Of a stretch of DNA of 64,000 bases, positions 1-64,000 are shown piece by piece (positions within the stretch are counted from its first letter, which is position 1; each line of letters opens with the position of its first letter). The notes under the pieces were generated by a model. That model was given only the letters and a program-made list of their open reading frames with translations. It was not told the origin of the DNA and ran no database searches. The position numbers and the translations under genes are program-made. The DNA lies in NCBI GenBank assembly GCA_964016885.1, contig OZ024741.1, forward strand, positions 78,988,001 to 79,052,000, read 5' to 3'. Source of the DNA: Eledone cirrhosa. Its lineage: Eukaryota.

Positions 1-314
1 ACGTCATAAGAGTATATTGTCAATTTCAGAAATATTCGATTCTCTTCTTGACATATATATAGCGACCGTGATAAATCCGCCAATAGGCATAATCATGAGG
101 TGACATTAACCTCCGAAATGCGCAATGACATTCTCTTGTATTATTCTATGTACAGCAGGATTAGTAAAAAGTATTTATGTATCATTCTTTTCACAGTAAG
201 TCTTTAATTAAAAAAATGTAATTATATTTGCATTAGATTTACTTTAAATTCTCTAATATATGTTATATCTCTCTTTCTCGTCCTCGTTCGCCCCCCCCCT
301 CTTTGTATACATGG

Positions 315-316
<2 letters not shown>

Positions 317-355
<39 letters not shown>

Positions 356-390
356 CACACACACATATATATATATATTGATATATATAT
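317..390. repeat. (CA)n/(TA)n microsatellite
   Basis: Dinucleotide runs read directly. Confidence 0.95.
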
Positions 391-1095
391 TGATAAGTCT
401 CGGGATGAAAATTTGAACAAATGCGAAGAACATTCTGTTATTCTCTTTGTATACTGAAAATATAAGAGATTCCTTATACATACTCCAAGGTTAATTGTGT
501 TTGATATAAATAACATTTGATTATATCTTTCATTGTGGGCGGAATAGTAAGGGTAATTGTCTCTTGATAAACGGCCAGTTGTTCGTAAAACACATATCTG
601 TTGGGGTCTAACATATCTTGAATTTTGCTACGAAATATTGCAGTTACATAAACCGTATTCTCTCAGCAAGCAAGGATGTCACAATTCTGTAATTAATTTT
701 GAATCAGTGGTATTCCAGACATGCGTTGACGATCGTAGTATACAGTTACTGATGTACGATAACAGAATTAACACCCGAATGAATCACCGACGGGGAAACC
801 ATCTTTATCCCAAAGACTAAAATAAAACAAACAAACGATACTTTACTACATACCCATAACCTGCCTTCTAACTGTAAATATATCGCAGAGGAGGATTGCT
901 TCATAAAAATAAACTAGATCTAGAACAAAGGTTCTCAATGGGGTGCATATGCCCACCCGGGGCGCGTTTCTGAGCTCCAGGGAGGCGTTTGGGAGCAAGG
1001 GGGCGTTAGGGGGAGGGACGTTTGAAGCTTTGTGGGGCGCTGGAAGCCCCTTTAATTTTTTAGTTTGGTAAGTTTTATAACTCATATTTGTGGGT

Positions 1096-1435
1096 GTATA
1101 CATATACATACATACGAACATACACACACATGCATACGTACATACATATATACATACATACATTCATGATGATGGCTGCCCCCTCGTTATCGAGTATGGC
1201 CATTGCACGTGAAAAAAAAATGAATAAAATAAAAATATATATATATACATATATATACACACACATACATACATATATATATATACACATATATACATAC
1301 ACATATATTAATAACAATAATAATAATGATAATAATAACAACAATAATAATAACGACAACAACAACAATAATAATATACAAATATATACACACACACGCA
1401 CACACATAAACATATCTATACACACACACACACGA
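1096..1435. repeat. Compound microsatellite (TACA)/(TA)/(AAT,AAC)/(CA)
   Basis: Direct reading. Confidence 0.9.
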
Positions 1436-1439
1436 TAGC

Positions 1440-3477
1440 AACTCACAGCGCTGCGATCGAATGTGGATTTTTAGCCCAGCCAATGATCTAAAATGTCTTG
1501 CACAGAGTCGGCAACCAAAACATTCACTGGGAATAGCCGGCTCTGGTTGGAGTTCATGTACTATTGCATGTCGCTTGAGCCCTCCTGCTGATTTACATTC
1601 TCTACCACATGCTTTGCAAGCATGATGAGTAGTATCTCCAACAGCAGCCTGGTAGTCAACCACTGGTCTTACTTTATGACTGCGAAGATGACTTTCGAGT
1701 CCAGCTTTGCTTAGGCAGAGTCTCTCACAGACGCTGCATGTCAGCACCATAGGAGGACCCTCGCCGTCTGGAAATGCAACAGCAATGCCCTTCCTCACAT
1801 CCCGCTTTACTTTCTCGTATGCGATTCGAGATGCCTCAAAGGCAACTTTTCCCTCATATTCAGTCTTTCTCCATTTATTACGATCAGCGGCAATATTTCC
1901 CATGTATCAGCAGAGATGTAAGCGTCTTTCAAAGAGGCTTTCAAGGAATCCTTATACCTCTTTTTTGGTTTATTTGGCGGTCGTTTTCCTTTAACTAACT
2001 CCATAAAAGAGTTGTTTTGGTATTCTAGAATCCTTCATCCTGGTAAGGTGACCACTCCAACGGAGTCGTTGCTTAAGCACAAGAGCTTCTATACTGTCAC
2101 ACATAGAGCTTTCCAAAATCTCGACATCACTGATGTGGTCCCTCTCCAGTGAACGCCATGGTTCCGTCTGAGACACATCTGATGGAAACGCTCCAATTGC
2201 TTAAGGTGGTGTCGATATGTGACCCAGGTCTCGCAGGCATAAAGAAGACAAGAGAGCACACATGCCTTCTACACCTTTACCTTTGTCCCCCTGCATATGT
2301 CTCGCAGACCCCCAGAGTCGCCTTTCTAGCTTTCCGAAAGCATCACTTGCTTTCCTAATCCAAAGTGAGATTTCACTATCAAGGTTGCTGTATCGATTGA
2401 CAGTGCTTCCCAGGTAGACAAACTGAACAACCACTCCAAGTCGTTTACCATACACATAGATATTTTGTCAGTGTACTGCTTACCAGGGGCAGGTTGGTAC
2501 ATGACGACGGTTTTCTTGAGACTGACAGTCAATCCTAGGGCAGTGCAAGCGTCAGAAAATGCATTCAAAATGTGCTGCATATCACTCTCTGTGTGCGCTA
2601 CAAGATCGCAATTATCTGCATACAAGAGGTCTCTTATGATTGATGTAAATACTTTTGTCTTTGCAGCAAAGCGCCTGATGTTAAATATGCTAACTGAGGT
2701 TCGATATAGGATGTAAACACCATGCTCGCAATTCCTGAAAGCAATACAGAAAACCATTGCAAAGTATATGGCAAACAGGGTCGGTGCTGGAATATCCCCC
2801 TGTTTCACTCCATTTCTTACTGAGATAGGCTCCGACATGTTACCTCCGACATTAACCCAAGCCTTCATGTCGTCATGGAAAGACCTAACTAAAGTAAGGA
2901 ACTTATCAGGGCAACCAAGTTTCTGGAGAACCTTTCATATTGCATCTCTGTTAACAGTATCGAAAGCTTTTGTCAGATCGACAAAAACCTGATACAGATC
3001 CAAACCTTGTTCCATGCACTTCTCCTAGAGCTGTCTAGCTGAGAAGATCATATCAGTAGTGCCGCGTCCAGCACGAAAACCGGATTGACTTTCAGGAAGA
3101 ACACAATCTGCAATGTGTGTCAGCAGACGGTCCAGAAGCACCCCACATAAAACTTTCCCTACGACAGAAAGCAATGATATACCTCTGTAGTTCCCACAAT
3201 CATTCCTGTTAACCCTTTCCCTTGTACAAGACCACCATTACTGCATCTCTCCAGTCCTCATGTACGGATTCATTAGCCCATATCCTGCTAAACAAAGAGT
3301 CAAGATGTTGCAGGAGTCTCTCACCACCATATTGTAGGAGCTCAGCATGTATGCCATCCATACCTGGAGACCTTCCACTGTTCAGCTTCGAGATAGCCAC
3401 TGCAACCTCCACAAGCGTCGGAGGTTCTGCGAGAGCTACTTTCACAGGACCTTTTGGAATGAGATTGAGGAAATCTT
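1440..3477 (-). mobile_element. 5'-truncated, decayed RTE-clade LINE (RT plus C-terminal C2H2 fingers)
   Basis: Frame-broken ORFs 3209-3445 (SPGMDGIHAELLQYGG), 2326-2868 (GVKQGDIPAPTLF, LLYADNCDL), 2201-2455 (FVYLGS), 1991-2176 (RLRWSGHLTRM..RIPKQLFYG), 1187-1903 (C2H2 motifs); PESQSGFRAGRGT motif near 3060-3100. Confidence 0.9.
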
Positions 3478-4485
3478 CACTGTGTGTTTATATGTGTTTG
3501 TTGTTATTGTGCTTGTGTATTTATTTATTTATTTATTTATCTATTTATTTATTTATACTTCTCTTAGGTCAGTGTTGTTTGTTTGGGTGTTGTTGTTATT
3601 CCATTCATTCTTTCTGTTTAGCCTTGGCCTTCTAAGTTCTATTTCACAGGCCTCTCTGATTTGCCTATCTGCTGGGTCATTTCTATGTTTAGATATTATT
3701 CTAATTTCTATGTTGTCTATGTTACCGTCGTGTTGTTGTCTGGCATGTTCGTATAGTACTGAATATACGAACATACGAACATGCCAGACAACAACACGAC
3801 GGTAACATAGACAACATAGAAATTAGAATAATATCTAAACATAGAAATGACCCAGCACATAGGCAAATCAGAGAGGCCAGTGAAATAGAACTTAGAAGGC
3901 CAAGGCTAAACAGAAAGAATGAATGGAATAACAACAACACCCAAACAAACAACACTGACCTAAGAGAAGTATAAATAAATAAATAGATAAATAAATAAAT
4001 AAATACATACACAAGCACAATAACAACAAACACATATAAACACACACTAGTAAAAATATAATACATTAACCAATACACAGTCACCCAATCACGAACACAC
4101 ATCAAACAAAACACTATACACACACGCAAACGCATGCGCAAAGAAGACAAAATAAAATAAACTAATAAATAAATAGATAAACAGACTAAATAAAGATGGC
4201 GTAGAAAATACAATGCAACGGGAGGAAACAATAGCACCACTGACGATGTTGCAGATGTGCAACGAAAGAACTTTGATAAACTATATATATGTGTTTGTGT
4301 CTATATTGTATCTGTATTATTTTTGACGGTTGGTCAGTCAATGGCAACATTGAGGACCGAATAAATTAGATTACCGATATAAAAGACACAGAAGCGAAAA
4401 GCGAAAACCAACCAAACAGTGAGTGTGTTCTGTTATTAATTCTGGCAATATTACACAAATATGACCCTCCCCAAGTATAACAATA
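3478..4485 (+). mobile_element. Penelope-like element remnant (GIY-YIG C-terminus, inverted duplication, pLTR-like 3' region)
   Basis: Peptide YEHARQQH..IEIRII..RQIREACEIELRRPRLNR on both strands because ~3480-3754 is inverted at ~3774-4047; downstream part is homologous to the copy at 23788-24630. Confidence 0.8.
4231..4284 (+). ncRNA. Putative minimal hammerhead ribozyme in Penelope-like pLTR
   Basis: CTGACGA-T-GTTGCA-gatg-TGCAAC-GAAA core with a perfect 6-bp stem II; stems I and III weak. Confidence 0.55.
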
Positions 4486-4596
4486 TATACATATATATAT
4501 ATATATAAGCAGAAGAGATATTCAATTTGTTGGTAATTCAACAAATATAAATGTTTATAACTGATTTAGAGCACTCAACAGTATTTCTGGAGTATA

Positions 4597-4784
4597 ATAT
4601 ACATTGATATTAATTAAATGGAAACTATATTTATAAAACCATATTTATTCTATTATATATATTTATAAAACATTTTGTATTTTATCTGATAGCGTACCAA
4701 AATTTTGGTACCCTTGAAATATATATAATAGAATAAATATGGTTTTATAAATATAGTTTCCATTTATTTAATATCAATGTATAT
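4597..4784. mobile_element. Foldback/MITE-like element, ~67-bp arms, TA-rich flanks
   Basis: 4597-4664 is the near-perfect reverse complement of 4717-4784; ~52-bp spacer. Confidence 0.7.
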
Positions 4785-4809
4785 ATATATATCTACATAC
4801 ATATATATA

Positions 4810-5630
4810 CTAGTAGTGGTACCCGGCGTTGCACGGAATAAGGTAATTTGGAACGCGGGCCGCCAACAGAGCTAATCGTGGAAAAACTGCACGCCTGGAC
4901 AATATGTAAAGAAAATAAACCGAATACTCTGATGGCTGGATAATCTTTAAGATTTTCCTTGATGAAGCAGGAAAAATGCAGGTTTTCACCTAATGCGGGC
5001 CCTAGGGGATGAAGAAAATGAATTTTTTTAATGCGTATAATATGCCTTGAAATTTCGGGGAAATATCAGCTAGACGTAACGCCTCCTAAAAGCCCTAAGA
5101 AGCTGAAAAAATGATGTTTTTCACCTAATGCGGGCCCTAGGCCATACTTATATTTAAGTATCAGCCGTACTAAGAGTGAGAAATGAAATTTCAATATTTC
5201 CGTTTATCGTTTTCGGTACGCCCGGCCGACTAACTCACTCGATATGCAAATTAGGCTGCTCAGCCGTTAATATGCATAAGGAAAGTATATACTTTCAAAC
5301 GTTCAATCGACTGACAGCAAGGTATACGATGCTGATAACAGCTAATAAGCTAGAAACTAGTTCATCGTTCCTTTGTCAGTGTTGAACAAATGAGCAACGA
5401 TGGTTGCCGAACACTGTACGGCTTAATTCGGGCTGTTTGTTTACAAACAAACCGAACATTATAATAAATATTCAGTAAACCCATACGTACATATATATAT
5501 GTGTACAAGTATGAATGTATATACATACTACTGTACGTCTGTATACATATATGTATGTACGTATACATACTTATATTTAAGTATCAGTCGTACTAAGAAT
5601 GAGAAATGAAATTTAATTTTTTCCGTTTAT
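4810..5630 (-). mobile_element. Non-autonomous Helitron
   Basis: Minus strand ends CCGTGCAACGCCGGG hairpin + TACCACTA-CTAG|T at 4810-4838; internal direct repeats (4983-5006/5118-5140 and 5143-5206/5566-5629); (TA)n flanks. Confidence 0.7.
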
Positions 5631-5749
5631 ATATATATATATATGGCGTTGTTATTTGGTGTTGTTGAAAAGAGCAGTGGCCTTTGGCCTGGCAATAAAA
5701 ACTGGCAATAAAAATTCTTTCTGTACCAAAACCAAGACACACACACACA

Positions 5750-5753
5750 AGTT

Positions 5754-5785
<32 letters not shown>

Positions 5786-5818
5786 TGCGCGCGTATGTGT
5801 TTGTGTGTGTGTGTGTGT

Positions 5819-5859
<41 letters not shown>

Positions 5860-5895
5860 TGTGTGTGTGAGTGTGTGTGTATGTGTGTGTGTGTA
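5750..5895. repeat. (GT)n/(GCGT)n microsatellite
   Basis: Direct reading. Confidence 0.95.
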
Positions 5896-7233
5896 TCAGT
5901 CTATGTATATACAAAAGGGATACAGATATTGCTTTCTCAGTCACCAATCTTCTCAATTCATTCCTTGCTACTAAGTATTTTATTTTGCTACGAGTTATAT
6001 TATTTTGCAAGGTACTATTTTTCCCTTGTGTTTGTGATTTCAGAGAAAGGTAAGACATTCTTAATATTTTGCATTTTTTGTATTTTGACTTTACAGTTTG
6101 AATTGTAGAATTGTCTATCCACTCAAAATATTACAACAGCTAACAGTGAAATATATAATTTAAAAAAAAAAGCTTTTTCGACTGAGATCAAATCTTTTTT
6201 TTTATTTCAAAAATATATAATTTGAAATAGCTTGCTTTTGTTTTGGACTGAAACTTTTTTGTATTTAATTCGTACGAGTATTTTTTAAAGATTCTAAGAT
6301 AACTTGATTTGGCTCAATAATCTACTGATATCAAAATCAGTAGTATATTGAAAAACGCAAAAATAGGGTAGGGGGGCGTTTCGTGATTTCGAGGAGCAAT
6401 TTTGGTCGAAATGGGTTGAGAACCTTTGATCTAGAAGAACATATGTGATACTGTAAAGGTTAGTGTGACACTATCGGTTAATTACTTATCAATGAAGCTA
6501 TAGCGATATAAATATTGTAGATTGAGGAAAGAAGAGTCTTGTTACGGATTTATGATTAGAAAGCTTTTGACAGCCATTTAAGTTTTTGTATATCTCCTGG
6601 TCAACTTTGATTGAACAGCCATCACATGTTGTTTTCAGACACTGTGAGCATGACTTCCGGACTAGTAAAAACTCATAACATTAAAGCTATTAACATCGCG
6701 ATAATATAATACGAAGATAGATCTTACACAAACACAAATAAAGAAATTCAATAAATAAAAAATATAAAGAAACAAAAAATAAAACGTAACAAAGATGCCG
6801 TAGAATATCTACGGAATATTGAACTAAGAAAGTCAAACGAAAAGTACACACAAAAAAATATGAATACAAGTAAATATGAAAAAGATCTAAGAGAATATGA
6901 CAATTTGACAATATCAATTGCTAAATTATTAAAATCGATACACGATCTTCCTGTAGATTAACGAAAGGCTATCCCGAAGATAAAATAACAATAAAATAGC
7001 ATAAACAATTAAAAACGCAAACATGGTCGTCTCAGATTTACCGGAAACAGATGCGATCATCAACATCACTAGAGCAAACTCAATAATCTATCATAAATAA
7101 CAGATTTACAAAAGAATGTACATACTTCCTCGGAACACTTCGTATAGAATCATATAAAATCAAACAAGCATTGCGGAAAGAAAAAGATAGAAAATAAAAA
7201 ATGATCTCTCAATCTTTGATGAAATTAATAACT

Positions 7234-7388
7234 AAAAAAAAAAAAAAAAAAAAAAAAAAAATAAAAAATAAAAAATAAAAAATAAAAAATAAAAAATAAA
7301 AAATAAAAAAATAAAAAATAAAAAATAAAAAATAAAAAATAAAAAATAAAAAATAAAAAATAAAAAATAAAAAATAAAAAATAAAAAA

Positions 7389-7400
<12 letters not shown>
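7234..7400. repeat. Poly(A) followed by (AAAAAT)n
   Basis: Direct reading. Confidence 0.95.
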
Positions 7401-7419
<19 letters not shown>

Positions 7420-8199
7420 TAAGTAGATAAATGCTATAGAATTACAAGATAAAATAATAAATATCTGAAATCAAAGAGCATTCAAAGAGATTCTCGTTAA
7501 ATCACAAAGAATCTGTTATTATGAAAAACATCATTTGTTTGAACACCACACCCGCAAGAAGATTTTTACAAGAGCTAGATAACAACAAAACAGACCCTAA
7601 CACAAATTCAATAGCAAGAGAATTAATTTTTTTAGTATGGGTTATTTGAATAACTGGGGGATTGAAATGTTCAGAATGAAAAGTGCTACAGCAGAATAAT
7701 GATGGGAAGAAATAACAAAACAAGATTTAGACCAGAGAGTATAGAACGGCCTGGCTTGACTTTGACTCTCAGTGCTTGATGGAGTGGTAGAGGTGCTGTT
7801 GTAACTTATCTGGGCATCTAAAGCTGTGGAGACGATTCCTCTCCAGGTACGATCATAACTTTTCAGTCTATTTCCTCTAGAAAAATAGAGTACGAGGAAA
7901 AAAGGGAGAGAAAGAGAGAGAAAGAGAAAGCGAAAGAGAAAAAGGGGGAAGAGGGAGTGAGTGAGAGGGTGGGAGAATCAACAATAATACGTAACCTGTA
8001 CTTTATTTATTGTCCTTGAAAGGATGTAAGACAACGTTGACCACTTAGAACACAAAGAGCTTGAATGAATATAGCAAGGTATTCTATCCGCCGCTCTAAC
8101 GAATCTGTCAATTGCACTTCTTATACGATCAAATATAAACAAAGAAAGAAAAAAATCCATACTCCAGGTTAAAGTATTTTAACAAGTATGTAAAAGCTG

Positions 8200-9535
8200 A
8201 ATTACAACCGTACCATGATCACAACTCCCGGAAGGACTTGTAAAGGTTGCGTGAAAGTCATGTGAAGGTAAAACGAAAGCCATGGGCTCTTATAGTTCTT
8301 TCTGACTAAACTTTAAACACGTCAATGGTTTGTTGAATGATCCAGAAACAACATCCGTAGAAATAAAACATTTTAATTTCTAGGGACACTGAAAAGGCTT
8401 ATATGAACCTATAGATCAGTTATTGTTTAATGAAGTCATAGCTAAAAACTATAGAAGAAGAAAGAAGGATCTGGATATGACATGGATAAATTACCCAGAA
8501 GAATTATGACGATGTTTTTCATCATTGGGTCCTGAAAGCATTAGTCAGGAAAGCATTAGTCACCAATAACTGAACGACATGCTGAATAAATGAAAAAAAA
8601 AAAAAAAAAAATCAGACTATCTGGAAAGAAAACCAGACATGTTTAGCATATAGTTAACCTCAACTTCTACACCGCAGATGATATTGAGCGAGTTAGTACA
8701 TAGTGTACTGATTCAGAGGAGAAATAGACTTAGAATTACATTTTGAAAAATGGGCTAAGACAACATTGTATAGACGAAAATTAATTAAAATCACTAATTT
8801 CATGTTAGGTAAACAGAGATAAGATAATTACACCAAAATTCAGACATACAAATATTTCGGAATTAATGAACTAGACAGATTACAGTACACACTAATTAAA
8901 GAAAATGTGTAGGTAGGAATAAAACAGACGCATTCGATTAATACTTGAAATAGAGATAAATGCCAATATAAGGTGATAGGCATCAATACGCTAGCTGTTC
9001 CAGTAATAAGTTATAGTCGCAATATTCTAAACTGAAAGATATGCGAATTAGCATGACTAGACAGGAAAGAAAGGAAACTAATGACTACATTTAGATAACA
9101 ACAATCAAAGGTCGACGCAGAAAGATTATATTTATCACGGATAAAGAGAGGCACATAAAACTAAAACCAAATATTTTCTATAGTACTACAAAAACAGCTA
9201 GTATAGAATATAGGAAAAGTAATATAAATAGATAGAAATAGCTTCAAGCATGAATAAAAGAAACAAAAACAATTTCTCTGGTTAGATGAGGCAACAAATG
9301 TAAAATGGAGAACTATGATAACAGAGAGTTAGGGTGAAGATAGTGAAATGATAACAAAGAATATTAAAACGAACTAAAAGCTACGTTGAAAAACGGAATA
9401 ACGAAATGTAATGGTAAGGCGTTAACAAGAAACACCTTGATATGACCAACACCCGATAAAGCTGAACAAGACAAAAATGAACAATAGAAAACTCAGAACT
9501 GACTAAAGAGGGCTGGATTTAAAGATGGAGAGAAG
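8200..9535 (+). mobile_element. Old, heavily decayed R4/Dong-like LINE
   Basis: Translatable remnants DQLLFNEVIAKNYRRRKKDLDMTWINY, TYKYFGINE, GINTLAVPVISYS, LDRKERKLMT, KVDAERLYLSR, collinear with the R4/Dong copy at 31091-33490. Confidence 0.7.
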
Positions 9536-9541
9536 GAGAGA

Positions 9542-9584
9542 ATGTATGTATGTATGTATGTATGTATGTATGTATGTATGTATG

Positions 9585-9615
<31 letters not shown>

Positions 9616-9835
9616 GTGTAGTGTTTGTACCAGAGTTTTCAAGTCGCTGGCTGGACTAAAAAGTCACACCCGTTCAGCGCATCGGTAGGGGTTCTCCTAC
9701 ATGGATATAAAGTAGTGGCCGTACTCGAAAACGAGTTGGCAGCAACCATGTATGTACGTATGTATGTATGTATGTATGTATGTATGTATGTATGTATGTA
9801 TGTATGTATGTATGTATGTACGTACTACGTATGTA
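9542..9835. repeat. Two (ATGT)n tracts flanking a ~130-bp unique segment
   Basis: (ATGT)n at ~9542-9613 and ~9748-9835. Confidence 0.9.
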
Positions 9836-9989
9836 TGTTCACACACACGCAAACACATATATAATACATGTATAACCATTCAATTCCCCTTTTCTCCCTT
9901 TATCTCTGTTTCTCTGTTCTCTGTTTCTCGTTTATTCTCTCCTAATGCTTGTAAATCGTGAACAGGACACTAATAGATGTTAAACCATA

Positions 9990-11420
9990 TAATAATCATA
10001 TCCACGTATAAGCACTCTTATCACAACGATTATTACTCTCTCCGCACCAGTAGGAGGTATTGAAAAACCGAAAAAGCACTATAACAATCTTACAGACCTC
10101 ACATTTAAACACAACCTGATATTAGTTATGAGGGGTTCTCAAAACACATGTACCCCAGCCTGTCGGCTGGAACACGTTATAGAATAAAAGAATATACTTA
10201 TCATTCTTCAGCAAATAGCAATGGCCAATGACAACGGAATCAAACTTTGTCATAGCAGATACTAAATTTCAGGAAAAAAAAAAAAATGAAAACCTATAGA
10301 TATTTATCTCAGATATATTTGGTATAAAAACACAGATTGACTATTTTATCTATATTATAGTAAACAAAAATCTACAATAGCTTTTTCAGCTCCTGTTACG
10401 ATCATCATGTCTTCTAAGCCTCAGGACAAATAAAACTCCACTCAAAGAACTAGAGGTTCCTAGCCCACAGGAGCGATACTGCATCTCTATTACCAATAGG
10501 TTTAGTGTTGAGTCAGATACAACAACTAAGAGTGACCAGCAATTGATGCAGGCAAGCGATGAGACTGCCAAAAAAGGTCAAAACATCCAGAAAAGAGAGA
10601 AAAAAAGAAACTATTCAAATATTCGCGAGTTGAACTTTCTAGATAGAAAGTATACGGTGTTTTTACTGAATACAGGAAATAATCAAATGTGAAAAATCTT
10701 GAAGCAAGAAAAAGAAAATATGGAGAAAGTTTACAACAGTATTGCAGAAGAACTCAACATCATCTTTCAGAGAATCGCGACTACAGACACAAGACATCAA
10801 CACACAAAGTAGAATCACCGATAAGAAAACTGCTAAGAAAGTTTCGCTATAAGGAAGTAGCAAAGAAGATAGACTGAACATGTGACTGTTAAACTTCAGT
10901 GAACTGCTTGATAATGAACCTACTAAGACAGGAAAGAGGAAGAAGTTCTGCATTCTATTCTGTCAGATGAGTATCAAGAAAAGATTGACTGAAAGAAAGA
11001 CACCATCAGAAGATTTTCAGCTTTGTAAGATCGACGATATCATTCTCTAAAGAAGTTGTTTTTGAGAGAGACGACAAACCACAATGAACATTAATTGCTA
11101 TAGTCCCTGTTCCTTTATCTGATGACCTCCAGTTATACAATAAATTACCGAGAAATCAGTTTAATACAAATGCATAAAAATGATAGTAATTAGAATTCAG
11201 CCACATCTTGATCCACATCTGAGACCAACTCAGTATGGCTTCAAACCCCCAAAATCAACCACATCCCATATACTTACTCTCAGGTAAAATCACCGAAAGA
11301 GTAAAATAAAGAAAACAAAAACAATATTAATCTTTACCGATTTTAAGAAAGCTTTCAACAACATTCACAGAGGTAAGATAATGAAACTCATACCAGAGCA
11401 ACTTGTTGATGTAATCACCT
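9990..11420 (+). mobile_element. Decayed RTE-like LINE (APE and RT remnants)
   Basis: Remnants VIADTKF, QIDY, HLDPHLRPTQYGFK..STTSHILTLR, ILIFTDFKKAFNNIHRGKIMKLI; many stops and indels. Confidence 0.65.
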
Positions 11421-11989
11421 AAGTCTGAAACGGGTTCTTTGCATTGCCGAACCTGAAATCAAAGTGGAGAAATCGACTTGATGTAAGTAACTGCGATCCG
11501 ATCCCGTGTTTTGGTTATATTAAACCAGGAAGAAAAATCTTATTAAATTAGTAAGGGGTGTATGATTTAATGTGTTTCTGTTACTGTTAAGTCAGAAAAG
11601 AAATGTAAGTGTACATAACCTTTTGCAAGATCCCCAAGAATGGTGTAGAGAGTGAGGAACTTATTCTTAACTCGAAGATTTATTCCGAATGCTTGCACAG
11701 AGTTGGCTCTACTAAAAGCAACCAGGATAACATATTAAAAACAATACACGTTTTAGTTTCCTTCTTGTTTTCTTTAATATAACTCAACTGTAAGGAGTAA
11801 ATATTTATTTGAAAATAATGACAACTATAATGACGGTAATAATGAAACAAAAGGAAACAAAAGGAAAGAAAGAATAGGGAAATATAGAGAAAAAAGAGAG
11901 AAAGAAAGAAGAAAAAGAACGGGAAAGGAAGGGGATGGCAAGAGCTCTGGTGTCGCAGAAGAGAGAGGAGGTGTGAAGGGGTGGTTGGG

Positions 11990-12485
11990 CTTTGGGCCTA
12001 GGGCAAGAGGGCAGAAATGCTACGCCGCGCTGAGGACGGCAAAAGCATTCCCGCGGACGATGGCCGGTGACACCCACTGCAACAGCCACGCAACCACGCG
12101 TGACTCCCTCCTCAGACAGGCCGCCGACGATCCGATCTTGTCGATATTTGTTTATTTTACGTTCTTCTGCGAAACGGGTCGCGAAGCCGGGGTTTATGGC
12201 CGAAGCGACAAAGTTGGAGGCGGAGAACGTGTCACAGCAGGTGGCGTCGCAGATGAGGGATCTACCTCCTCCGAATGGGAAGAGGGTGATTCCGCCGAGG
12301 CGCTTGCCATCTCCGCAGTCTAGGCCTGCTGGCTCCAGTTGAGATGGAAAGCCAGCTGCGTCCAGGCTTCTTCACAATATGTCGTTAAGAGCGGCGTGTC
12401 GGGTGAACCGGCCTGCGCTCTGGTGACAAGACAGAGGGTTCAGGCCGAACTTGTCAACAACCACCCCGCAGCTGCATTTATGTGA
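11990..12485 (-). mobile_element. 3' fragment of a CRE-clade non-LTR retrotransposon (zinc knuckle plus RLE nuclease)
   Basis: Minus-strand translation [88 protein letters not shown] matches the CRE-type C-terminus; GC-rich island. Confidence 0.75.
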
Positions 12486-12959
12486 TATTGGTATATTATT
12501 TAAAATTGGTGAATTTAAAATTAGTTTGTAAAATAGTTGTTGCTATCTTATTTGCTGTTTTTCTAGAAATGCAGATAACAAAATCTTTATGATATTCTTT
12601 TCTTTTCTGTTCTACGTATAAAATAAAACCAAATCATTGACGTCTTTCGAAGCCACAGTGACCCCTAATACGATTAATTATTACAATTTCAACAGTTTGA
12701 AGGGAATGTATATGTATATTCGGCAATCCTTTAAGATTCTAAAAAAACGCGAAGAACCCTTGCTTTAGTATTGTGCAGTCATTTCTTTAATCGATTGGCC
12801 AGAGGAAAATGAGTAGTGGTCATGACCTATTCCAGCCCATAGTGGAAAGGAGGGGGGAAGCTATCTCAAACTGGATACCTGACGTAAATACATGAAACAC
12901 AATTGACTTCGTTAAAGACACCTAATGACTAGGTGGCGGTGTTAAACTGGACTTCAGAT

Positions 12960-13138
12960 TAAGTCTACCGCAGAAAAACAGTAACAATTCCTCCGGTGGG
13001 TTTCACCATATTTCACTCACAAGAGATTTAGTAGACCCGCAGCTAATGTGGAAGACACTTATTTAAAGTACTGTACTGTGAGATCGAGCCGAAAAACATG
13101 TAATTGCGAAGCGAACTTCTAAACCAGTCGGTCCTGCT
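12960..13138 (-). mobile_element. Decayed tRNA-derived SINE (octopus OR-like, recalled similarity)
   Basis: Minus strand has degenerate A/B-box-like head (GACTGGTTTAGAAGTTCGCTTC..GGCTCGATCTC) and body AAGTGTCTTCCAC..TTGTGAGTG. Confidence 0.5.
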
Positions 13139-13659
13139 TATTGCTGATAATTGCCTTCAACTAGTACATGTTCCAAAACCCAGCTGTCCATTTTCGTAAC
13201 AGAGAAATCACAATCATAAATATTACAATGAGATCCATCATAAAACATCTTCAATCTGTTTGTTTTATGTTGTTGATGTTGAGATCATTAAACATGGTAA
13301 TATAATTTATTATATGGAATGACAGCTTTCAGCCACATCTGTAATCGTAGGCGATGTTGGCGACGTTGGCTGGATAATAACTGTGAGTACTGTTTGCTGT
13401 GGTAGTCTTGGATATGGTGTTGTTGTTCATATGCTGTTAGTGGTGTTGAGAGGTTGTTGATGTTGGGAATGGTGTCAGTTGTAGTATCAGTTTTGGTGGA
13501 GTGTTGATCATGGTGTTGGTCTTGATAGTGTTGTTGTTGACAGTGGTGTTTGTGTTAGTAGTAGTGTTGGTATAGCTTGTAGTGTTGCTATTGGTAGTGG
13601 TGTTGTTGGCTGTATTGTTGTTGGTGTTAGTCTTGGCCAGGTAACCGCTCAGCAACAAT

Positions 13660-13760
13660 GAAAGGTCATTTGCCTTTCATCCTTACCGGGTCGATAAAAT
13701 AAAGTACCAGTAATGCTCTGGGTAATTGCTGGCCTTGTGCCAAAAGTAGAAACAATTATT
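13660..13760 (+). mobile_element. 5'-truncated tRNA-derived SINE with Meta-like central domain
   Basis: TTTGCCTTTCATCCTTACCGGGTCGATAAAATAAAGTACCAG..GGCCTTGTGCCAAAAGTAGAAACAATTATT; same family as 25261 and 35413. Confidence 0.85.
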
Positions 13761-16115
13761 TCTCTTCTCACGTATCGCAAATGGTTCTCTGAAGTATTTT
13801 TAGATACCAACGAATAAGAGAAAGAATAAAGGTAAAATTGTCTGTCTTTAAAAAAAGCTAATTACAAATGTAAGAATGTCAGGCATGAGGCGTTCTTTTG
13901 GAATGCTTATTTTCATTCTTTTGGAATGAAATATTTTGAGACAAGTTGATGGTTATAAGAAACAGAGTCAGAGGGTTTCATCAATACAGTCGACTCGAAG
14001 TCAAAGTGATAAAATACAGCAATCAGAACGGCATCCCGTTAGATACCTACTCTTGTTAAAGAGAGGCTTTAAGATTTTTCTCTACTTTGAAAAGAGACAA
14101 TGAAACAGCGGGCAATAAGGATTTAATAGGGAGCTCTGTCGATTTTAAACGATTAAAAACGGATTTTATAGGTAGCTCTGTCTGTTTTGAACAGTTTGAA
14201 AAGCATACTAGATTCACGATGTAAGAATTGATGAAGAATTTGTGAGTGCTGATCAAGAAGCTCTAAAATAAATTTAAACAGAAATAAAAAAAAACATAGA
14301 AGAAAACTTTGTCGACTGGCAGATGTTAATTGGAAAATTGCATTATTTTGGAAGCCAATGCCTTCAAAAACATTTCTTGCGAAAGAAGAAAAAATGTTCC
14401 TGGTTATAAAGCACCAAAAGGCCGAACCGTGATTTAAATAGTAGGAAATATAAATTAAAACGAATGTTTATAAACCGTACCAGTCTCTTAGAATGTAGTC
14501 AGCAATCATTACCAGTCATTGAGCGCCCAAAATGTAAAAAGTGTGGGTAACGAAGTCACGTTTGGAAGATTGATTCTGTCCATCAACAAAAAATATTTTG
14601 TGAATAAAATAAATTTAGCTTTAGAGTTTTGTTGGATTTAGATTATGACCATGTTTTTGATTGATAAGAGGGGAAGAGGAGTTTGCAAAATTAGTAGAAA
14701 TTCTTTTGACAAGGAACCAGAAGGAACGAATGCGGTTTGGGAGGAGAGATAGCTTGAAAGATGTGCGATACATTGAGGCGTCCTCTGCAGTTCGGGGAGT
14801 AGTTTTCAAAAGTTGCAGTCCTTAATAAACATTGCCCATCATTGTTATCTTGTTAATCTTTTCACTTTTGCTGTCAGATTCTTTTCTTCTGGCGATGTCC
14901 GAAATTTTCCCACAATGTTTGCCTAAAAAATATATTTTGAAGGGCGAAGGGGCCCTCCGCTGCCTACTGTTACGTATGCGCATGCCAGTACCTCTACGAC
15001 TTAAAGATTATGGTACTCAATTTCAACAACTGATTTATCTATTGAATATTTTCACTTTAGCGAAAGATTTTGATATGTAACCTAAAGAAATATAAAGAGT
15101 TTAGTAATTGATATTTATTATATGACTCAGAAATACATTTTAACATAACAGTTGTATATTTTTAGGGTCAGAAATCGAAAATTATATTAAAATTATATTT
15201 TAAAAAATGTTTTTAAAAATTATATTATCATAGCTTTTATTGTGAAAAGAAAAACATCAAAAACAACAAACAAACAAGTAAGCTTTTTAAAATTATTCGA
15301 ATATGTTTTTAAATCTTAAGTTTTTGTCTAAAAACGTTAGAACTGCAGAGTGTGTATGGGCGGTGTGGGGGTTCTGTAAACCCACTTCTAATCTTGGGAA
15401 GCATATTTTTAAACACATCAGTATAAGAAATATCTCGAAATAACAGGTTTTTAAAATAATTCGAAACATTATGCAGATGCCAGTTCTTATTTTCTCTGTT
15501 GTTGTGTTTGTTTTTCCTGATATTTTCCAAATCCTCGCACTTTTATTTTTTCCACTTTCTAAAAAGAAATTTGTGTTACTAGCAATATTTATTTATTCAT
15601 CAATTTATCTATTGGATTTTTTTTTTACTTTCTACTCCAAAACCTATTTTTCTGAATTCCGTGTTTCTTTATTCTTTTTTTTCTTTCTTCAGTAAGTTTT
15701 ATCCAGAACGGCTAAGGCTGTTGCACCACTTTCAAAAAATATATATTCATGCATGCTTACATACATGCATACATACATACATACATATATATACATACAT
15801 GCACACAAAAATGTACATATATATATGCATATACATACGTCATAGATACATACATATTAATTACTCGGATATTTACTTAACTTATACGTTTCCAATATAT
15901 ATATATATAGTTGAAAATGAACGAACAAAACACAGGAGGCAATTGTACACAGTTCTCTCTCTCTATATATATATATATACTAGACCACCCGTGACCCCTC
16001 TGGTCATGTTTACTAAAAAATAATTTTTAAATAATTAAAATATGCACAAAATGTATATAATGTAAAATGACATTGGAAAGCCAATATATATATACGTGTA
16101 TGTGTGTATATGTAC

Positions 16116-16164
<49 letters not shown>

Positions 16165-16554
16165 TGTGTGTGTGGGTGTCTGTGGCCTATATACACTGGT
16201 CAAAGACACACACACACACACACACACACATACATCCTGTCCTAACACAAGTTATAAGATACATATAAATTAATATTCAGTCACAAAATTCAAGTTAGAT
16301 ACAGTAATGCTGTATTCGATTCTTTGAAGTCACCTGTCATAATTTCATTCAACAACACCAGCTCTCTCCCCCTCTCTCTCTCACAACCACTATCTGGGTT
16401 TGTATTCACATTTCAATGGTACCTTACTTTCAAAGTATTTTCCCATTATGCGCTGATTTGGCTATTTATAAAGGTACCCGAAAAAACCCCGCGTATCTCG
16501 GGAACCCGTGGTCCGATTTACGCGAAACTTGTCTTTTCACTGTATTTTCACAAA

Positions 16555-16665
16555 GAAAATATCAAAGTATTTTCACAAAGTATTTTCACAAGTATTTCAC
16601 AAGTATTACACAAAGTATTTCACAAAGTATTTTCCAAGTATTTCACAAGTATTTTCACAAAGAAA
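16555..16665. repeat. Tandem ~13-15-bp repeat (CAAAGTATTTTCACA)
   Basis: About eight degenerate units read directly. Confidence 0.85.
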
Positions 16666-17019
16666 ATATCAAATCATTTTTCACTAATAACTATCCAATC
16701 ACTCCACTTCAAAATTCTTTTTACTATATCTCTATGGATGCTTGACTGTTTGTTCTGAAAGATTTTTCTGCTTAAAAAGTTGCAATGTTAATGAAAAGCT
16801 GATTTTATTTACAAAAATTTGAAACAAATTATTCTTACTTGTCTTAGTTTTTCCTTTTCCTTTCATTTTCTGACGTCGGAATCAACATTTTCTCATATTT
16901 ACGCTGTTACAGTTTGTTCAAAAGAATGCTTTTGATGACAACATTCTTAGTTGACTGGGTATCCTTCAGAAACACTGACATTTTCTTTTCGTTTTCCGCG
17001 GCTAAGGGCTACATACCGT

Positions 17020-20000
17020 TGACCGTGTTGGAATACAGGTCGTTCCAGCTAAACCAAGACGTTTTCCATAGTTTGTCCTTGTGCTTTATGAATAGTCATA
17101 GCGAAGCACAATTGAACTGGGAATTAGTTTCGCTGCAAAGGGATATCCTCACCTTCGGATAGATTAATTCTTATTCTAGGTATCATAACGATCTCATTTC
17201 TGAAAGCAGCAGTGTTGATTCTCGCTATTATGAGATTGTCGTGCAGCTCTTCCACGATCATGCGCGTTCCATTACAAAGCCTTGGAGGATTCAAGTTTCT
17301 CATAAGAATTATTGGCGATCCCTTTTTCAATTCCAGGTTATGTGGTGGCAGTCCTGATAGTTCAACCGAATCAAGAAATTCAGTCGGAAAATGAGTGGCA
17401 TTGGCACCATCACTCACAGAATTATAGGATCGGTACTCTTTTATGGTTCCAGGGAAGCGTCTGATACAGGTAGAATTGATGCTTCTCATCATTTCATTGA
17501 GAGGTAATAAGATGCAATTGTTCGAAAGCACTTCAGCTGGATTGTCAAATGAGGGGTAGATGAATCAATACATTCTTCCATAGTTGTTGCTTGGAGAACC
17601 ATTTCTTTTGGCAAAATAATTTCCTCATTTTCAGTTTTTTTTTATCTTATCTTCTCCAATATCCAATAGAAACTGTGAATAGTCTCCTGCTCCCCCACCC
17701 AATCGTATGTTTGTCTTGAACTGAAATCTTTTGAAGCTTCGCCATAAGTAGGATTTTTTAATGCAGGCGTTTTCCACGTCCGCTTCATTTCCCCTTTTTA
17801 CTACCGGAAGAAGCTGACGGAAATCGCAACAGCAAATTGTCAAAATTCCACCGAATGCCTCATTGTTGTCGCATATGTCACGCAGAGTGAGCTCAACAGC
17901 TTCGAAGCTTTCCCTCCGAATCATAGGACACTCATCCCAAACAATCAGCCTTGTATGATGGAAGAGGTTTGCCGTGTTTGAGTTTTTATCAATGTTGCAC
18001 AGACCATTTTCTTTCACTACTATTGGTATTTTGAACATAGAATGCGCTGTTTTTCCACCAGGCATCAGTGTTACGGCAATGCCAGATGAGGCAACAGCAA
18101 TAGCCACGTCACCGTTTCCCCTGACTTTTGAAAGAATTAAGTTAATCAGGAATGTCTTTCCTGTTCCACCTGGAGCGTCAATGAAAATCAATGCAGATGT
18201 GTTCGTCTCTAAACTGTTACAAACGAAGTCATAGGCGTGTTTTTGCTCACTGTTCAATAAAGGCTCCGACTCTTCTACAAATCGTCGCTGTTCTTCTCTG
18301 CTGTATTGCAATTCATGCAATAACTCCAAATTGCCAATATCCTGTTTAGCAACAATATTATTTGGCCTTGGTAAGTTAAAGTCACTAAGACTTTTGCCCA
18401 GGTCGTTAAGTTTGTCTTCCAAATACAGAAGACATTGATCATAATGTCTCTCGCTAATCAAAAGGTTAGAGTTTCTGGTAGCCCTTTTTTCTATTTGAAG
18501 GTAATCCTCAGACAGCGAATGCTTAAATCGAACCCATAAAGCACTGGAATTATCAATTTCTGTATTGGGAAGCCTTGTTCACTCAGCATCTTCCAGAGTC
18601 TGCTGCCAATGATCATCCGATTGAAGCAAACCTTTCTCTCTGCAGACGTCTTTGAATAATGGCAGGAGTTCTCCATCACACATTTTCAAAGAGTTGAAGG
18701 ATACTGGCCCTTTGACGTGATGCAGAAGGAGTCTTAAATAATACAGGTCACCAGTTCGTGGAGAAACAGTGTATACTCGTTCCAAAACGTTCGCCTAAAA
18801 AATCCCTGGATACTGCTCAACTGTTTCCCCAACTTTCTCCTTTTCTATCTCTTATTACTCCAAGTGTAAAACTTTGGCACATCGACATAATACAATATTT
18901 TTGCAAACGGATCGCGATCGCAAAGATCCATGAACTCAGTCAGAGTCGTCTTAACCATGTTATTGTTTACTTTAACAGCAGCATTGACCCGAAAGAAGAT
19001 TTGATTTTCCTCAGGTAGATGAACTTGAAGGCGAACTACGGTCGGTTCTCTCTCATGAATTGGAAATCCAAGTACCAAGGCAACAGCTTCTGAAGGACCG
19101 ATATATCTTCCTGTTAAATACTGTATTATCTCATCTTCCCTGTTCACTCCAAACATTGCCTGATCACTGCCCTTCATAGTATTTTTGATAACGTATTTGA
19201 TCGATTTCACGGAAGAGCACATCTCTACGTTTAGGTGGCAGTTGAACAGTTTTAATAGTTTCATATTGTAAGGAACCACCCATTCCGAAGTTATATTTCG
19301 GCTTCCTTCTTGGTGCTCCTCAAATCCTCCCATTCCTGGAGACCGTCTTCTGTACACAGGATAAGAGTCATCACCAAACAATGTATATTCATTGAAAGGC
19401 TTAGGGTACCGCTTACTGCACGTTACATCTTTCCAACACGGCGAATTGTTAGAGCAATTCGGACCATGGATCATGTGCTTCAGCCCGAATTCATGACCCT
19501 CTGGATTTTTGTTTGGATCTGGTATTTCGGTTTGAACAAATTTATCATATTCCTGCGGTCTGGGCTTGGAGGCTTCATTGAGCATAGCAAACAGTGCACA
19601 TGAGGAAGACCTCGCATTTGATATTCGACTGTCAGCACGTAAGCAATGCACTTGCCAAATAGGCCATCTACTCCAGTAAGATACTTTCTTAACAGTTTCC
19701 GCTTCAGGCCAAATACTCTGGCAATTAAATCTGGCCTGTCATGTGGCTTCTGATTCAGGAATAGGTTTTGCCGGATTTCGGGCCAGTTTGGATTGCATGA
19801 AGAACGAAGGATTGCCGTACTTCCGTATGTACATCATGGCATCCTGGCATCGCTCTATCATATATCTCGGTCCACCGACAAATGTGGAAGAGAGTATGAT
19901 TCGCCTGCCAATATTGCGAAAATCGTCATCATCATTCAATGCGTCAGTAAGGCCCATGTATGTTGTAGATCGCAATGATGTTTCATTCATTCGGATGTCT

Positions 20001-21165
20001 ATCTCCTTCAATCTTCGCAGCCAAATATTGCTGAAATAAACGACCACCTATGAGAAGTTGGTTGAATTCATTCTCATGGTTCATTATTCGATAGGCATAG
20101 TAGCACATTGGCGTCAACTTCTTGTTGTTGCTCATTAACAGCTCATGATGCCATCCGTCATCGCCAAAAGGAAAAAATAGAACATGTTGCAAACTGTCAT
20201 AGGACCGATGGGACTTTGAGATTATTTACAATTGTCCGCCTTTTTCTTTCAACACAATGTGCCGTGCTTTTGCTTGAAGTTCGGTGCTGTTTTGTATAAT
20301 AACGGCAACTTCGTTTGCAGTTTGTGCATTGAATCTTCTTTTATGTTCCATTGCTGGTCTCCTATGAGGATCAATAATAATCGAAGCTTCGGGAATATTT
20401 TTAATTTGTTCTTTTGCCATTAGAAATAAAGCCACGTAAGGGTTATATTGTCTGAGTATTATTTCCAATAATTCAACTATGTTGCGCCGAATGCCATCGT
20501 TATGGAGTATCCTGATCCTCAAATCAACACTATCCTGAGGATCCAAGAAGTAAATTTGAAGAAATTGGGGTTGTTCGTTGGGATTAGGGGTTAAGGAACC
20601 GATGTAATGATGAATTTGACCATGAATAACGATAGAAGGGTTCCATCCACTCCTTGAGGAACGAACTTCTTCGGCCCCAAAATATGTCATTTGGAAAAGG
20701 CAGTTGTATTGTCTGAGGTTCTTCCTGAACTCGTTTGCCCTAGGTGGATCAGTACTAAATAAACTGTGAAGTTCCTGGGGTAAAGGCTGCAGATTCCCCA
20801 ATCTGACTTTTCCATTCATACAGCAAAAGTTAGCAGTTTCACCATGAAAAAGCATTGCATGACAACAGACGCAGATCTTATTCATCTGTCCAACATCCAC
20901 AGAGAGGTCACGTCGTTGAACTGTCCTTGCTCTATCCCTAATGGTTTGTTGGCAAAGGCGTTCAGTTCTCCGAGCGTCCGATTCATGATCTCTCCTTCTT
21001 CTGTCTCTTTCCCTCTGTTCCGCCTGACGCTCAGCTCTCAGACCACCCGATTCATGATCTCTCCTGCTTCTGTCTCTTTCCCTCTGTTCCTCCTGACGCT
21101 CAGCTCTCCGAGCATCCGATTCGTGATCTCTCCTGCTTCTGTCTCTTTCTCTCTATTCACCTTAG
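17020..21165 (-). pseudogene. Helitron Rep/PIF1 helicase pseudogene
   Basis: Broken ORFs 20226-20900 (C..CHAMLF.GE..CCMNGKV), 19739-20047 (TFVGGPRYM..QDAM), 18845-19651 (HMIHGP, CSKRYPK, YPVYRRR, WVVPYN, HLNVE), 17631-18461 (DAPGGTGKT, IVWDE), 17124-17531 (GLPPH.L.LKKGSPIILMRNL..RLCNGTR), then QFPVQLCFAMTIHKAQGQT. Confidence 0.93.
20960..21155 (-). repeat. 69-bp tandem repeat (3 units) encoding a charged 23-aa repeat at the RepHel N-terminus
   Basis: GATTCRTGATC recurs at 20980, 21049 and 21118. Confidence 0.85.
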
Positions 21166-21189
21166 AAAAAATTCCTATTACCTAACAGA

Positions 21190-21765
21190 TATTTTTTTTA
21201 AATCATCATTTAGAAATATTTGTAAATAATGAAAATATTGTCTGTTTAAACAACTCGTATTTTTCAAATCATATTCACTTAAAAAATACTTAATAATAAT
21301 AAAAATATTCTGTTTAAAGAAAGCTGAAATATATATACTCAGTGTACAAATAATTTGTATTTTTTAAGTCATTTTCACTTAAGAATATCTTTTAAATATG
21401 CCAAGAAATATTTTTTCCATCGTATTCACTTGAAAATAATTTTAAAAAAATGAAGATATTGTCTATGTAAATAAAGCTATTTGTGAAATCAAATTCACTT
21501 TAAAATATTTCTAAATAATTGAAATATTCTTTTTAACAAAAGCAAAAATATAAACACCTGCTGTTTAAAACCAACTGGTATTTTTCAGTCATATTCACGT
21601 AATGCTTTTCTGATAATTAAAATATCGTCTGTTTAAAGAAAGCTCAAATATAGATACTTGAAGTACAAACAACTTGTAGTTTTGAAATCATATTCACTGA
21701 GAAATCACTGAAAAATCTTTTTTTTAATAATTATTAAAAATATTTCTCGAATGATGAAAATAGTT
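21190..21765. repeat. Degenerate AT-rich minisatellite in Helitron 5' region
   Basis: Recurring TCATATTCACTT..AAATATT..CTGTTTAAA units. Confidence 0.7.
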
Positions 21766-22641
21766 TATGTCGATTTACGTCAAATTGTTTTATCGCCATT
21801 TCAGGGTTATTTTCCCATTATGCACCGTTTTGGCTATTTACGAAGGTATTCTACACACACACAAATATATATATATATATGTCTCTAACTTAAGTACTGT
21901 TACACACACATAACTCTAAGTACGTAAACACATGCACTGGCACACATACACATACAGATACACACGGTGGCAGTAGAACTGTGAAAGGGAGAGAAAGAAA
22001 AAACGTTATGGATAGGGGGAGAGTTAAAATAAATAAAAGTTAACGGCGCTGTCTCTTTCCCTATCTGTCATCCCCCTCTCTTTCATCTCTTTATTTTCTC
22101 TCTCATACCCTCAAACTCTCTCTTTCTCTCACCATCACTCTCTCTCATCCCTCTCTCTCTTTCCCTCTCTCTCTTTCCCTCTCTCACCCCCCTGTCTCTC
22201 TTACCTACAGAATGGACAACCAAAAAACAAATGGATTATTTCTTTCGATATTCATTATAAAATAAGATAAATTGAATTTAAATGAATTCCTTGCTATTTT
22301 TGGAAAATTGAAAATATTGTCCATGTCCGATTTACGGCAAACTTGTTTTATTCAGAGTATGTTCTTATTATGCAATGTTTTGGCTATTTACGAAGTTTTG
22401 CAGGGTTATGTTAATTTCGGGGTATTTTCCCAGTATGCACTGTTGTGGCTATTTACGAAGGTACCCCCCCAAACCCGCGAATCTCGGGAACCCAGGGTCC
22501 GATTTTCGCGAAACTTGTTTTATTCAATTTGTATTCCTATTTCAGAAGCAACTTGCTTTCAAAGTATTTACCCATTATGCGCCCTTTTGACTGTATTACA
22601 TAACAGACAAGCAAGCATGCAAGATCAGAGTTTTAGTAGTA

Positions 22642-22691
<50 letters not shown>

Positions 22692-23787
22692 GTAGACACA
22701 TTTCAAATTACACACACACACTACCAGTGTGCACTTGTATATCATTATCAAGACTACGCATTTAAATAACACGTACATAAACACACAATTTATATCGCAC
22801 ACACTACGCATACATACACCTGCATGCAAAAACCACTCACTCACATATGCCATCACACATCTCCACACATAAAAAGCCACACGTATCCCATGCTCACAGC
22901 CATACACAGAGCTGCATCTCTATACACAATCATTCTCCCCACACACGCACTTCCACACACTCTCTAACACAGGCTCCCCTCACACGCACATTCGACAGAG
23001 AGCACCGTCACTCACTCCATGCAGTGAATGCATTTCAATTGAACACAAACACCAAAACTATCTTTACGGCGACACACTGTCCCCGAAACAAACAAAAAAT
23101 GTGACAGCTTGCTATTTTCAGTTTATCGGGTAATGAAACCTGGATCTGTCACCGAATGTACCAGGTTGCCGCTTGGTAAACTATTGCTACATGTTGCGTC
23201 TAGGATGAGAGTTTTAAAATTTAACAAAAAATAAATGTGTTTTTTTTTGTTTTTCTTGTTTATCTCAAAATATTACACGATCAACCTATGACCATTCCAC
23301 CTTTGCTTATATATCCATGACCATACTGCTTACGGTGTACTTGGTTTCTTTGTGTTACCATTGGCGAGAGATTTAGCTGCTAATTTTAGTATGATGAACG
23401 ACAATATAGAGGCAACCACATTGGCTCATAGTAGTGGTAGTAGTAATAGTAGTAGTAGTAGATTTTGTTGTAAATGTTATTTAGCCCTGCCCTGGTCAAC
23501 CCTGATCAAACAGACCTGTTACCAAAGACGTCTCAGTTAAGATGATCATTCCTTTTTATGTCTAGAACTTTATTGTCCAGTGTGTTTTTTTAAGACGGTA
23601 AGATGTGGTGCAGAAATATATTTAGCTGCTGTTTCTAACAAAATGAGAAACCATGTTGAGCCTTAATCATTAGCTTCATTTTGAAAATGTTAAATCTTCA
23701 TGCAAGAATCACAGTCGGTCTTATTAAGGGGACGTTCTAATGCAGAGGGTAGTTTTCCCTAAAATGGAAATCGTGTATCGAAACAAA

Positions 23788-24630
23788 TATTGTTATACTG
23801 GGGAGGGTAATATTGTTATAATATTGCCAGAAATAATAACAGAACACTCTCACTGTTTGGTTGGTTTTCGCTTCTGAATCTTTTATATCCCCATAGTTAA
23901 TTTATTTGGCAATCAATGTTTATCATTGATTGATCAGTGGTTAAAAATGCTGATATAAATATATATATATATATAGTCTATCAAAGTTCTTTCGTTGCAC
24001 ATCTGGAAGATCATCAGTGGCACTATTATGTTTCCTCCCATTGTATTGTATGTCTACGCCCTTTTTATTTTAATTAATTAATTTATTTTTTCTTGTCTCT
24101 GTCTCTGCGCATGCGTTTACGTGTGTGTATAATGTTTGGTGTGTGTGTTCGCGTTTGAGTGTATGTGCTTTTGTTTTTGTATTCTATCTTTGTTCACTAG
24201 TGTGTGTTTATATGTGTTTGTTGTTATTGCACTTGTGTATTTATTTATTTATTTATTTATATTTCCCCTAAGTCAGTATTGTTTGTTTGGGTGTGGTTGT
24301 TGTTATTCCATTCGTTTTTTCTGTTTAACTTCGGTCTTCTTAGTTCTATCTCAGTTGCTTTTCTGATTTGCCAACCTGTTGTGTCATTTCTATGCTTAGA
24401 TATTATTTTAATTTCTATGTTGTCTATATTACCGTCATGTCTTTGTCCGGCGTGTTCGTATAGTACTGAACCGTTTTTTGTCCTTTTAGCTATTCTTTCT
24501 CCTATGCTTCGAACTGTCTCATCTATGTATATCGTTGTCATGTTTCTGCGAGTACCCTCTGCACATGTTATGCTATAGACTACATTTCTAGTTTTACAGT
24601 TTATCTGGGGGTTCATTTTACATATAACAC
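23788..24630 (-). mobile_element. Penelope-like (Neptune-type GIY-YIG) remnant
   Basis: ORF 24257-24616: NCKTRNVVYSITC..IYIDETVRSIGERI..YEHAGQRH..IRKATEIELRRPKLNR; homologous to 3774-4485 through to CCCTCCCC-AGTATAACAATA. Confidence 0.85.
23973..24026 (-). ncRNA. Putative degenerate hammerhead ribozyme, second copy
   Basis: Minus strand CTGATGA-TCTTCCA-gatg-TGCAAC-GAAAGAACTT; stem II has two mismatches. Confidence 0.4.
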
Positions 24631-24747
24631 ATTTTCTTATTTGCTAGCTCCTCGGTCAGCCCTTGTCTATTTGTGTCATGACTTTTCTCACAGCACAACG
24701 TACCCAATTCCAAGAGAGAAAGAAAAACGAGAGAGACAGAGAGGACA

Positions 24748-24897
24748 ATCGACCCCAGTATTTGATTGTTACTTTATTTATCGAAGGATGAAATTCAAAT
24801 TTGACATCGAAGAGATTTGACCTCAGAGCACAGAGAACTGTAACAAATACAGCAATGCGTTACACCCGATGTTCTAAAACCTATATCGATTCGTCTT
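24748..24897 (-). mobile_element. Older decayed Meta-like SINE
   Basis: Degenerate reverse complement of the GAGTTCAAATC..CATCCTT..GATAAA..TACCAG motifs. Confidence 0.6.
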
Positions 24898-25260
24898 CTG
24901 GTCTTCAAATAAATATTATTCAAATCAAAGGGATATCGTAAGGGATAAACGATCTTTTTTTGTTCTCAGTCTGTTATTTAATGTTATATTTTGCCTAGCT
25001 AAAGATAACTTTTCTTTCTCGAACCATAAGAAGGACTTGTACAGAAGACCCGTGCTCCGGAGAGGAGTTGTTGGGTACAAGCTAAATATACATATTCTAT
25101 GCAATCATTGAATCTGTAAGAAATAAACACATAAATCCCCCTCAAATCTCCTCCATGTGTATAAAAGAAATCAAAAGTACGTTGGATAATGTAATTTTAT
25201 ATACACTGTGTCTAAACAAAAGACGAGATGGTCAAGATTAGGACATATTCAATCATAATT

Positions 25261-25447
25261 GTTTCTACTTTAGGCACAAGGCCAGCAATTACCCAGTGCA
25301 TTACTGGTACTTTATTTTATCGACCCCGTAAGGATGAAAGGCAAAGTCAACCTCGGCGGGATTTGAACTCAGATCGTAAAGGGACGTAACTATGCTGGAA
25401 AGCATGGCGTCCGACCCTCTACCGATACTGCCAATACACCGCCCTTT
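25261..25447 (-). mobile_element. Full-length tRNA-derived SINE (Meta-like domain)
   Basis: A box TGGCAGTATCGG, B box GAGTTCAAATCC, central domain; 10-bp TSD AATCATAATT at 25251-25260 and 25448-25457. Confidence 0.9.
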
Positions 25448-26884
25448 AATCATAATTCTGCTTGATCAGTGCTGACTTATACAAACTGCGTAGAACTAAG
25501 ATACTTGGTGCATGGACATGACGTATCACTGGAAATATAACTCGAACCAACACCCTTTCAATAAATAATTCGTAACTTTATTATATTTGCTATCTACAAC
25601 ACACTCTTTATTTTCCTTTTGAAGTTCAGTGATAAACTATATCCTGTTGCTCATCTTTTAATGTAAACCATTCCTTTAACTATAATTTAGCGAGGAGGGG
25701 TAAGTAAACACGTATAACAACCAGGGTGTGTGTATGAAATATCAACTCAATCTCTCTCAAATTACACTTATCGTTCTAAATCACATATGATATATCGGGA
25801 AATATAGGCCTATGCATACATGTGTACTTTGGCCATGATAGGAATACCTTTGATCATATATCCACCCAATGAGTTTGAACTTGTGGCTAAATAGTTACAA
25901 CTATAAAGTGTGAGTACGAACTAATACGGGATATTTACACAGTTCACAGGCCGGCTACAAATAGCAGCTAAATCTCTTACAAATCCAACACTAAATAGAT
26001 AACGTTGTATCGTACATTATGTTTGAATAAAGGATGAGATAGACACGTCTAGAACAGAATTGATTATAACTCTGCTTAGTCAGATCTAAGCTGGAGATTA
26101 TCAACAGCTCTTACAACACAAACACCAACACCAACTTGAACTAACAAGAGAACCTTGTTTAGTTGGTCGACTAGTTAGTAATAGTAGCTAAATCTACCTC
26201 ACTTCCACTATCTTGAATATGGAAAAACACATTGCATGATAAAATATAAAATATAATAAAATATCTGAATAGAAAACGGGATTGAACGCAGCTGGAGGAT
26301 TTTTGATGAAAGATCAACAGCAACAATAAAAACAACTACAACAACGGCTTTCTCTTCGTGTTAGAGTAAAAGTTGTTTCAAGTGAGAGGTTTCAACAATT
26401 CTCAAGAAAAGAAAGATAACGTAAGAAAATAAGGTGCATGTGTCTGTGGATGGATCTGATGTTTTGTAGCTATTGTTTTGTTTAGTTCCAAGTCAGTCTT
26501 CACTGAGTAGACCTGTGATTAAAGACACATCAGCCATGACCATCTCCGCTTTTTAAATTCTAAACCTAACGTAAACAACTTTAGTGATTTAAGATTTCGG
26601 GTTGACTTCTGTTCCATTGATGACCAGTATCAATAATTTTGATAATGATTGTTCTAAACTCTAAAGGTGTATAATTAATTAATATTTCTTTGTTATGCTA
26701 AAGCCTACTCATTTAATTAATTAAAATTAATTAAACTTTCTTGGCTTACTATATCAAGTATGCTAGCGTCCTCTTTATAATTTTGTAGCTTAAATTACAT
26801 TATCGGTGTCATTCCTTTTTCAGATAGTTAATTTGTGGGAGATTTGAAGAAAACATAGGCTTTTTTTTCTGGCAGTCTCGTAAC

Positions 26885-27085
26885 CATTGGCGTATTGAGT
26901 CTAAAAATATTTGTTGCCAGGGAGAGACAATGGGCCCACATACAACTATAATACTATCATTTAATTTTTATATCAAATAAATAATTTAAAAAAAAATCCT
27001 CTCTATTTCTATGTATGCAATTGGCCGTAAAAATGCGGATTATAGAATATATTAAAAAATTCTTACTTTCTACAATAAAAAAGCA
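26885..27085 (+). mobile_element. One end of a non-autonomous DNA transposon (hAT-like terminus)
   Basis: CATTGGCGTATTGAGTCTAAAA..GGCCCAC..CTATCATTTAATTTTTATA..TCTTACTTTCT.AATAAAAAA is shared with 56454-56640; opposite end not found. Confidence 0.5.
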
Positions 27086-27106
27086 GAAATGAGATTCGGT
27101 TTTCAT

Positions 27107-28856
<1,750 letters not shown>

Positions 28857-29110
28857 CAACTACTTAAATAAGATTGTTGAATTTATAATTTTTAATATAG
28901 ATAATTATCTCCCTTCTTTTAAAATAAATAATTTACCACATAATATTAAAGCATACTCAACTATATATTTAAAGGAAAATATATAAAAAGAACCATATCA
29001 ATTATTAAATACTTTTCTACTCAATAATTTCAATATCTACATATACATAAACAAAGATAGCTTACATACAAATTCTATAATCCAAATTCTTTCCCCCTTT
29101 ATTATTATAT

Positions 29111-29229
29111 TTTCATCCTTACGGGGTCGATAAAATAAAGTACCAGTCACGCACTGGGATCCATTTCTTCGACTCCCCCCCCCCCCAAATTGCTGGCCTT
29201 GTGCCTAAATAAGAAACCATTATATTATT
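29111..29229 (+). mobile_element. 5'-truncated Meta-like SINE
   Basis: TTTCATCCTTACGGGGTCGATAAAATAAAGTACCAG..GGCCTTGTGCCTAAA. Confidence 0.85.
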
Positions 29230-29654
29230 TCTGACTTCCTAGAATATTTTTTCCTTTGATATTATATATACTTTTGATTTAATACCTATCTTAAATGATT
29301 ATAAGCGGAATTAAGACTGAATAACGATCAATATTTTTTTTTTTTTTTTACCAATCTAATTATGATATATTTTAAATAATTTATGAAACGTTTAAACCAA
29401 CTGCAATATTTTCTTCCAGTCACGTAACGCCCTATGTGTTGAGTTTTTTCTAGTCATATGCTTGGTGGTCATCGATCTGTCCAGCTCATTTGTCTACCAG
29501 CATATCATGAAAAAATTATACATTTTCTATGTATTTTATCTGAGGAGGACATGTTTTGCTTTATGTTATACATAAAACTTTACACCTTCGAAATATATAT
29601 AATGAAATAAATAGAGATGGTAAAGAGTATTATCTTTCGTTTATTATTATTATT

Positions 29655-31045
29655 AAATGGGCCGAGAGAGAGCTGTCCCTGAAAGGCCGGGCGGAGGTGG
29701 CGAATGCGTACATCGCATCCGTCATCTGCTACCGCCTCACCGTCGTCCCTTGCCCCGGCCCAACTCTCACCAAAAAGGAGCGCCTCCTCTTCCGCTTTTT
29801 GTGGAAGGGACGCGCTCCAATGATCAGACGATCCATCTGCTGTCAACACCGTTGCGTGGAGGACTGGGCATGCCATGGTTGATGGTGCGCAAATATGCGC
29901 TGAGGCTGCGACATCTCTGGTGCTTCCTTGACGGTGAACAGGTGTGGTCGCCGTTCGCCAGGCACGTTTTCCCACAGCTCGTCTCATTGAAGGAGCTGCA
30001 GTCCTGGGTCAGGAAAAGACCGAGGGATAGCGTTTGGAAACTGGAATGTCTCCAGGCGTTCACTGCCCTCTGCCAGCTGGGCACCAGTATCGGTGGAACA
30101 TCCACCTCGGCGTTCTATAGAAGACTAGTGGAGGGGAAAAGCGACGACGTTCTCGGAGAGATCCTGGGCGTCGAAGAAAATCAGCTGTTTGCTCTCTTCC
30201 GGAGAACTTTCAGCCCAGGGCCTATGGATAACTTCCAAAAATCCCTGGCTTGGCAGTGCTACCGGGGAGCGTTGCCGGTTCGAGATAAGATCTACAGTCA
30301 CGGAAGTGCTGTCAGCCGAGCCTGTCCGAGATGCGCGCAGAGCGACGAAACCGTCGAGCACGCACTCGTTCAGTGCCCGAGTATTGCTGACCTGTGGAGC
30401 TATGTCGAACAGTTGCTGTCGCGTGTAGGACTGATCCGGTTATCGACTGAGTCCATTGTGCAGATGGTCTCTTCGTCTTCCTTCGAGGAGGAATGGCAAG
30501 TGGTTTTCATCTTCCTGGTGTCCATGGCGAAAGAGATTGTGTGGTGGACAAGGTTGAAAGGGTTAAAGACAGACATTTTTCTCTTCGGCGAATCCCTGAT
30601 TAACTTTTTCAAGTTTCACTTGAAGAGGAAAATCAGGGTGGAGAGGCAAGTGCTGTCTTCTAGCAAGTTTTTTGAAAGGTGGGTGAATGTAGCGAGAATG
30701 GTCCGAGTGAACGGGACTTCTCTGAATATACGCCTGTAGTTTGAGAAATGGAAAAATTGAGAGAGGGTGTTTGTCCTGGTCGTCAGGGTGGCCGTGGTCT
30801 TTTGTGTGGGTTTCGCCACATTTAACCCTCGGAGGTTTCCTCCATATTGGGGAATTTTTAAATTGTTTCAATTTTCATTTCTATTGTTTATATATATATA
30901 TATGTTTCTATGTCTTTTCCTTTTCTTTTCTTATATAAATAATAAAAAACTTTACACGCACAATACCCATATCGTACCGTCCTGTACCGTCCTGTGTCGT
31001 CCGTAATGTTTTTCTTGATGTAAGCTCTTGTGGCCAATAAAGAAA

Positions 31046-31047
<2 letters not shown>
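29655..31047 (+). mobile_element. Tx1-clade LINE copy A, 5'-truncated, divergent subfamily
   Basis: ORF2 C-terminus (KWAERELSLKGRAEV; CPRCAQSDETVEHALVQC) with one frameshift; ends AATAAAGAAATC then (ATT)14; (TTA)n at its 5' junction (29641-29654). Confidence 0.92.
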
Positions 31048-31090
<43 letters not shown>

Positions 31091-31091
<1 letters not shown>

Positions 31092-33490
31092 AGCTGCATT
31101 TAACTTGCTTTATGTTCATTTGAGTTATCAACAAGGTCTGCCATGTTCAAGAAAGAACATACATACTCATACATGCATCTTTAGTGTTTAGACTTGTGAT
31201 GTACTTATATTGACAGAATCTTCCTTAGTATATGGGCAGTTCCCATTAGTACTATTTTTTGTATTTCTCCTATACGCGGGTTTCCTGGGATTTGCGATAA
31301 GTAATCATTAGACCCCTTAGGTATCATTCCTAGAGCGCCTACAACCACTGGTATTGTTTTAGTTCTCAATTTCCACATTTTTCCAATTTCTATCTCCAGG
31401 TCCTTATACTTGCTGAATTTTTCAAATGTTTTTATAGATACATTCTTGTCTATTGGAACGGACATATCAATTAGCAGGCATACCCTCTTTTTATAGTCCT
31501 TCAATATTATATCAGGTCTATTTGCATCTATTTTTCGGTCTGTTTGGATGCTAAAGTTCCACAAGATTGAGATGCGATCTTTTTCAAGTATGGGAGGTGG
31601 TTGATGCTCCCACCAATTCTTTTGATGGGGCAGGTCAAAATGCTTACACATTATCCAATGTATGTATTGTGCAGCTCTGTCATGCCTGTTTAGGTATTCG
31701 GTTGGAGCTATAGGACTGCACATTGAAATTATATGGTCAATGGTCTCTGGTTGTTTTTTACATACACGGCATAATGGGCTGCATCCATTTTTTATTATGT
31801 TGGCTTGGTAATTTTTTGTTGGCAGACACTGATCTTGTGCTGATATAATCAGTCCTTCAGTCTCCGATTTCAGTCCAGAGGATGCCAACCACTGATGGGT
31901 TAAAGTTTTGTCAACATCAGGATTGTTAGCTCGTTCTGGGTATTTTCCATACAGAGGCTTTTCTTGCCATTTCTTAGCCAGTTTCTGTAGCAGTTCTTTC
32001 TTTGCAGTTACTTTTACCTGCTTTGCTTTTTCTGTGTTTTCCATTTCAGCAGTAAATGGGACTTCTGAAATGTGTAGTCCATTACTGTATCTTTGTGCAT
32101 CTTTTGTAATGGAGTATGATCTTTTGATGCTTTCGTGTTTCAAAACGAGTTTGATCATCCAATCATGTGATTCCCTTAGATATGTAGATAATCCAATTGT
32201 TGCAGTTTTCAACGCAATGTCCTACTGGATTAACCCACGTCCTCCTTCTTTCCTAGGGAGATATATTCTATCTGTATCTGCCTTAGGGTGATGCATTCTG
32301 TGCATGGTTAAGAATTTTCGAATTTTTGTATCGAGCCTACGGATCTCTGTGCTTGACCAGTTGATGACATTGTAACTGTAGGTTACTACTGGTATGGCAA
32401 GCGTGTTTATGGCATCGATCCTATTCCTTGCATTCAATGCCGTTAAGATTTCTCTTACTCTGCGGTAACATTCCTTCCTTATCCTTTCCCTCATTGTCGA
32501 GTGCTTGATTCCGTCTCCTTCACAAACACCTAGATATTTGTAAGTTTCCTCTTGATCAAGTTCTCTTATCACATTCCCTCGATCAAGATTAATGTCTGAA
32601 CTTTTCAGCAGCTTTCCTCTAGTGAACGTTGCTTTGGCGCATTTATCTAGCCCAAACTCCATTTTAATATCATCACAGTGGATAATAGCCCTTGCAATTG
32701 TTCATCATTTTTTGCAAATAGTTTCAGGTCATCCATGTAGAACAAGTGATTAATGGTTTTGTCATAGACTTTATATCCATGCTTTGTTTCATTGAGCATT
32801 TTACTTAATGGTATAAGTGCGATGCAGAATAAAAGCGGTGATAAAGAGTCACTCTGAAAAATTTCACAATTAATATTAACTTCTCCAGCTTCCAGTGATT
32901 TTGTTTCACTATTCAAAAGGAGTGTCGTTTTCCATGTCTTCATACTGAATGACAAAAACCTCCTGACAACGGGGATATTTTGAAAATCTCTAAACATTTT
33001 TCAATCCAACTGTGTGGCAAACTATCGAATGCTTTTTTTATAATCTATCCAAGCAATTGATAGATTTTTGTGTCTATTATGACAATCTTCCAGTATCATT
33101 TTGTTAACCAAAAGCTGATCCTTTCAGCCATATGAGCCTCGTTTACACCTTTTCTGCTCAATGGGAAATAGGTCTTTTGTTATCAGGTGGTCATATGTAT
33201 ATTCAGTTAGGAATGATGTTAAAATTTTATACATTGTGGTCAAGCAAGTTACGGGTCTGTAATTTTTGGGATTGTTTGTCTCATCATTCTTCGGAAGCAG
33301 GAATGTAATGCCGTTAACTAGCCATGATGGTATCTTTTCTGGCTCCTTAACTATTTCATTGTAAAGTTGGGCTAACAGCTCATGAGACTCTGTGAAGGCA
33401 TTTATCCAAAAATTTTGTATTTTGTCTTTTCCTGGAGATTTCCATTTGCTGGTTTTTCTTAGAGCCAAACGCAACTGTTCAACTGTTATA
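31091..33490 (-). mobile_element. R4/Dong-clade LINE family 1, 5'-truncated and decayed
   Basis: RT (KSPGKDKIQNFW, NYRPVTCL, IFQSDSLSPLLF, HLFYMDDLKL, YKYLG), CCHC (CRVCKKQPETIDHIISMC), RLE (RHD, NRPD, LIDMS, KFSKY); (ATT)n on both sides. Confidence 0.93.
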
Positions 33491-33539
<49 letters not shown>

Positions 33540-36500
33540 GGCGACCTACGTAAGAAATCGTATCATCGCGAGCTCCGCAAATGTTTGTTGTTTTCGTTTG
33601 TTTAAAATTGCCATATATGGAAAATTTTTGTTGTTAACTGTTTATAAGGTCACAAAATTTGCTTTCGGAAAAGGACACTCAAAAAGAATGGGGCCTTGAG
33701 CCCAAAATTTTAACTTTTATAATTATCAAACGACAAATTTCTTTGAAAAAAAATCATGGACGACTCACAGTCACACCTTCCTCACAGACTAACACCTCAC
33801 ACCGACACCACCATTGTAAATATTACTACGTTTGCCAACACTAAAAATATAAGCAGTAGCAATAATTTAAATTTGTCTCATGCAGACATTAATTTCCCGT
33901 CATTACCGATGACTGCAGGTGTTGAATCCGCCACCCCCACCACCACCACCACAGAGACAACAGAAACAAAAGAAAAAAAAATTAACTCGTGACATCGAAA
34001 TGGATTCACCCGGAATGGACTCTTCCACACCGAACACCACTGACGCCAACCACACCACAACTGAAACTAAAAATAACAATAACAAAAATAACAATAACAA
34101 CAACAGCAACAACAACAATGAGAATAACATCGTGTCATTTGCGAAGGCAGCCAAAAAATGCGAAACAATCCAGGTAACACAGGAGGAATTAGATGAAGCC
34201 AAGAGAATCGTAAAGAAAGATGGGTACAGGGTCAGCCTCACCCCCCTCCACCAAATACAATGGAGCATCGTCACCTATGCACCGTGTCTTGTCGGACGAT
34301 TAACATAAAATCGCGCCGAGTGGAACGGGCATCCGAGTCCCAAATCCCAAAAGCTTTGGGACATGTGTGGGCAAAAAACCCTCACATCAGACGTGGGCAG
34401 AAATATGGAACCGTGGAAGTGTTCTTTGGAACACCACAGGAGGCCAGAGAACACTGCATGGCCCCATTAAGAAGTGACGACTTCACACTCGTCCCAAGCT
34501 ATTGTGGCCAGAGACTCGTAAAATCCGGGTGACCCACGTTCCACCAGCCATCGAAATTCCCTGGCTAATGGCTGCCGTCCTCGCCGGCATCGAGGCCAAC
34601 ACCAAGATAATCGAAATAGCGAAAGAAAAGCAGGATAACTGGTCCGGATCTGGGATGGAGCTGCTGATCCAAGCGGACCATAAAAGCATTGAGGAGATCC
34701 CAGAGGTAATAGACCTCACTGACGGCAGCCACCTCACCGTAATCGCCGAGGGCAGAAGGCCTAGGTGTGTCGTTTGTGGTTAAGTAACCCACCTAAGGGC
34801 TTTCTGCTCTCAGGCTAAAAGGTTGAGGCCACCTCTCTTACCCACCCTTGTGTCTCAACCATCAACACCACCAGCAGCAGAAATGGCAGCAACAACTGTA
34901 GCAGCAACAACAGAAGCAACTGTAACAGCAACAACCCCAGCAACAGTAATAAAACTAACACCACCACCACCCAATGCACCAGGACTAGCACCAGCGCCTA
35001 CACCATCCACCACACCACAACCAAAACCAACGCCTGTGGAGGATTTTCCACTCCCCTACCTATCGCAACTGGAAACAGATTGTGACGACGAGAAGTGGGA
35101 AACGGTATCAGGAAAAAAGAAAAAAGAAACCAAAAAAGAAAAAATTCTCTTCCTTCCCCCTCCAAAAACAAAATACAGAGGGAAACAAATAAACTATCAA
35201 ACAAAAAAGTTAGGACAGCTATGCCACCATCCACACTAGCATCACCAACCCCATCACCACAAACACAAACACAATCACCATCATTAACCCCTACACCACC
35301 ATCACCAACACCACAAAAGTCACCAAAAAGCGAAACAGAAACAAACCCACAACAAACGCAAACAAAACAAAACAACCAAAACGATACACACTACACAGCA
35401 TTAAATTTGAACGGTGGATTGGCAGTATCGATAGAGGGTCGGACACCATGTTTTCCAACATAGTTACGTCCTTTTACGATCTGAGTTCAAATCGCGCCGA
35501 GGTTGACTTTGCCTTTCATCCTTACGGGTCGATAATATAAAGTACCAGTAATACACTGGTTAATTGCTGGCCTTGTGCCAAAAGTAGAAACAATTAAATT
35601 TGAACAACAACCAATTATTACACTACATCTAACACAACACCGGCATCACAGAAAAAGACTACACACACCCCAAAAGTTCACACCACCTACACACATACAA
35701 ATCACTCGTATCACACAGAAAACGTACACGAAACTAAAACAAAAATTCCCCAAAGACATCGGAGACTTCCGACAAGCACTCTCCAGGAGGATTTATAAGG
35801 ACATCCTTCCGGAGGATTCCAGAAGCAGTGAAAAGGATGGACAAACCATCCTTCCTCTACGAGAAGTAAGGTAAGTGGTCTTTCCCATCTTCCCCACTCC
35901 ATTTCAACATGACCTCACTCAGAATAGGCAGCATAAATGCGCGTGGCTTGGGGTCGTCATGGAAGCAGGGCCACCTGCTCAACGACCTCAGGTCACTACA
36001 CATATATGTAGTGGCCATCAGCGAGACCAGAATCACCGAAGCAAGAGCCTTTGCACCGATCTTCGGCGGCTACGATATGTACGCATCTCCCAGCCGTCCT
36101 GGATCGGGGGTAGGAGTTGCTGTGCTTTTTCGGAGAGGTTTAGATCTCACCATACGGGCCATCTTCCTGGGCCAAGAAGGTAAGTTGGTGGTGCTGGACG
36201 TGACCAGCGGAGACGGGCAAGCTTTCAGGCTAGTGGCCGTCTATGCCTAGACAGGAGCAGGGCGGCCTGATTTCTTCCGGCGTCTGGAGACCTCTCTTGG
36301 AACGTCCAGCTCTTTAGTGTTAGTGGGCGACTGAAACGGGATCTTAGATGCACGCTGGGACTGTGTGGGATTAGCGAATATGGGAGGAGGGTGCAAGAGC
36401 CTCACCAACCTGCTCAGGCGTTTTGGACTGTCTGACAGGTACCGATTGGATTTCCCGAATGTGCCAATGTGGACTTGGACAAACTGCATAGGGTCATCCA

Positions 36501-39500
36501 GATCATATCTAGATAGAGTATTTTGTAGGGGAATAGATAGGTCTAGCATAGGCTGTCCACAATTCAAGATAGTCAGCTACACGGACCACAAATTCGTGAT
36601 ATGTGTGCTTGACTTAGATAGGCTTTATAGACGAGTACTCGGCTACTGGAAGCTAAACGCGTCCTTACCAGCGCGCAAGGCCTACAGAGACCGGATTAGC
36701 GAACTAGTTAAGCGGGCGTTGACGGGGGCCATTGTCAACAACAAGTGGTGGTTTGCTCTGAAAAGAGCGATTAGAATAGAGTCCATTAGGTTTAGTAAGG
36801 CTTTAGCAACAGAGAAAAATAGAGCAGAATGAGAACTATTTAGAAAATTAGACGAGGCGCTTAGCAAAGGCATCGTGACCGACGTACTTGCGGCGAAATT
36901 GGCCAATTCTTCAATGCAAAGCAAGAAGACTGCGTTGTCAGAGCTAGGGTGCGTGCTCTCAGACACGAGGGGACGAAAGCCGTTCAATGGGCCCGAGTGG
37001 CGGAGGCGCGTCGTGGCAACAAAGCCACGATCCGGTCTTTGGTGGACCACGACGGGCGCATGCTACTCGATCCTGGCAAATGTGTGAAGCTTTTCAGCGA
37101 CACTTCGCTTAGCTGTTCGGGGGCAGCGGCGGGCCGGATCGAGGGATGGACTTTAGTGTCTACCTCGACGGACTGCCGGGGCTCTCGGCCACTGAGGTGG
37201 AGTGTTGCGAAAAGCCGATAACAGCCGCTGAAGTCCGGGAGCCAGTGACTGGCTGCACAAGGGGTAAATCGCCTGGTTTGGATGCTCTGCCCTATGAACT
37301 TTACGTACAGATGCCAGACTATTTCGAAGGCCTCTTGGCGGACGTCTACTGCGACTGGCAGCAGAACGGGAGAATTCCCAGCTCTGTGAGCCGAGGAGCT
37401 GTGCCGCTGCTGAGAAAGGATCCGAACAAGGGGGTTAACAAAGATAATTTTAGGCCCATAACGCTGCTAAACACAGAGTTCAAGATTTTGGCCAAGGTGC
37501 TAGCAAAGAGGTTGGCGCTTGTCGTTGGTGGTCTGGTGAGATAGGCGCAGACATGCGCCATTCCCGACAGATCCATCCACGACAACCTCCACCTCATGCG
37601 ATACATCGTGGAGAGGGTAGCTAAGGAACCTGGCACGGGTGGGTCCTTGATCAATTTAGATCGGTCGAAAGCTTTCGATAGGATCGACCATCGTTACCTA
37701 GCGGCAGTCCTGAGGGCGGCTGGCTTTGGGCACATCTTCAGAGGCTGGATCACTGCCATGCACAGCGACATCTGCTCTGTGGTGCGAGTGAACGGTCACC
37801 TTTCGGAACGGTTCAACATCATGCGCTCGGTCCGCCAAGGATGTCCCCTCTCGTCCCTCTTGTACGTATTGACTCTCGAGCCATTACTGCACAAACTGGA
37901 GACGTTGAGGGGGATCCCGCGCGAACTAGGATGCGGAATATCCGTGTCAGCATATGCGGACGATGTCACCGTAGTGGTGTCGAACGCCAAACACATCGAG
38001 GCGATCGGCACTACACTAAGAGAATACGAAGCCGTGACAGGAACAATGATCAACCAGGAAAAGTCAGTGGGCCTGCAGCTCGGCACCTGGAGAGGCAGGT
38101 CGATGCCGTCCAACAGCGTCTTCGGGCGCTGAACGGACGGACCGGTTAAATTGCTAGGGGTCTGGTTCGGTCCGGACCTCCAGACGGACAAAAACTGGGA
38201 CGAGGTGACGAGCAGGGTGGCTTCTCTCACCCTGAAATGGGCGGAGAGGTAGCTATCCCTGAAAGGTCGAGCGGAGGTGTCTAACGCGTATATCGCGTCC
38301 GTAATCTACTACCGCCTGACCGTCGTACGTTGTCCATAGCCCCGCCTGACTGCGCTGGAGCGTTTGCTCTTTCGCTTTTTGTGGAAGGGACGCACTCCGA
38401 TGGTCAGGCGGTCCATCTGCTGTCAACACCCGCTACGTGGAGGGCTGAGCATGCAGGTGGCTGATGATGCGCAGACACGCCCTCAGGCTACGACTTCTCC
38501 ACCTCTTCCTCGACGGTGATCAGTTGTAGTCGCCGTTTGCTTGACGCGTCTTTCCCCAGCTCGTCTCCTTGACGGAGCTGCAGTCCTGGGTCAAGCGAAG
38601 ACCGAGAGGGAGCGCTTGGAGACTGGAATGTCTTCAGGTGCTCGCAGCCCTCGACTAATTAGGCAATGTGATCGGTGGAAACTCCACCTTGGCGTTCTAT
38701 AGAGGATTAGGGAAGAGCGACGACGTACTTGGGGAAACTCTAGGCGTCGACGAAAATCAACTAGCCAATCTCTTCGGAAGAACTTTCGGGCCGTGGCCTA
38801 TGGACAACTTCCAGAAATCCCTGGCCAGGCAGTGCTACCGAGGAGCTTTGCCAGTTCGGTATAAACTCTACAGGCATGGAGGTGCCGTCAGCCGGGCAAG
38901 TCCGAGATGCGCGCAGGCCGACGAAAACGTCCTGCACGCACTCGTCAAGTGTCCGAGCATTACTGACTTGTGGGTTTATGTCGAACACCTGCTGTCGCGT
39001 GTAGGACAGATCCAGCTATCAGCTGAGTCCGTAGTGAGAGTTGCCCCCTCCCCTTCCTTTAGCCGGGAAGGGCAGGCAGTTTTTATCTGTCTGGTGGCCA
39101 TGGCGAAAGAGATAGTATGGTAGACACGTTTGAAAGGGCTGAAGACGAGTACTTACTTCTTCGGTGATGCCCTGATTAACTTTTTCAAATTTCATTTGAA
39201 AAGGAAAATTAGGGTAGAGAGGGAAGTGTTCTCTTCCCAGCATTTTGTTGAAAGATGGGTGAGAGAGGCAAGAATGGCCCGAGTGAATGGGCCTACTCTG
39301 AGTATGTGTCTGTAAATTAAATGTGGAAAACTGGGAGAGGACACTTGCCCTGGTGGTCAGGGTCACTGTGGCTTTTTAATGGGCTTTCTCCACGAATGTC
39401 CCTCGGTATTGGGGAATTTTTTATTGTTATTTTTTTGTAACATCCTCTGTTTTTGTTTTTTTACACGCAGAAATGCCATTTTGTACCCTCCTGTATTGTC

Positions 39501-39555
39501 CTCTACTGTCCTTAATGTCTACTTTATATAAACCCTTGTAGTTAATAAGGAAAGC
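33540..39555 (+). mobile_element. Tx1-clade LINE copy B, full-length but decayed, with distinct ORF1 and 5'UTR
   Basis: Broken ORF1 (33756-35874, knuckle remnant CVVCG*VTHLRAFC) and broken ORF2 (35909-39315) collinear with copies C/D; starts after (ATT)16, ends AATAAGGAAAGC + (ATT)5. Confidence 0.93.
35413..35592 (+). mobile_element. tRNA-derived Meta-like SINE inserted in Tx1-B ORF1
   Basis: A/B boxes and central domain; 13-bp TSD ATTAAATTTGAAC at 35400-35412 and 35593-35605. Confidence 0.92.
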
Positions 39556-39570
39556 ATTATTATTATTATT

Positions 39571-40478
39571 GTTCTTTGAGTCTCAGTCATTGATGTTAGT
39601 TAACTGGAAAGTTTGTTGAAATGAATATCAAGCCACTACCAGCAGCCTCAGATATTCAGGACGTATCGGAGGGTTCTTGCTGTTCCCAGCAAGCATGCCT
39701 TTTGAAGTGTTCCAAAAAGCGGGGCGGGGCCAATGTTCTTTAACCATCCCTGGAAACTTTTTGAGATAGTACCTAGTGCGCCTTTGACAATCGGGACCAC
39801 TTTGACTTCATGGCAGTTCCAAATCCTTTTTACCTCCGACTTTAAATCCTGGTATCGGTTAATTTTCTCCCTCTCCTTCTCTTGCACTCTCGTGTCGAAT
39901 GGGCAGGCAACATACACAATCAGGCACGATCTTTTTTCTTTGTCCAAAACCACCAGGTTAAGTTTATTGTGTTCCAGTTTCTTGTCCGTCTGTATCCTAA
40001 AATCCCACCTTCACCTGATCGTTTTTTATCACCGACTCTGGCTTATGCTCAAACCACTTCTCAGAATGTGGTAAATTGTTTACTTTGCATAGGTGCCAGT
40101 GGATCACCCTGCCCATCACATCATGTCTCCAGCCTTTATAGTGAGTCTGGGCTAGGTGTTTACACTCGGATACAATGTGAGCCACAGTCTCCTCTCACCC
40201 TCCACAGATCCTGCACAGTGAGCTAGCCTCCTCCTTGTAAATATGGTATTTCAGCCACTTCGTTTTGAGGGCCTGCTCTTGCGCAGCCATTAGTATTCCT
40301 TCTGTAGCCTTTTTAAAGTCTCCTCTTTTCAACCAGTTCCATGTCTGTGGATCTCTGAATTCAGTTTTCTCAAAGAAGGTATTATGAAAGGATTTTTCAT
40401 GAAGGTTGCTCTTTCTCCTTGTTGTTATTTCCTCCTTGGACATCCCCTGGTCTATTGTCCTCTCCTTCAGTACAATTC

Positions 40479-40480
<2 letters not shown>
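39571..40480 (-). mobile_element. R4/Dong-clade LINE family 2, 3' fragment
   Basis: WLKRGDFKKATEGILMAAQEQAL, CRICGG*EETVAHIVSEC, RHD, VACPFD..EKINRYQDL, VVPIVKGALG; (ATT)n on both sides. Confidence 0.9.
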
Positions 40481-40524
<44 letters not shown>

Positions 40525-40739
40525 GAATGCCATGGTTGACGGAGGCTCGGCTCTGTAAGGTATAGTAATTTTTAACCGTTAAAACAATTGTAAATTGTTT
40601 AAAACTTGAACCAAATTGTTGATAAAGACACCCTCCTCCTCGTGAGAGGGGTCTTTCTGTCCGTTATTTGGCCCTTCGGGGTTAAATAACCAGTTATTGG
40701 GGTTTTGTACCCAAAATTTCATTTTAAACAAAAAACAAC

Positions 40740-42834
40740 ATGGCTACGAAAAAGAAATTTCATACGTCACTCCCACTCATTCCGTCTTCTTCTTCCTCAA
40801 TCATCACTACAGCAGAGAGAAGATTGTCTCTCTCCCTCCCTTCTTTAAATGTGTCTCTCTCCCTCCCTTCTCTTTCGCAAGCGACGAAAGAAAAGAAAAG
40901 TCTCGTGCAAAGCGTGCAAGGTTTCTCCACGACGACGACGACAGCGACGAAACAGGTGTGCGGGAAATACGAAAACCCAGTTCATTCGTCTGACGTCAGG
41001 AATAATAGCAGTAGCAGCCGTAATAACAACAGCAACAGTGACAATGAAAACAACAGTAGCAGCCGCAACAGCATCACCAGCAGCATAAACAACAACAGCA
41101 TTAGCAGCAGCAACACCAACAACAACCACAGCAACAGCGGCGGAGGCAGTAGTCGTAGTACCTGCAGCAACAAAAGTACCAGCAGCTCTGACGACAACAA
41201 CAACAGCAGAGAAAAACCAATCTCATTTGCAGGTATTGCGAAAAACTTGGAAACAATCCTCATAACAAATGAGGAATTAGAGGAAGCGAAGAAGATGGTG
41301 ACAAAGAACGGACACCGAGCAATCTGCAAGGCAGCGGAAAAGTTTTTCGAGACCCAAGAGCACTGTACGGTCACGTACCGTACAGTAAGTACAAAATCCC
41401 GTAGGGTGGAAAGAGCCACAGAGGCCCAAATACAAAAAGCCTTGGGGTCTGTGTGGCAGAGGAAAACGCACATCACCCGAGGCAAAAAATACGCCACCGT
41501 AGACGTACTTTTTGCCACACCCCAGGAGGCAAAGGCCCAATCAGTAGTGACCCTAAGGAGCGAGGAAATGGTGTTGGTGCCCTCCTACTGCGGGCAAAAA
41601 ATTGTGAGGGTCAAACTGACCCACGTCCCCCCCGGAATGACCCCTTCTTGGCTGGCCGCGTCTGTCCTCGTCGGAATCGAGGACAAAACAACTGTACTGC
41701 AAGTACAGAAAAAAGTAAGAGAAGATTGGGTCGGCTCCTCCATTGAGATGCTAATCCAAACCAACCAGGAGTGCATCGAAGCTATCCCGGATGTGATAGA
41801 CTTCGATAACGGCACTCAACTGCCCATAAGTGTTGAGGGCAAACGCCCGAAATGCTTTCGCTGTGGATCGAAGACTCACCTCAGGGCCTTCTGCAACGAG
41901 AAGACCCTGAGAAAGGAGAAAACCCCCCTCCTTCCGAATCCGGCTCCACGGCTACCAGCAACAGGACAAGCGGCAACCAGGAACGATAGGTCCGTGGCAC
42001 CCATACCCACTCCACGGAAATCAAAGACAGCAGCAGCAGTGGAAATATTAACAACAACAACAGCAATACCAAATGCAGCTGCAACAGAGACTCCAGTGCA
42101 AACATCACCAACAACAACAAGTGAAAGAGTGGAGCTGGTACCCCTCCCCGACCTTACAGAATCAGACATGGAGTGTGAGGTGGGAGAGGGATGGCAAAAG
42201 GTCGCAAGAAGGCACAAACGCAGAAGCAGCGAATCGTCGCCTTTGAAAAGGGAGGAAAGAAATGAGAAAAGGGTAAAGTCTACTGCAAAGAGACCCACAG
42301 CAGCAACACCACCAACACCATCACCACCCACACCAGCACCACCATCGCCACCGGCGACAACCCCACCGCCAACAACACCTTCAACACCACCACCACAAGC
42401 ACCAACATCGCAAACACAACAACAAAACACACACACCCAGCAACAACGACAAGAAAATAGCAGAACCACACCCCACCCCCAGAAAAACCAAATGCACGGC
42501 AATAAACACACACAACAAGAAACTAATGACTTACATAATTGAACACACAGACATTTCACAACAGGACTACATAATACCAGCACCAATCAAAACGCCAACT
42601 AACATAAGACTGCTAAAAATAGCACAGAAACAATACACAAACATTAAAACGAAATTCCCCAACGCAGTTGGTGATTTCAGGGACCTAGGAGGAACCATCA
42701 ATCGAAGAGTATATTCAGACATTCTCTTAGAAGAGCCGACGACCAGCCGAAGGGACGATTCAACGGTCCCTTCACCAGACGATCAAGTGAAAAGGGATGT
42801 AAAAACCATCCCTCCTCTACCAAAAGTACGGTAA
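40740..42834 (+). pseudogene. Tx1-C ORF1 (gag-like CCHC protein) with +1 frameshift near 42488
   Basis: ORFs 40740-42542 and 42526-42834 together equal the 698-aa ORF1 of copy D; GAAAAACCAAATGC here vs GAAAAACAAATGC in D. Confidence 0.85.
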
Positions 42835-42869
42835 GTGGTCTTTCCCATCTTTTCCACTCTATTTTAAAC

Positions 42870-45800
42870 ATGACCTCACTCAGAATAGGCAGCATAAATG
42901 CGCGTGGCTTGGGGTCGTCATGGAAGCAGGGTCACCTGCTCAACGACCTCAGGTCACTAAACATAGATGTAGTGGCCATCAGCGAGACCAGAATTTCCGA
43001 AGCACGGGCCTTCGCACCGATCTTCGGCGGCTACGATGTGTACGCATCTCCCAGCCGTCCTGGATCCGGTGGAGGAGTTGCTGTGCTTTTTCGGAGAGGT
43101 TTGGATCTCGCCATACGGGCCATCTTCCTGGACCCAGAGGGTAAGCTGGTGGTGCTGGACGTGACCAGCGGAGACGGGCAAGCTTTCAGGCTAGTGGCCG
43201 TCTATGCCCCGACAGGAGCAGGGCGGCCTGATTTCTTCCGGCGTCTGGAGACCTTTCTTGGAACGTCGCGCTCTTTAGTGTTAGTGGGCGACTGGAACGG
43301 GATCTTAGATGCACGCTGGGACTGTGTGGGATTAGCGGATAGGGGTGGAGGGTGCAAGAGCCTCACCAACCTGCTCAGGCGTTTTGAACTGTCTGACAGG
43401 TACCGATTGGATTTCCCGAATGTGCCAATGTGGACTTGGACAAACCGCATAGGGTCATCCAGATCATATCTAGATAGAGTATTTTGTAGGGAAATAGATA
43501 GGTCTAGCATAGGCTGTCCACAATTCAAGATAGTCAGCTACACGGACCACAAATTCGTGACCTGTGTGCTTGACTTAGATAGGCTTCATAGACGAGGACC
43601 CGGCTACTGGAAGCTAAACGCGTCCTTACCAGCGCGCAAGGCCTACAGAGACCGGATTAGCGAACTAGTTAAGCGGGCGTTGACGGGGGCCATCGTCAAC
43701 AACAAGTGGTGGTTTGCTCTGAAAAGAGCGATTAGAATAGAATCGATTAGGTTTAGTAAGGCTTTAGCAATAGAGAAAAATAGAGCAGAGGGAGAACTAG
43801 TTAGAAAATTAGACGAGGCGCTTAGCAAAGGCATTGCGACCGACGTGCTTGCGGCGAAATTGGCCCTTGACCAATTCTTCAATGCAAAGCACGAAGGCTG
43901 CGTTGTCAGAGCTAGGGTGCGTGCTCTCAGACACGAGGGGACGAAAGCCGTTCAATGGGCCCGAGTGGCGGAGGCGCGTCGTGGCAACAAAGCCACGATC
44001 CGGTCTTTGGTGGACCACGACGGGCGCATGCTACTCGATCCCGGGCAAATGTGTGAAGCTTTTCAGCGACACTTCGCTCAGCTGTTCGGGGGCAGCGGGG
44101 GGCCGGGTAGAGGGATGGACTTTAGTGTCTACCTCGACGGGCTGCCGCGGCTCTCGGCCACTGAGGCGAGGTGTTGCGAAAAGCCGATAACAGCCGCTGA
44201 AGTACGGGAGGCAATGACTGGCTGCACAAGGGGTAAATCGCCTGGTTTGGATGGTCTGCCCTATGAACTTTACGTACAGATGCCAGACTTGTTCGGAGGC
44301 CTCTTGGCGGACGTCTACTGCAACTGGCAACAGAACGGGAGAATTCCCAGTTCTGTGAGCCGAGGAGCGGTGGCACTGCTGAGAAAGGATCCGAACAAGG
44401 GGGATAACATAGACAATTTCCGGCCCATAACTCTGCTAAACACAGAGTTTAAGATTTTGGCCAAGGTGCTAGCAAAGAGGTTGGCGCTTGTCGTTGGTGG
44501 TCTGGTGGGAGAGGCGCAGACATGCGCCATTCCCGACAGATCCATCCACGACAACCTCCACCTCATGCGATACATCGTAGAGAGGGTAGCTAGGGAACCT
44601 GGCACGGGTGGGTCCTTGATCAATTTAGATCAGTCGAAAGCTTTCGATAGGGTCGACCATCGTTACCTAGCGGCAGTCCTGAGGGCGGCTGGCTTTGGGC
44701 CCGTCTTCAGAGGCTGGATCGCTGCCATGCACAGCGACATCTGCTCTGTGGTGAGAGTGAACGGTCACCTGTCGGAACCGTTCAACATCATGCGCTCGGT
44801 CCGCCAAGGATGTCCCCTCTCGTCCCTCTTGTACGTATTGACTCTCGAGCCATTACTGCACAAACTGGAGACGTTGAGGGGAGTCCCGCGCGAACTAGGA
44901 TGCGGAAGATCCGTGTCAGCATATGCGGACGATGTCACCGTAGTGGTGTCGAACGCCAAACACATCGAGGCGATCGGCACTACACTAAGAGAATACGAAG
45001 CGGTGACAGGAGCAATGATCAACCAGGAAAAGTCAGTGGGCCTGCAGCTCGGCACCTGGAGAGGCAGGTCCATGCCGTCCAACAGCGTCGTCGGGCGCTG
45101 GACGGACGGACCGGTTAAATTGCTAGGGGTCTGGTTCGGTCCGGACCTCCAGACGGACAAAAACTGGGACGAGGTGACGAGCAGGGTGGCTTCTCTCACC
45201 CAGAAATGGGCGGAGAGGAAGCTATCCCTGAAAGGTCGAGCGGAGGTGGCTAACGCGTACATCGCGTCTGTCATCTGCTACCGCCTAACCGTCGTACCTT
45301 GTCCTAAGCCTCGCCTGACTGCGCTGGAGCGTTTGCTCTTTCGCTTTTTGTGGAAGGGACGTGCTCCGATGGTCAGGCGGTCCATCTGTTGTCAACACCC
45401 GCTACGTGGAGGGCTGGGCATGCCGTGGCTGATGATGCGCAGGCACGCGCTCAGGCTACGACATCTCCACCTCTTCCTCGACGGTGATCAGGTGTGGTCG
45501 CCGTTTGCTAGACGCGTTTTTCCCCAGCTCGTTTCCTTGACGGAGCTGCAGTCCTGGGTCAAGCGAAGACCGAGAGGGAGCGCCTGGAGACTGGAATGTC
45601 TTCAGGCGCTCACAGCCCTCGACCAATCGGGCAATGTGATCGGTGGAAACTCCACCTCGGCGTTCTATAGAGGATTAGTGGAGGGGAAGAGCGACGACGT
45701 ACTTGGGGAAACTCTAGGCGTCGACGAAAATCAACTAGCCAATCTCTTCGGAAGAACTTTCGGGCCAGGGCCTATGGACAACTTCCAGAAATCTCTGGCC

Positions 45801-46289
45801 TGGCAGTGCTACCGAGGAGCCTTGCCAGTTCGGGATAAACTCTACAGGCATGGAGGTGCCGTCAGCCGGGCATGTCCGAGATGCGCGCAGGGCGACGAAA
45901 CCGTCCTGCACGCACTCGTCCAGTGTCCGAAAATTGCTGACTTGTGGGTTTATGTCGAACACCTGCTGTCGCGTTTAGGACGGATCCAGCTATCATCTGG
46001 GTCCATCGTGAGGATTGCCCCGCCCTCCTCCTTTAGCCGGGAAGGGCAGGCAGTTTTTATCTGTCTGGTGGCCATGGCGAAAGAGATAGTATGGTGGACA
46101 CGTTTGAAAGGGCTGAAGACGAGCACTTACCTCTTCGGTGATGCTCTGATTGACTTTTTCAAATTTCATTTGAAAAGGAAAATCAGAGTAGAGAGGGAAG
46201 TGCTCTCTTCCCAGCATTTTGTTGAAAGATGGGTGAGAGAAGCAAGAATGGCCCGAGTGAATGGGCCGACTCTGAGTATATATCTGTAA
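42870..46289 (+). CDS. Tx1-C ORF2: APE endonuclease, reverse transcriptase, C-terminal CCHC (1139 aa)
   Basis: SINARGL, ISETR, GDWN, YLDRVF, YTDHK; KSPGLDGLP, NFRPITLLN, DQSKAFDRV, RQGCPLS, YADD; CPRCAQGDETVLHALVQC. Confidence 0.97.
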   Translation: MTSLRIGSINARGLGSSWKQGHLLNDLRSLNIDVVAISETRISEARAFAPIFGGYDVYASPSRPGSGGGVAVLFRRGLDLAIRAIFLDPEGKLVVLDVTSGDGQAFRLVAVYAPTGAGRPDFFRRLETFLGTSRSLVLVGDWNGILDARWDCVGLADRGGGCKSLTNLLRRFELSDRYRLDFPNVPMWTWTNRIGSSRSYLDRVFCREIDRSSIGCPQFKIVSYTDHKFVTCVLDLDRLHRRGPGYWKLNASLPARKAYRDRISELVKRALTGAIVNNKWWFALKRAIRIESIRFSKALAIEKNRAEGELVRKLDEALSKGIATDVLAAKLALDQFFNAKHEGCVVRARVRALRHEGTKAVQWARVAEARRGNKATIRSLVDHDGRMLLDPGQMCEAFQRHFAQLFGGSGGPGRGMDFSVYLDGLPRLSATEARCCEKPITAAEVREAMTGCTRGKSPGLDGLPYELYVQMPDLFGGLLADVYCNWQQNGRIPSSVSRGAVALLRKDPNKGDNIDNFRPITLLNTEFKILAKVLAKRLALVVGGLVGEAQTCAIPDRSIHDNLHLMRYIVERVAREPGTGGSLINLDQSKAFDRVDHRYLAAVLRAAGFGPVFRGWIAAMHSDICSVVRVNGHLSEPFNIMRSVRQGCPLSSLLYVLTLEPLLHKLETLRGVPRELGCGRSVSAYADDVTVVVSNAKHIEAIGTTLREYEAVTGAMINQEKSVGLQLGTWRGRSMPSNSVVGRWTDGPVKLLGVWFGPDLQTDKNWDEVTSRVASLTQKWAERKLSLKGRAEVANAYIASVICYRLTVVPCPKPRLTALERLLFRFLWKGRAPMVRRSICCQHPLRGGLGMPWLMMRRHALRLRHLHLFLDGDQVWSPFARRVFPQLVSLTELQSWVKRRPRGSAWRLECLQALTALDQSGNVIGGNSTSAFYRGLVEGKSDDVLGETLGVDENQLANLFGRTFGPGPMDNFQKSLAWQCYRGALPVRDKLYRHGGAVSRACPRCAQGDETVLHALVQCPKIADLWVYVEHLLSRLGRIQLSSGSIVRIAPPSSFSREGQAVFICLVAMAKEIVWWTRLKGLKTSTYLFGDALIDFFKFHLKRKIRVEREVLSSQHFVERWVREARMARVNGPTLSIYL

Positions 46290-46549
46290 ACTAAAGGTGG
46301 AAAACTGGGAGAGGGCACTTGCCTTGGTGGTCAGGGTCATTGTGGCTTTTTACTGGGCTTTCTCCACAAATGTCCCTCCAAAGTCTCCCCCCTATTGGGG
46401 AATTTTTCATTGTTATTTTCATTGTTATTTTTGTTACATCCTCTGTTTTTGTTTTTTTACACGCAGAAATGCCCATTTGTACCGTCCTGCATTGTCCTGC
46501 ACTGTCCTTAATGTCTACTTTATGTAAACCCTTGTGGTTAATAAAGAAA

Positions 46550-46590
<41 letters not shown>

Positions 46591-46805
46591 GAATGCCATG
46601 GTTGACGGAGGCTCGGCTCTGTAAGGTATAGTAATTTTTAACCGTTAAAACAATTGTAAATTGTTTAAAACTTGAACCAAATTGTTGATAAAGACACCCT
46701 CCTCCTCGTGAGAGGGGTCTTTCTGTCCGTTATTTGGCCCTTCGGGGTTAAATAACCAGTTATTGGGGTTTTGTACCCAAAATTTCATTTTAAACAAAAA
46801 ACAAC

Positions 46806-48902
46806 ATGGCTACGAAAAAGAAATTTCATACGTCACTCCCACTCATTCCGTCTTCTTCTTCCTCAATCATCACTACAGCAGAGAGAAGATTGTCTCTCTC
46901 CCTCCCTTCTTTAAATGTGTCTCTCTCCCTCCCTTCTCTTTCGCAAGTGACGAAAGAAAAGAAAAGTCTCGTGCAAAGCGTGCAAGGTTTCTCCACGACG
47001 ACGACGACAGCGACGAAACAGGTGTGCGGGAAATACGAAAACCCAGTTCATTCGTCTGACGTCAGGAATAATAGCAGTAGCAGCCGTAATAACAACTGCA
47101 ACAGTGACAATGAAAACAACAGTAGCAGCCGCAACAGCATCACCAGCAGTATAAACAACAACAGCATTAGCAGCAGCAACACCAACAACAACCACAGCAA
47201 CAGCGGCGGAGGCAGTAGTCGTAGTACCTGCAGCAACAACAAAAGTACCAGCAGCTCTGACGACAACAACAACAGCAGAGAAAAACCAATCTCATTTGCA
47301 GGTATTGCGAAAAACTTGGAAACAATCCTCATAACAAATGAGGAATTAGAGGAAGCGAAGAAGATGGTGACAAAGAACGGACACCGAGCAATCTGCAAGG
47401 CAGCGGAAAAATTTTTCAAAACCCAAGAGCACTGTACGGTCACGTACCGTACAGTAAGTACAAAATCCCGTAGGGTGGAAAGAGCCACAGAGGCCCAAAT
47501 ACAAAAAGCCTTGGGGTCTGTGTGGCAGCGGAAAACGCACATCACCCGAGGCAAAAAATATGCCACCGTAGACGTACTTTTTGCCACACCCCAGGAGGCA
47601 AAGGCCCAATCAGTAGTGACCCTAAGGAGCGAGGAAATGGTGTTGGTGCCCTCCTACTGCGGGCAAAAAATTGTGAGGGTCAAACTGACCCACGTCCCCC
47701 CCGGAATGACCCCTTCTTGGCTGGCCGCGTCTGTCCTAATCGGAATCGAGGACAAAACAACTGTACTGCAAGTACAGAAAAAAGTAAGAGAAGATTGGGT
47801 CGGCTCCTCCATTGAGATGCTAATCCAAACCAACCAGGAGTGCATCGAAGCTATCCCGGATGTGATAGACTTCGATAACGGCACTCAACTGCCCATAAGT
47901 GTTGAGGGCAAACGCCCGAAATGCTTTCGCTGTGGATCGAAGACTCACCTCAGGGCCTTCTGCAACGAGAAGACCCTGAGAAAGGAGAAAACCCCCCTCC
48001 TTCCGAATCCGGCTCCACGGCTACCAGCAACAGGACAAGCGGCAACCAGGAACGATAGGTCCGTGGCACCCATACCCACGCCACGGAAATCAAAAACAGC
48101 AGCAGCAGTGGAAATATTAACAACAACAACAGCAATACCAAATGCAGCTGCAACAGAGACTCCAGTGCAAACATCACCAACAACAACAAGTGAAAGAGTG
48201 GAGTTGGTACCCCTCCCCGACCTTACAGAATCAGACATGGAGTGTGAGGTGGGAGAGGGATGGCAAAAGGTCGCAAGAAGGCACAAACGCAGAAGCAGCG
48301 CATCGTCGCCTTTGAAAAGGGAGGAAAGAAATGAGAAAAGGGTAAAGTCTACTGCAAAGAGACCCACAGCAGCAACACCACCAACACCATCACCACCCAC
48401 ACCAGCACCACCATCACCACCGGCGACAACCCCACCGCCAACAACACCTTCAACACCACCACCACAAGCACCAACATCGCAAACACAACAACAAAACACA
48501 CACACCCAGCAACAACGACAAGAAAATAGCAGAACCACACCCCACCCCCAGAAAAACAAATGCACGGCAATAAATACACACAACAAGAAACTAATGACTT
48601 ACATAATTGAACACACAGACATTTCACAACAGGACTACATAATACCAGCACCAATCAAAACGCCAACTAACATAAGACTGCTAAAAATAGCACAGAAACA
48701 ATACACAAACATTAAAACGAAATTCCCCAACGCAGTTGGTGATTTCAGGGACCTAGGAGGAACCATCAATCGAAGAGTATACTCAGACATTGTCTTAGAA
48801 GAGCCGACGACCAGCCGAAGGGACGATTCAACGGTCCCTTCACCAGACGATCAAGTGAAAAGGGATGTAAAAACCATCCCTCCTCTACCAAAAGTACGGT
48901 AA
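46806..48902 (+). CDS. Tx1-D ORF1, nucleic-acid-binding protein with CX2CX4HX4C knuckle (698 aa)
   Basis: CFRCGSKTHLRAFC; S/N-rich N-terminus and P/T/Q-rich linker; lies 35 nt upstream of ORF2. Confidence 0.92.
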   Translation: MATKKKFHTSLPLIPSSSSSIITTAERRLSLSLPSLNVSLSLPSLSQVTKEKKSLVQSVQGFSTTTTTATKQVCGKYENPVHSSDVRNNSSSSRNNNCNSDNENNSSSRNSITSSINNNSISSSNTNNNHSNSGGGSSRSTCSNNKSTSSSDDNNNSREKPISFAGIAKNLETILITNEELEEAKKMVTKNGHRAICKAAEKFFKTQEHCTVTYRTVSTKSRRVERATEAQIQKALGSVWQRKTHITRGKKYATVDVLFATPQEAKAQSVVTLRSEEMVLVPSYCGQKIVRVKLTHVPPGMTPSWLAASVLIGIEDKTTVLQVQKKVREDWVGSSIEMLIQTNQECIEAIPDVIDFDNGTQLPISVEGKRPKCFRCGSKTHLRAFCNEKTLRKEKTPLLPNPAPRLPATGQAATRNDRSVAPIPTPRKSKTAAAVEILTTTTAIPNAAATETPVQTSPTTTSERVELVPLPDLTESDMECEVGEGWQKVARRHKRRSSASSPLKREERNEKRVKSTAKRPTAATPPTPSPPTPAPPSPPATTPPPTTPSTPPPQAPTSQTQQQNTHTQQQRQENSRTTPHPQKNKCTAINTHNKKLMTYIIEHTDISQQDYIIPAPIKTPTNIRLLKIAQKQYTNIKTKFPNAVGDFRDLGGTINRRVYSDIVLEEPTTSRRDDSTVPSPDDQVKRDVKTIPPLPKVR

Positions 48903-48937
48903 GTGGTCTTTCCCATCTTTTCCACTCTATTTTAAAC

Positions 48938-51900
48938 ATGACCTCACTCAGAATAGGCAGCATAAATGCGCGTGGCTTAGGGTCGTCATGGAAGCAGGGT
49001 CACCTGCTCAACGACCTCAGGTCACTAAACATAGATGTAGTGGCCATCAGCGAGACCAGAATTTCCGAAGCACGGGCCTTCGCACCGATCTTCGGCGGCT
49101 ACGATGTGTACGCATCTCCCAGCCGTCCTGGATCCGGTGGAGGAGTTGCTGTGCTTTTTCGGAGAGGATTGGATCTCGCCATACGGGCCATCTTCCTGGA
49201 CCCAGAGGGTAAGCTGGTGGTGCTGGACGTGACCAGCGGAGACGGGCAAGCTTTCAGGCTAGTGGCCGTCTATGCCCCGACAGGAGCAGGGCGGCCTGAT
49301 TTCTTCCGGCGTCTGGAGACCTTTCTTGGAACGTCGCGCTCTTTAGTGTTAGTGGGCGACTGGAACGGGATCTTAGATGCACGCTGGGACTGTGTGGGAT
49401 TAGCGGATAGGGGTGGAGGGTGCAAGAGCCTCACCAACCTGCTCAGGCGTTTTGAACTGTCTGACAGGTACCGATTGGATTTCCCGAATGTGCCAATGTG
49501 GACTTGGACAAACCGCATAGGGTCATCCAGATCATATCTAGATAGAGTATTTTGTAGGGAAATAGATAGGTCTAGCATAGGCTGTCCACAATTCAAGATA
49601 GTCAGCTACACGGACCACAAATTCGTGATCTGTGTGCTTGACTTAGATAGGCTTCATAGACGAGGACCCGGCTACTGGAAGCTAAACGCGTCCTTACCAG
49701 CGCGCAAGGCCTACAGAGACCGGATTAGCGAACTAGTTAAGCGGGCGTTGACGGGGGCCATCGTCAACAACAAGTGGTGGTTTGCTCTGAAAAGAGCGAT
49801 TAGAATAGAATCGATTAGATTTAGTAAGGCTTTAGCAATAGAGAAAAATAGAGCAGAGGGAGAACTAGTTAGAAAATTAGACAAGGCGCTTAGCAAAGGC
49901 ATTGCGACCGACGTGCTTGCGGCGAAATTGGCCCTTGACCAATTCTTCAATGCAAAGCACGAAGGCTGCGTTGTCAGAGCAAGGGTGCGTGCTCTCAGAC
50001 ACGAGGGGACGAAAGCCGTTCAATGGGCCCGAGTGGCGGAGGCGCGTCGTGGCAACAAAGCCACGATCCGGTCTTTGGTGGACCACGACGGGCGCATGCT
50101 ACTCGATCCCGGGCAAATGTGTGAAGCTTTTCAGCGACACTTCGCTCAGCTGTTCGGGGGCAGCGGCGGGCCGGATCGAGGGATGGACTTTAGTGTCTAC
50201 CTCGACGGACTGCCGCGGCTCTCGGCCACTGAGGCGGAGTGTTGCGAAAAGCCGATAACAGCCGCTGAAGTAAGGGAGGCAATGACTGGCTGCACAAGGG
50301 GTAAATCGCCTGGTTTGGATGGTCTGCCCTATGAACTTTACGTACAGATGCCAGACTTGTTCGGAGGCCTCTTGGCGGACGTCTACTGCAACTGGCAACA
50401 GAACGGGAGAATTCCCAGTTCTGTGAGCCGAGGAGCGGTGGCACTGCTGAGAAAGGATCCGAACAAGGGGGATAACATAGAAAATTTCCGGCCCATAACT
50501 CTGCTAAACACAGAGTTTAAGATTTTGGCCAAGGTGCTAGCAAAGAGGTTGGCGCTTGTCGTTGGTGGTCTGGTGGGAGAGGCGCAGACATGCGCCATTC
50601 CCGACAGATCCATCCACGACAACCTCCACCTCATGCGATACATCGTAGAGAGGGTAGCTAGGGAACCTGGCACGGGTGGGTCCTTGATCAATTTAGATCA
50701 GTCGAAAGGTTTCGATAGGGTCGACCATCGTTACCTAGCGGCAGTCCTGAGGGCGGCTGGCTTTGGGCCCGTCTTCAGAGGCTGGATCGCTGCCATGCAC
50801 AGCGACATCTGCTCTGTGGTGAGAGTGAACGGTCACCTGTCGGAACCGTTCAACATCATGCGCTCGGTCCGCCAAGGATGTCCCCTCTCGTCCCTCTTGT
50901 ACGTATTGACTCTCGAGCCATTACTGCACAAACTGGAGACGTTGAGGGGGGTCCCGCGCGAACTAGGATGCGGAAGATCCGTATCAGCATATGCGGACGA
51001 TGTCACCGTAGTGGTGTCGAACGCCAAACACATCGAGGCGATCGGCACTACACTAAGAGAATACGAAGCGGTGACAGGAGCAATGATCAACCAGGAAAAG
51101 TCAGTGGGCCTGCAGCTCGGCACCTGGAGAGGCAGGTCCATGCCGTCCAACAGCGTCGTCGGACGCTGGACGGACGGACCGGTTAAATTGCTAGGGGTCT
51201 GGTTCGGTCCGGACCTCCAGACGGACAAAAACTGGGACGAGGTGACGAGCAGGGTGGCTTCTCTCACCCAGAAATGGGCCGAGAGGAAGCTATCCCTGAA
51301 AGGTCGAGCGGAGGTGGCTAACGCGTACATCGCGTCCGTCATCTGCTACCGCCTGACCGTCGTACCTTGTCCTAAGCCTCGCCTGACTGTGCTGGAGCGT
51401 TTGCTCTTTCGCTTTTTGTGGAAGGGACGCGCTCCGATGGTCAGGCGGTCCAACTGTTGTCAACACCCGCTACGTGGAGGGCTGGGCATGCCGTGGCTGA
51501 TGATGCGCAGGCACGCGCTCAGGCTACGACATCTCCACCTCTTCCTCGACGGTGATCAGGTGTGGTCGCCGTTTGCTAGACGCGTGTTTCCCCAGCTCGT
51601 TTCCTTGACGGAGCTGCAGTCCTGGGTCAAGCGAAGACCGAGAGGGAGCGCCTGGAGACTGGAATGTCTTCAGGCGCTCACAGCCCTCGACCAATCGGGC
51701 AATGTGATCGGTGGAAACTCCACCTCGGCGTTCTATAGAGGATTAGTGGAGGGGAAGAGCGACGACGTACTTGGGGAAACTCTAGGCGTCGACGAAAATC
51801 AACTAGCCAATCTCTTCAGAAGAACTTTCGGGCCAGGGCCTATGGACAACTTCCAGAAATCTCTGGCCTGGCAGTGCTACCGAGGAGCCTTGCCAGTTCG

Positions 51901-52357
51901 GGATAAACTCTACAGGCATGGAGGTGCCGTCAGCCGGGCATGTCCGAGATGCGCGCAGGGCGACGAAACCGTCCTGCACGCACTCGTCCAGTGTCCGAAA
52001 ATTGCTGACTTGTGGGTTTATGTCGAACACCTGCTGTCGCGTTTAGGACGGATCCGGCTATCATCTGAGTCCATCGTGAGGATTGCCCCGCCCTCCTCCT
52101 TTAGCCGGGAAGGGCAGGCAGTTTTTATCTGCCTGGTGGCCATGGCGAAAGAGATAGTATGGTGGACACGTTTGAAAGGGCTGAAGACGAGCACTTACCT
52201 CTTCGGTGATGCTCTGATTGACTTTTTCAAATTTCCTTTGAAAAGGAAAATCAGAGTAGAGAGGGAAGTGCTCTCTTCCCAGCATTTTGTTGAAAGATGG
52301 GTGAGAGAAGCAAGAATGGCCCGAGTGAATGGGCCTACTCTGAGCATATATCTGTAA
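48938..52357 (+). CDS. Tx1-D ORF2: APE endonuclease, reverse transcriptase, CCHC (1139 aa)
   Basis: Same motifs as copy C; KAFD changed to KGFD. Confidence 0.97.
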   Translation: MTSLRIGSINARGLGSSWKQGHLLNDLRSLNIDVVAISETRISEARAFAPIFGGYDVYASPSRPGSGGGVAVLFRRGLDLAIRAIFLDPEGKLVVLDVTSGDGQAFRLVAVYAPTGAGRPDFFRRLETFLGTSRSLVLVGDWNGILDARWDCVGLADRGGGCKSLTNLLRRFELSDRYRLDFPNVPMWTWTNRIGSSRSYLDRVFCREIDRSSIGCPQFKIVSYTDHKFVICVLDLDRLHRRGPGYWKLNASLPARKAYRDRISELVKRALTGAIVNNKWWFALKRAIRIESIRFSKALAIEKNRAEGELVRKLDKALSKGIATDVLAAKLALDQFFNAKHEGCVVRARVRALRHEGTKAVQWARVAEARRGNKATIRSLVDHDGRMLLDPGQMCEAFQRHFAQLFGGSGGPDRGMDFSVYLDGLPRLSATEAECCEKPITAAEVREAMTGCTRGKSPGLDGLPYELYVQMPDLFGGLLADVYCNWQQNGRIPSSVSRGAVALLRKDPNKGDNIENFRPITLLNTEFKILAKVLAKRLALVVGGLVGEAQTCAIPDRSIHDNLHLMRYIVERVAREPGTGGSLINLDQSKGFDRVDHRYLAAVLRAAGFGPVFRGWIAAMHSDICSVVRVNGHLSEPFNIMRSVRQGCPLSSLLYVLTLEPLLHKLETLRGVPRELGCGRSVSAYADDVTVVVSNAKHIEAIGTTLREYEAVTGAMINQEKSVGLQLGTWRGRSMPSNSVVGRWTDGPVKLLGVWFGPDLQTDKNWDEVTSRVASLTQKWAERKLSLKGRAEVANAYIASVICYRLTVVPCPKPRLTVLERLLFRFLWKGRAPMVRRSNCCQHPLRGGLGMPWLMMRRHALRLRHLHLFLDGDQVWSPFARRVFPQLVSLTELQSWVKRRPRGSAWRLECLQALTALDQSGNVIGGNSTSAFYRGLVEGKSDDVLGETLGVDENQLANLFRRTFGPGPMDNFQKSLAWQCYRGALPVRDKLYRHGGAVSRACPRCAQGDETVLHALVQCPKIADLWVYVEHLLSRLGRIRLSSESIVRIAPPSSFSREGQAVFICLVAMAKEIVWWTRLKGLKTSTYLFGDALIDFFKFPLKRKIRVEREVLSSQHFVERWVREARMARVNGPTLSIYL

Positions 52358-52605
52358 ATTAAAGGTGGAAAACTGGGAGAGGGCACTTGCCTTGGTGGTC
52401 AGGGTCATTGTGGCTTTTTACTGGGCTTTCTCCACAAATGTCCCTCCGAAGTCTCCCCCCTATTGGGGAATTTTTCATTATTATTTTTTGTTACATCCTC
52501 TGTTTTTGTTTTTTACACGCAGAAATGCCCATTTGTACCGTCCTGCATTGTCCTGCACTGTCCTTAATGTCTACTTTATGTAAACCCTTGTGGTTAATAA
52601 AGAAA

Positions 52606-52654
<49 letters not shown>

Positions 52655-53870
52655 CATTTTTATTTTCTTTCATTATTGTTTCTGAGATACATGCCGAGTG
52701 TCTTCCTGACACCTAGAGCAAATAAATTCACAGTGTGCATTGGTAAGCCAGTTAATACAGCACATTGATTATAATAAAATAAAAAAACAGTATACATATA
52801 TACACATGTGCATATGCATATGTAAATACAAGGAGGGATATCAATCTTACAGAGATAGTGCTCTTCTCAATACGTGTGCAGTACCAGTCAAAACAATTTT
52901 TTGCACCTCGTGCAGAGAGGGTAAACCAGGAATCATTCGCAAATATTGTTCTGTTCCTTTCTTGATCATTCCCAGTCCTCCCACAATCACTGGTATCGTA
53001 ACGGCTTTGAAGTGCCTCATTTTCTCAATTTCAATAAGCAGATCTTTATATTTTCGTAGCTTGTCAAATTCTTTTGCCGCGATATTGTGATCACATGGGA
53101 TGCTCATATCTATCAATAAACAGACCTCGTTATATTGATCTTTTACAATGATGTCAGGTCTATTTGCTTTTATGGGTCCTGTCAGTATGTACAGGAAAGT
53201 CCCAGAGAATTGTTACTTTTTCTCCTTCAGTTACAGCCCCAGGGTGATGATTGTACCACTTGTCTTCATCTTTGATTTTGTAATGCCGACATATTACCCA
53301 GTGTAGATATTGGCCAACTCTGTCATGTCTATATTTGTATTCTACTGGTGCTAAAACTTTACATCCAGAGACTAAGTGATCCACTGTTTCAACCTCAGCA
53401 TTGCAGAATCGGCACTTTGGGTTTATTCCGTTTCTCATCACATTGGCCTGGTAATTACGAGTCAATAAGCTTTTATCTTGGGCAGCTAAGATGAAGCCTT
53501 CACTCTCCGCCTTTAACGCTGAACTACGTAGCCACTGATGGGTGTGCTTTTGGTCAACATCAGCTTGTTTGCTACGGGCCACATATTTGCCATGCAGAGG
53601 TTTCTGCTCCCAACTTGATGCTAATTGTTCTTGCCCTTTTGCTTTTGCCAGTGATTTTATGTGCCTAGCAGCATCAGTTGCAACAGTTTCTTTAGTCTGT
53701 CCAGCCTGGGTATCAAGCATGAGATCAGTAGCATATTTTTTGCTCTCCTTCAAGATAGAATGTAACTTCTTACTTCTCTCATGCTTTTCAACAAGTTTCA
53801 GCATACAGTCGTTAGTTGTTTCAAGGTATTTGGCCAGTCCAATGATAGTGGTCTTGTAAGCAAGTTCAAA
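52655..53870 (-). mobile_element. R4/Dong-clade LINE family 3, 3' fragment
   Basis: WEQKPLHGKY, WLRSSALKAESEGFILAAQD, CRFCNAEVETVDHLVSGC, RHD, IDMSIPCD..KLRKYKDL; ATT repeats on both sides. Confidence 0.92.
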
Positions 53871-53913
53871 ATTATTATTATTATAATAATAATAATAATT
53901 ATTATTATTATTA

Positions 53914-55593
53914 CAGTTGCATTTATCTTGCTTTATGTTCATACGAGTTATCACCATGTCACAACCAGTGACCTCAAGAAACAACAAGGTCCGCCATGTT
54001 CAAGAAAGAACATACATACTCACACATGCATCTTTAGGTGTTTAGACTTGTGATGTACTTATATTGACAGAATCTTCCTTAGTATATGGGAAGTTCCCAT
54101 TAGTACTATCTTTTGTATTTCTCCTATACGCGGGTTTCCTGGGATTTGCGATAAGTAATCATTAGACCCCTTAGGTATCATTCCTAGAGCGCCTACAACC
54201 ACTGGTATTGTTTTAGTTCTCAACTTCCACATTTTTCCAATCTCTTTCTCCAGGTCTTTATACTTGCTCAATTTTTTAAATGTTTTTATAGATACATTCT
54301 TGTCTATTGGAACGGACATATCAATTAGCAGACATACCCTCTTTTTAAAGTCCTTCAGTATTATATCAGGTCTATTTGCATCTATTTTTCGGTCTTTTTG
54401 TATGATAAAGTTCCACAAGATTGAGATGTGATCTTTTTCAAGTACGGGGGGGGGGGGGGGGGGTTGATGCTCCCACCAATTCTTTTGATGAGGCAGGTCA
54501 AAATGCTTACACATTATCCAATGTATGTATTGTGCAGCTCTGTTATGTCTGTTTAGGCATTCGGTTGGAACTATAGGACTGCACATTGAAATTATATTAT
54601 CAATGGTCTCTGGTTGTTTTTTACATACACGGCATAATGGGCTGCACCCATTTTTTATTATGTTGGCTTGATAATTTTTAGTTGGCAGACACTGATCTTG
54701 TGCTGATATAATCAGTCCTTCAGTCTTTGATTTCAGTCCAGAGGATGCCAACCATTGATGGGTTAAAGTTTTGTCAACATCAGGATTGGTAGCTCTTTCT
54801 GGGTATTTTCCATACAGAGGCTTTTCTTGCCATTTCTTAGCCAGTTTCTGTAGCAGTTCTTTCTTTGCAGTTACTTTTACCTGCTTTGCTTTTTCTGTGT
54901 TTTTCATTTCAGCAATAAATGGAACTTCTGAAATTTGTAGTCCATTACTGTATCTTTGTGCATCTTTTGTAATGGTTTATGATCTTTTGATGCTTTCATG
55001 TTTCAAAACGAGTTTGATCATCCAAACATGTGATTCCCTTAGATATGTAGATAATCCAATTGTTGCAGTTCTCAAAGCAATAACTAACTGGATTAATCCA
55101 CGTCCTCCTTCTTTCCTAGGGAGATATATTCTATCTGTATCTGCTTTAGGGTGATGCATTCTGTGCATGGTTAAGAATTTTCTAATTTTTGTATCGAGCC
55201 TACTGATCTCTATGCTTGACCAGTTGATGACATTGAAACTGTAGGTTACTACTGGTATGGCAAGCGTGTTTATGGCATCGATCCTATTCCTTGCATTCAA
55301 TTCCGTTATTAAGATTGCTCTTACTCTGTGGTAACATTCCTTCCTTATCCTTTCCCTCATTGTCGAGTGCTTGATTCCGTCTCCTTCACAAACACCAAAA
55401 TATTTGTAAGTTTCCTCTTGATCAAGTTCTCTTATCACATTCCCCCGATCAAGATTAATGTCTGAACTTCTCAGCAGCTTTCCTCTAGTGAACGTGGCTT
55501 TGGTGCATTTATCTAGTCCAAACTCCATTTTAATATCATCACTGAACTGCTTCACAGTGGATAATAGCCCTTGCAATTACTCATCATTTTTTT
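53914..55593 (-). mobile_element. R4/Dong-clade LINE family 1, second 5'-truncated copy
   Basis: ORFs 54977-55576 and 54059-54907 nearly identical to 31205-32662; same 3'UTR; 3' end abuts (TAA)n, 5' end abuts (CA)n. Confidence 0.93.
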
Positions 55594-55790
<197 letters not shown>

Positions 55791-56453
55791 GAAAATAAAC
55801 TGTACAAAATTATTAAGAAAGTGCATAGAAACTTGCATGTGATGCTGGACATCGGGTGATTCACAAAGAAATAATACGTGGAGAAATACGTAAAAAACAC
55901 AGAAAACGTACAAAGACGTACACGTGGGGAATACGTCAAAGAATGCACGCAGCATCTCACATAGCGGTATATACGCATATGCAGACACGCTTCGATGCAC
56001 ATGTTGACTGAGTTGGCATTATGGTGCTAACGTGAAATAATCCACATTTGAGTATAACGCAAACAGGATGATCGAAATTCGAAGGGCAGAGTCCAGCAGA
56101 AAGAGGATTTGCTTCGAAATCACTAGACGTATCTGAGGAACTTGCGAATCCAGAGTCAGGTTCGATCCACAAACAGATCGCACCTCGAGCTGTTCGCCGG
56201 AGAAACATTTGTAATACGTAATAAATTTGTGTTCCGATGCATCACTGATTCTTCGTTTTCCATATTACCATAATCTGCTCCAAAGGAGCATAGAGTGCTC
56301 AACCGGCATACCGCCTATGGACGCATCCAAGCAACCTTACTACAAACACACACACACACATATATATATATTTATATATATATATATATATACAGAGTAA
56401 GAGGGGGGGGGGGCAGATATGCCTACACAGCTATTTATAGATATTATCATGAG

Positions 56454-56640
56454 CAGTGGCGGACTGGGTCTAAAATTATTGGTGGGTAGGAGATGAAGGA
56501 GGCCCACCTACATATCGAATGCTATCATTTAATTTTTATAATGAATAAATAACATTTTCGAAAAATACATGAGTGGAAACAAAACAGGGCATTCAAATTT
56601 TTGCGGAAAAATATCTTACTTTCTCTAATAAAAAATATGT
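56454..56640 (+). mobile_element. DNA transposon end (CAGTGGCGGA terminus), same family as 26885-27085
   Basis: Shared sequence blocks with the 26.9-kb copy. Confidence 0.5.
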
Positions 56641-57526
56641 ATTTTGCAAAATCCAGAGAGTTTCAATAATGACCAGAAGTCGACCCTAAATCTAAACTAT
56701 AATAAAGTAAGGAGTGCGGGAGTACGTACGGTTTATTTCTTTTAATCCAGTTAGTAAAATAAGTTGGATTACTTTGAAAATAATGAATGAATATTACATA
56801 ATTTATCTACTAAATTTCGTAGCTGTTGATTAAATATATTTCATGTTTATTTAAAGATTTACTTCTTTAAAATTTTCAAATGTCAACACTTCCGATTGCG
56901 ATCACTTAAATAAACATTCATATATTTCCGTCACTAATTATCTCCTAATGCAGTTTACATATAATATCGTCTTTTTTTAATGTATCATGGATTACGTTAC
57001 TGATTACATAAGAGAGTGTAACCCAGTCTTCTCTCAATTTCAGTGTATATTGTCAATTACGATTTTATTTGATGTATATCTACATGAATATATATTTTTA
57101 TTTTATTAAATAACGTTACAAATGGGAGTGAAAATTTGAACACATATGATATATACAAAGCATATAAATAAATTTACAAATAAATTTACATAACAAAATG
57201 TTTTAAATATATACATAAACAACATTACAAATGCTTAGATAACATTATAAATTGCTCACGATTCTGTCAGAAGGATATATTCCTTTAATGTTACAATATT
57301 AAAGAAAATGTAAAGGAAGGGGTGAACAACCGAGCCACCACCAGAGCAAAAGACAACAGCGAGGGGTACTGGGAAACCGCTCTAATGATGTTTGAGGCAA
57401 GCCAGCACAATCGCAGTGTTACCTCGGGTGATGGCGAGGCTAATATACACACTACACATGCTAGCAGAAAACCACCTTTCGGGTGGTTTTTCTGCTAGTA
57501 TTACTAATAGCTCTAAGAAAGCCATG

Positions 57527-57888
57527 AACACCATATCTTTTTAACTTTCATTTTGAAAGTAGGTTTATAATTATCAATTATCATTATGCATTTGTAGCTG
57601 TCTCGGTGGCCTAGTTGGAGGAATCATAGACGGTGGGGATTCTGGTTTGAGGTTCTATCATGGTCGGGAGTAGGGGTTCCCGGTAAACCTTTTCAGTTTT
57701 TCCTATGGTTGTAAAATAAAAACTGATAAAGGTTACACGTACCTCTTGACCAGGATTGAACCCAAGATCAGGATCTCCACTGTCTCTAGTACCTACCGGT
57801 AGGCCAGAGAGACAACTACGAAAAACCTTACGAAAATTAATACTTATAAACCTACTTTCAAAATTTTAAATCAAAATGATGTAGTGTC
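57527..57888. mobile_element. Diverged foldback element containing two convergent tRNA-like units
   Basis: TTTTGAAAGTAGGTTTATAA (57551-57570) / TTATAAACCTACTTTCAAAA (57844-57863); inner arms align as reverse complements and each has A- and B-box-like motifs. Confidence 0.65.
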
Positions 57889-58160
57889 TTTTTTAATTTT
57901 ATTGCTCCTACATAAGGTCGACATCTAAATCATTTGGGTGTTCCATAAACTACATCCTCGTTTTGTTTCTCATCTATCTAGACTACATTTTAACCTGTAA
58001 TCCATGTTTCATTTCTGCCCCCTCCCCCCACCTCTATCTTTCTCTCTGTGATATTTGAATCTACTATGATTTGAGCTTATCTTATTCCTATATATATGTT
58101 TTTGCATGTCAGTTAGATCCAAACTTACAATGATTGGTATTATATATATATATATATATA

Positions 58161-59141
58161 CTAGCCAAATTACCCGCGCCTTGCTGCACATTTATTTTGT
58201 AAGAAAATGATGATTAATTTTAAATCAGTGATATAATTTATTGAAAAAAACTCTGCATTTCCATATTACTGAATGTAAAATGTAATGCATGAAAAATTGG
58301 AAAACATTATTTTTTGTAATATATAAAATCAAAATTACATTATTAAATCTTATTCTTATTTTGTTTCTTGTAAATAACTTTTTATAAATATCAATTCAAA
58401 CCTTGATCATTTCATTTTTGTGTAAAGCATTATTTTCAAATTAGAAATTCAAAGTTTAATTATTTATTTTTTAACATAATAAATACATGAAAATATATTT
58501 CATACTTTGTCCTAATGAAGAACTTCTGGGTAAACAACATTTCTTGTTTTTCTTTGATTGGCTAAAATGTAGAGATATTTTGAAGTTCCAGTCCTTGAAA
58601 CAGCCACATAAAATATGCCATGACTGAAACATGGCTTTGTGAGATCTATAACAATAGTTTTGAAAGTTTGACCATGACTCTTATTGATGCTCATGGCAAA
58701 GCATGATCTCACTGGGAACTGCAGTCTCTTAAATGTAAAAGGCAACTCGCTATCACTTGGTATAAGTGGAATCCTCGGAATCAGAAGAGCTTGACCTTTG
58801 TAAGTCCAAAATATAGTGGTTGTTTCAATCAAGTTCTCATGCAATCTTGTTACAACACATCTTGTTCCATTTATTGGACAACATTTTTACTACAGGGGAT
58901 TAACCCCTATTAGAGTGTCTTAATATTATTGAAATTTGCTGAAATTTTGTGAATAGGCATTGTCATTTACCTATGGTTTAATTTCATATAAACCGAAAGG
59001 AATAAGTTTTCAGCGGAGGTTTGTACCAACGGGGAACCTTGTGATTAAAATGAAATATACTTATCCAAGTACTCTGGGCAATGTAGTTTCAGAATATATA
59101 TAGTTATGGGGGTCTATCTCCAAAACCATAGGAGGAGTTCG

Positions 59142-59145
<4 letters not shown>
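58161..59145 (-). mobile_element. Internally deleted Helitron with PIF1 helicase C-terminal fragment
   Basis: 3' hairpin + CTAG at 58161-58188; ORF 58512-58844 IPRIPLIPSD..FKRLQFPVRSCFAMSINKSHGQT..CFSHGIFYVAVSR; (TA)n flanks. Confidence 0.85.
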
Positions 59146-59179
<34 letters not shown>

Positions 59180-59658
59180 CGGAGAAAGCTAATAGCGATA
59201 CTCCGGCCAAATTCCAACTCACTCAACAAACATTAGGAAATACCTAACTATATTGTATTGTGTGGATAATTGGCTGTATTATTTCATATGAGATATATAA
59301 AATATATCATTTCCCCGACGACTCTTTTCATTATAAGATTTCTACAAGTTGGGTGAAAATATACCAATTTATGTAGAAGCTTGTATAAGATCAACAGATA
59401 CTTATTCAAGTGGGCTCTTATAAATTTTCAGTGGGTAACCCAATTACATTAGTATTGATAACCAAATGAACATCAATATTTAGCAATAATCACCATCAGT
59501 GTTTGAGGGAGCTGCTAGGTTATTAGTCCAGCAGTTCTAAAGAAAATCTCACACTGTCCCGAAAATGGGAGGAAGGAGGTACCGCCAAAAACAATACATG
59601 CGCAGTTTCAAATCCCAATATATATATATATATATTGGGATTTGAGACCGCGCGGTAA

Positions 59659-59740
<82 letters not shown>

Positions 59741-59779
59741 TCATGAGTGTTGTACATATATAACCGAAAATACATATAC

Positions 59780-60200
59780 ATCATCTCCTTCCTCCATGCA
59801 TTCTTACTGAGCAACTGGAAGCCAGTTTCCTTGAAAACCTTTCGAAATCTCACAATATCACTTTTAGTAACTAGAAGAAGATCAAAATATATACCTATCT
59901 CTACCGCAATTACACATAAATTAGCAAACATTTTTTCAAAGATAATTGCAATACAATGGCTAAGCCTAGTTTCTAATAACGGAAATCCTGAAAAATTTAT
60001 CACAACGCCATATCCTCTCAGCATCACGTTGCATAACAAATAGATCCTCCAATTCAAATTTTGCTCTCCTATCATCCTTCCGGGGTTGACAAAATAAACT
60101 ACCAGCCTTTTAAAACATATTCTAAAGATTCATCTTTGAAACCTTTATCGTCTTTCTTGCTTTATCGATTTCATTAAATATCAATACAATATCCTTCCAT
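59780..60200 (+). mobile_element. Possible very old LINE RT fragment with embedded Meta-SINE scrap (60073-60105)
   Basis: Weak RT-like peptide (THKLANIFSKII..QWLSLV..PYPLSIT) and CATCCTTCCGGGGTTGACAAAATAAACTACCAG. Confidence 0.3.
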
Positions 60201-60769
60201 AAAACGTAAAGTACTTTTGAAGTACTTTTGCTCAACTACCACTTATTGAAGTATACATCACCTGCATGTTTACATAACAAGGGCTCATTCTTTAGTAATA
60301 CGAAATCATACTCAGATAGGGGTATATGCGAATGCATATGTGTTTTCAATTACAGTGTTGTACCTAGGTACCTGAAATATTGCATCAAAGAGGTACATAC
60401 TATCAAGACAATGGCGATATGACATGTGACTTTTGATGATATATTTTAGATTCTTACTCTAAGCATAGTTTATAGTCACAAATACTGCAATAGACACAGC
60501 TTCGCAAAATAAGTATGTAAATGAATACATTATATAAAAAAAGCATGTTATCCCCCGCTTCCACTATAAAAAAATGTAGGAGCAAAATTATATTTTAGGT
60601 TTTATATTCATAAATGTTTTTAACCGCTTTTATGAGCATCACCATAAAGCATCTTTTGGATTGCCTACACCCCCCCCCCCCACATATATATATATTGTTT
60701 TATTTTTTCTGGGACCAATGATATATTGAGAAAGAAAGAACTTTTTACTATTTAAACCTTTCAGCAGAA

Positions 60770-63700
60770 GAAATTTGAAAAAGTTAAGAGGTAAGTGCTC
60801 GTCTTCAGCCCTTTCAAACGTGTCCACCATACTATCTCTTTCGCCATGGCCACCAGACAGATAAAAACTGCCTGCCCTTCCCGGCTAAAGGAAGAGGGCG
60901 GGGCAATCCACACGATGGACTCAGCTGATAGCTGGATCCGTCCTACACGTGACAGCAGATGTTCGACATAAACCCACAAGTCAGCAATGCTCGGACACTG
61001 GACGAGTACGTGCAGGACGGTTTCGTCGCCCTGCGCGCATCTCGGACATGCCCGACTGACGGCACCTCCATGCCTGTAGAGTATATCCCGAACTGGCAAA
61101 GCTCCTCGGTAGCACTGCCTGGCCAGGGATTTCTGGAAGTTGTCCATAGGCCCCGGCCCGAAAGTTCTTCCGAAGAGATTGGCTAGTTGATTTTCGTCGA
61201 CGCCTAGAGTTTCCCCAAGTACGTCGTCGCTCTTCCCCTCCACTAATCCTCTATAGAACGCCAAGGTGGAGTTTCCACCGATCACATTGCCCGATTGGTC
61301 GTCGAGGTCTGTGAGCGCCTGAAGACATTCCAGTCTCCAAGCGCTCCCTCTCGGTCTTCGCTTGACCCAGGACTGCAGCTCCGTCAAGGAGACGAGCTGA
61401 GGAAAGACGCGTCTAGCAAACGGAGACCACACCTGATCACCGTCGAGGAAGCGGTAGAGATGTCGTAGCCTAAGCGCGTGTCTGCGCATCATAAGCAACG
61501 GCATTCCCAGCCCTCCACGTAGCGGGTGTTGACAGCAGATGGACCGCCTGACCATCGGAGCGCGTCCCTTCCACAAAAAGCGAAAGAGCAAACGCTCCAG
61601 CGCAGTCAGGCGAGGCTATGGACAAGGTACGACGGTCACGCGGTAGTAGATTACGTACGCGATATACGCGTTAGCCACCTCCGCTCGACCTTTCAGGGAT
61701 AGCTTCCTCTCCGCCCATTACTGGGTGAGAGAAGCCACCCTGCTCGTCACCTCGTCACAGTTTTTGTCCGTCTGGAGGTCCGGACCGAACCAGACTCCTA
61801 GCAATTTAACCGGTCCGTCCGTCCAGCGCCCGACGACGCTGTTGGACGGCATGGACCTGTCTCAACAGGTGCCGAGCTGCAGGCCCACTGACTTTTCCTG
61901 GTTGATCATTGCTCCTGTCACCGCTTCGTATTCTCTTAGTGTAGTGCCGATCGGCTCGATGTGTTTGGCGTTCGACTCCACTACGGTAACATCGTCTGCA
62001 TATGCTGACACGGATATTCCGCATCCTAGTTCGCGCGGGACTCCCCTCAACGTCTCCAGTTTGTGCAGTAATGGCTCGAGAGTCAATACGTACAAGAGGG
62101 ACGAGAGGGGACATCCTTGGCGGACCGAGCGCATGATGTTGAGCGGTTCCGAAAGGTGACCGTTCACTCTCACCACAGAGCAGATGTCGCTGTGCATGGC
62201 AGCGATCCAGCCTCTGAAGACGGGCCCAAAGCCAGCCGCCCTCAGGACTGCGGCTAGGTAACGATGGTCGACCCTATCGAAAGCTTTCGACTGATCTAAA
62301 TTGATCAAGGACCCACCCGTGCCAGGTTCCCTAGCTACCCTCTCTACGATGTATCGCATGAGGTGGAGGTTGTCGTGGATGGATCTGTCGGCAATCGCGC
62401 ATGTCTGCGCGTCTCCCACCAGACCACCAATGACAAGCGCCAACCTCTTTGCTAGCACCTTGGCCAAAATCTTGAACTCTGTGTTTAGCAGAGTTATGGG
62501 CCTAAAATTATCTATGTTATCCCCCTTGTTCGGATCCTTTCTCAGCAGCGCCACAGCTCTTCGGCTCACAGAGCTGGGAATTCTCCAGTTCTGTTGCCAG
62601 TTGCAGTAGAGGTCCGCCAAGAGGCCTCCGAACAAGTCTGGCATCTGTACGTAAAGTTCATAGGGCAGAGCATCCAAACCAGGCGATTTATCCCTTGTGC
62701 AGCTAGTCATTGCCTCCCGTACTTCAGCGGCTGTTATCGGCTTTTCGCAACACTCCGCCTCAGTGGCCGAGAGCCGCGGCAGTCCGTCGAGGTAGACACT
62801 AAAGTCCATCCCTCGATCCGGCCCGCCGCTTCCCCCGAACAACTGAGCGAAGTGTCGCTGAAAAGCTTCACACATTTTCCCGGGATCGAGTAGCATGCGC
62901 CCGTCGTGGTCCACCAAAGACCGGATCGTGGCTTTGTTGCCACGACGCGCCTCCGCCACTCGGGCCCAATGAACGGCTTTCGTCCCTTCGTGTCTGGGAG
63001 CACGGACCCTTGCTCTGACAACGCAGCATTCGTGCTTTGCATTGAAGAATTAGTCAAGGGCCAATTTCGCCGCAAGTACGTCGGACGCGATGCCTTTGCT
63101 AAGCGCCTCGCTTTCTAACTAGTTCTCCCTCTGCTCTGTTTTTCTCTGTTGCTAAAGCCTTACTAAACCCAATGGACTCTATTCTAATTGCTCTTTTCAG
63201 AGCAAACCAACACTTGTTGTTGACGATGGCCCCCGTCAACGCCTGCTTAACTAGTTCGCTAATCCGGCCTCTGTAGGCCTTGCGCGCTGGTAAGGAAGCG
63301 TTTAGCTTCCAGTAGCCGGGTCCTCGTCTATGAAGCCTATCTAAGTCAAGCACACATATCACGAATTTGTGGTCCGTGTAGCTGACTATCTTGAATTGTG
63401 GACAGCCTATGCTAGACATATCTATTTCTCTACAAAATACTCTATCTAGATATGATCTGGATGACCCTATGCGATTTGTCCAAGTCCACATTGGCACATT
63501 CGGGAAATCCAATCGGTACCTGTCAGACAGTTCAAAACGCATGAGCAGGTTGGTGAGGCTCTTGCACCCTCCTCCCATATTCGCTAATCCCACACAGTCC
63601 CAGCGTGCATCTAAGATCCCGTTCCAGTCACCCACCAACACTAAAGAGCTGGACGTTCCAAGAGAGGTCTCCAGACGCCGGAAGAAATCAGGCCGCCCTG

Positions 63701-64000
63701 CTCCTGTCGAGGCATAGACGGCCACTAGCCTGAAAACTTGCCCGTCTCCGCTGGTCACGTCCAGCAGCACCAACTTACCTTCTGGGCCAAGGAAGATGGC
63801 CCGTATGGCGAGATCTAAACCTCTCCGAAAAAGCACAGCAACTCCTCCACCCCGCGATCCCGGACGGCTGGGAGATGCGTACACATCGTAGCCACCGAAG
63901 ATCGGTGCAAAGGCCCTTGCTGCGGTGATTCTGGACTCGCTGATGGCCACTACATATATGTGTAGTGACCTGAGGTCGTTGAGCAGGTGGCCCTGCTTCC
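60770..64000 (-). mobile_element. Tx1-clade LINE copy E, decayed ORF2, 3'-truncated, runs off the window
   Basis: ORFs 63099-63950, 61862-62959 and 60761-61591 collinear with Tx1 ORF2; homology stops at ~60770 before the ORF2 end and 3'UTR. Confidence 0.95.

What the first reader, a model, noticed from the sequence alone, without database searches (positions are those of the whole stretch)
29641..55593. 26-kb array of two retrotransposon clades sharing one (ATT)n target in opposite orientations
Seen order: (TTA)n > Tx1-A > (ATT)14 < Dong1 < (ATT)16 > Tx1-B > (ATT)5 < Dong2 < (ATT)14 > Tx1-C > (ATT)13 > Tx1-D > (ATT)15 < Dong3 < (ATT/AAT) < Dong1'. No LINE interrupts another. All Tx1 copies read (ATT)n and all R4/Dong copies read (TAA)n on their sense strand. 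Established: Dong targets TAA repeats; some Tx1 families target microsatellites; TRAS/SART insert in opposite orientations in telomeric repeats. Inference: an APE and an RLE nuclease converged on opposite strands of the same microsatellite, and each insertion leaves target on both sides, giving a self-extending interstitial array. I do not know of a description of this pairing.
Basis: partly seen in the sequence, partly recalled or inferred. Interest (0 to 1): 0.88.

Follow-up and report, generated by a model that had tools for sequence, protein, structure and literature searches.

The report
Two LINE lineages share ATT repeats
Eight jumping genes of two unrelated kinds are stacked in one ATT repeat, each kind always facing its own way, and the same rule holds across this animal's genome, likely because their cutting enzymes and RNA tails use opposite strands of the repeat, so that each insertion would leave fresh landing sites for both.

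Summary
The array is real: four Tx1/L1-type LINEs (+) and four Dong/R4-like LINEs (-), separated by (ATT)n. One correction: the right end (Dong1' 5' junction) has no repeat. 307 of 314 repeat-linked neighbour pairs obey the polarity, including 45 head-to-head Tx1/Dong junctions that tails cannot explain. 37 of 58 Dong copies have (AAT)>=3 at the 5' end (background 0.14%). Tx1-C and D are separate insertions, not a duplication.

Refinements: full-length Tx1 copies have long upstream runs (20 of 21 with >=5 units), truncated ones less often (6 of 17). A co-oriented SINE inserts with 9-20 bp duplications that mostly start ATTATT. So the Tx1 target is probably a short motif, and the long 5' run may partly be carried on the RNA. 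Such arrays are common here, and the scan already noted this pairing on other DNA of this genome (30- and 40-kb arrays). Dong/(TAA)n, microsatellite-targeting Tx1 and opposite-facing TRAS/SART are published; an ATT-using Tx1 paired with Dong was not found in 8 searches. Nuclease specificity is inferred. New variant of a known kind.

The parts
29218..29655 (+). Older dispersed repeat whose end carries an imperfect ATT tract; likely seed of the array
   Evidence: 40 paralogues scored; most of 19 paralogue loci shown end in TTATTA(C/T)TAT-like sequence and several took a SINE, Tx1 or Dong at that point
29641..29655 (+). (TTA)5, left target remnant
29656..31047 (+). Tx1-A, 5'-truncated, separate subfamily (77-80% to B/C/D)
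   Evidence: (zf-RVT)
31048..31089 (+). (ATT)14, tail-to-tail spacer
31090..33490 (-). Dong1, 5'-truncated inside the RT, broken frame; CCHC and RLE motifs present
33491..33538 (+). (ATT)16 between two 5' ends (head-to-head); cannot be a 3' tail
33539..39555 (+). Tx1-B, full length, broken frames; ORF2 region 94% to C/D but a different 5' UTR/ORF1
35412..35604 (+). SINE (about 200 bp, ATT tail) inside Tx1-B, with a short target-site duplication
39556..39570 (+). (ATT)5, tail-to-tail spacer
39571..40480 (-). Dong2, 5'-truncated, second Dong-like family (47 of 118 C-terminal residues identical to Dong1)
40481..40524 (+). (ATT)14 between two 5' ends (head-to-head)
40525..46551 (+). Tx1-C, full length and youngest member; ORF1 frame 40728-42542 (604 aa stop to stop, shorter than the usual 702), open ORF2 frame 42675-46289 (APE-RT-zf)
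46552..46590 (+). (ATT)13, head-to-tail spacer
46591..52607 (+). Tx1-D, full length; ORF1 frame 46794-48902 (702 aa, one CX2CX4HX4C knuckle) and ORF2 frame 48743-52357 both open
52608..52652 (+). (ATT)15, tail-to-tail spacer
52653..53870 (-). Dong3, 5'-truncated, third Dong-like family
53871..53912 (.). (ATT)4(AAT)5(ATT)5 spacer with a short inverted middle
53913..55595 (-). Dong1', 5'-truncated, 94% to Dong1; no repeat at its 5' junction
55594..56047 (.). CA-rich dispersed repeat entered part-way; right edge, probably a deletion junction

Best explanation
This is a stack of eight separately inserted LINEs from two unrelated lineages, and the fixed opposite orientation around ATT repeats is a genome-wide rule, likely because each lineage nicks and primes on a different strand of the repeat. 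Shown: anatomy, polarity, repeats at truncated 5' ends, mixed ages, non-sister neighbours. Inferred mechanism (target-primed reverse transcription): the Tx1-type APE nicks the (AAT)n strand, probably at a T/purine step in a short motif (top strand ATTATT), and the element's (AUU)n RNA tail pairs with the freed 3' end, giving L1-like 9-20 bp duplications. The Dong-type RLE nicks the (TTA)n strand of longer repeats and primes a (UAA)n tail, sometimes deleting target at its 5' side. Each insertion splits a run and adds tail, so one target becomes two for both lineages and for an ATT-tailed SINE that probably rides on the Tx1 machinery. This array started at the ATT-like end of an older dispersed repeat and grew mostly by insertion between existing members.
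For: Polarity: 307 of 314 repeat-linked neighbour pairs outside the window (Dong/Tx1 opposite 87 of 89; Dong/Dong same 72 of 73; Tx1/Tx1 same 31 of 31; SINE/Tx1 same 37 of 37; SINE/SINE same 30 of 30; Dong/SINE opposite 50 of 54), 45 of the Dong/Tx1 pairs head-to-head. 5' junctions of copies picked by their 3' end: Dong 37 of 58 with (AAT)>=3 (36 of them truncated copies), 1 ambiguous ATT; Tx1 truncated 10 of 17 with (ATT)>=3 and 0 of 17 with AAT, full-length 21 of 21. Copies picked by their 5' end: Tx1-C 28 of 28 with >=5 units in the same phase. Background for the same rule 27 and 28 of 20,000 random positions. Tx1-C differs from Tx1-D by 53 substitutions but from unlinked copies by 22. Best identity to other fetched copies alternates along the array: 91, 99, 93, 96, 99.8, 99.3, 91, 95%. 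SINE duplications found in 21 of 121 copies, 14 of them starting ATTATT in the 5' copy by my reading of the list; an 18-bp duplication starting ATTATT at a truncated Tx1, L020. SINE 3' end resembles Tx1 3' ends (shuffle p 0.0015-0.018 for three of four Tx1 references) and not Dong 3' ends (0.38-1.0). APE catalytic positions are invariant in 9 aligned proteins (their role is recalled from L1).
Against: No biochemical evidence for either nuclease. 21 of 58 Dong copies and 7 of 17 truncated Tx1 copies lack a strict run at the 5' end (at least three of the Dong misses are chaining errors of my script). Samples are the best-scoring 30-40 hits of each search, so they lean to young copies and to copies with an intact searched end. 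In 38 arbitrary 10-kb windows most old Tx1-like fragments (68-84% identity) have no ATT run beside them, and 12 of 19 ATT/AAT runs have no library element beside them. Seven head-to-head Tx1/Dong junctions have no repeat. A tandem of at least seven Tx1-C copies on C2 repeats a 128-bp non-ATT spacer between near-identical neighbours (10-20 substitutions), which points to local duplication as a second way of growing. One Tx1 reference (TxE) showed no 3' likeness to the SINE (p 0.37).
Confidence: 0.75

Rival explanations
1. Tail-primer selection without specific nucleases: both nucleases cut loosely in AT-rich DNA, and only nicks whose 3' end can pair with the RNA tail go on to insertion, so the tail alone sets target and orientation.
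For: Each lineage's tail equals its target. The SINE and truncated Tx1 need only about two units. RNA-target annealing helps priming in SART1 (PMC7265360, passages).
Against: Truncated Dong copies mostly have long runs upstream of the 5' end (24 of 38 with >=4 units), more than a few paired bases need. Endonuclease swaps move specificity in TRAS/SART (PMC7265360, passages). This rival changes only the determinant, not the array model.
Confidence: 0.3
2. The 5' (ATT)n of full-length Tx1 copies is largely carried on the RNA (transcripts start in the upstream repeat), so it is a leader and not target.
For: >=5 units upstream in 20 of 21 full-length versus 6 of 17 truncated copies from the same search (Fisher p 1e-4). 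L165, L169 and L180 have 7-17 units at the 5' side but only 1-4 at the 3' side.
Against: In L165 and L180 the 5' run can belong to a neighbour. Full-length joining may simply succeed more often in long runs. It cannot explain repeats at truncated 5' ends. No RNA 5'-end data; this adds to the best explanation and does not replace it.
Confidence: 0.4
3. Passive pile-up: random insertion plus survival in a neutral, repeat-rich region, the ATT runs being only 3' tails.
For: The genome is repeat-rich; the library covers about 7% of 380 kb of arbitrary windows.
Against: Head-to-head junctions hold the repeat (2 here, 45 elsewhere), orientation is fixed, and enrichment over 0.14% background is several hundredfold.
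Confidence: 0.03
4. Assembly artefact or tandem duplication joined unrelated copies through identical ATT runs.
For: Repeats are join-prone; no independent read spans the junctions; duplication is seen at another locus.
Against: All eight members differ in sequence and truncation point; C and D are not sisters; mis-joins would not keep 98% polarity with unique truncated ends.
Confidence: 0.04

Closest known systems
Dong (R4 clade, RLE): Bombyx Dong, DongAg, snail DongBg
   Same: Single ORF with RT, CCHC and RLE motifs; sits in (TAA)n read on its sense strand. TAA targeting by three Dong elements is stated in PMC3812793 (passage); Dong as R4 lineage in PMC3774820 (passages).
   Different: Three diverged families share the target here with an APE element facing the other way. 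5' UTRs are 1.0-1.3 kb. No HDV-like ribozyme, reported for Bombyx Dong, was detected by Rfam or a crude pattern (inconclusive).
Microsatellite-targeting Tx1 families: Kibi (TC)n, Koshi (TTC)n, crocodilian Tx1 in (TTCC)n/(TTTC)n
   Same: Two-ORF APE LINE with preference for a simple repeat (PMC4494074, passages and section 15).
   Different: Unit is ATT, which these passages do not list for Tx1; the repeat is shared with an RLE lineage; truncated copies and the SINE point to a short motif with L1-like duplications.
TRAS1/SART1 in (TTAGG)n
   Same: Two LINEs in one repeat in opposite directions, recognising only 2-3 units (PMC7265360, abstract and passages).
   Different: TRAS and SART are both R1-clade APE elements (recalled) at telomeres; here an APE and an RLE element share an interstitial microsatellite at many loci.
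Crocodilian SINEU-3 / Tx1-Mar
   Same: A SINE sharing target preference with a Tx1 family, forming tandems by sequential insertion (PMC4494074, passages).
   Different: Target there is a Mariner transposon, not a microsatellite, and no opposite-facing partner is described in the passages seen.

Membership tests
Tx1 clade (L1 group) | ORF2 with N-terminal APE, RT and C-terminal zinc-binding region, closest to L1-group proteins | tested here: met
   PF03372 + PF00078 + PF13966; best PDB match human L1 ORF2 over residues 5-854; catalytic columns invariant
Tx1 clade (L1 group) | Separate ORF1 with CCHC zinc knuckle (feature recalled) | tested here: met
   702-aa frame with one CX2CX4HX4C read directly; Pfam gave no family above cut-off
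Tx1 clade (L1 group) | RT phylogeny groups with named Tx1 elements rather than other L1-group clades | not testable with these tools
   No named Tx1 reference came back; the label Tx1 rests on architecture and recall
Tx1 clade (L1 group) | Target preference (Kojima's rule: one sequence type in >20% of flanks, PMC4494074) | tested here: met
   31 of 38 5' junctions with (ATT)>=3
R4 clade / Dong | Single ORF, RT followed by CCHC and PD-(D/E)xK RLE, no APE | tested here: met
   1141-aa frame in L128 and near-complete D1 frames; motifs in window copies; best PDB matches are R2 proteins, with a weak C-terminal match
R4 clade / Dong | Insertion in (TAA)n on the sense strand | tested here: met
   37 of 58 copies picked by 3' end and 38 of 53 picked by an internal 5' stretch; all 58 end in AAT-type tails
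R4 clade / Dong | RT phylogeny with R4/Dong rather than HERO, NeSL or R2 | not testable with these tools
   No named reference
R4 clade / Dong | HDV-like ribozyme at the 5' end (shown for Bombyx Dong, PMC3774820) | tested here: inconclusive
   No ribozyme family of that type in Rfam scans; a crude pattern without positive control found none in the first 420 nt
TRAS/SART telomeric pair | R1-clade APE elements in telomeric repeats | tested here: not met
   One partner has an RLE and no APE; the site is 79 Mb into a 416-Mb contig and the repeat is ATT

The most novel reading that the evidence does not exclude
An APE LINE, three RLE LINE families and a SINE form one genome-wide target-sharing community: the Tx1 RNA carries ATT repeats at both ends, so each full-length insertion plants new landing pads on both sides for itself, its SINE and the unrelated Dong families on the other strand. 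Two unrelated nucleases would then have converged on one microsatellite and steer thousands of insertions into self-made safe havens tens of kb long.
Probability: 0.35. Interest if true: 0.68.

Novelty: new variant of a known kind. Interest (0 to 1): 0.5.

Why it matters
It adds a target (ATT) to the Tx1 repertoire and gives a natural case where an APE and an RLE element use the two strands of one repeat. Because young, coding-intact Tx1 copies are plentiful (13 of 25 full-length copies keep a frame of >=1195 aa), the open question of whether the nuclease or the RNA tail picks a microsatellite can be tested directly by tail and endonuclease swaps. It may also explain part of the uneven transposon landscape of such genomes, name a likely carrier for an abundant SINE, and warn that ATT microsatellite markers here often sit between mobile elements. 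It does not reveal a new class of element or chemistry.

Tried and rejected
Empty orthologous site: laying contigs of other runs on the left edge and on the Dong1/Tx1-B junction gave no bridging contig, because the tool cuts at repeats; no verdict. Paralogues of the left and right flanking repeats do not join to each other, so no empty site could be rebuilt. No RNA holder listed. Tandem duplication of C and D rejected. Named relatives: homologue searches, cluster look-up and the atlas gave no clade names. Ribozyme: one search used loci that lacked the true Dong 5' ends; repeated on four loci that hold them and with a crude pattern, both blank. My first Dong references were 5'-truncated by 1.0-1.3 kb, so the 'full 5' end' class for Dong is wrong; one search replaces it. 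The SINE motif label was shifted by a parsing error (2 of 10 flagged) and is not used; its listed duplications agree. One search gave 298 of 305 pairs including window loci; (window loci left out, another de-duplication) is used. No tRNA gene called in the window. Dual priming of a Tx1 and a Dong at one break was considered for the seven repeat-less head-to-head junctions and set aside: deletions are common in these copies and my sampling favours intact 3' ends. The original Dong paper was not held; Kojima and Fujiwara 2004 was seen only as cited; Repbase was not available and may already list ATT-associated Tx1 families. No supplements were read; those of PMC4494074 and PMC13282606 may list further targets or the same families.
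Full report
Observation. The four plus-strand elements are two-ORF LINEs whose ORF2 has an APE, an RT and a zinc-binding region and is closest to human L1 ORF2 among solved structures. Tx1-D keeps both frames open; Tx1-C keeps ORF2. The four minus-strand elements are 5'-truncated pieces of three families of single-ORF LINEs with RT, CCHC and an RLE-type C-terminus, closest to R2 proteins among solved structures. The names Tx1 and Dong rest on this architecture, on the target and on recall; no named reference could be placed in a tree. Two spacers (33491-33538, 40481-40524) lie between two 5' ends and cannot be 3' tails. The right end breaks the pattern: Dong1' joins a CA-rich dispersed repeat with no ATT. 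A SINE interrupts Tx1-B.

Setting. The window is G000:C2:78988001-79052000 in a 3.0-Gb assembly. Earlier scan notes call it octopus-like; I did not test this. First-look candidates numbered 674 for the Tx1-C 5' end, 1,966 and 192 for two Dong 3' ends, and 1,601 and 1,028 for Dong 5' stretches; these are not copy numbers. Each search scored 40 and I took loci for the best 30 (10 more for Tx1), so samples lean young.

Test of target versus tail. Of 39 non-window Tx1 copies picked by the 3' end, the script called 19 full and 20 truncated. On inspection two 'truncated' ones were full-length with an internal change (L229, L236) and one was a chaining error and was dropped (L008). This left 21 full-length copies, all with (ATT)>=4 upstream, and 17 truncated copies, 10 with (ATT)>=3 and none with (AAT)>=3. 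All 28 non-window Tx1-C copies picked by the 5' end have 5-20 units ending in the same phase. Of 58 non-window Dong copies picked by the 3' end, 37 have (AAT)>=3 at the 5' end, one has a mixed run scored ATT, and 20 have neither. Of 58 picked by a 5' stretch, 5 ran off the locus, 38 had AAT, 1 had ATT and 14 neither; 27 of 35 full-length ones had a strict run. The same rule fires at 27 (ATT) and 28 (AAT) of 20,000 random positions. Among 314 repeat-linked neighbour pairs outside the window, 307 follow the rule; two of the seven exceptions are SINE pieces mislabelled by my library. Dong/Tx1 pairs split 45 head-to-head and 42 tail-to-tail.

How the array grew. Tx1-C and D differ at 53 sites, while C differs from unlinked copies at 22, so they are separate insertions. 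Best identity to any other fetched copy runs 91, 99, 93, 96, 99.8, 99.3, 91 and 95% from left to right: older-looking members at the ends and younger ones inside, a rough proxy because subfamilies were sampled unevenly and Dong3 had only two comparators. The left (TTA)5 is the end of an older dispersed repeat whose paralogues mostly end in an imperfect ATT tract, and several of these took a SINE, a Tx1 or a Dong at the same point. Arrays are common: 18 of 20 full-length Tx1-C copies have a Tx1, Dong or SINE neighbour across a repeat and 8 of 20 a Dong neighbour, and 1 of 38 arbitrary 10-kb windows hit a Dong-Tx1-Dong stack. A second Tx1 stack begins 5 kb to the right on the other strand and follows the same rule. 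At one other locus at least seven Tx1-C copies repeat a 128-bp spacer, so local duplication also adds copies.

What the Tx1 side recognises. A 200-bp SINE with an ATT tail always faces the Tx1 way (37 of 37 pairs) and mostly opposes Dong (50 of 54). Its last 40 bases resemble three of four Tx1 3' ends and no Dong 3' end. In 21 of 121 SINE copies a non-repeat duplication of 9-20 bp was found, and 14 start with ATTATT in the 5' copy by my reading of the list. A truncated Tx1 (L020) has an 18-bp duplication that starts the same way. This fits an L1-like nick on the AAT strand at a short motif, long repeats being hot spots because they hold many motifs (inference). Full-length copies have longer upstream runs than truncated ones (>=5 units in 20 of 21 versus 6 of 17, p 1e-4), which suggests that part of the 5' run is carried on the RNA; this is untested. 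Truncated Dong copies mostly sit behind long runs (24 of 38 with >=4 units), as expected for a repeat-specific element, but about a third lack a strict run, perhaps from deletions at the 5' junction (inference), as at this array's right end.

Against. Neither nuclease was assayed, and tail pairing alone could fix orientation. Old Tx1-like fragments in arbitrary windows mostly lack adjacent repeats, and 12 of 19 ATT/AAT runs there have no library element beside them. Seven head-to-head Tx1/Dong junctions lack a repeat. No independent read spans a junction.

Comparison with the literature. Dong targets TAA repeats, Kibi TC and Koshi TTC (PMC3812793, passages; that review lists Dong among APE elements, whereas PMC4640811 and PMC3774820, passages, place R4/Dong among RLE elements). 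Crocodilian Tx1 families prefer (TTCC)n/(TTTC)n, and a SINE there shares a Tx1 target and forms tandems (PMC4494074, passages and section 15). TRAS1 and SART1 insert in opposite directions in (TTAGG)n and need 2-3 units (PMC7265360, abstract and passages). A 2026 octopus annotation lists recently active Dong-R4 (5 families, 1,129 insertions) and L1-Tx1 (13 families, 421) and TE hotspots, with no target named in the passages seen (PMC13282606); PMC9115989 mentions a Dong element without a target (passages). PMC6410037 (passages) added nothing. Eight full-text searches found no ATT-targeting Tx1 or APE/RLE pairing in one microsatellite. Kojima and Fujiwara 2004, Repbase and supplements were not seen. 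The scan's own notes already describe this pairing in 30- and 40-kb arrays of this genome and the SINE-Tx1 link; they are leads, not support, and none were found for other genomes (first 12 kb only).

Verdict. Real, genome-wide and well supported as a pattern; each ingredient has a published precedent; the ATT-using Tx1 lineage, its probable SINE passenger and the opposite-strand sharing with Dong are the new part. New variant of a known kind, interest 0.5.

Noticed in passing
window 60786-64000 and L121 1-6718: A further Tx1 (B-type 5' end, 3' end lost) on the minus strand, preceded on its own strand by (ATT)5 and a Tx1-A-type copy: a second stack with the same polarity rule.
   Followed up: partly
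G000:C2 about 124.733-124.780 Mb (L224, L182, L175, L222, L223, L183): At least seven Tx1-C copies in tandem plus one Dong; four junctions repeat a 128-140 bp non-ATT spacer, and neighbours differ by 10-20 substitutions, suggesting unequal crossover or 5' transduction.
   Followed up: partly
L250 506-1500 and L283 about 280-1500 (oriented copies): The two Dong families, though far apart in protein sequence, share the start of a 1.0-1.3 kb 5' UTR; the D1 UTR contains a SINE fragment and the D2 UTR an internal tandem repeat of about 300 bp.
   Followed up: partly
window 33539-35800 versus 40525-42780: Tx1-B and Tx1-C/D share ORF2 at 94% but have unrelated 5' UTR and diverged ORF1: a 5'-module swap between subfamilies.
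   Followed up: no
L076, L096, L269, L044, L316, L132, L136: Seven head-to-head Tx1/Dong junctions with both elements truncated and no repeat between them; deletion is the simple reading, joint priming at one break is not excluded.
   Followed up: partly
window 17631-21152 (-): Broken frames with a PIF1-like helicase (E 1e-62), probably a Helitron remnant.
   Followed up: no
window 1187-1906 (-): Frame with several C2H2 zinc fingers, possibly an exon of a zinc-finger gene about 28 kb from the array.
   Followed up: no
L263, L268, L164, L180: Some full-length elements border (GAA/CTT)n instead of or next to the ATT run, hinting at tolerance for related triplets.
   Followed up: no
runs X1-X14: The Tx1-C 5' part is held by runs of several coded organisms (share 0.2-0.8), so the family is not confined to one sample.
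   Followed up: no
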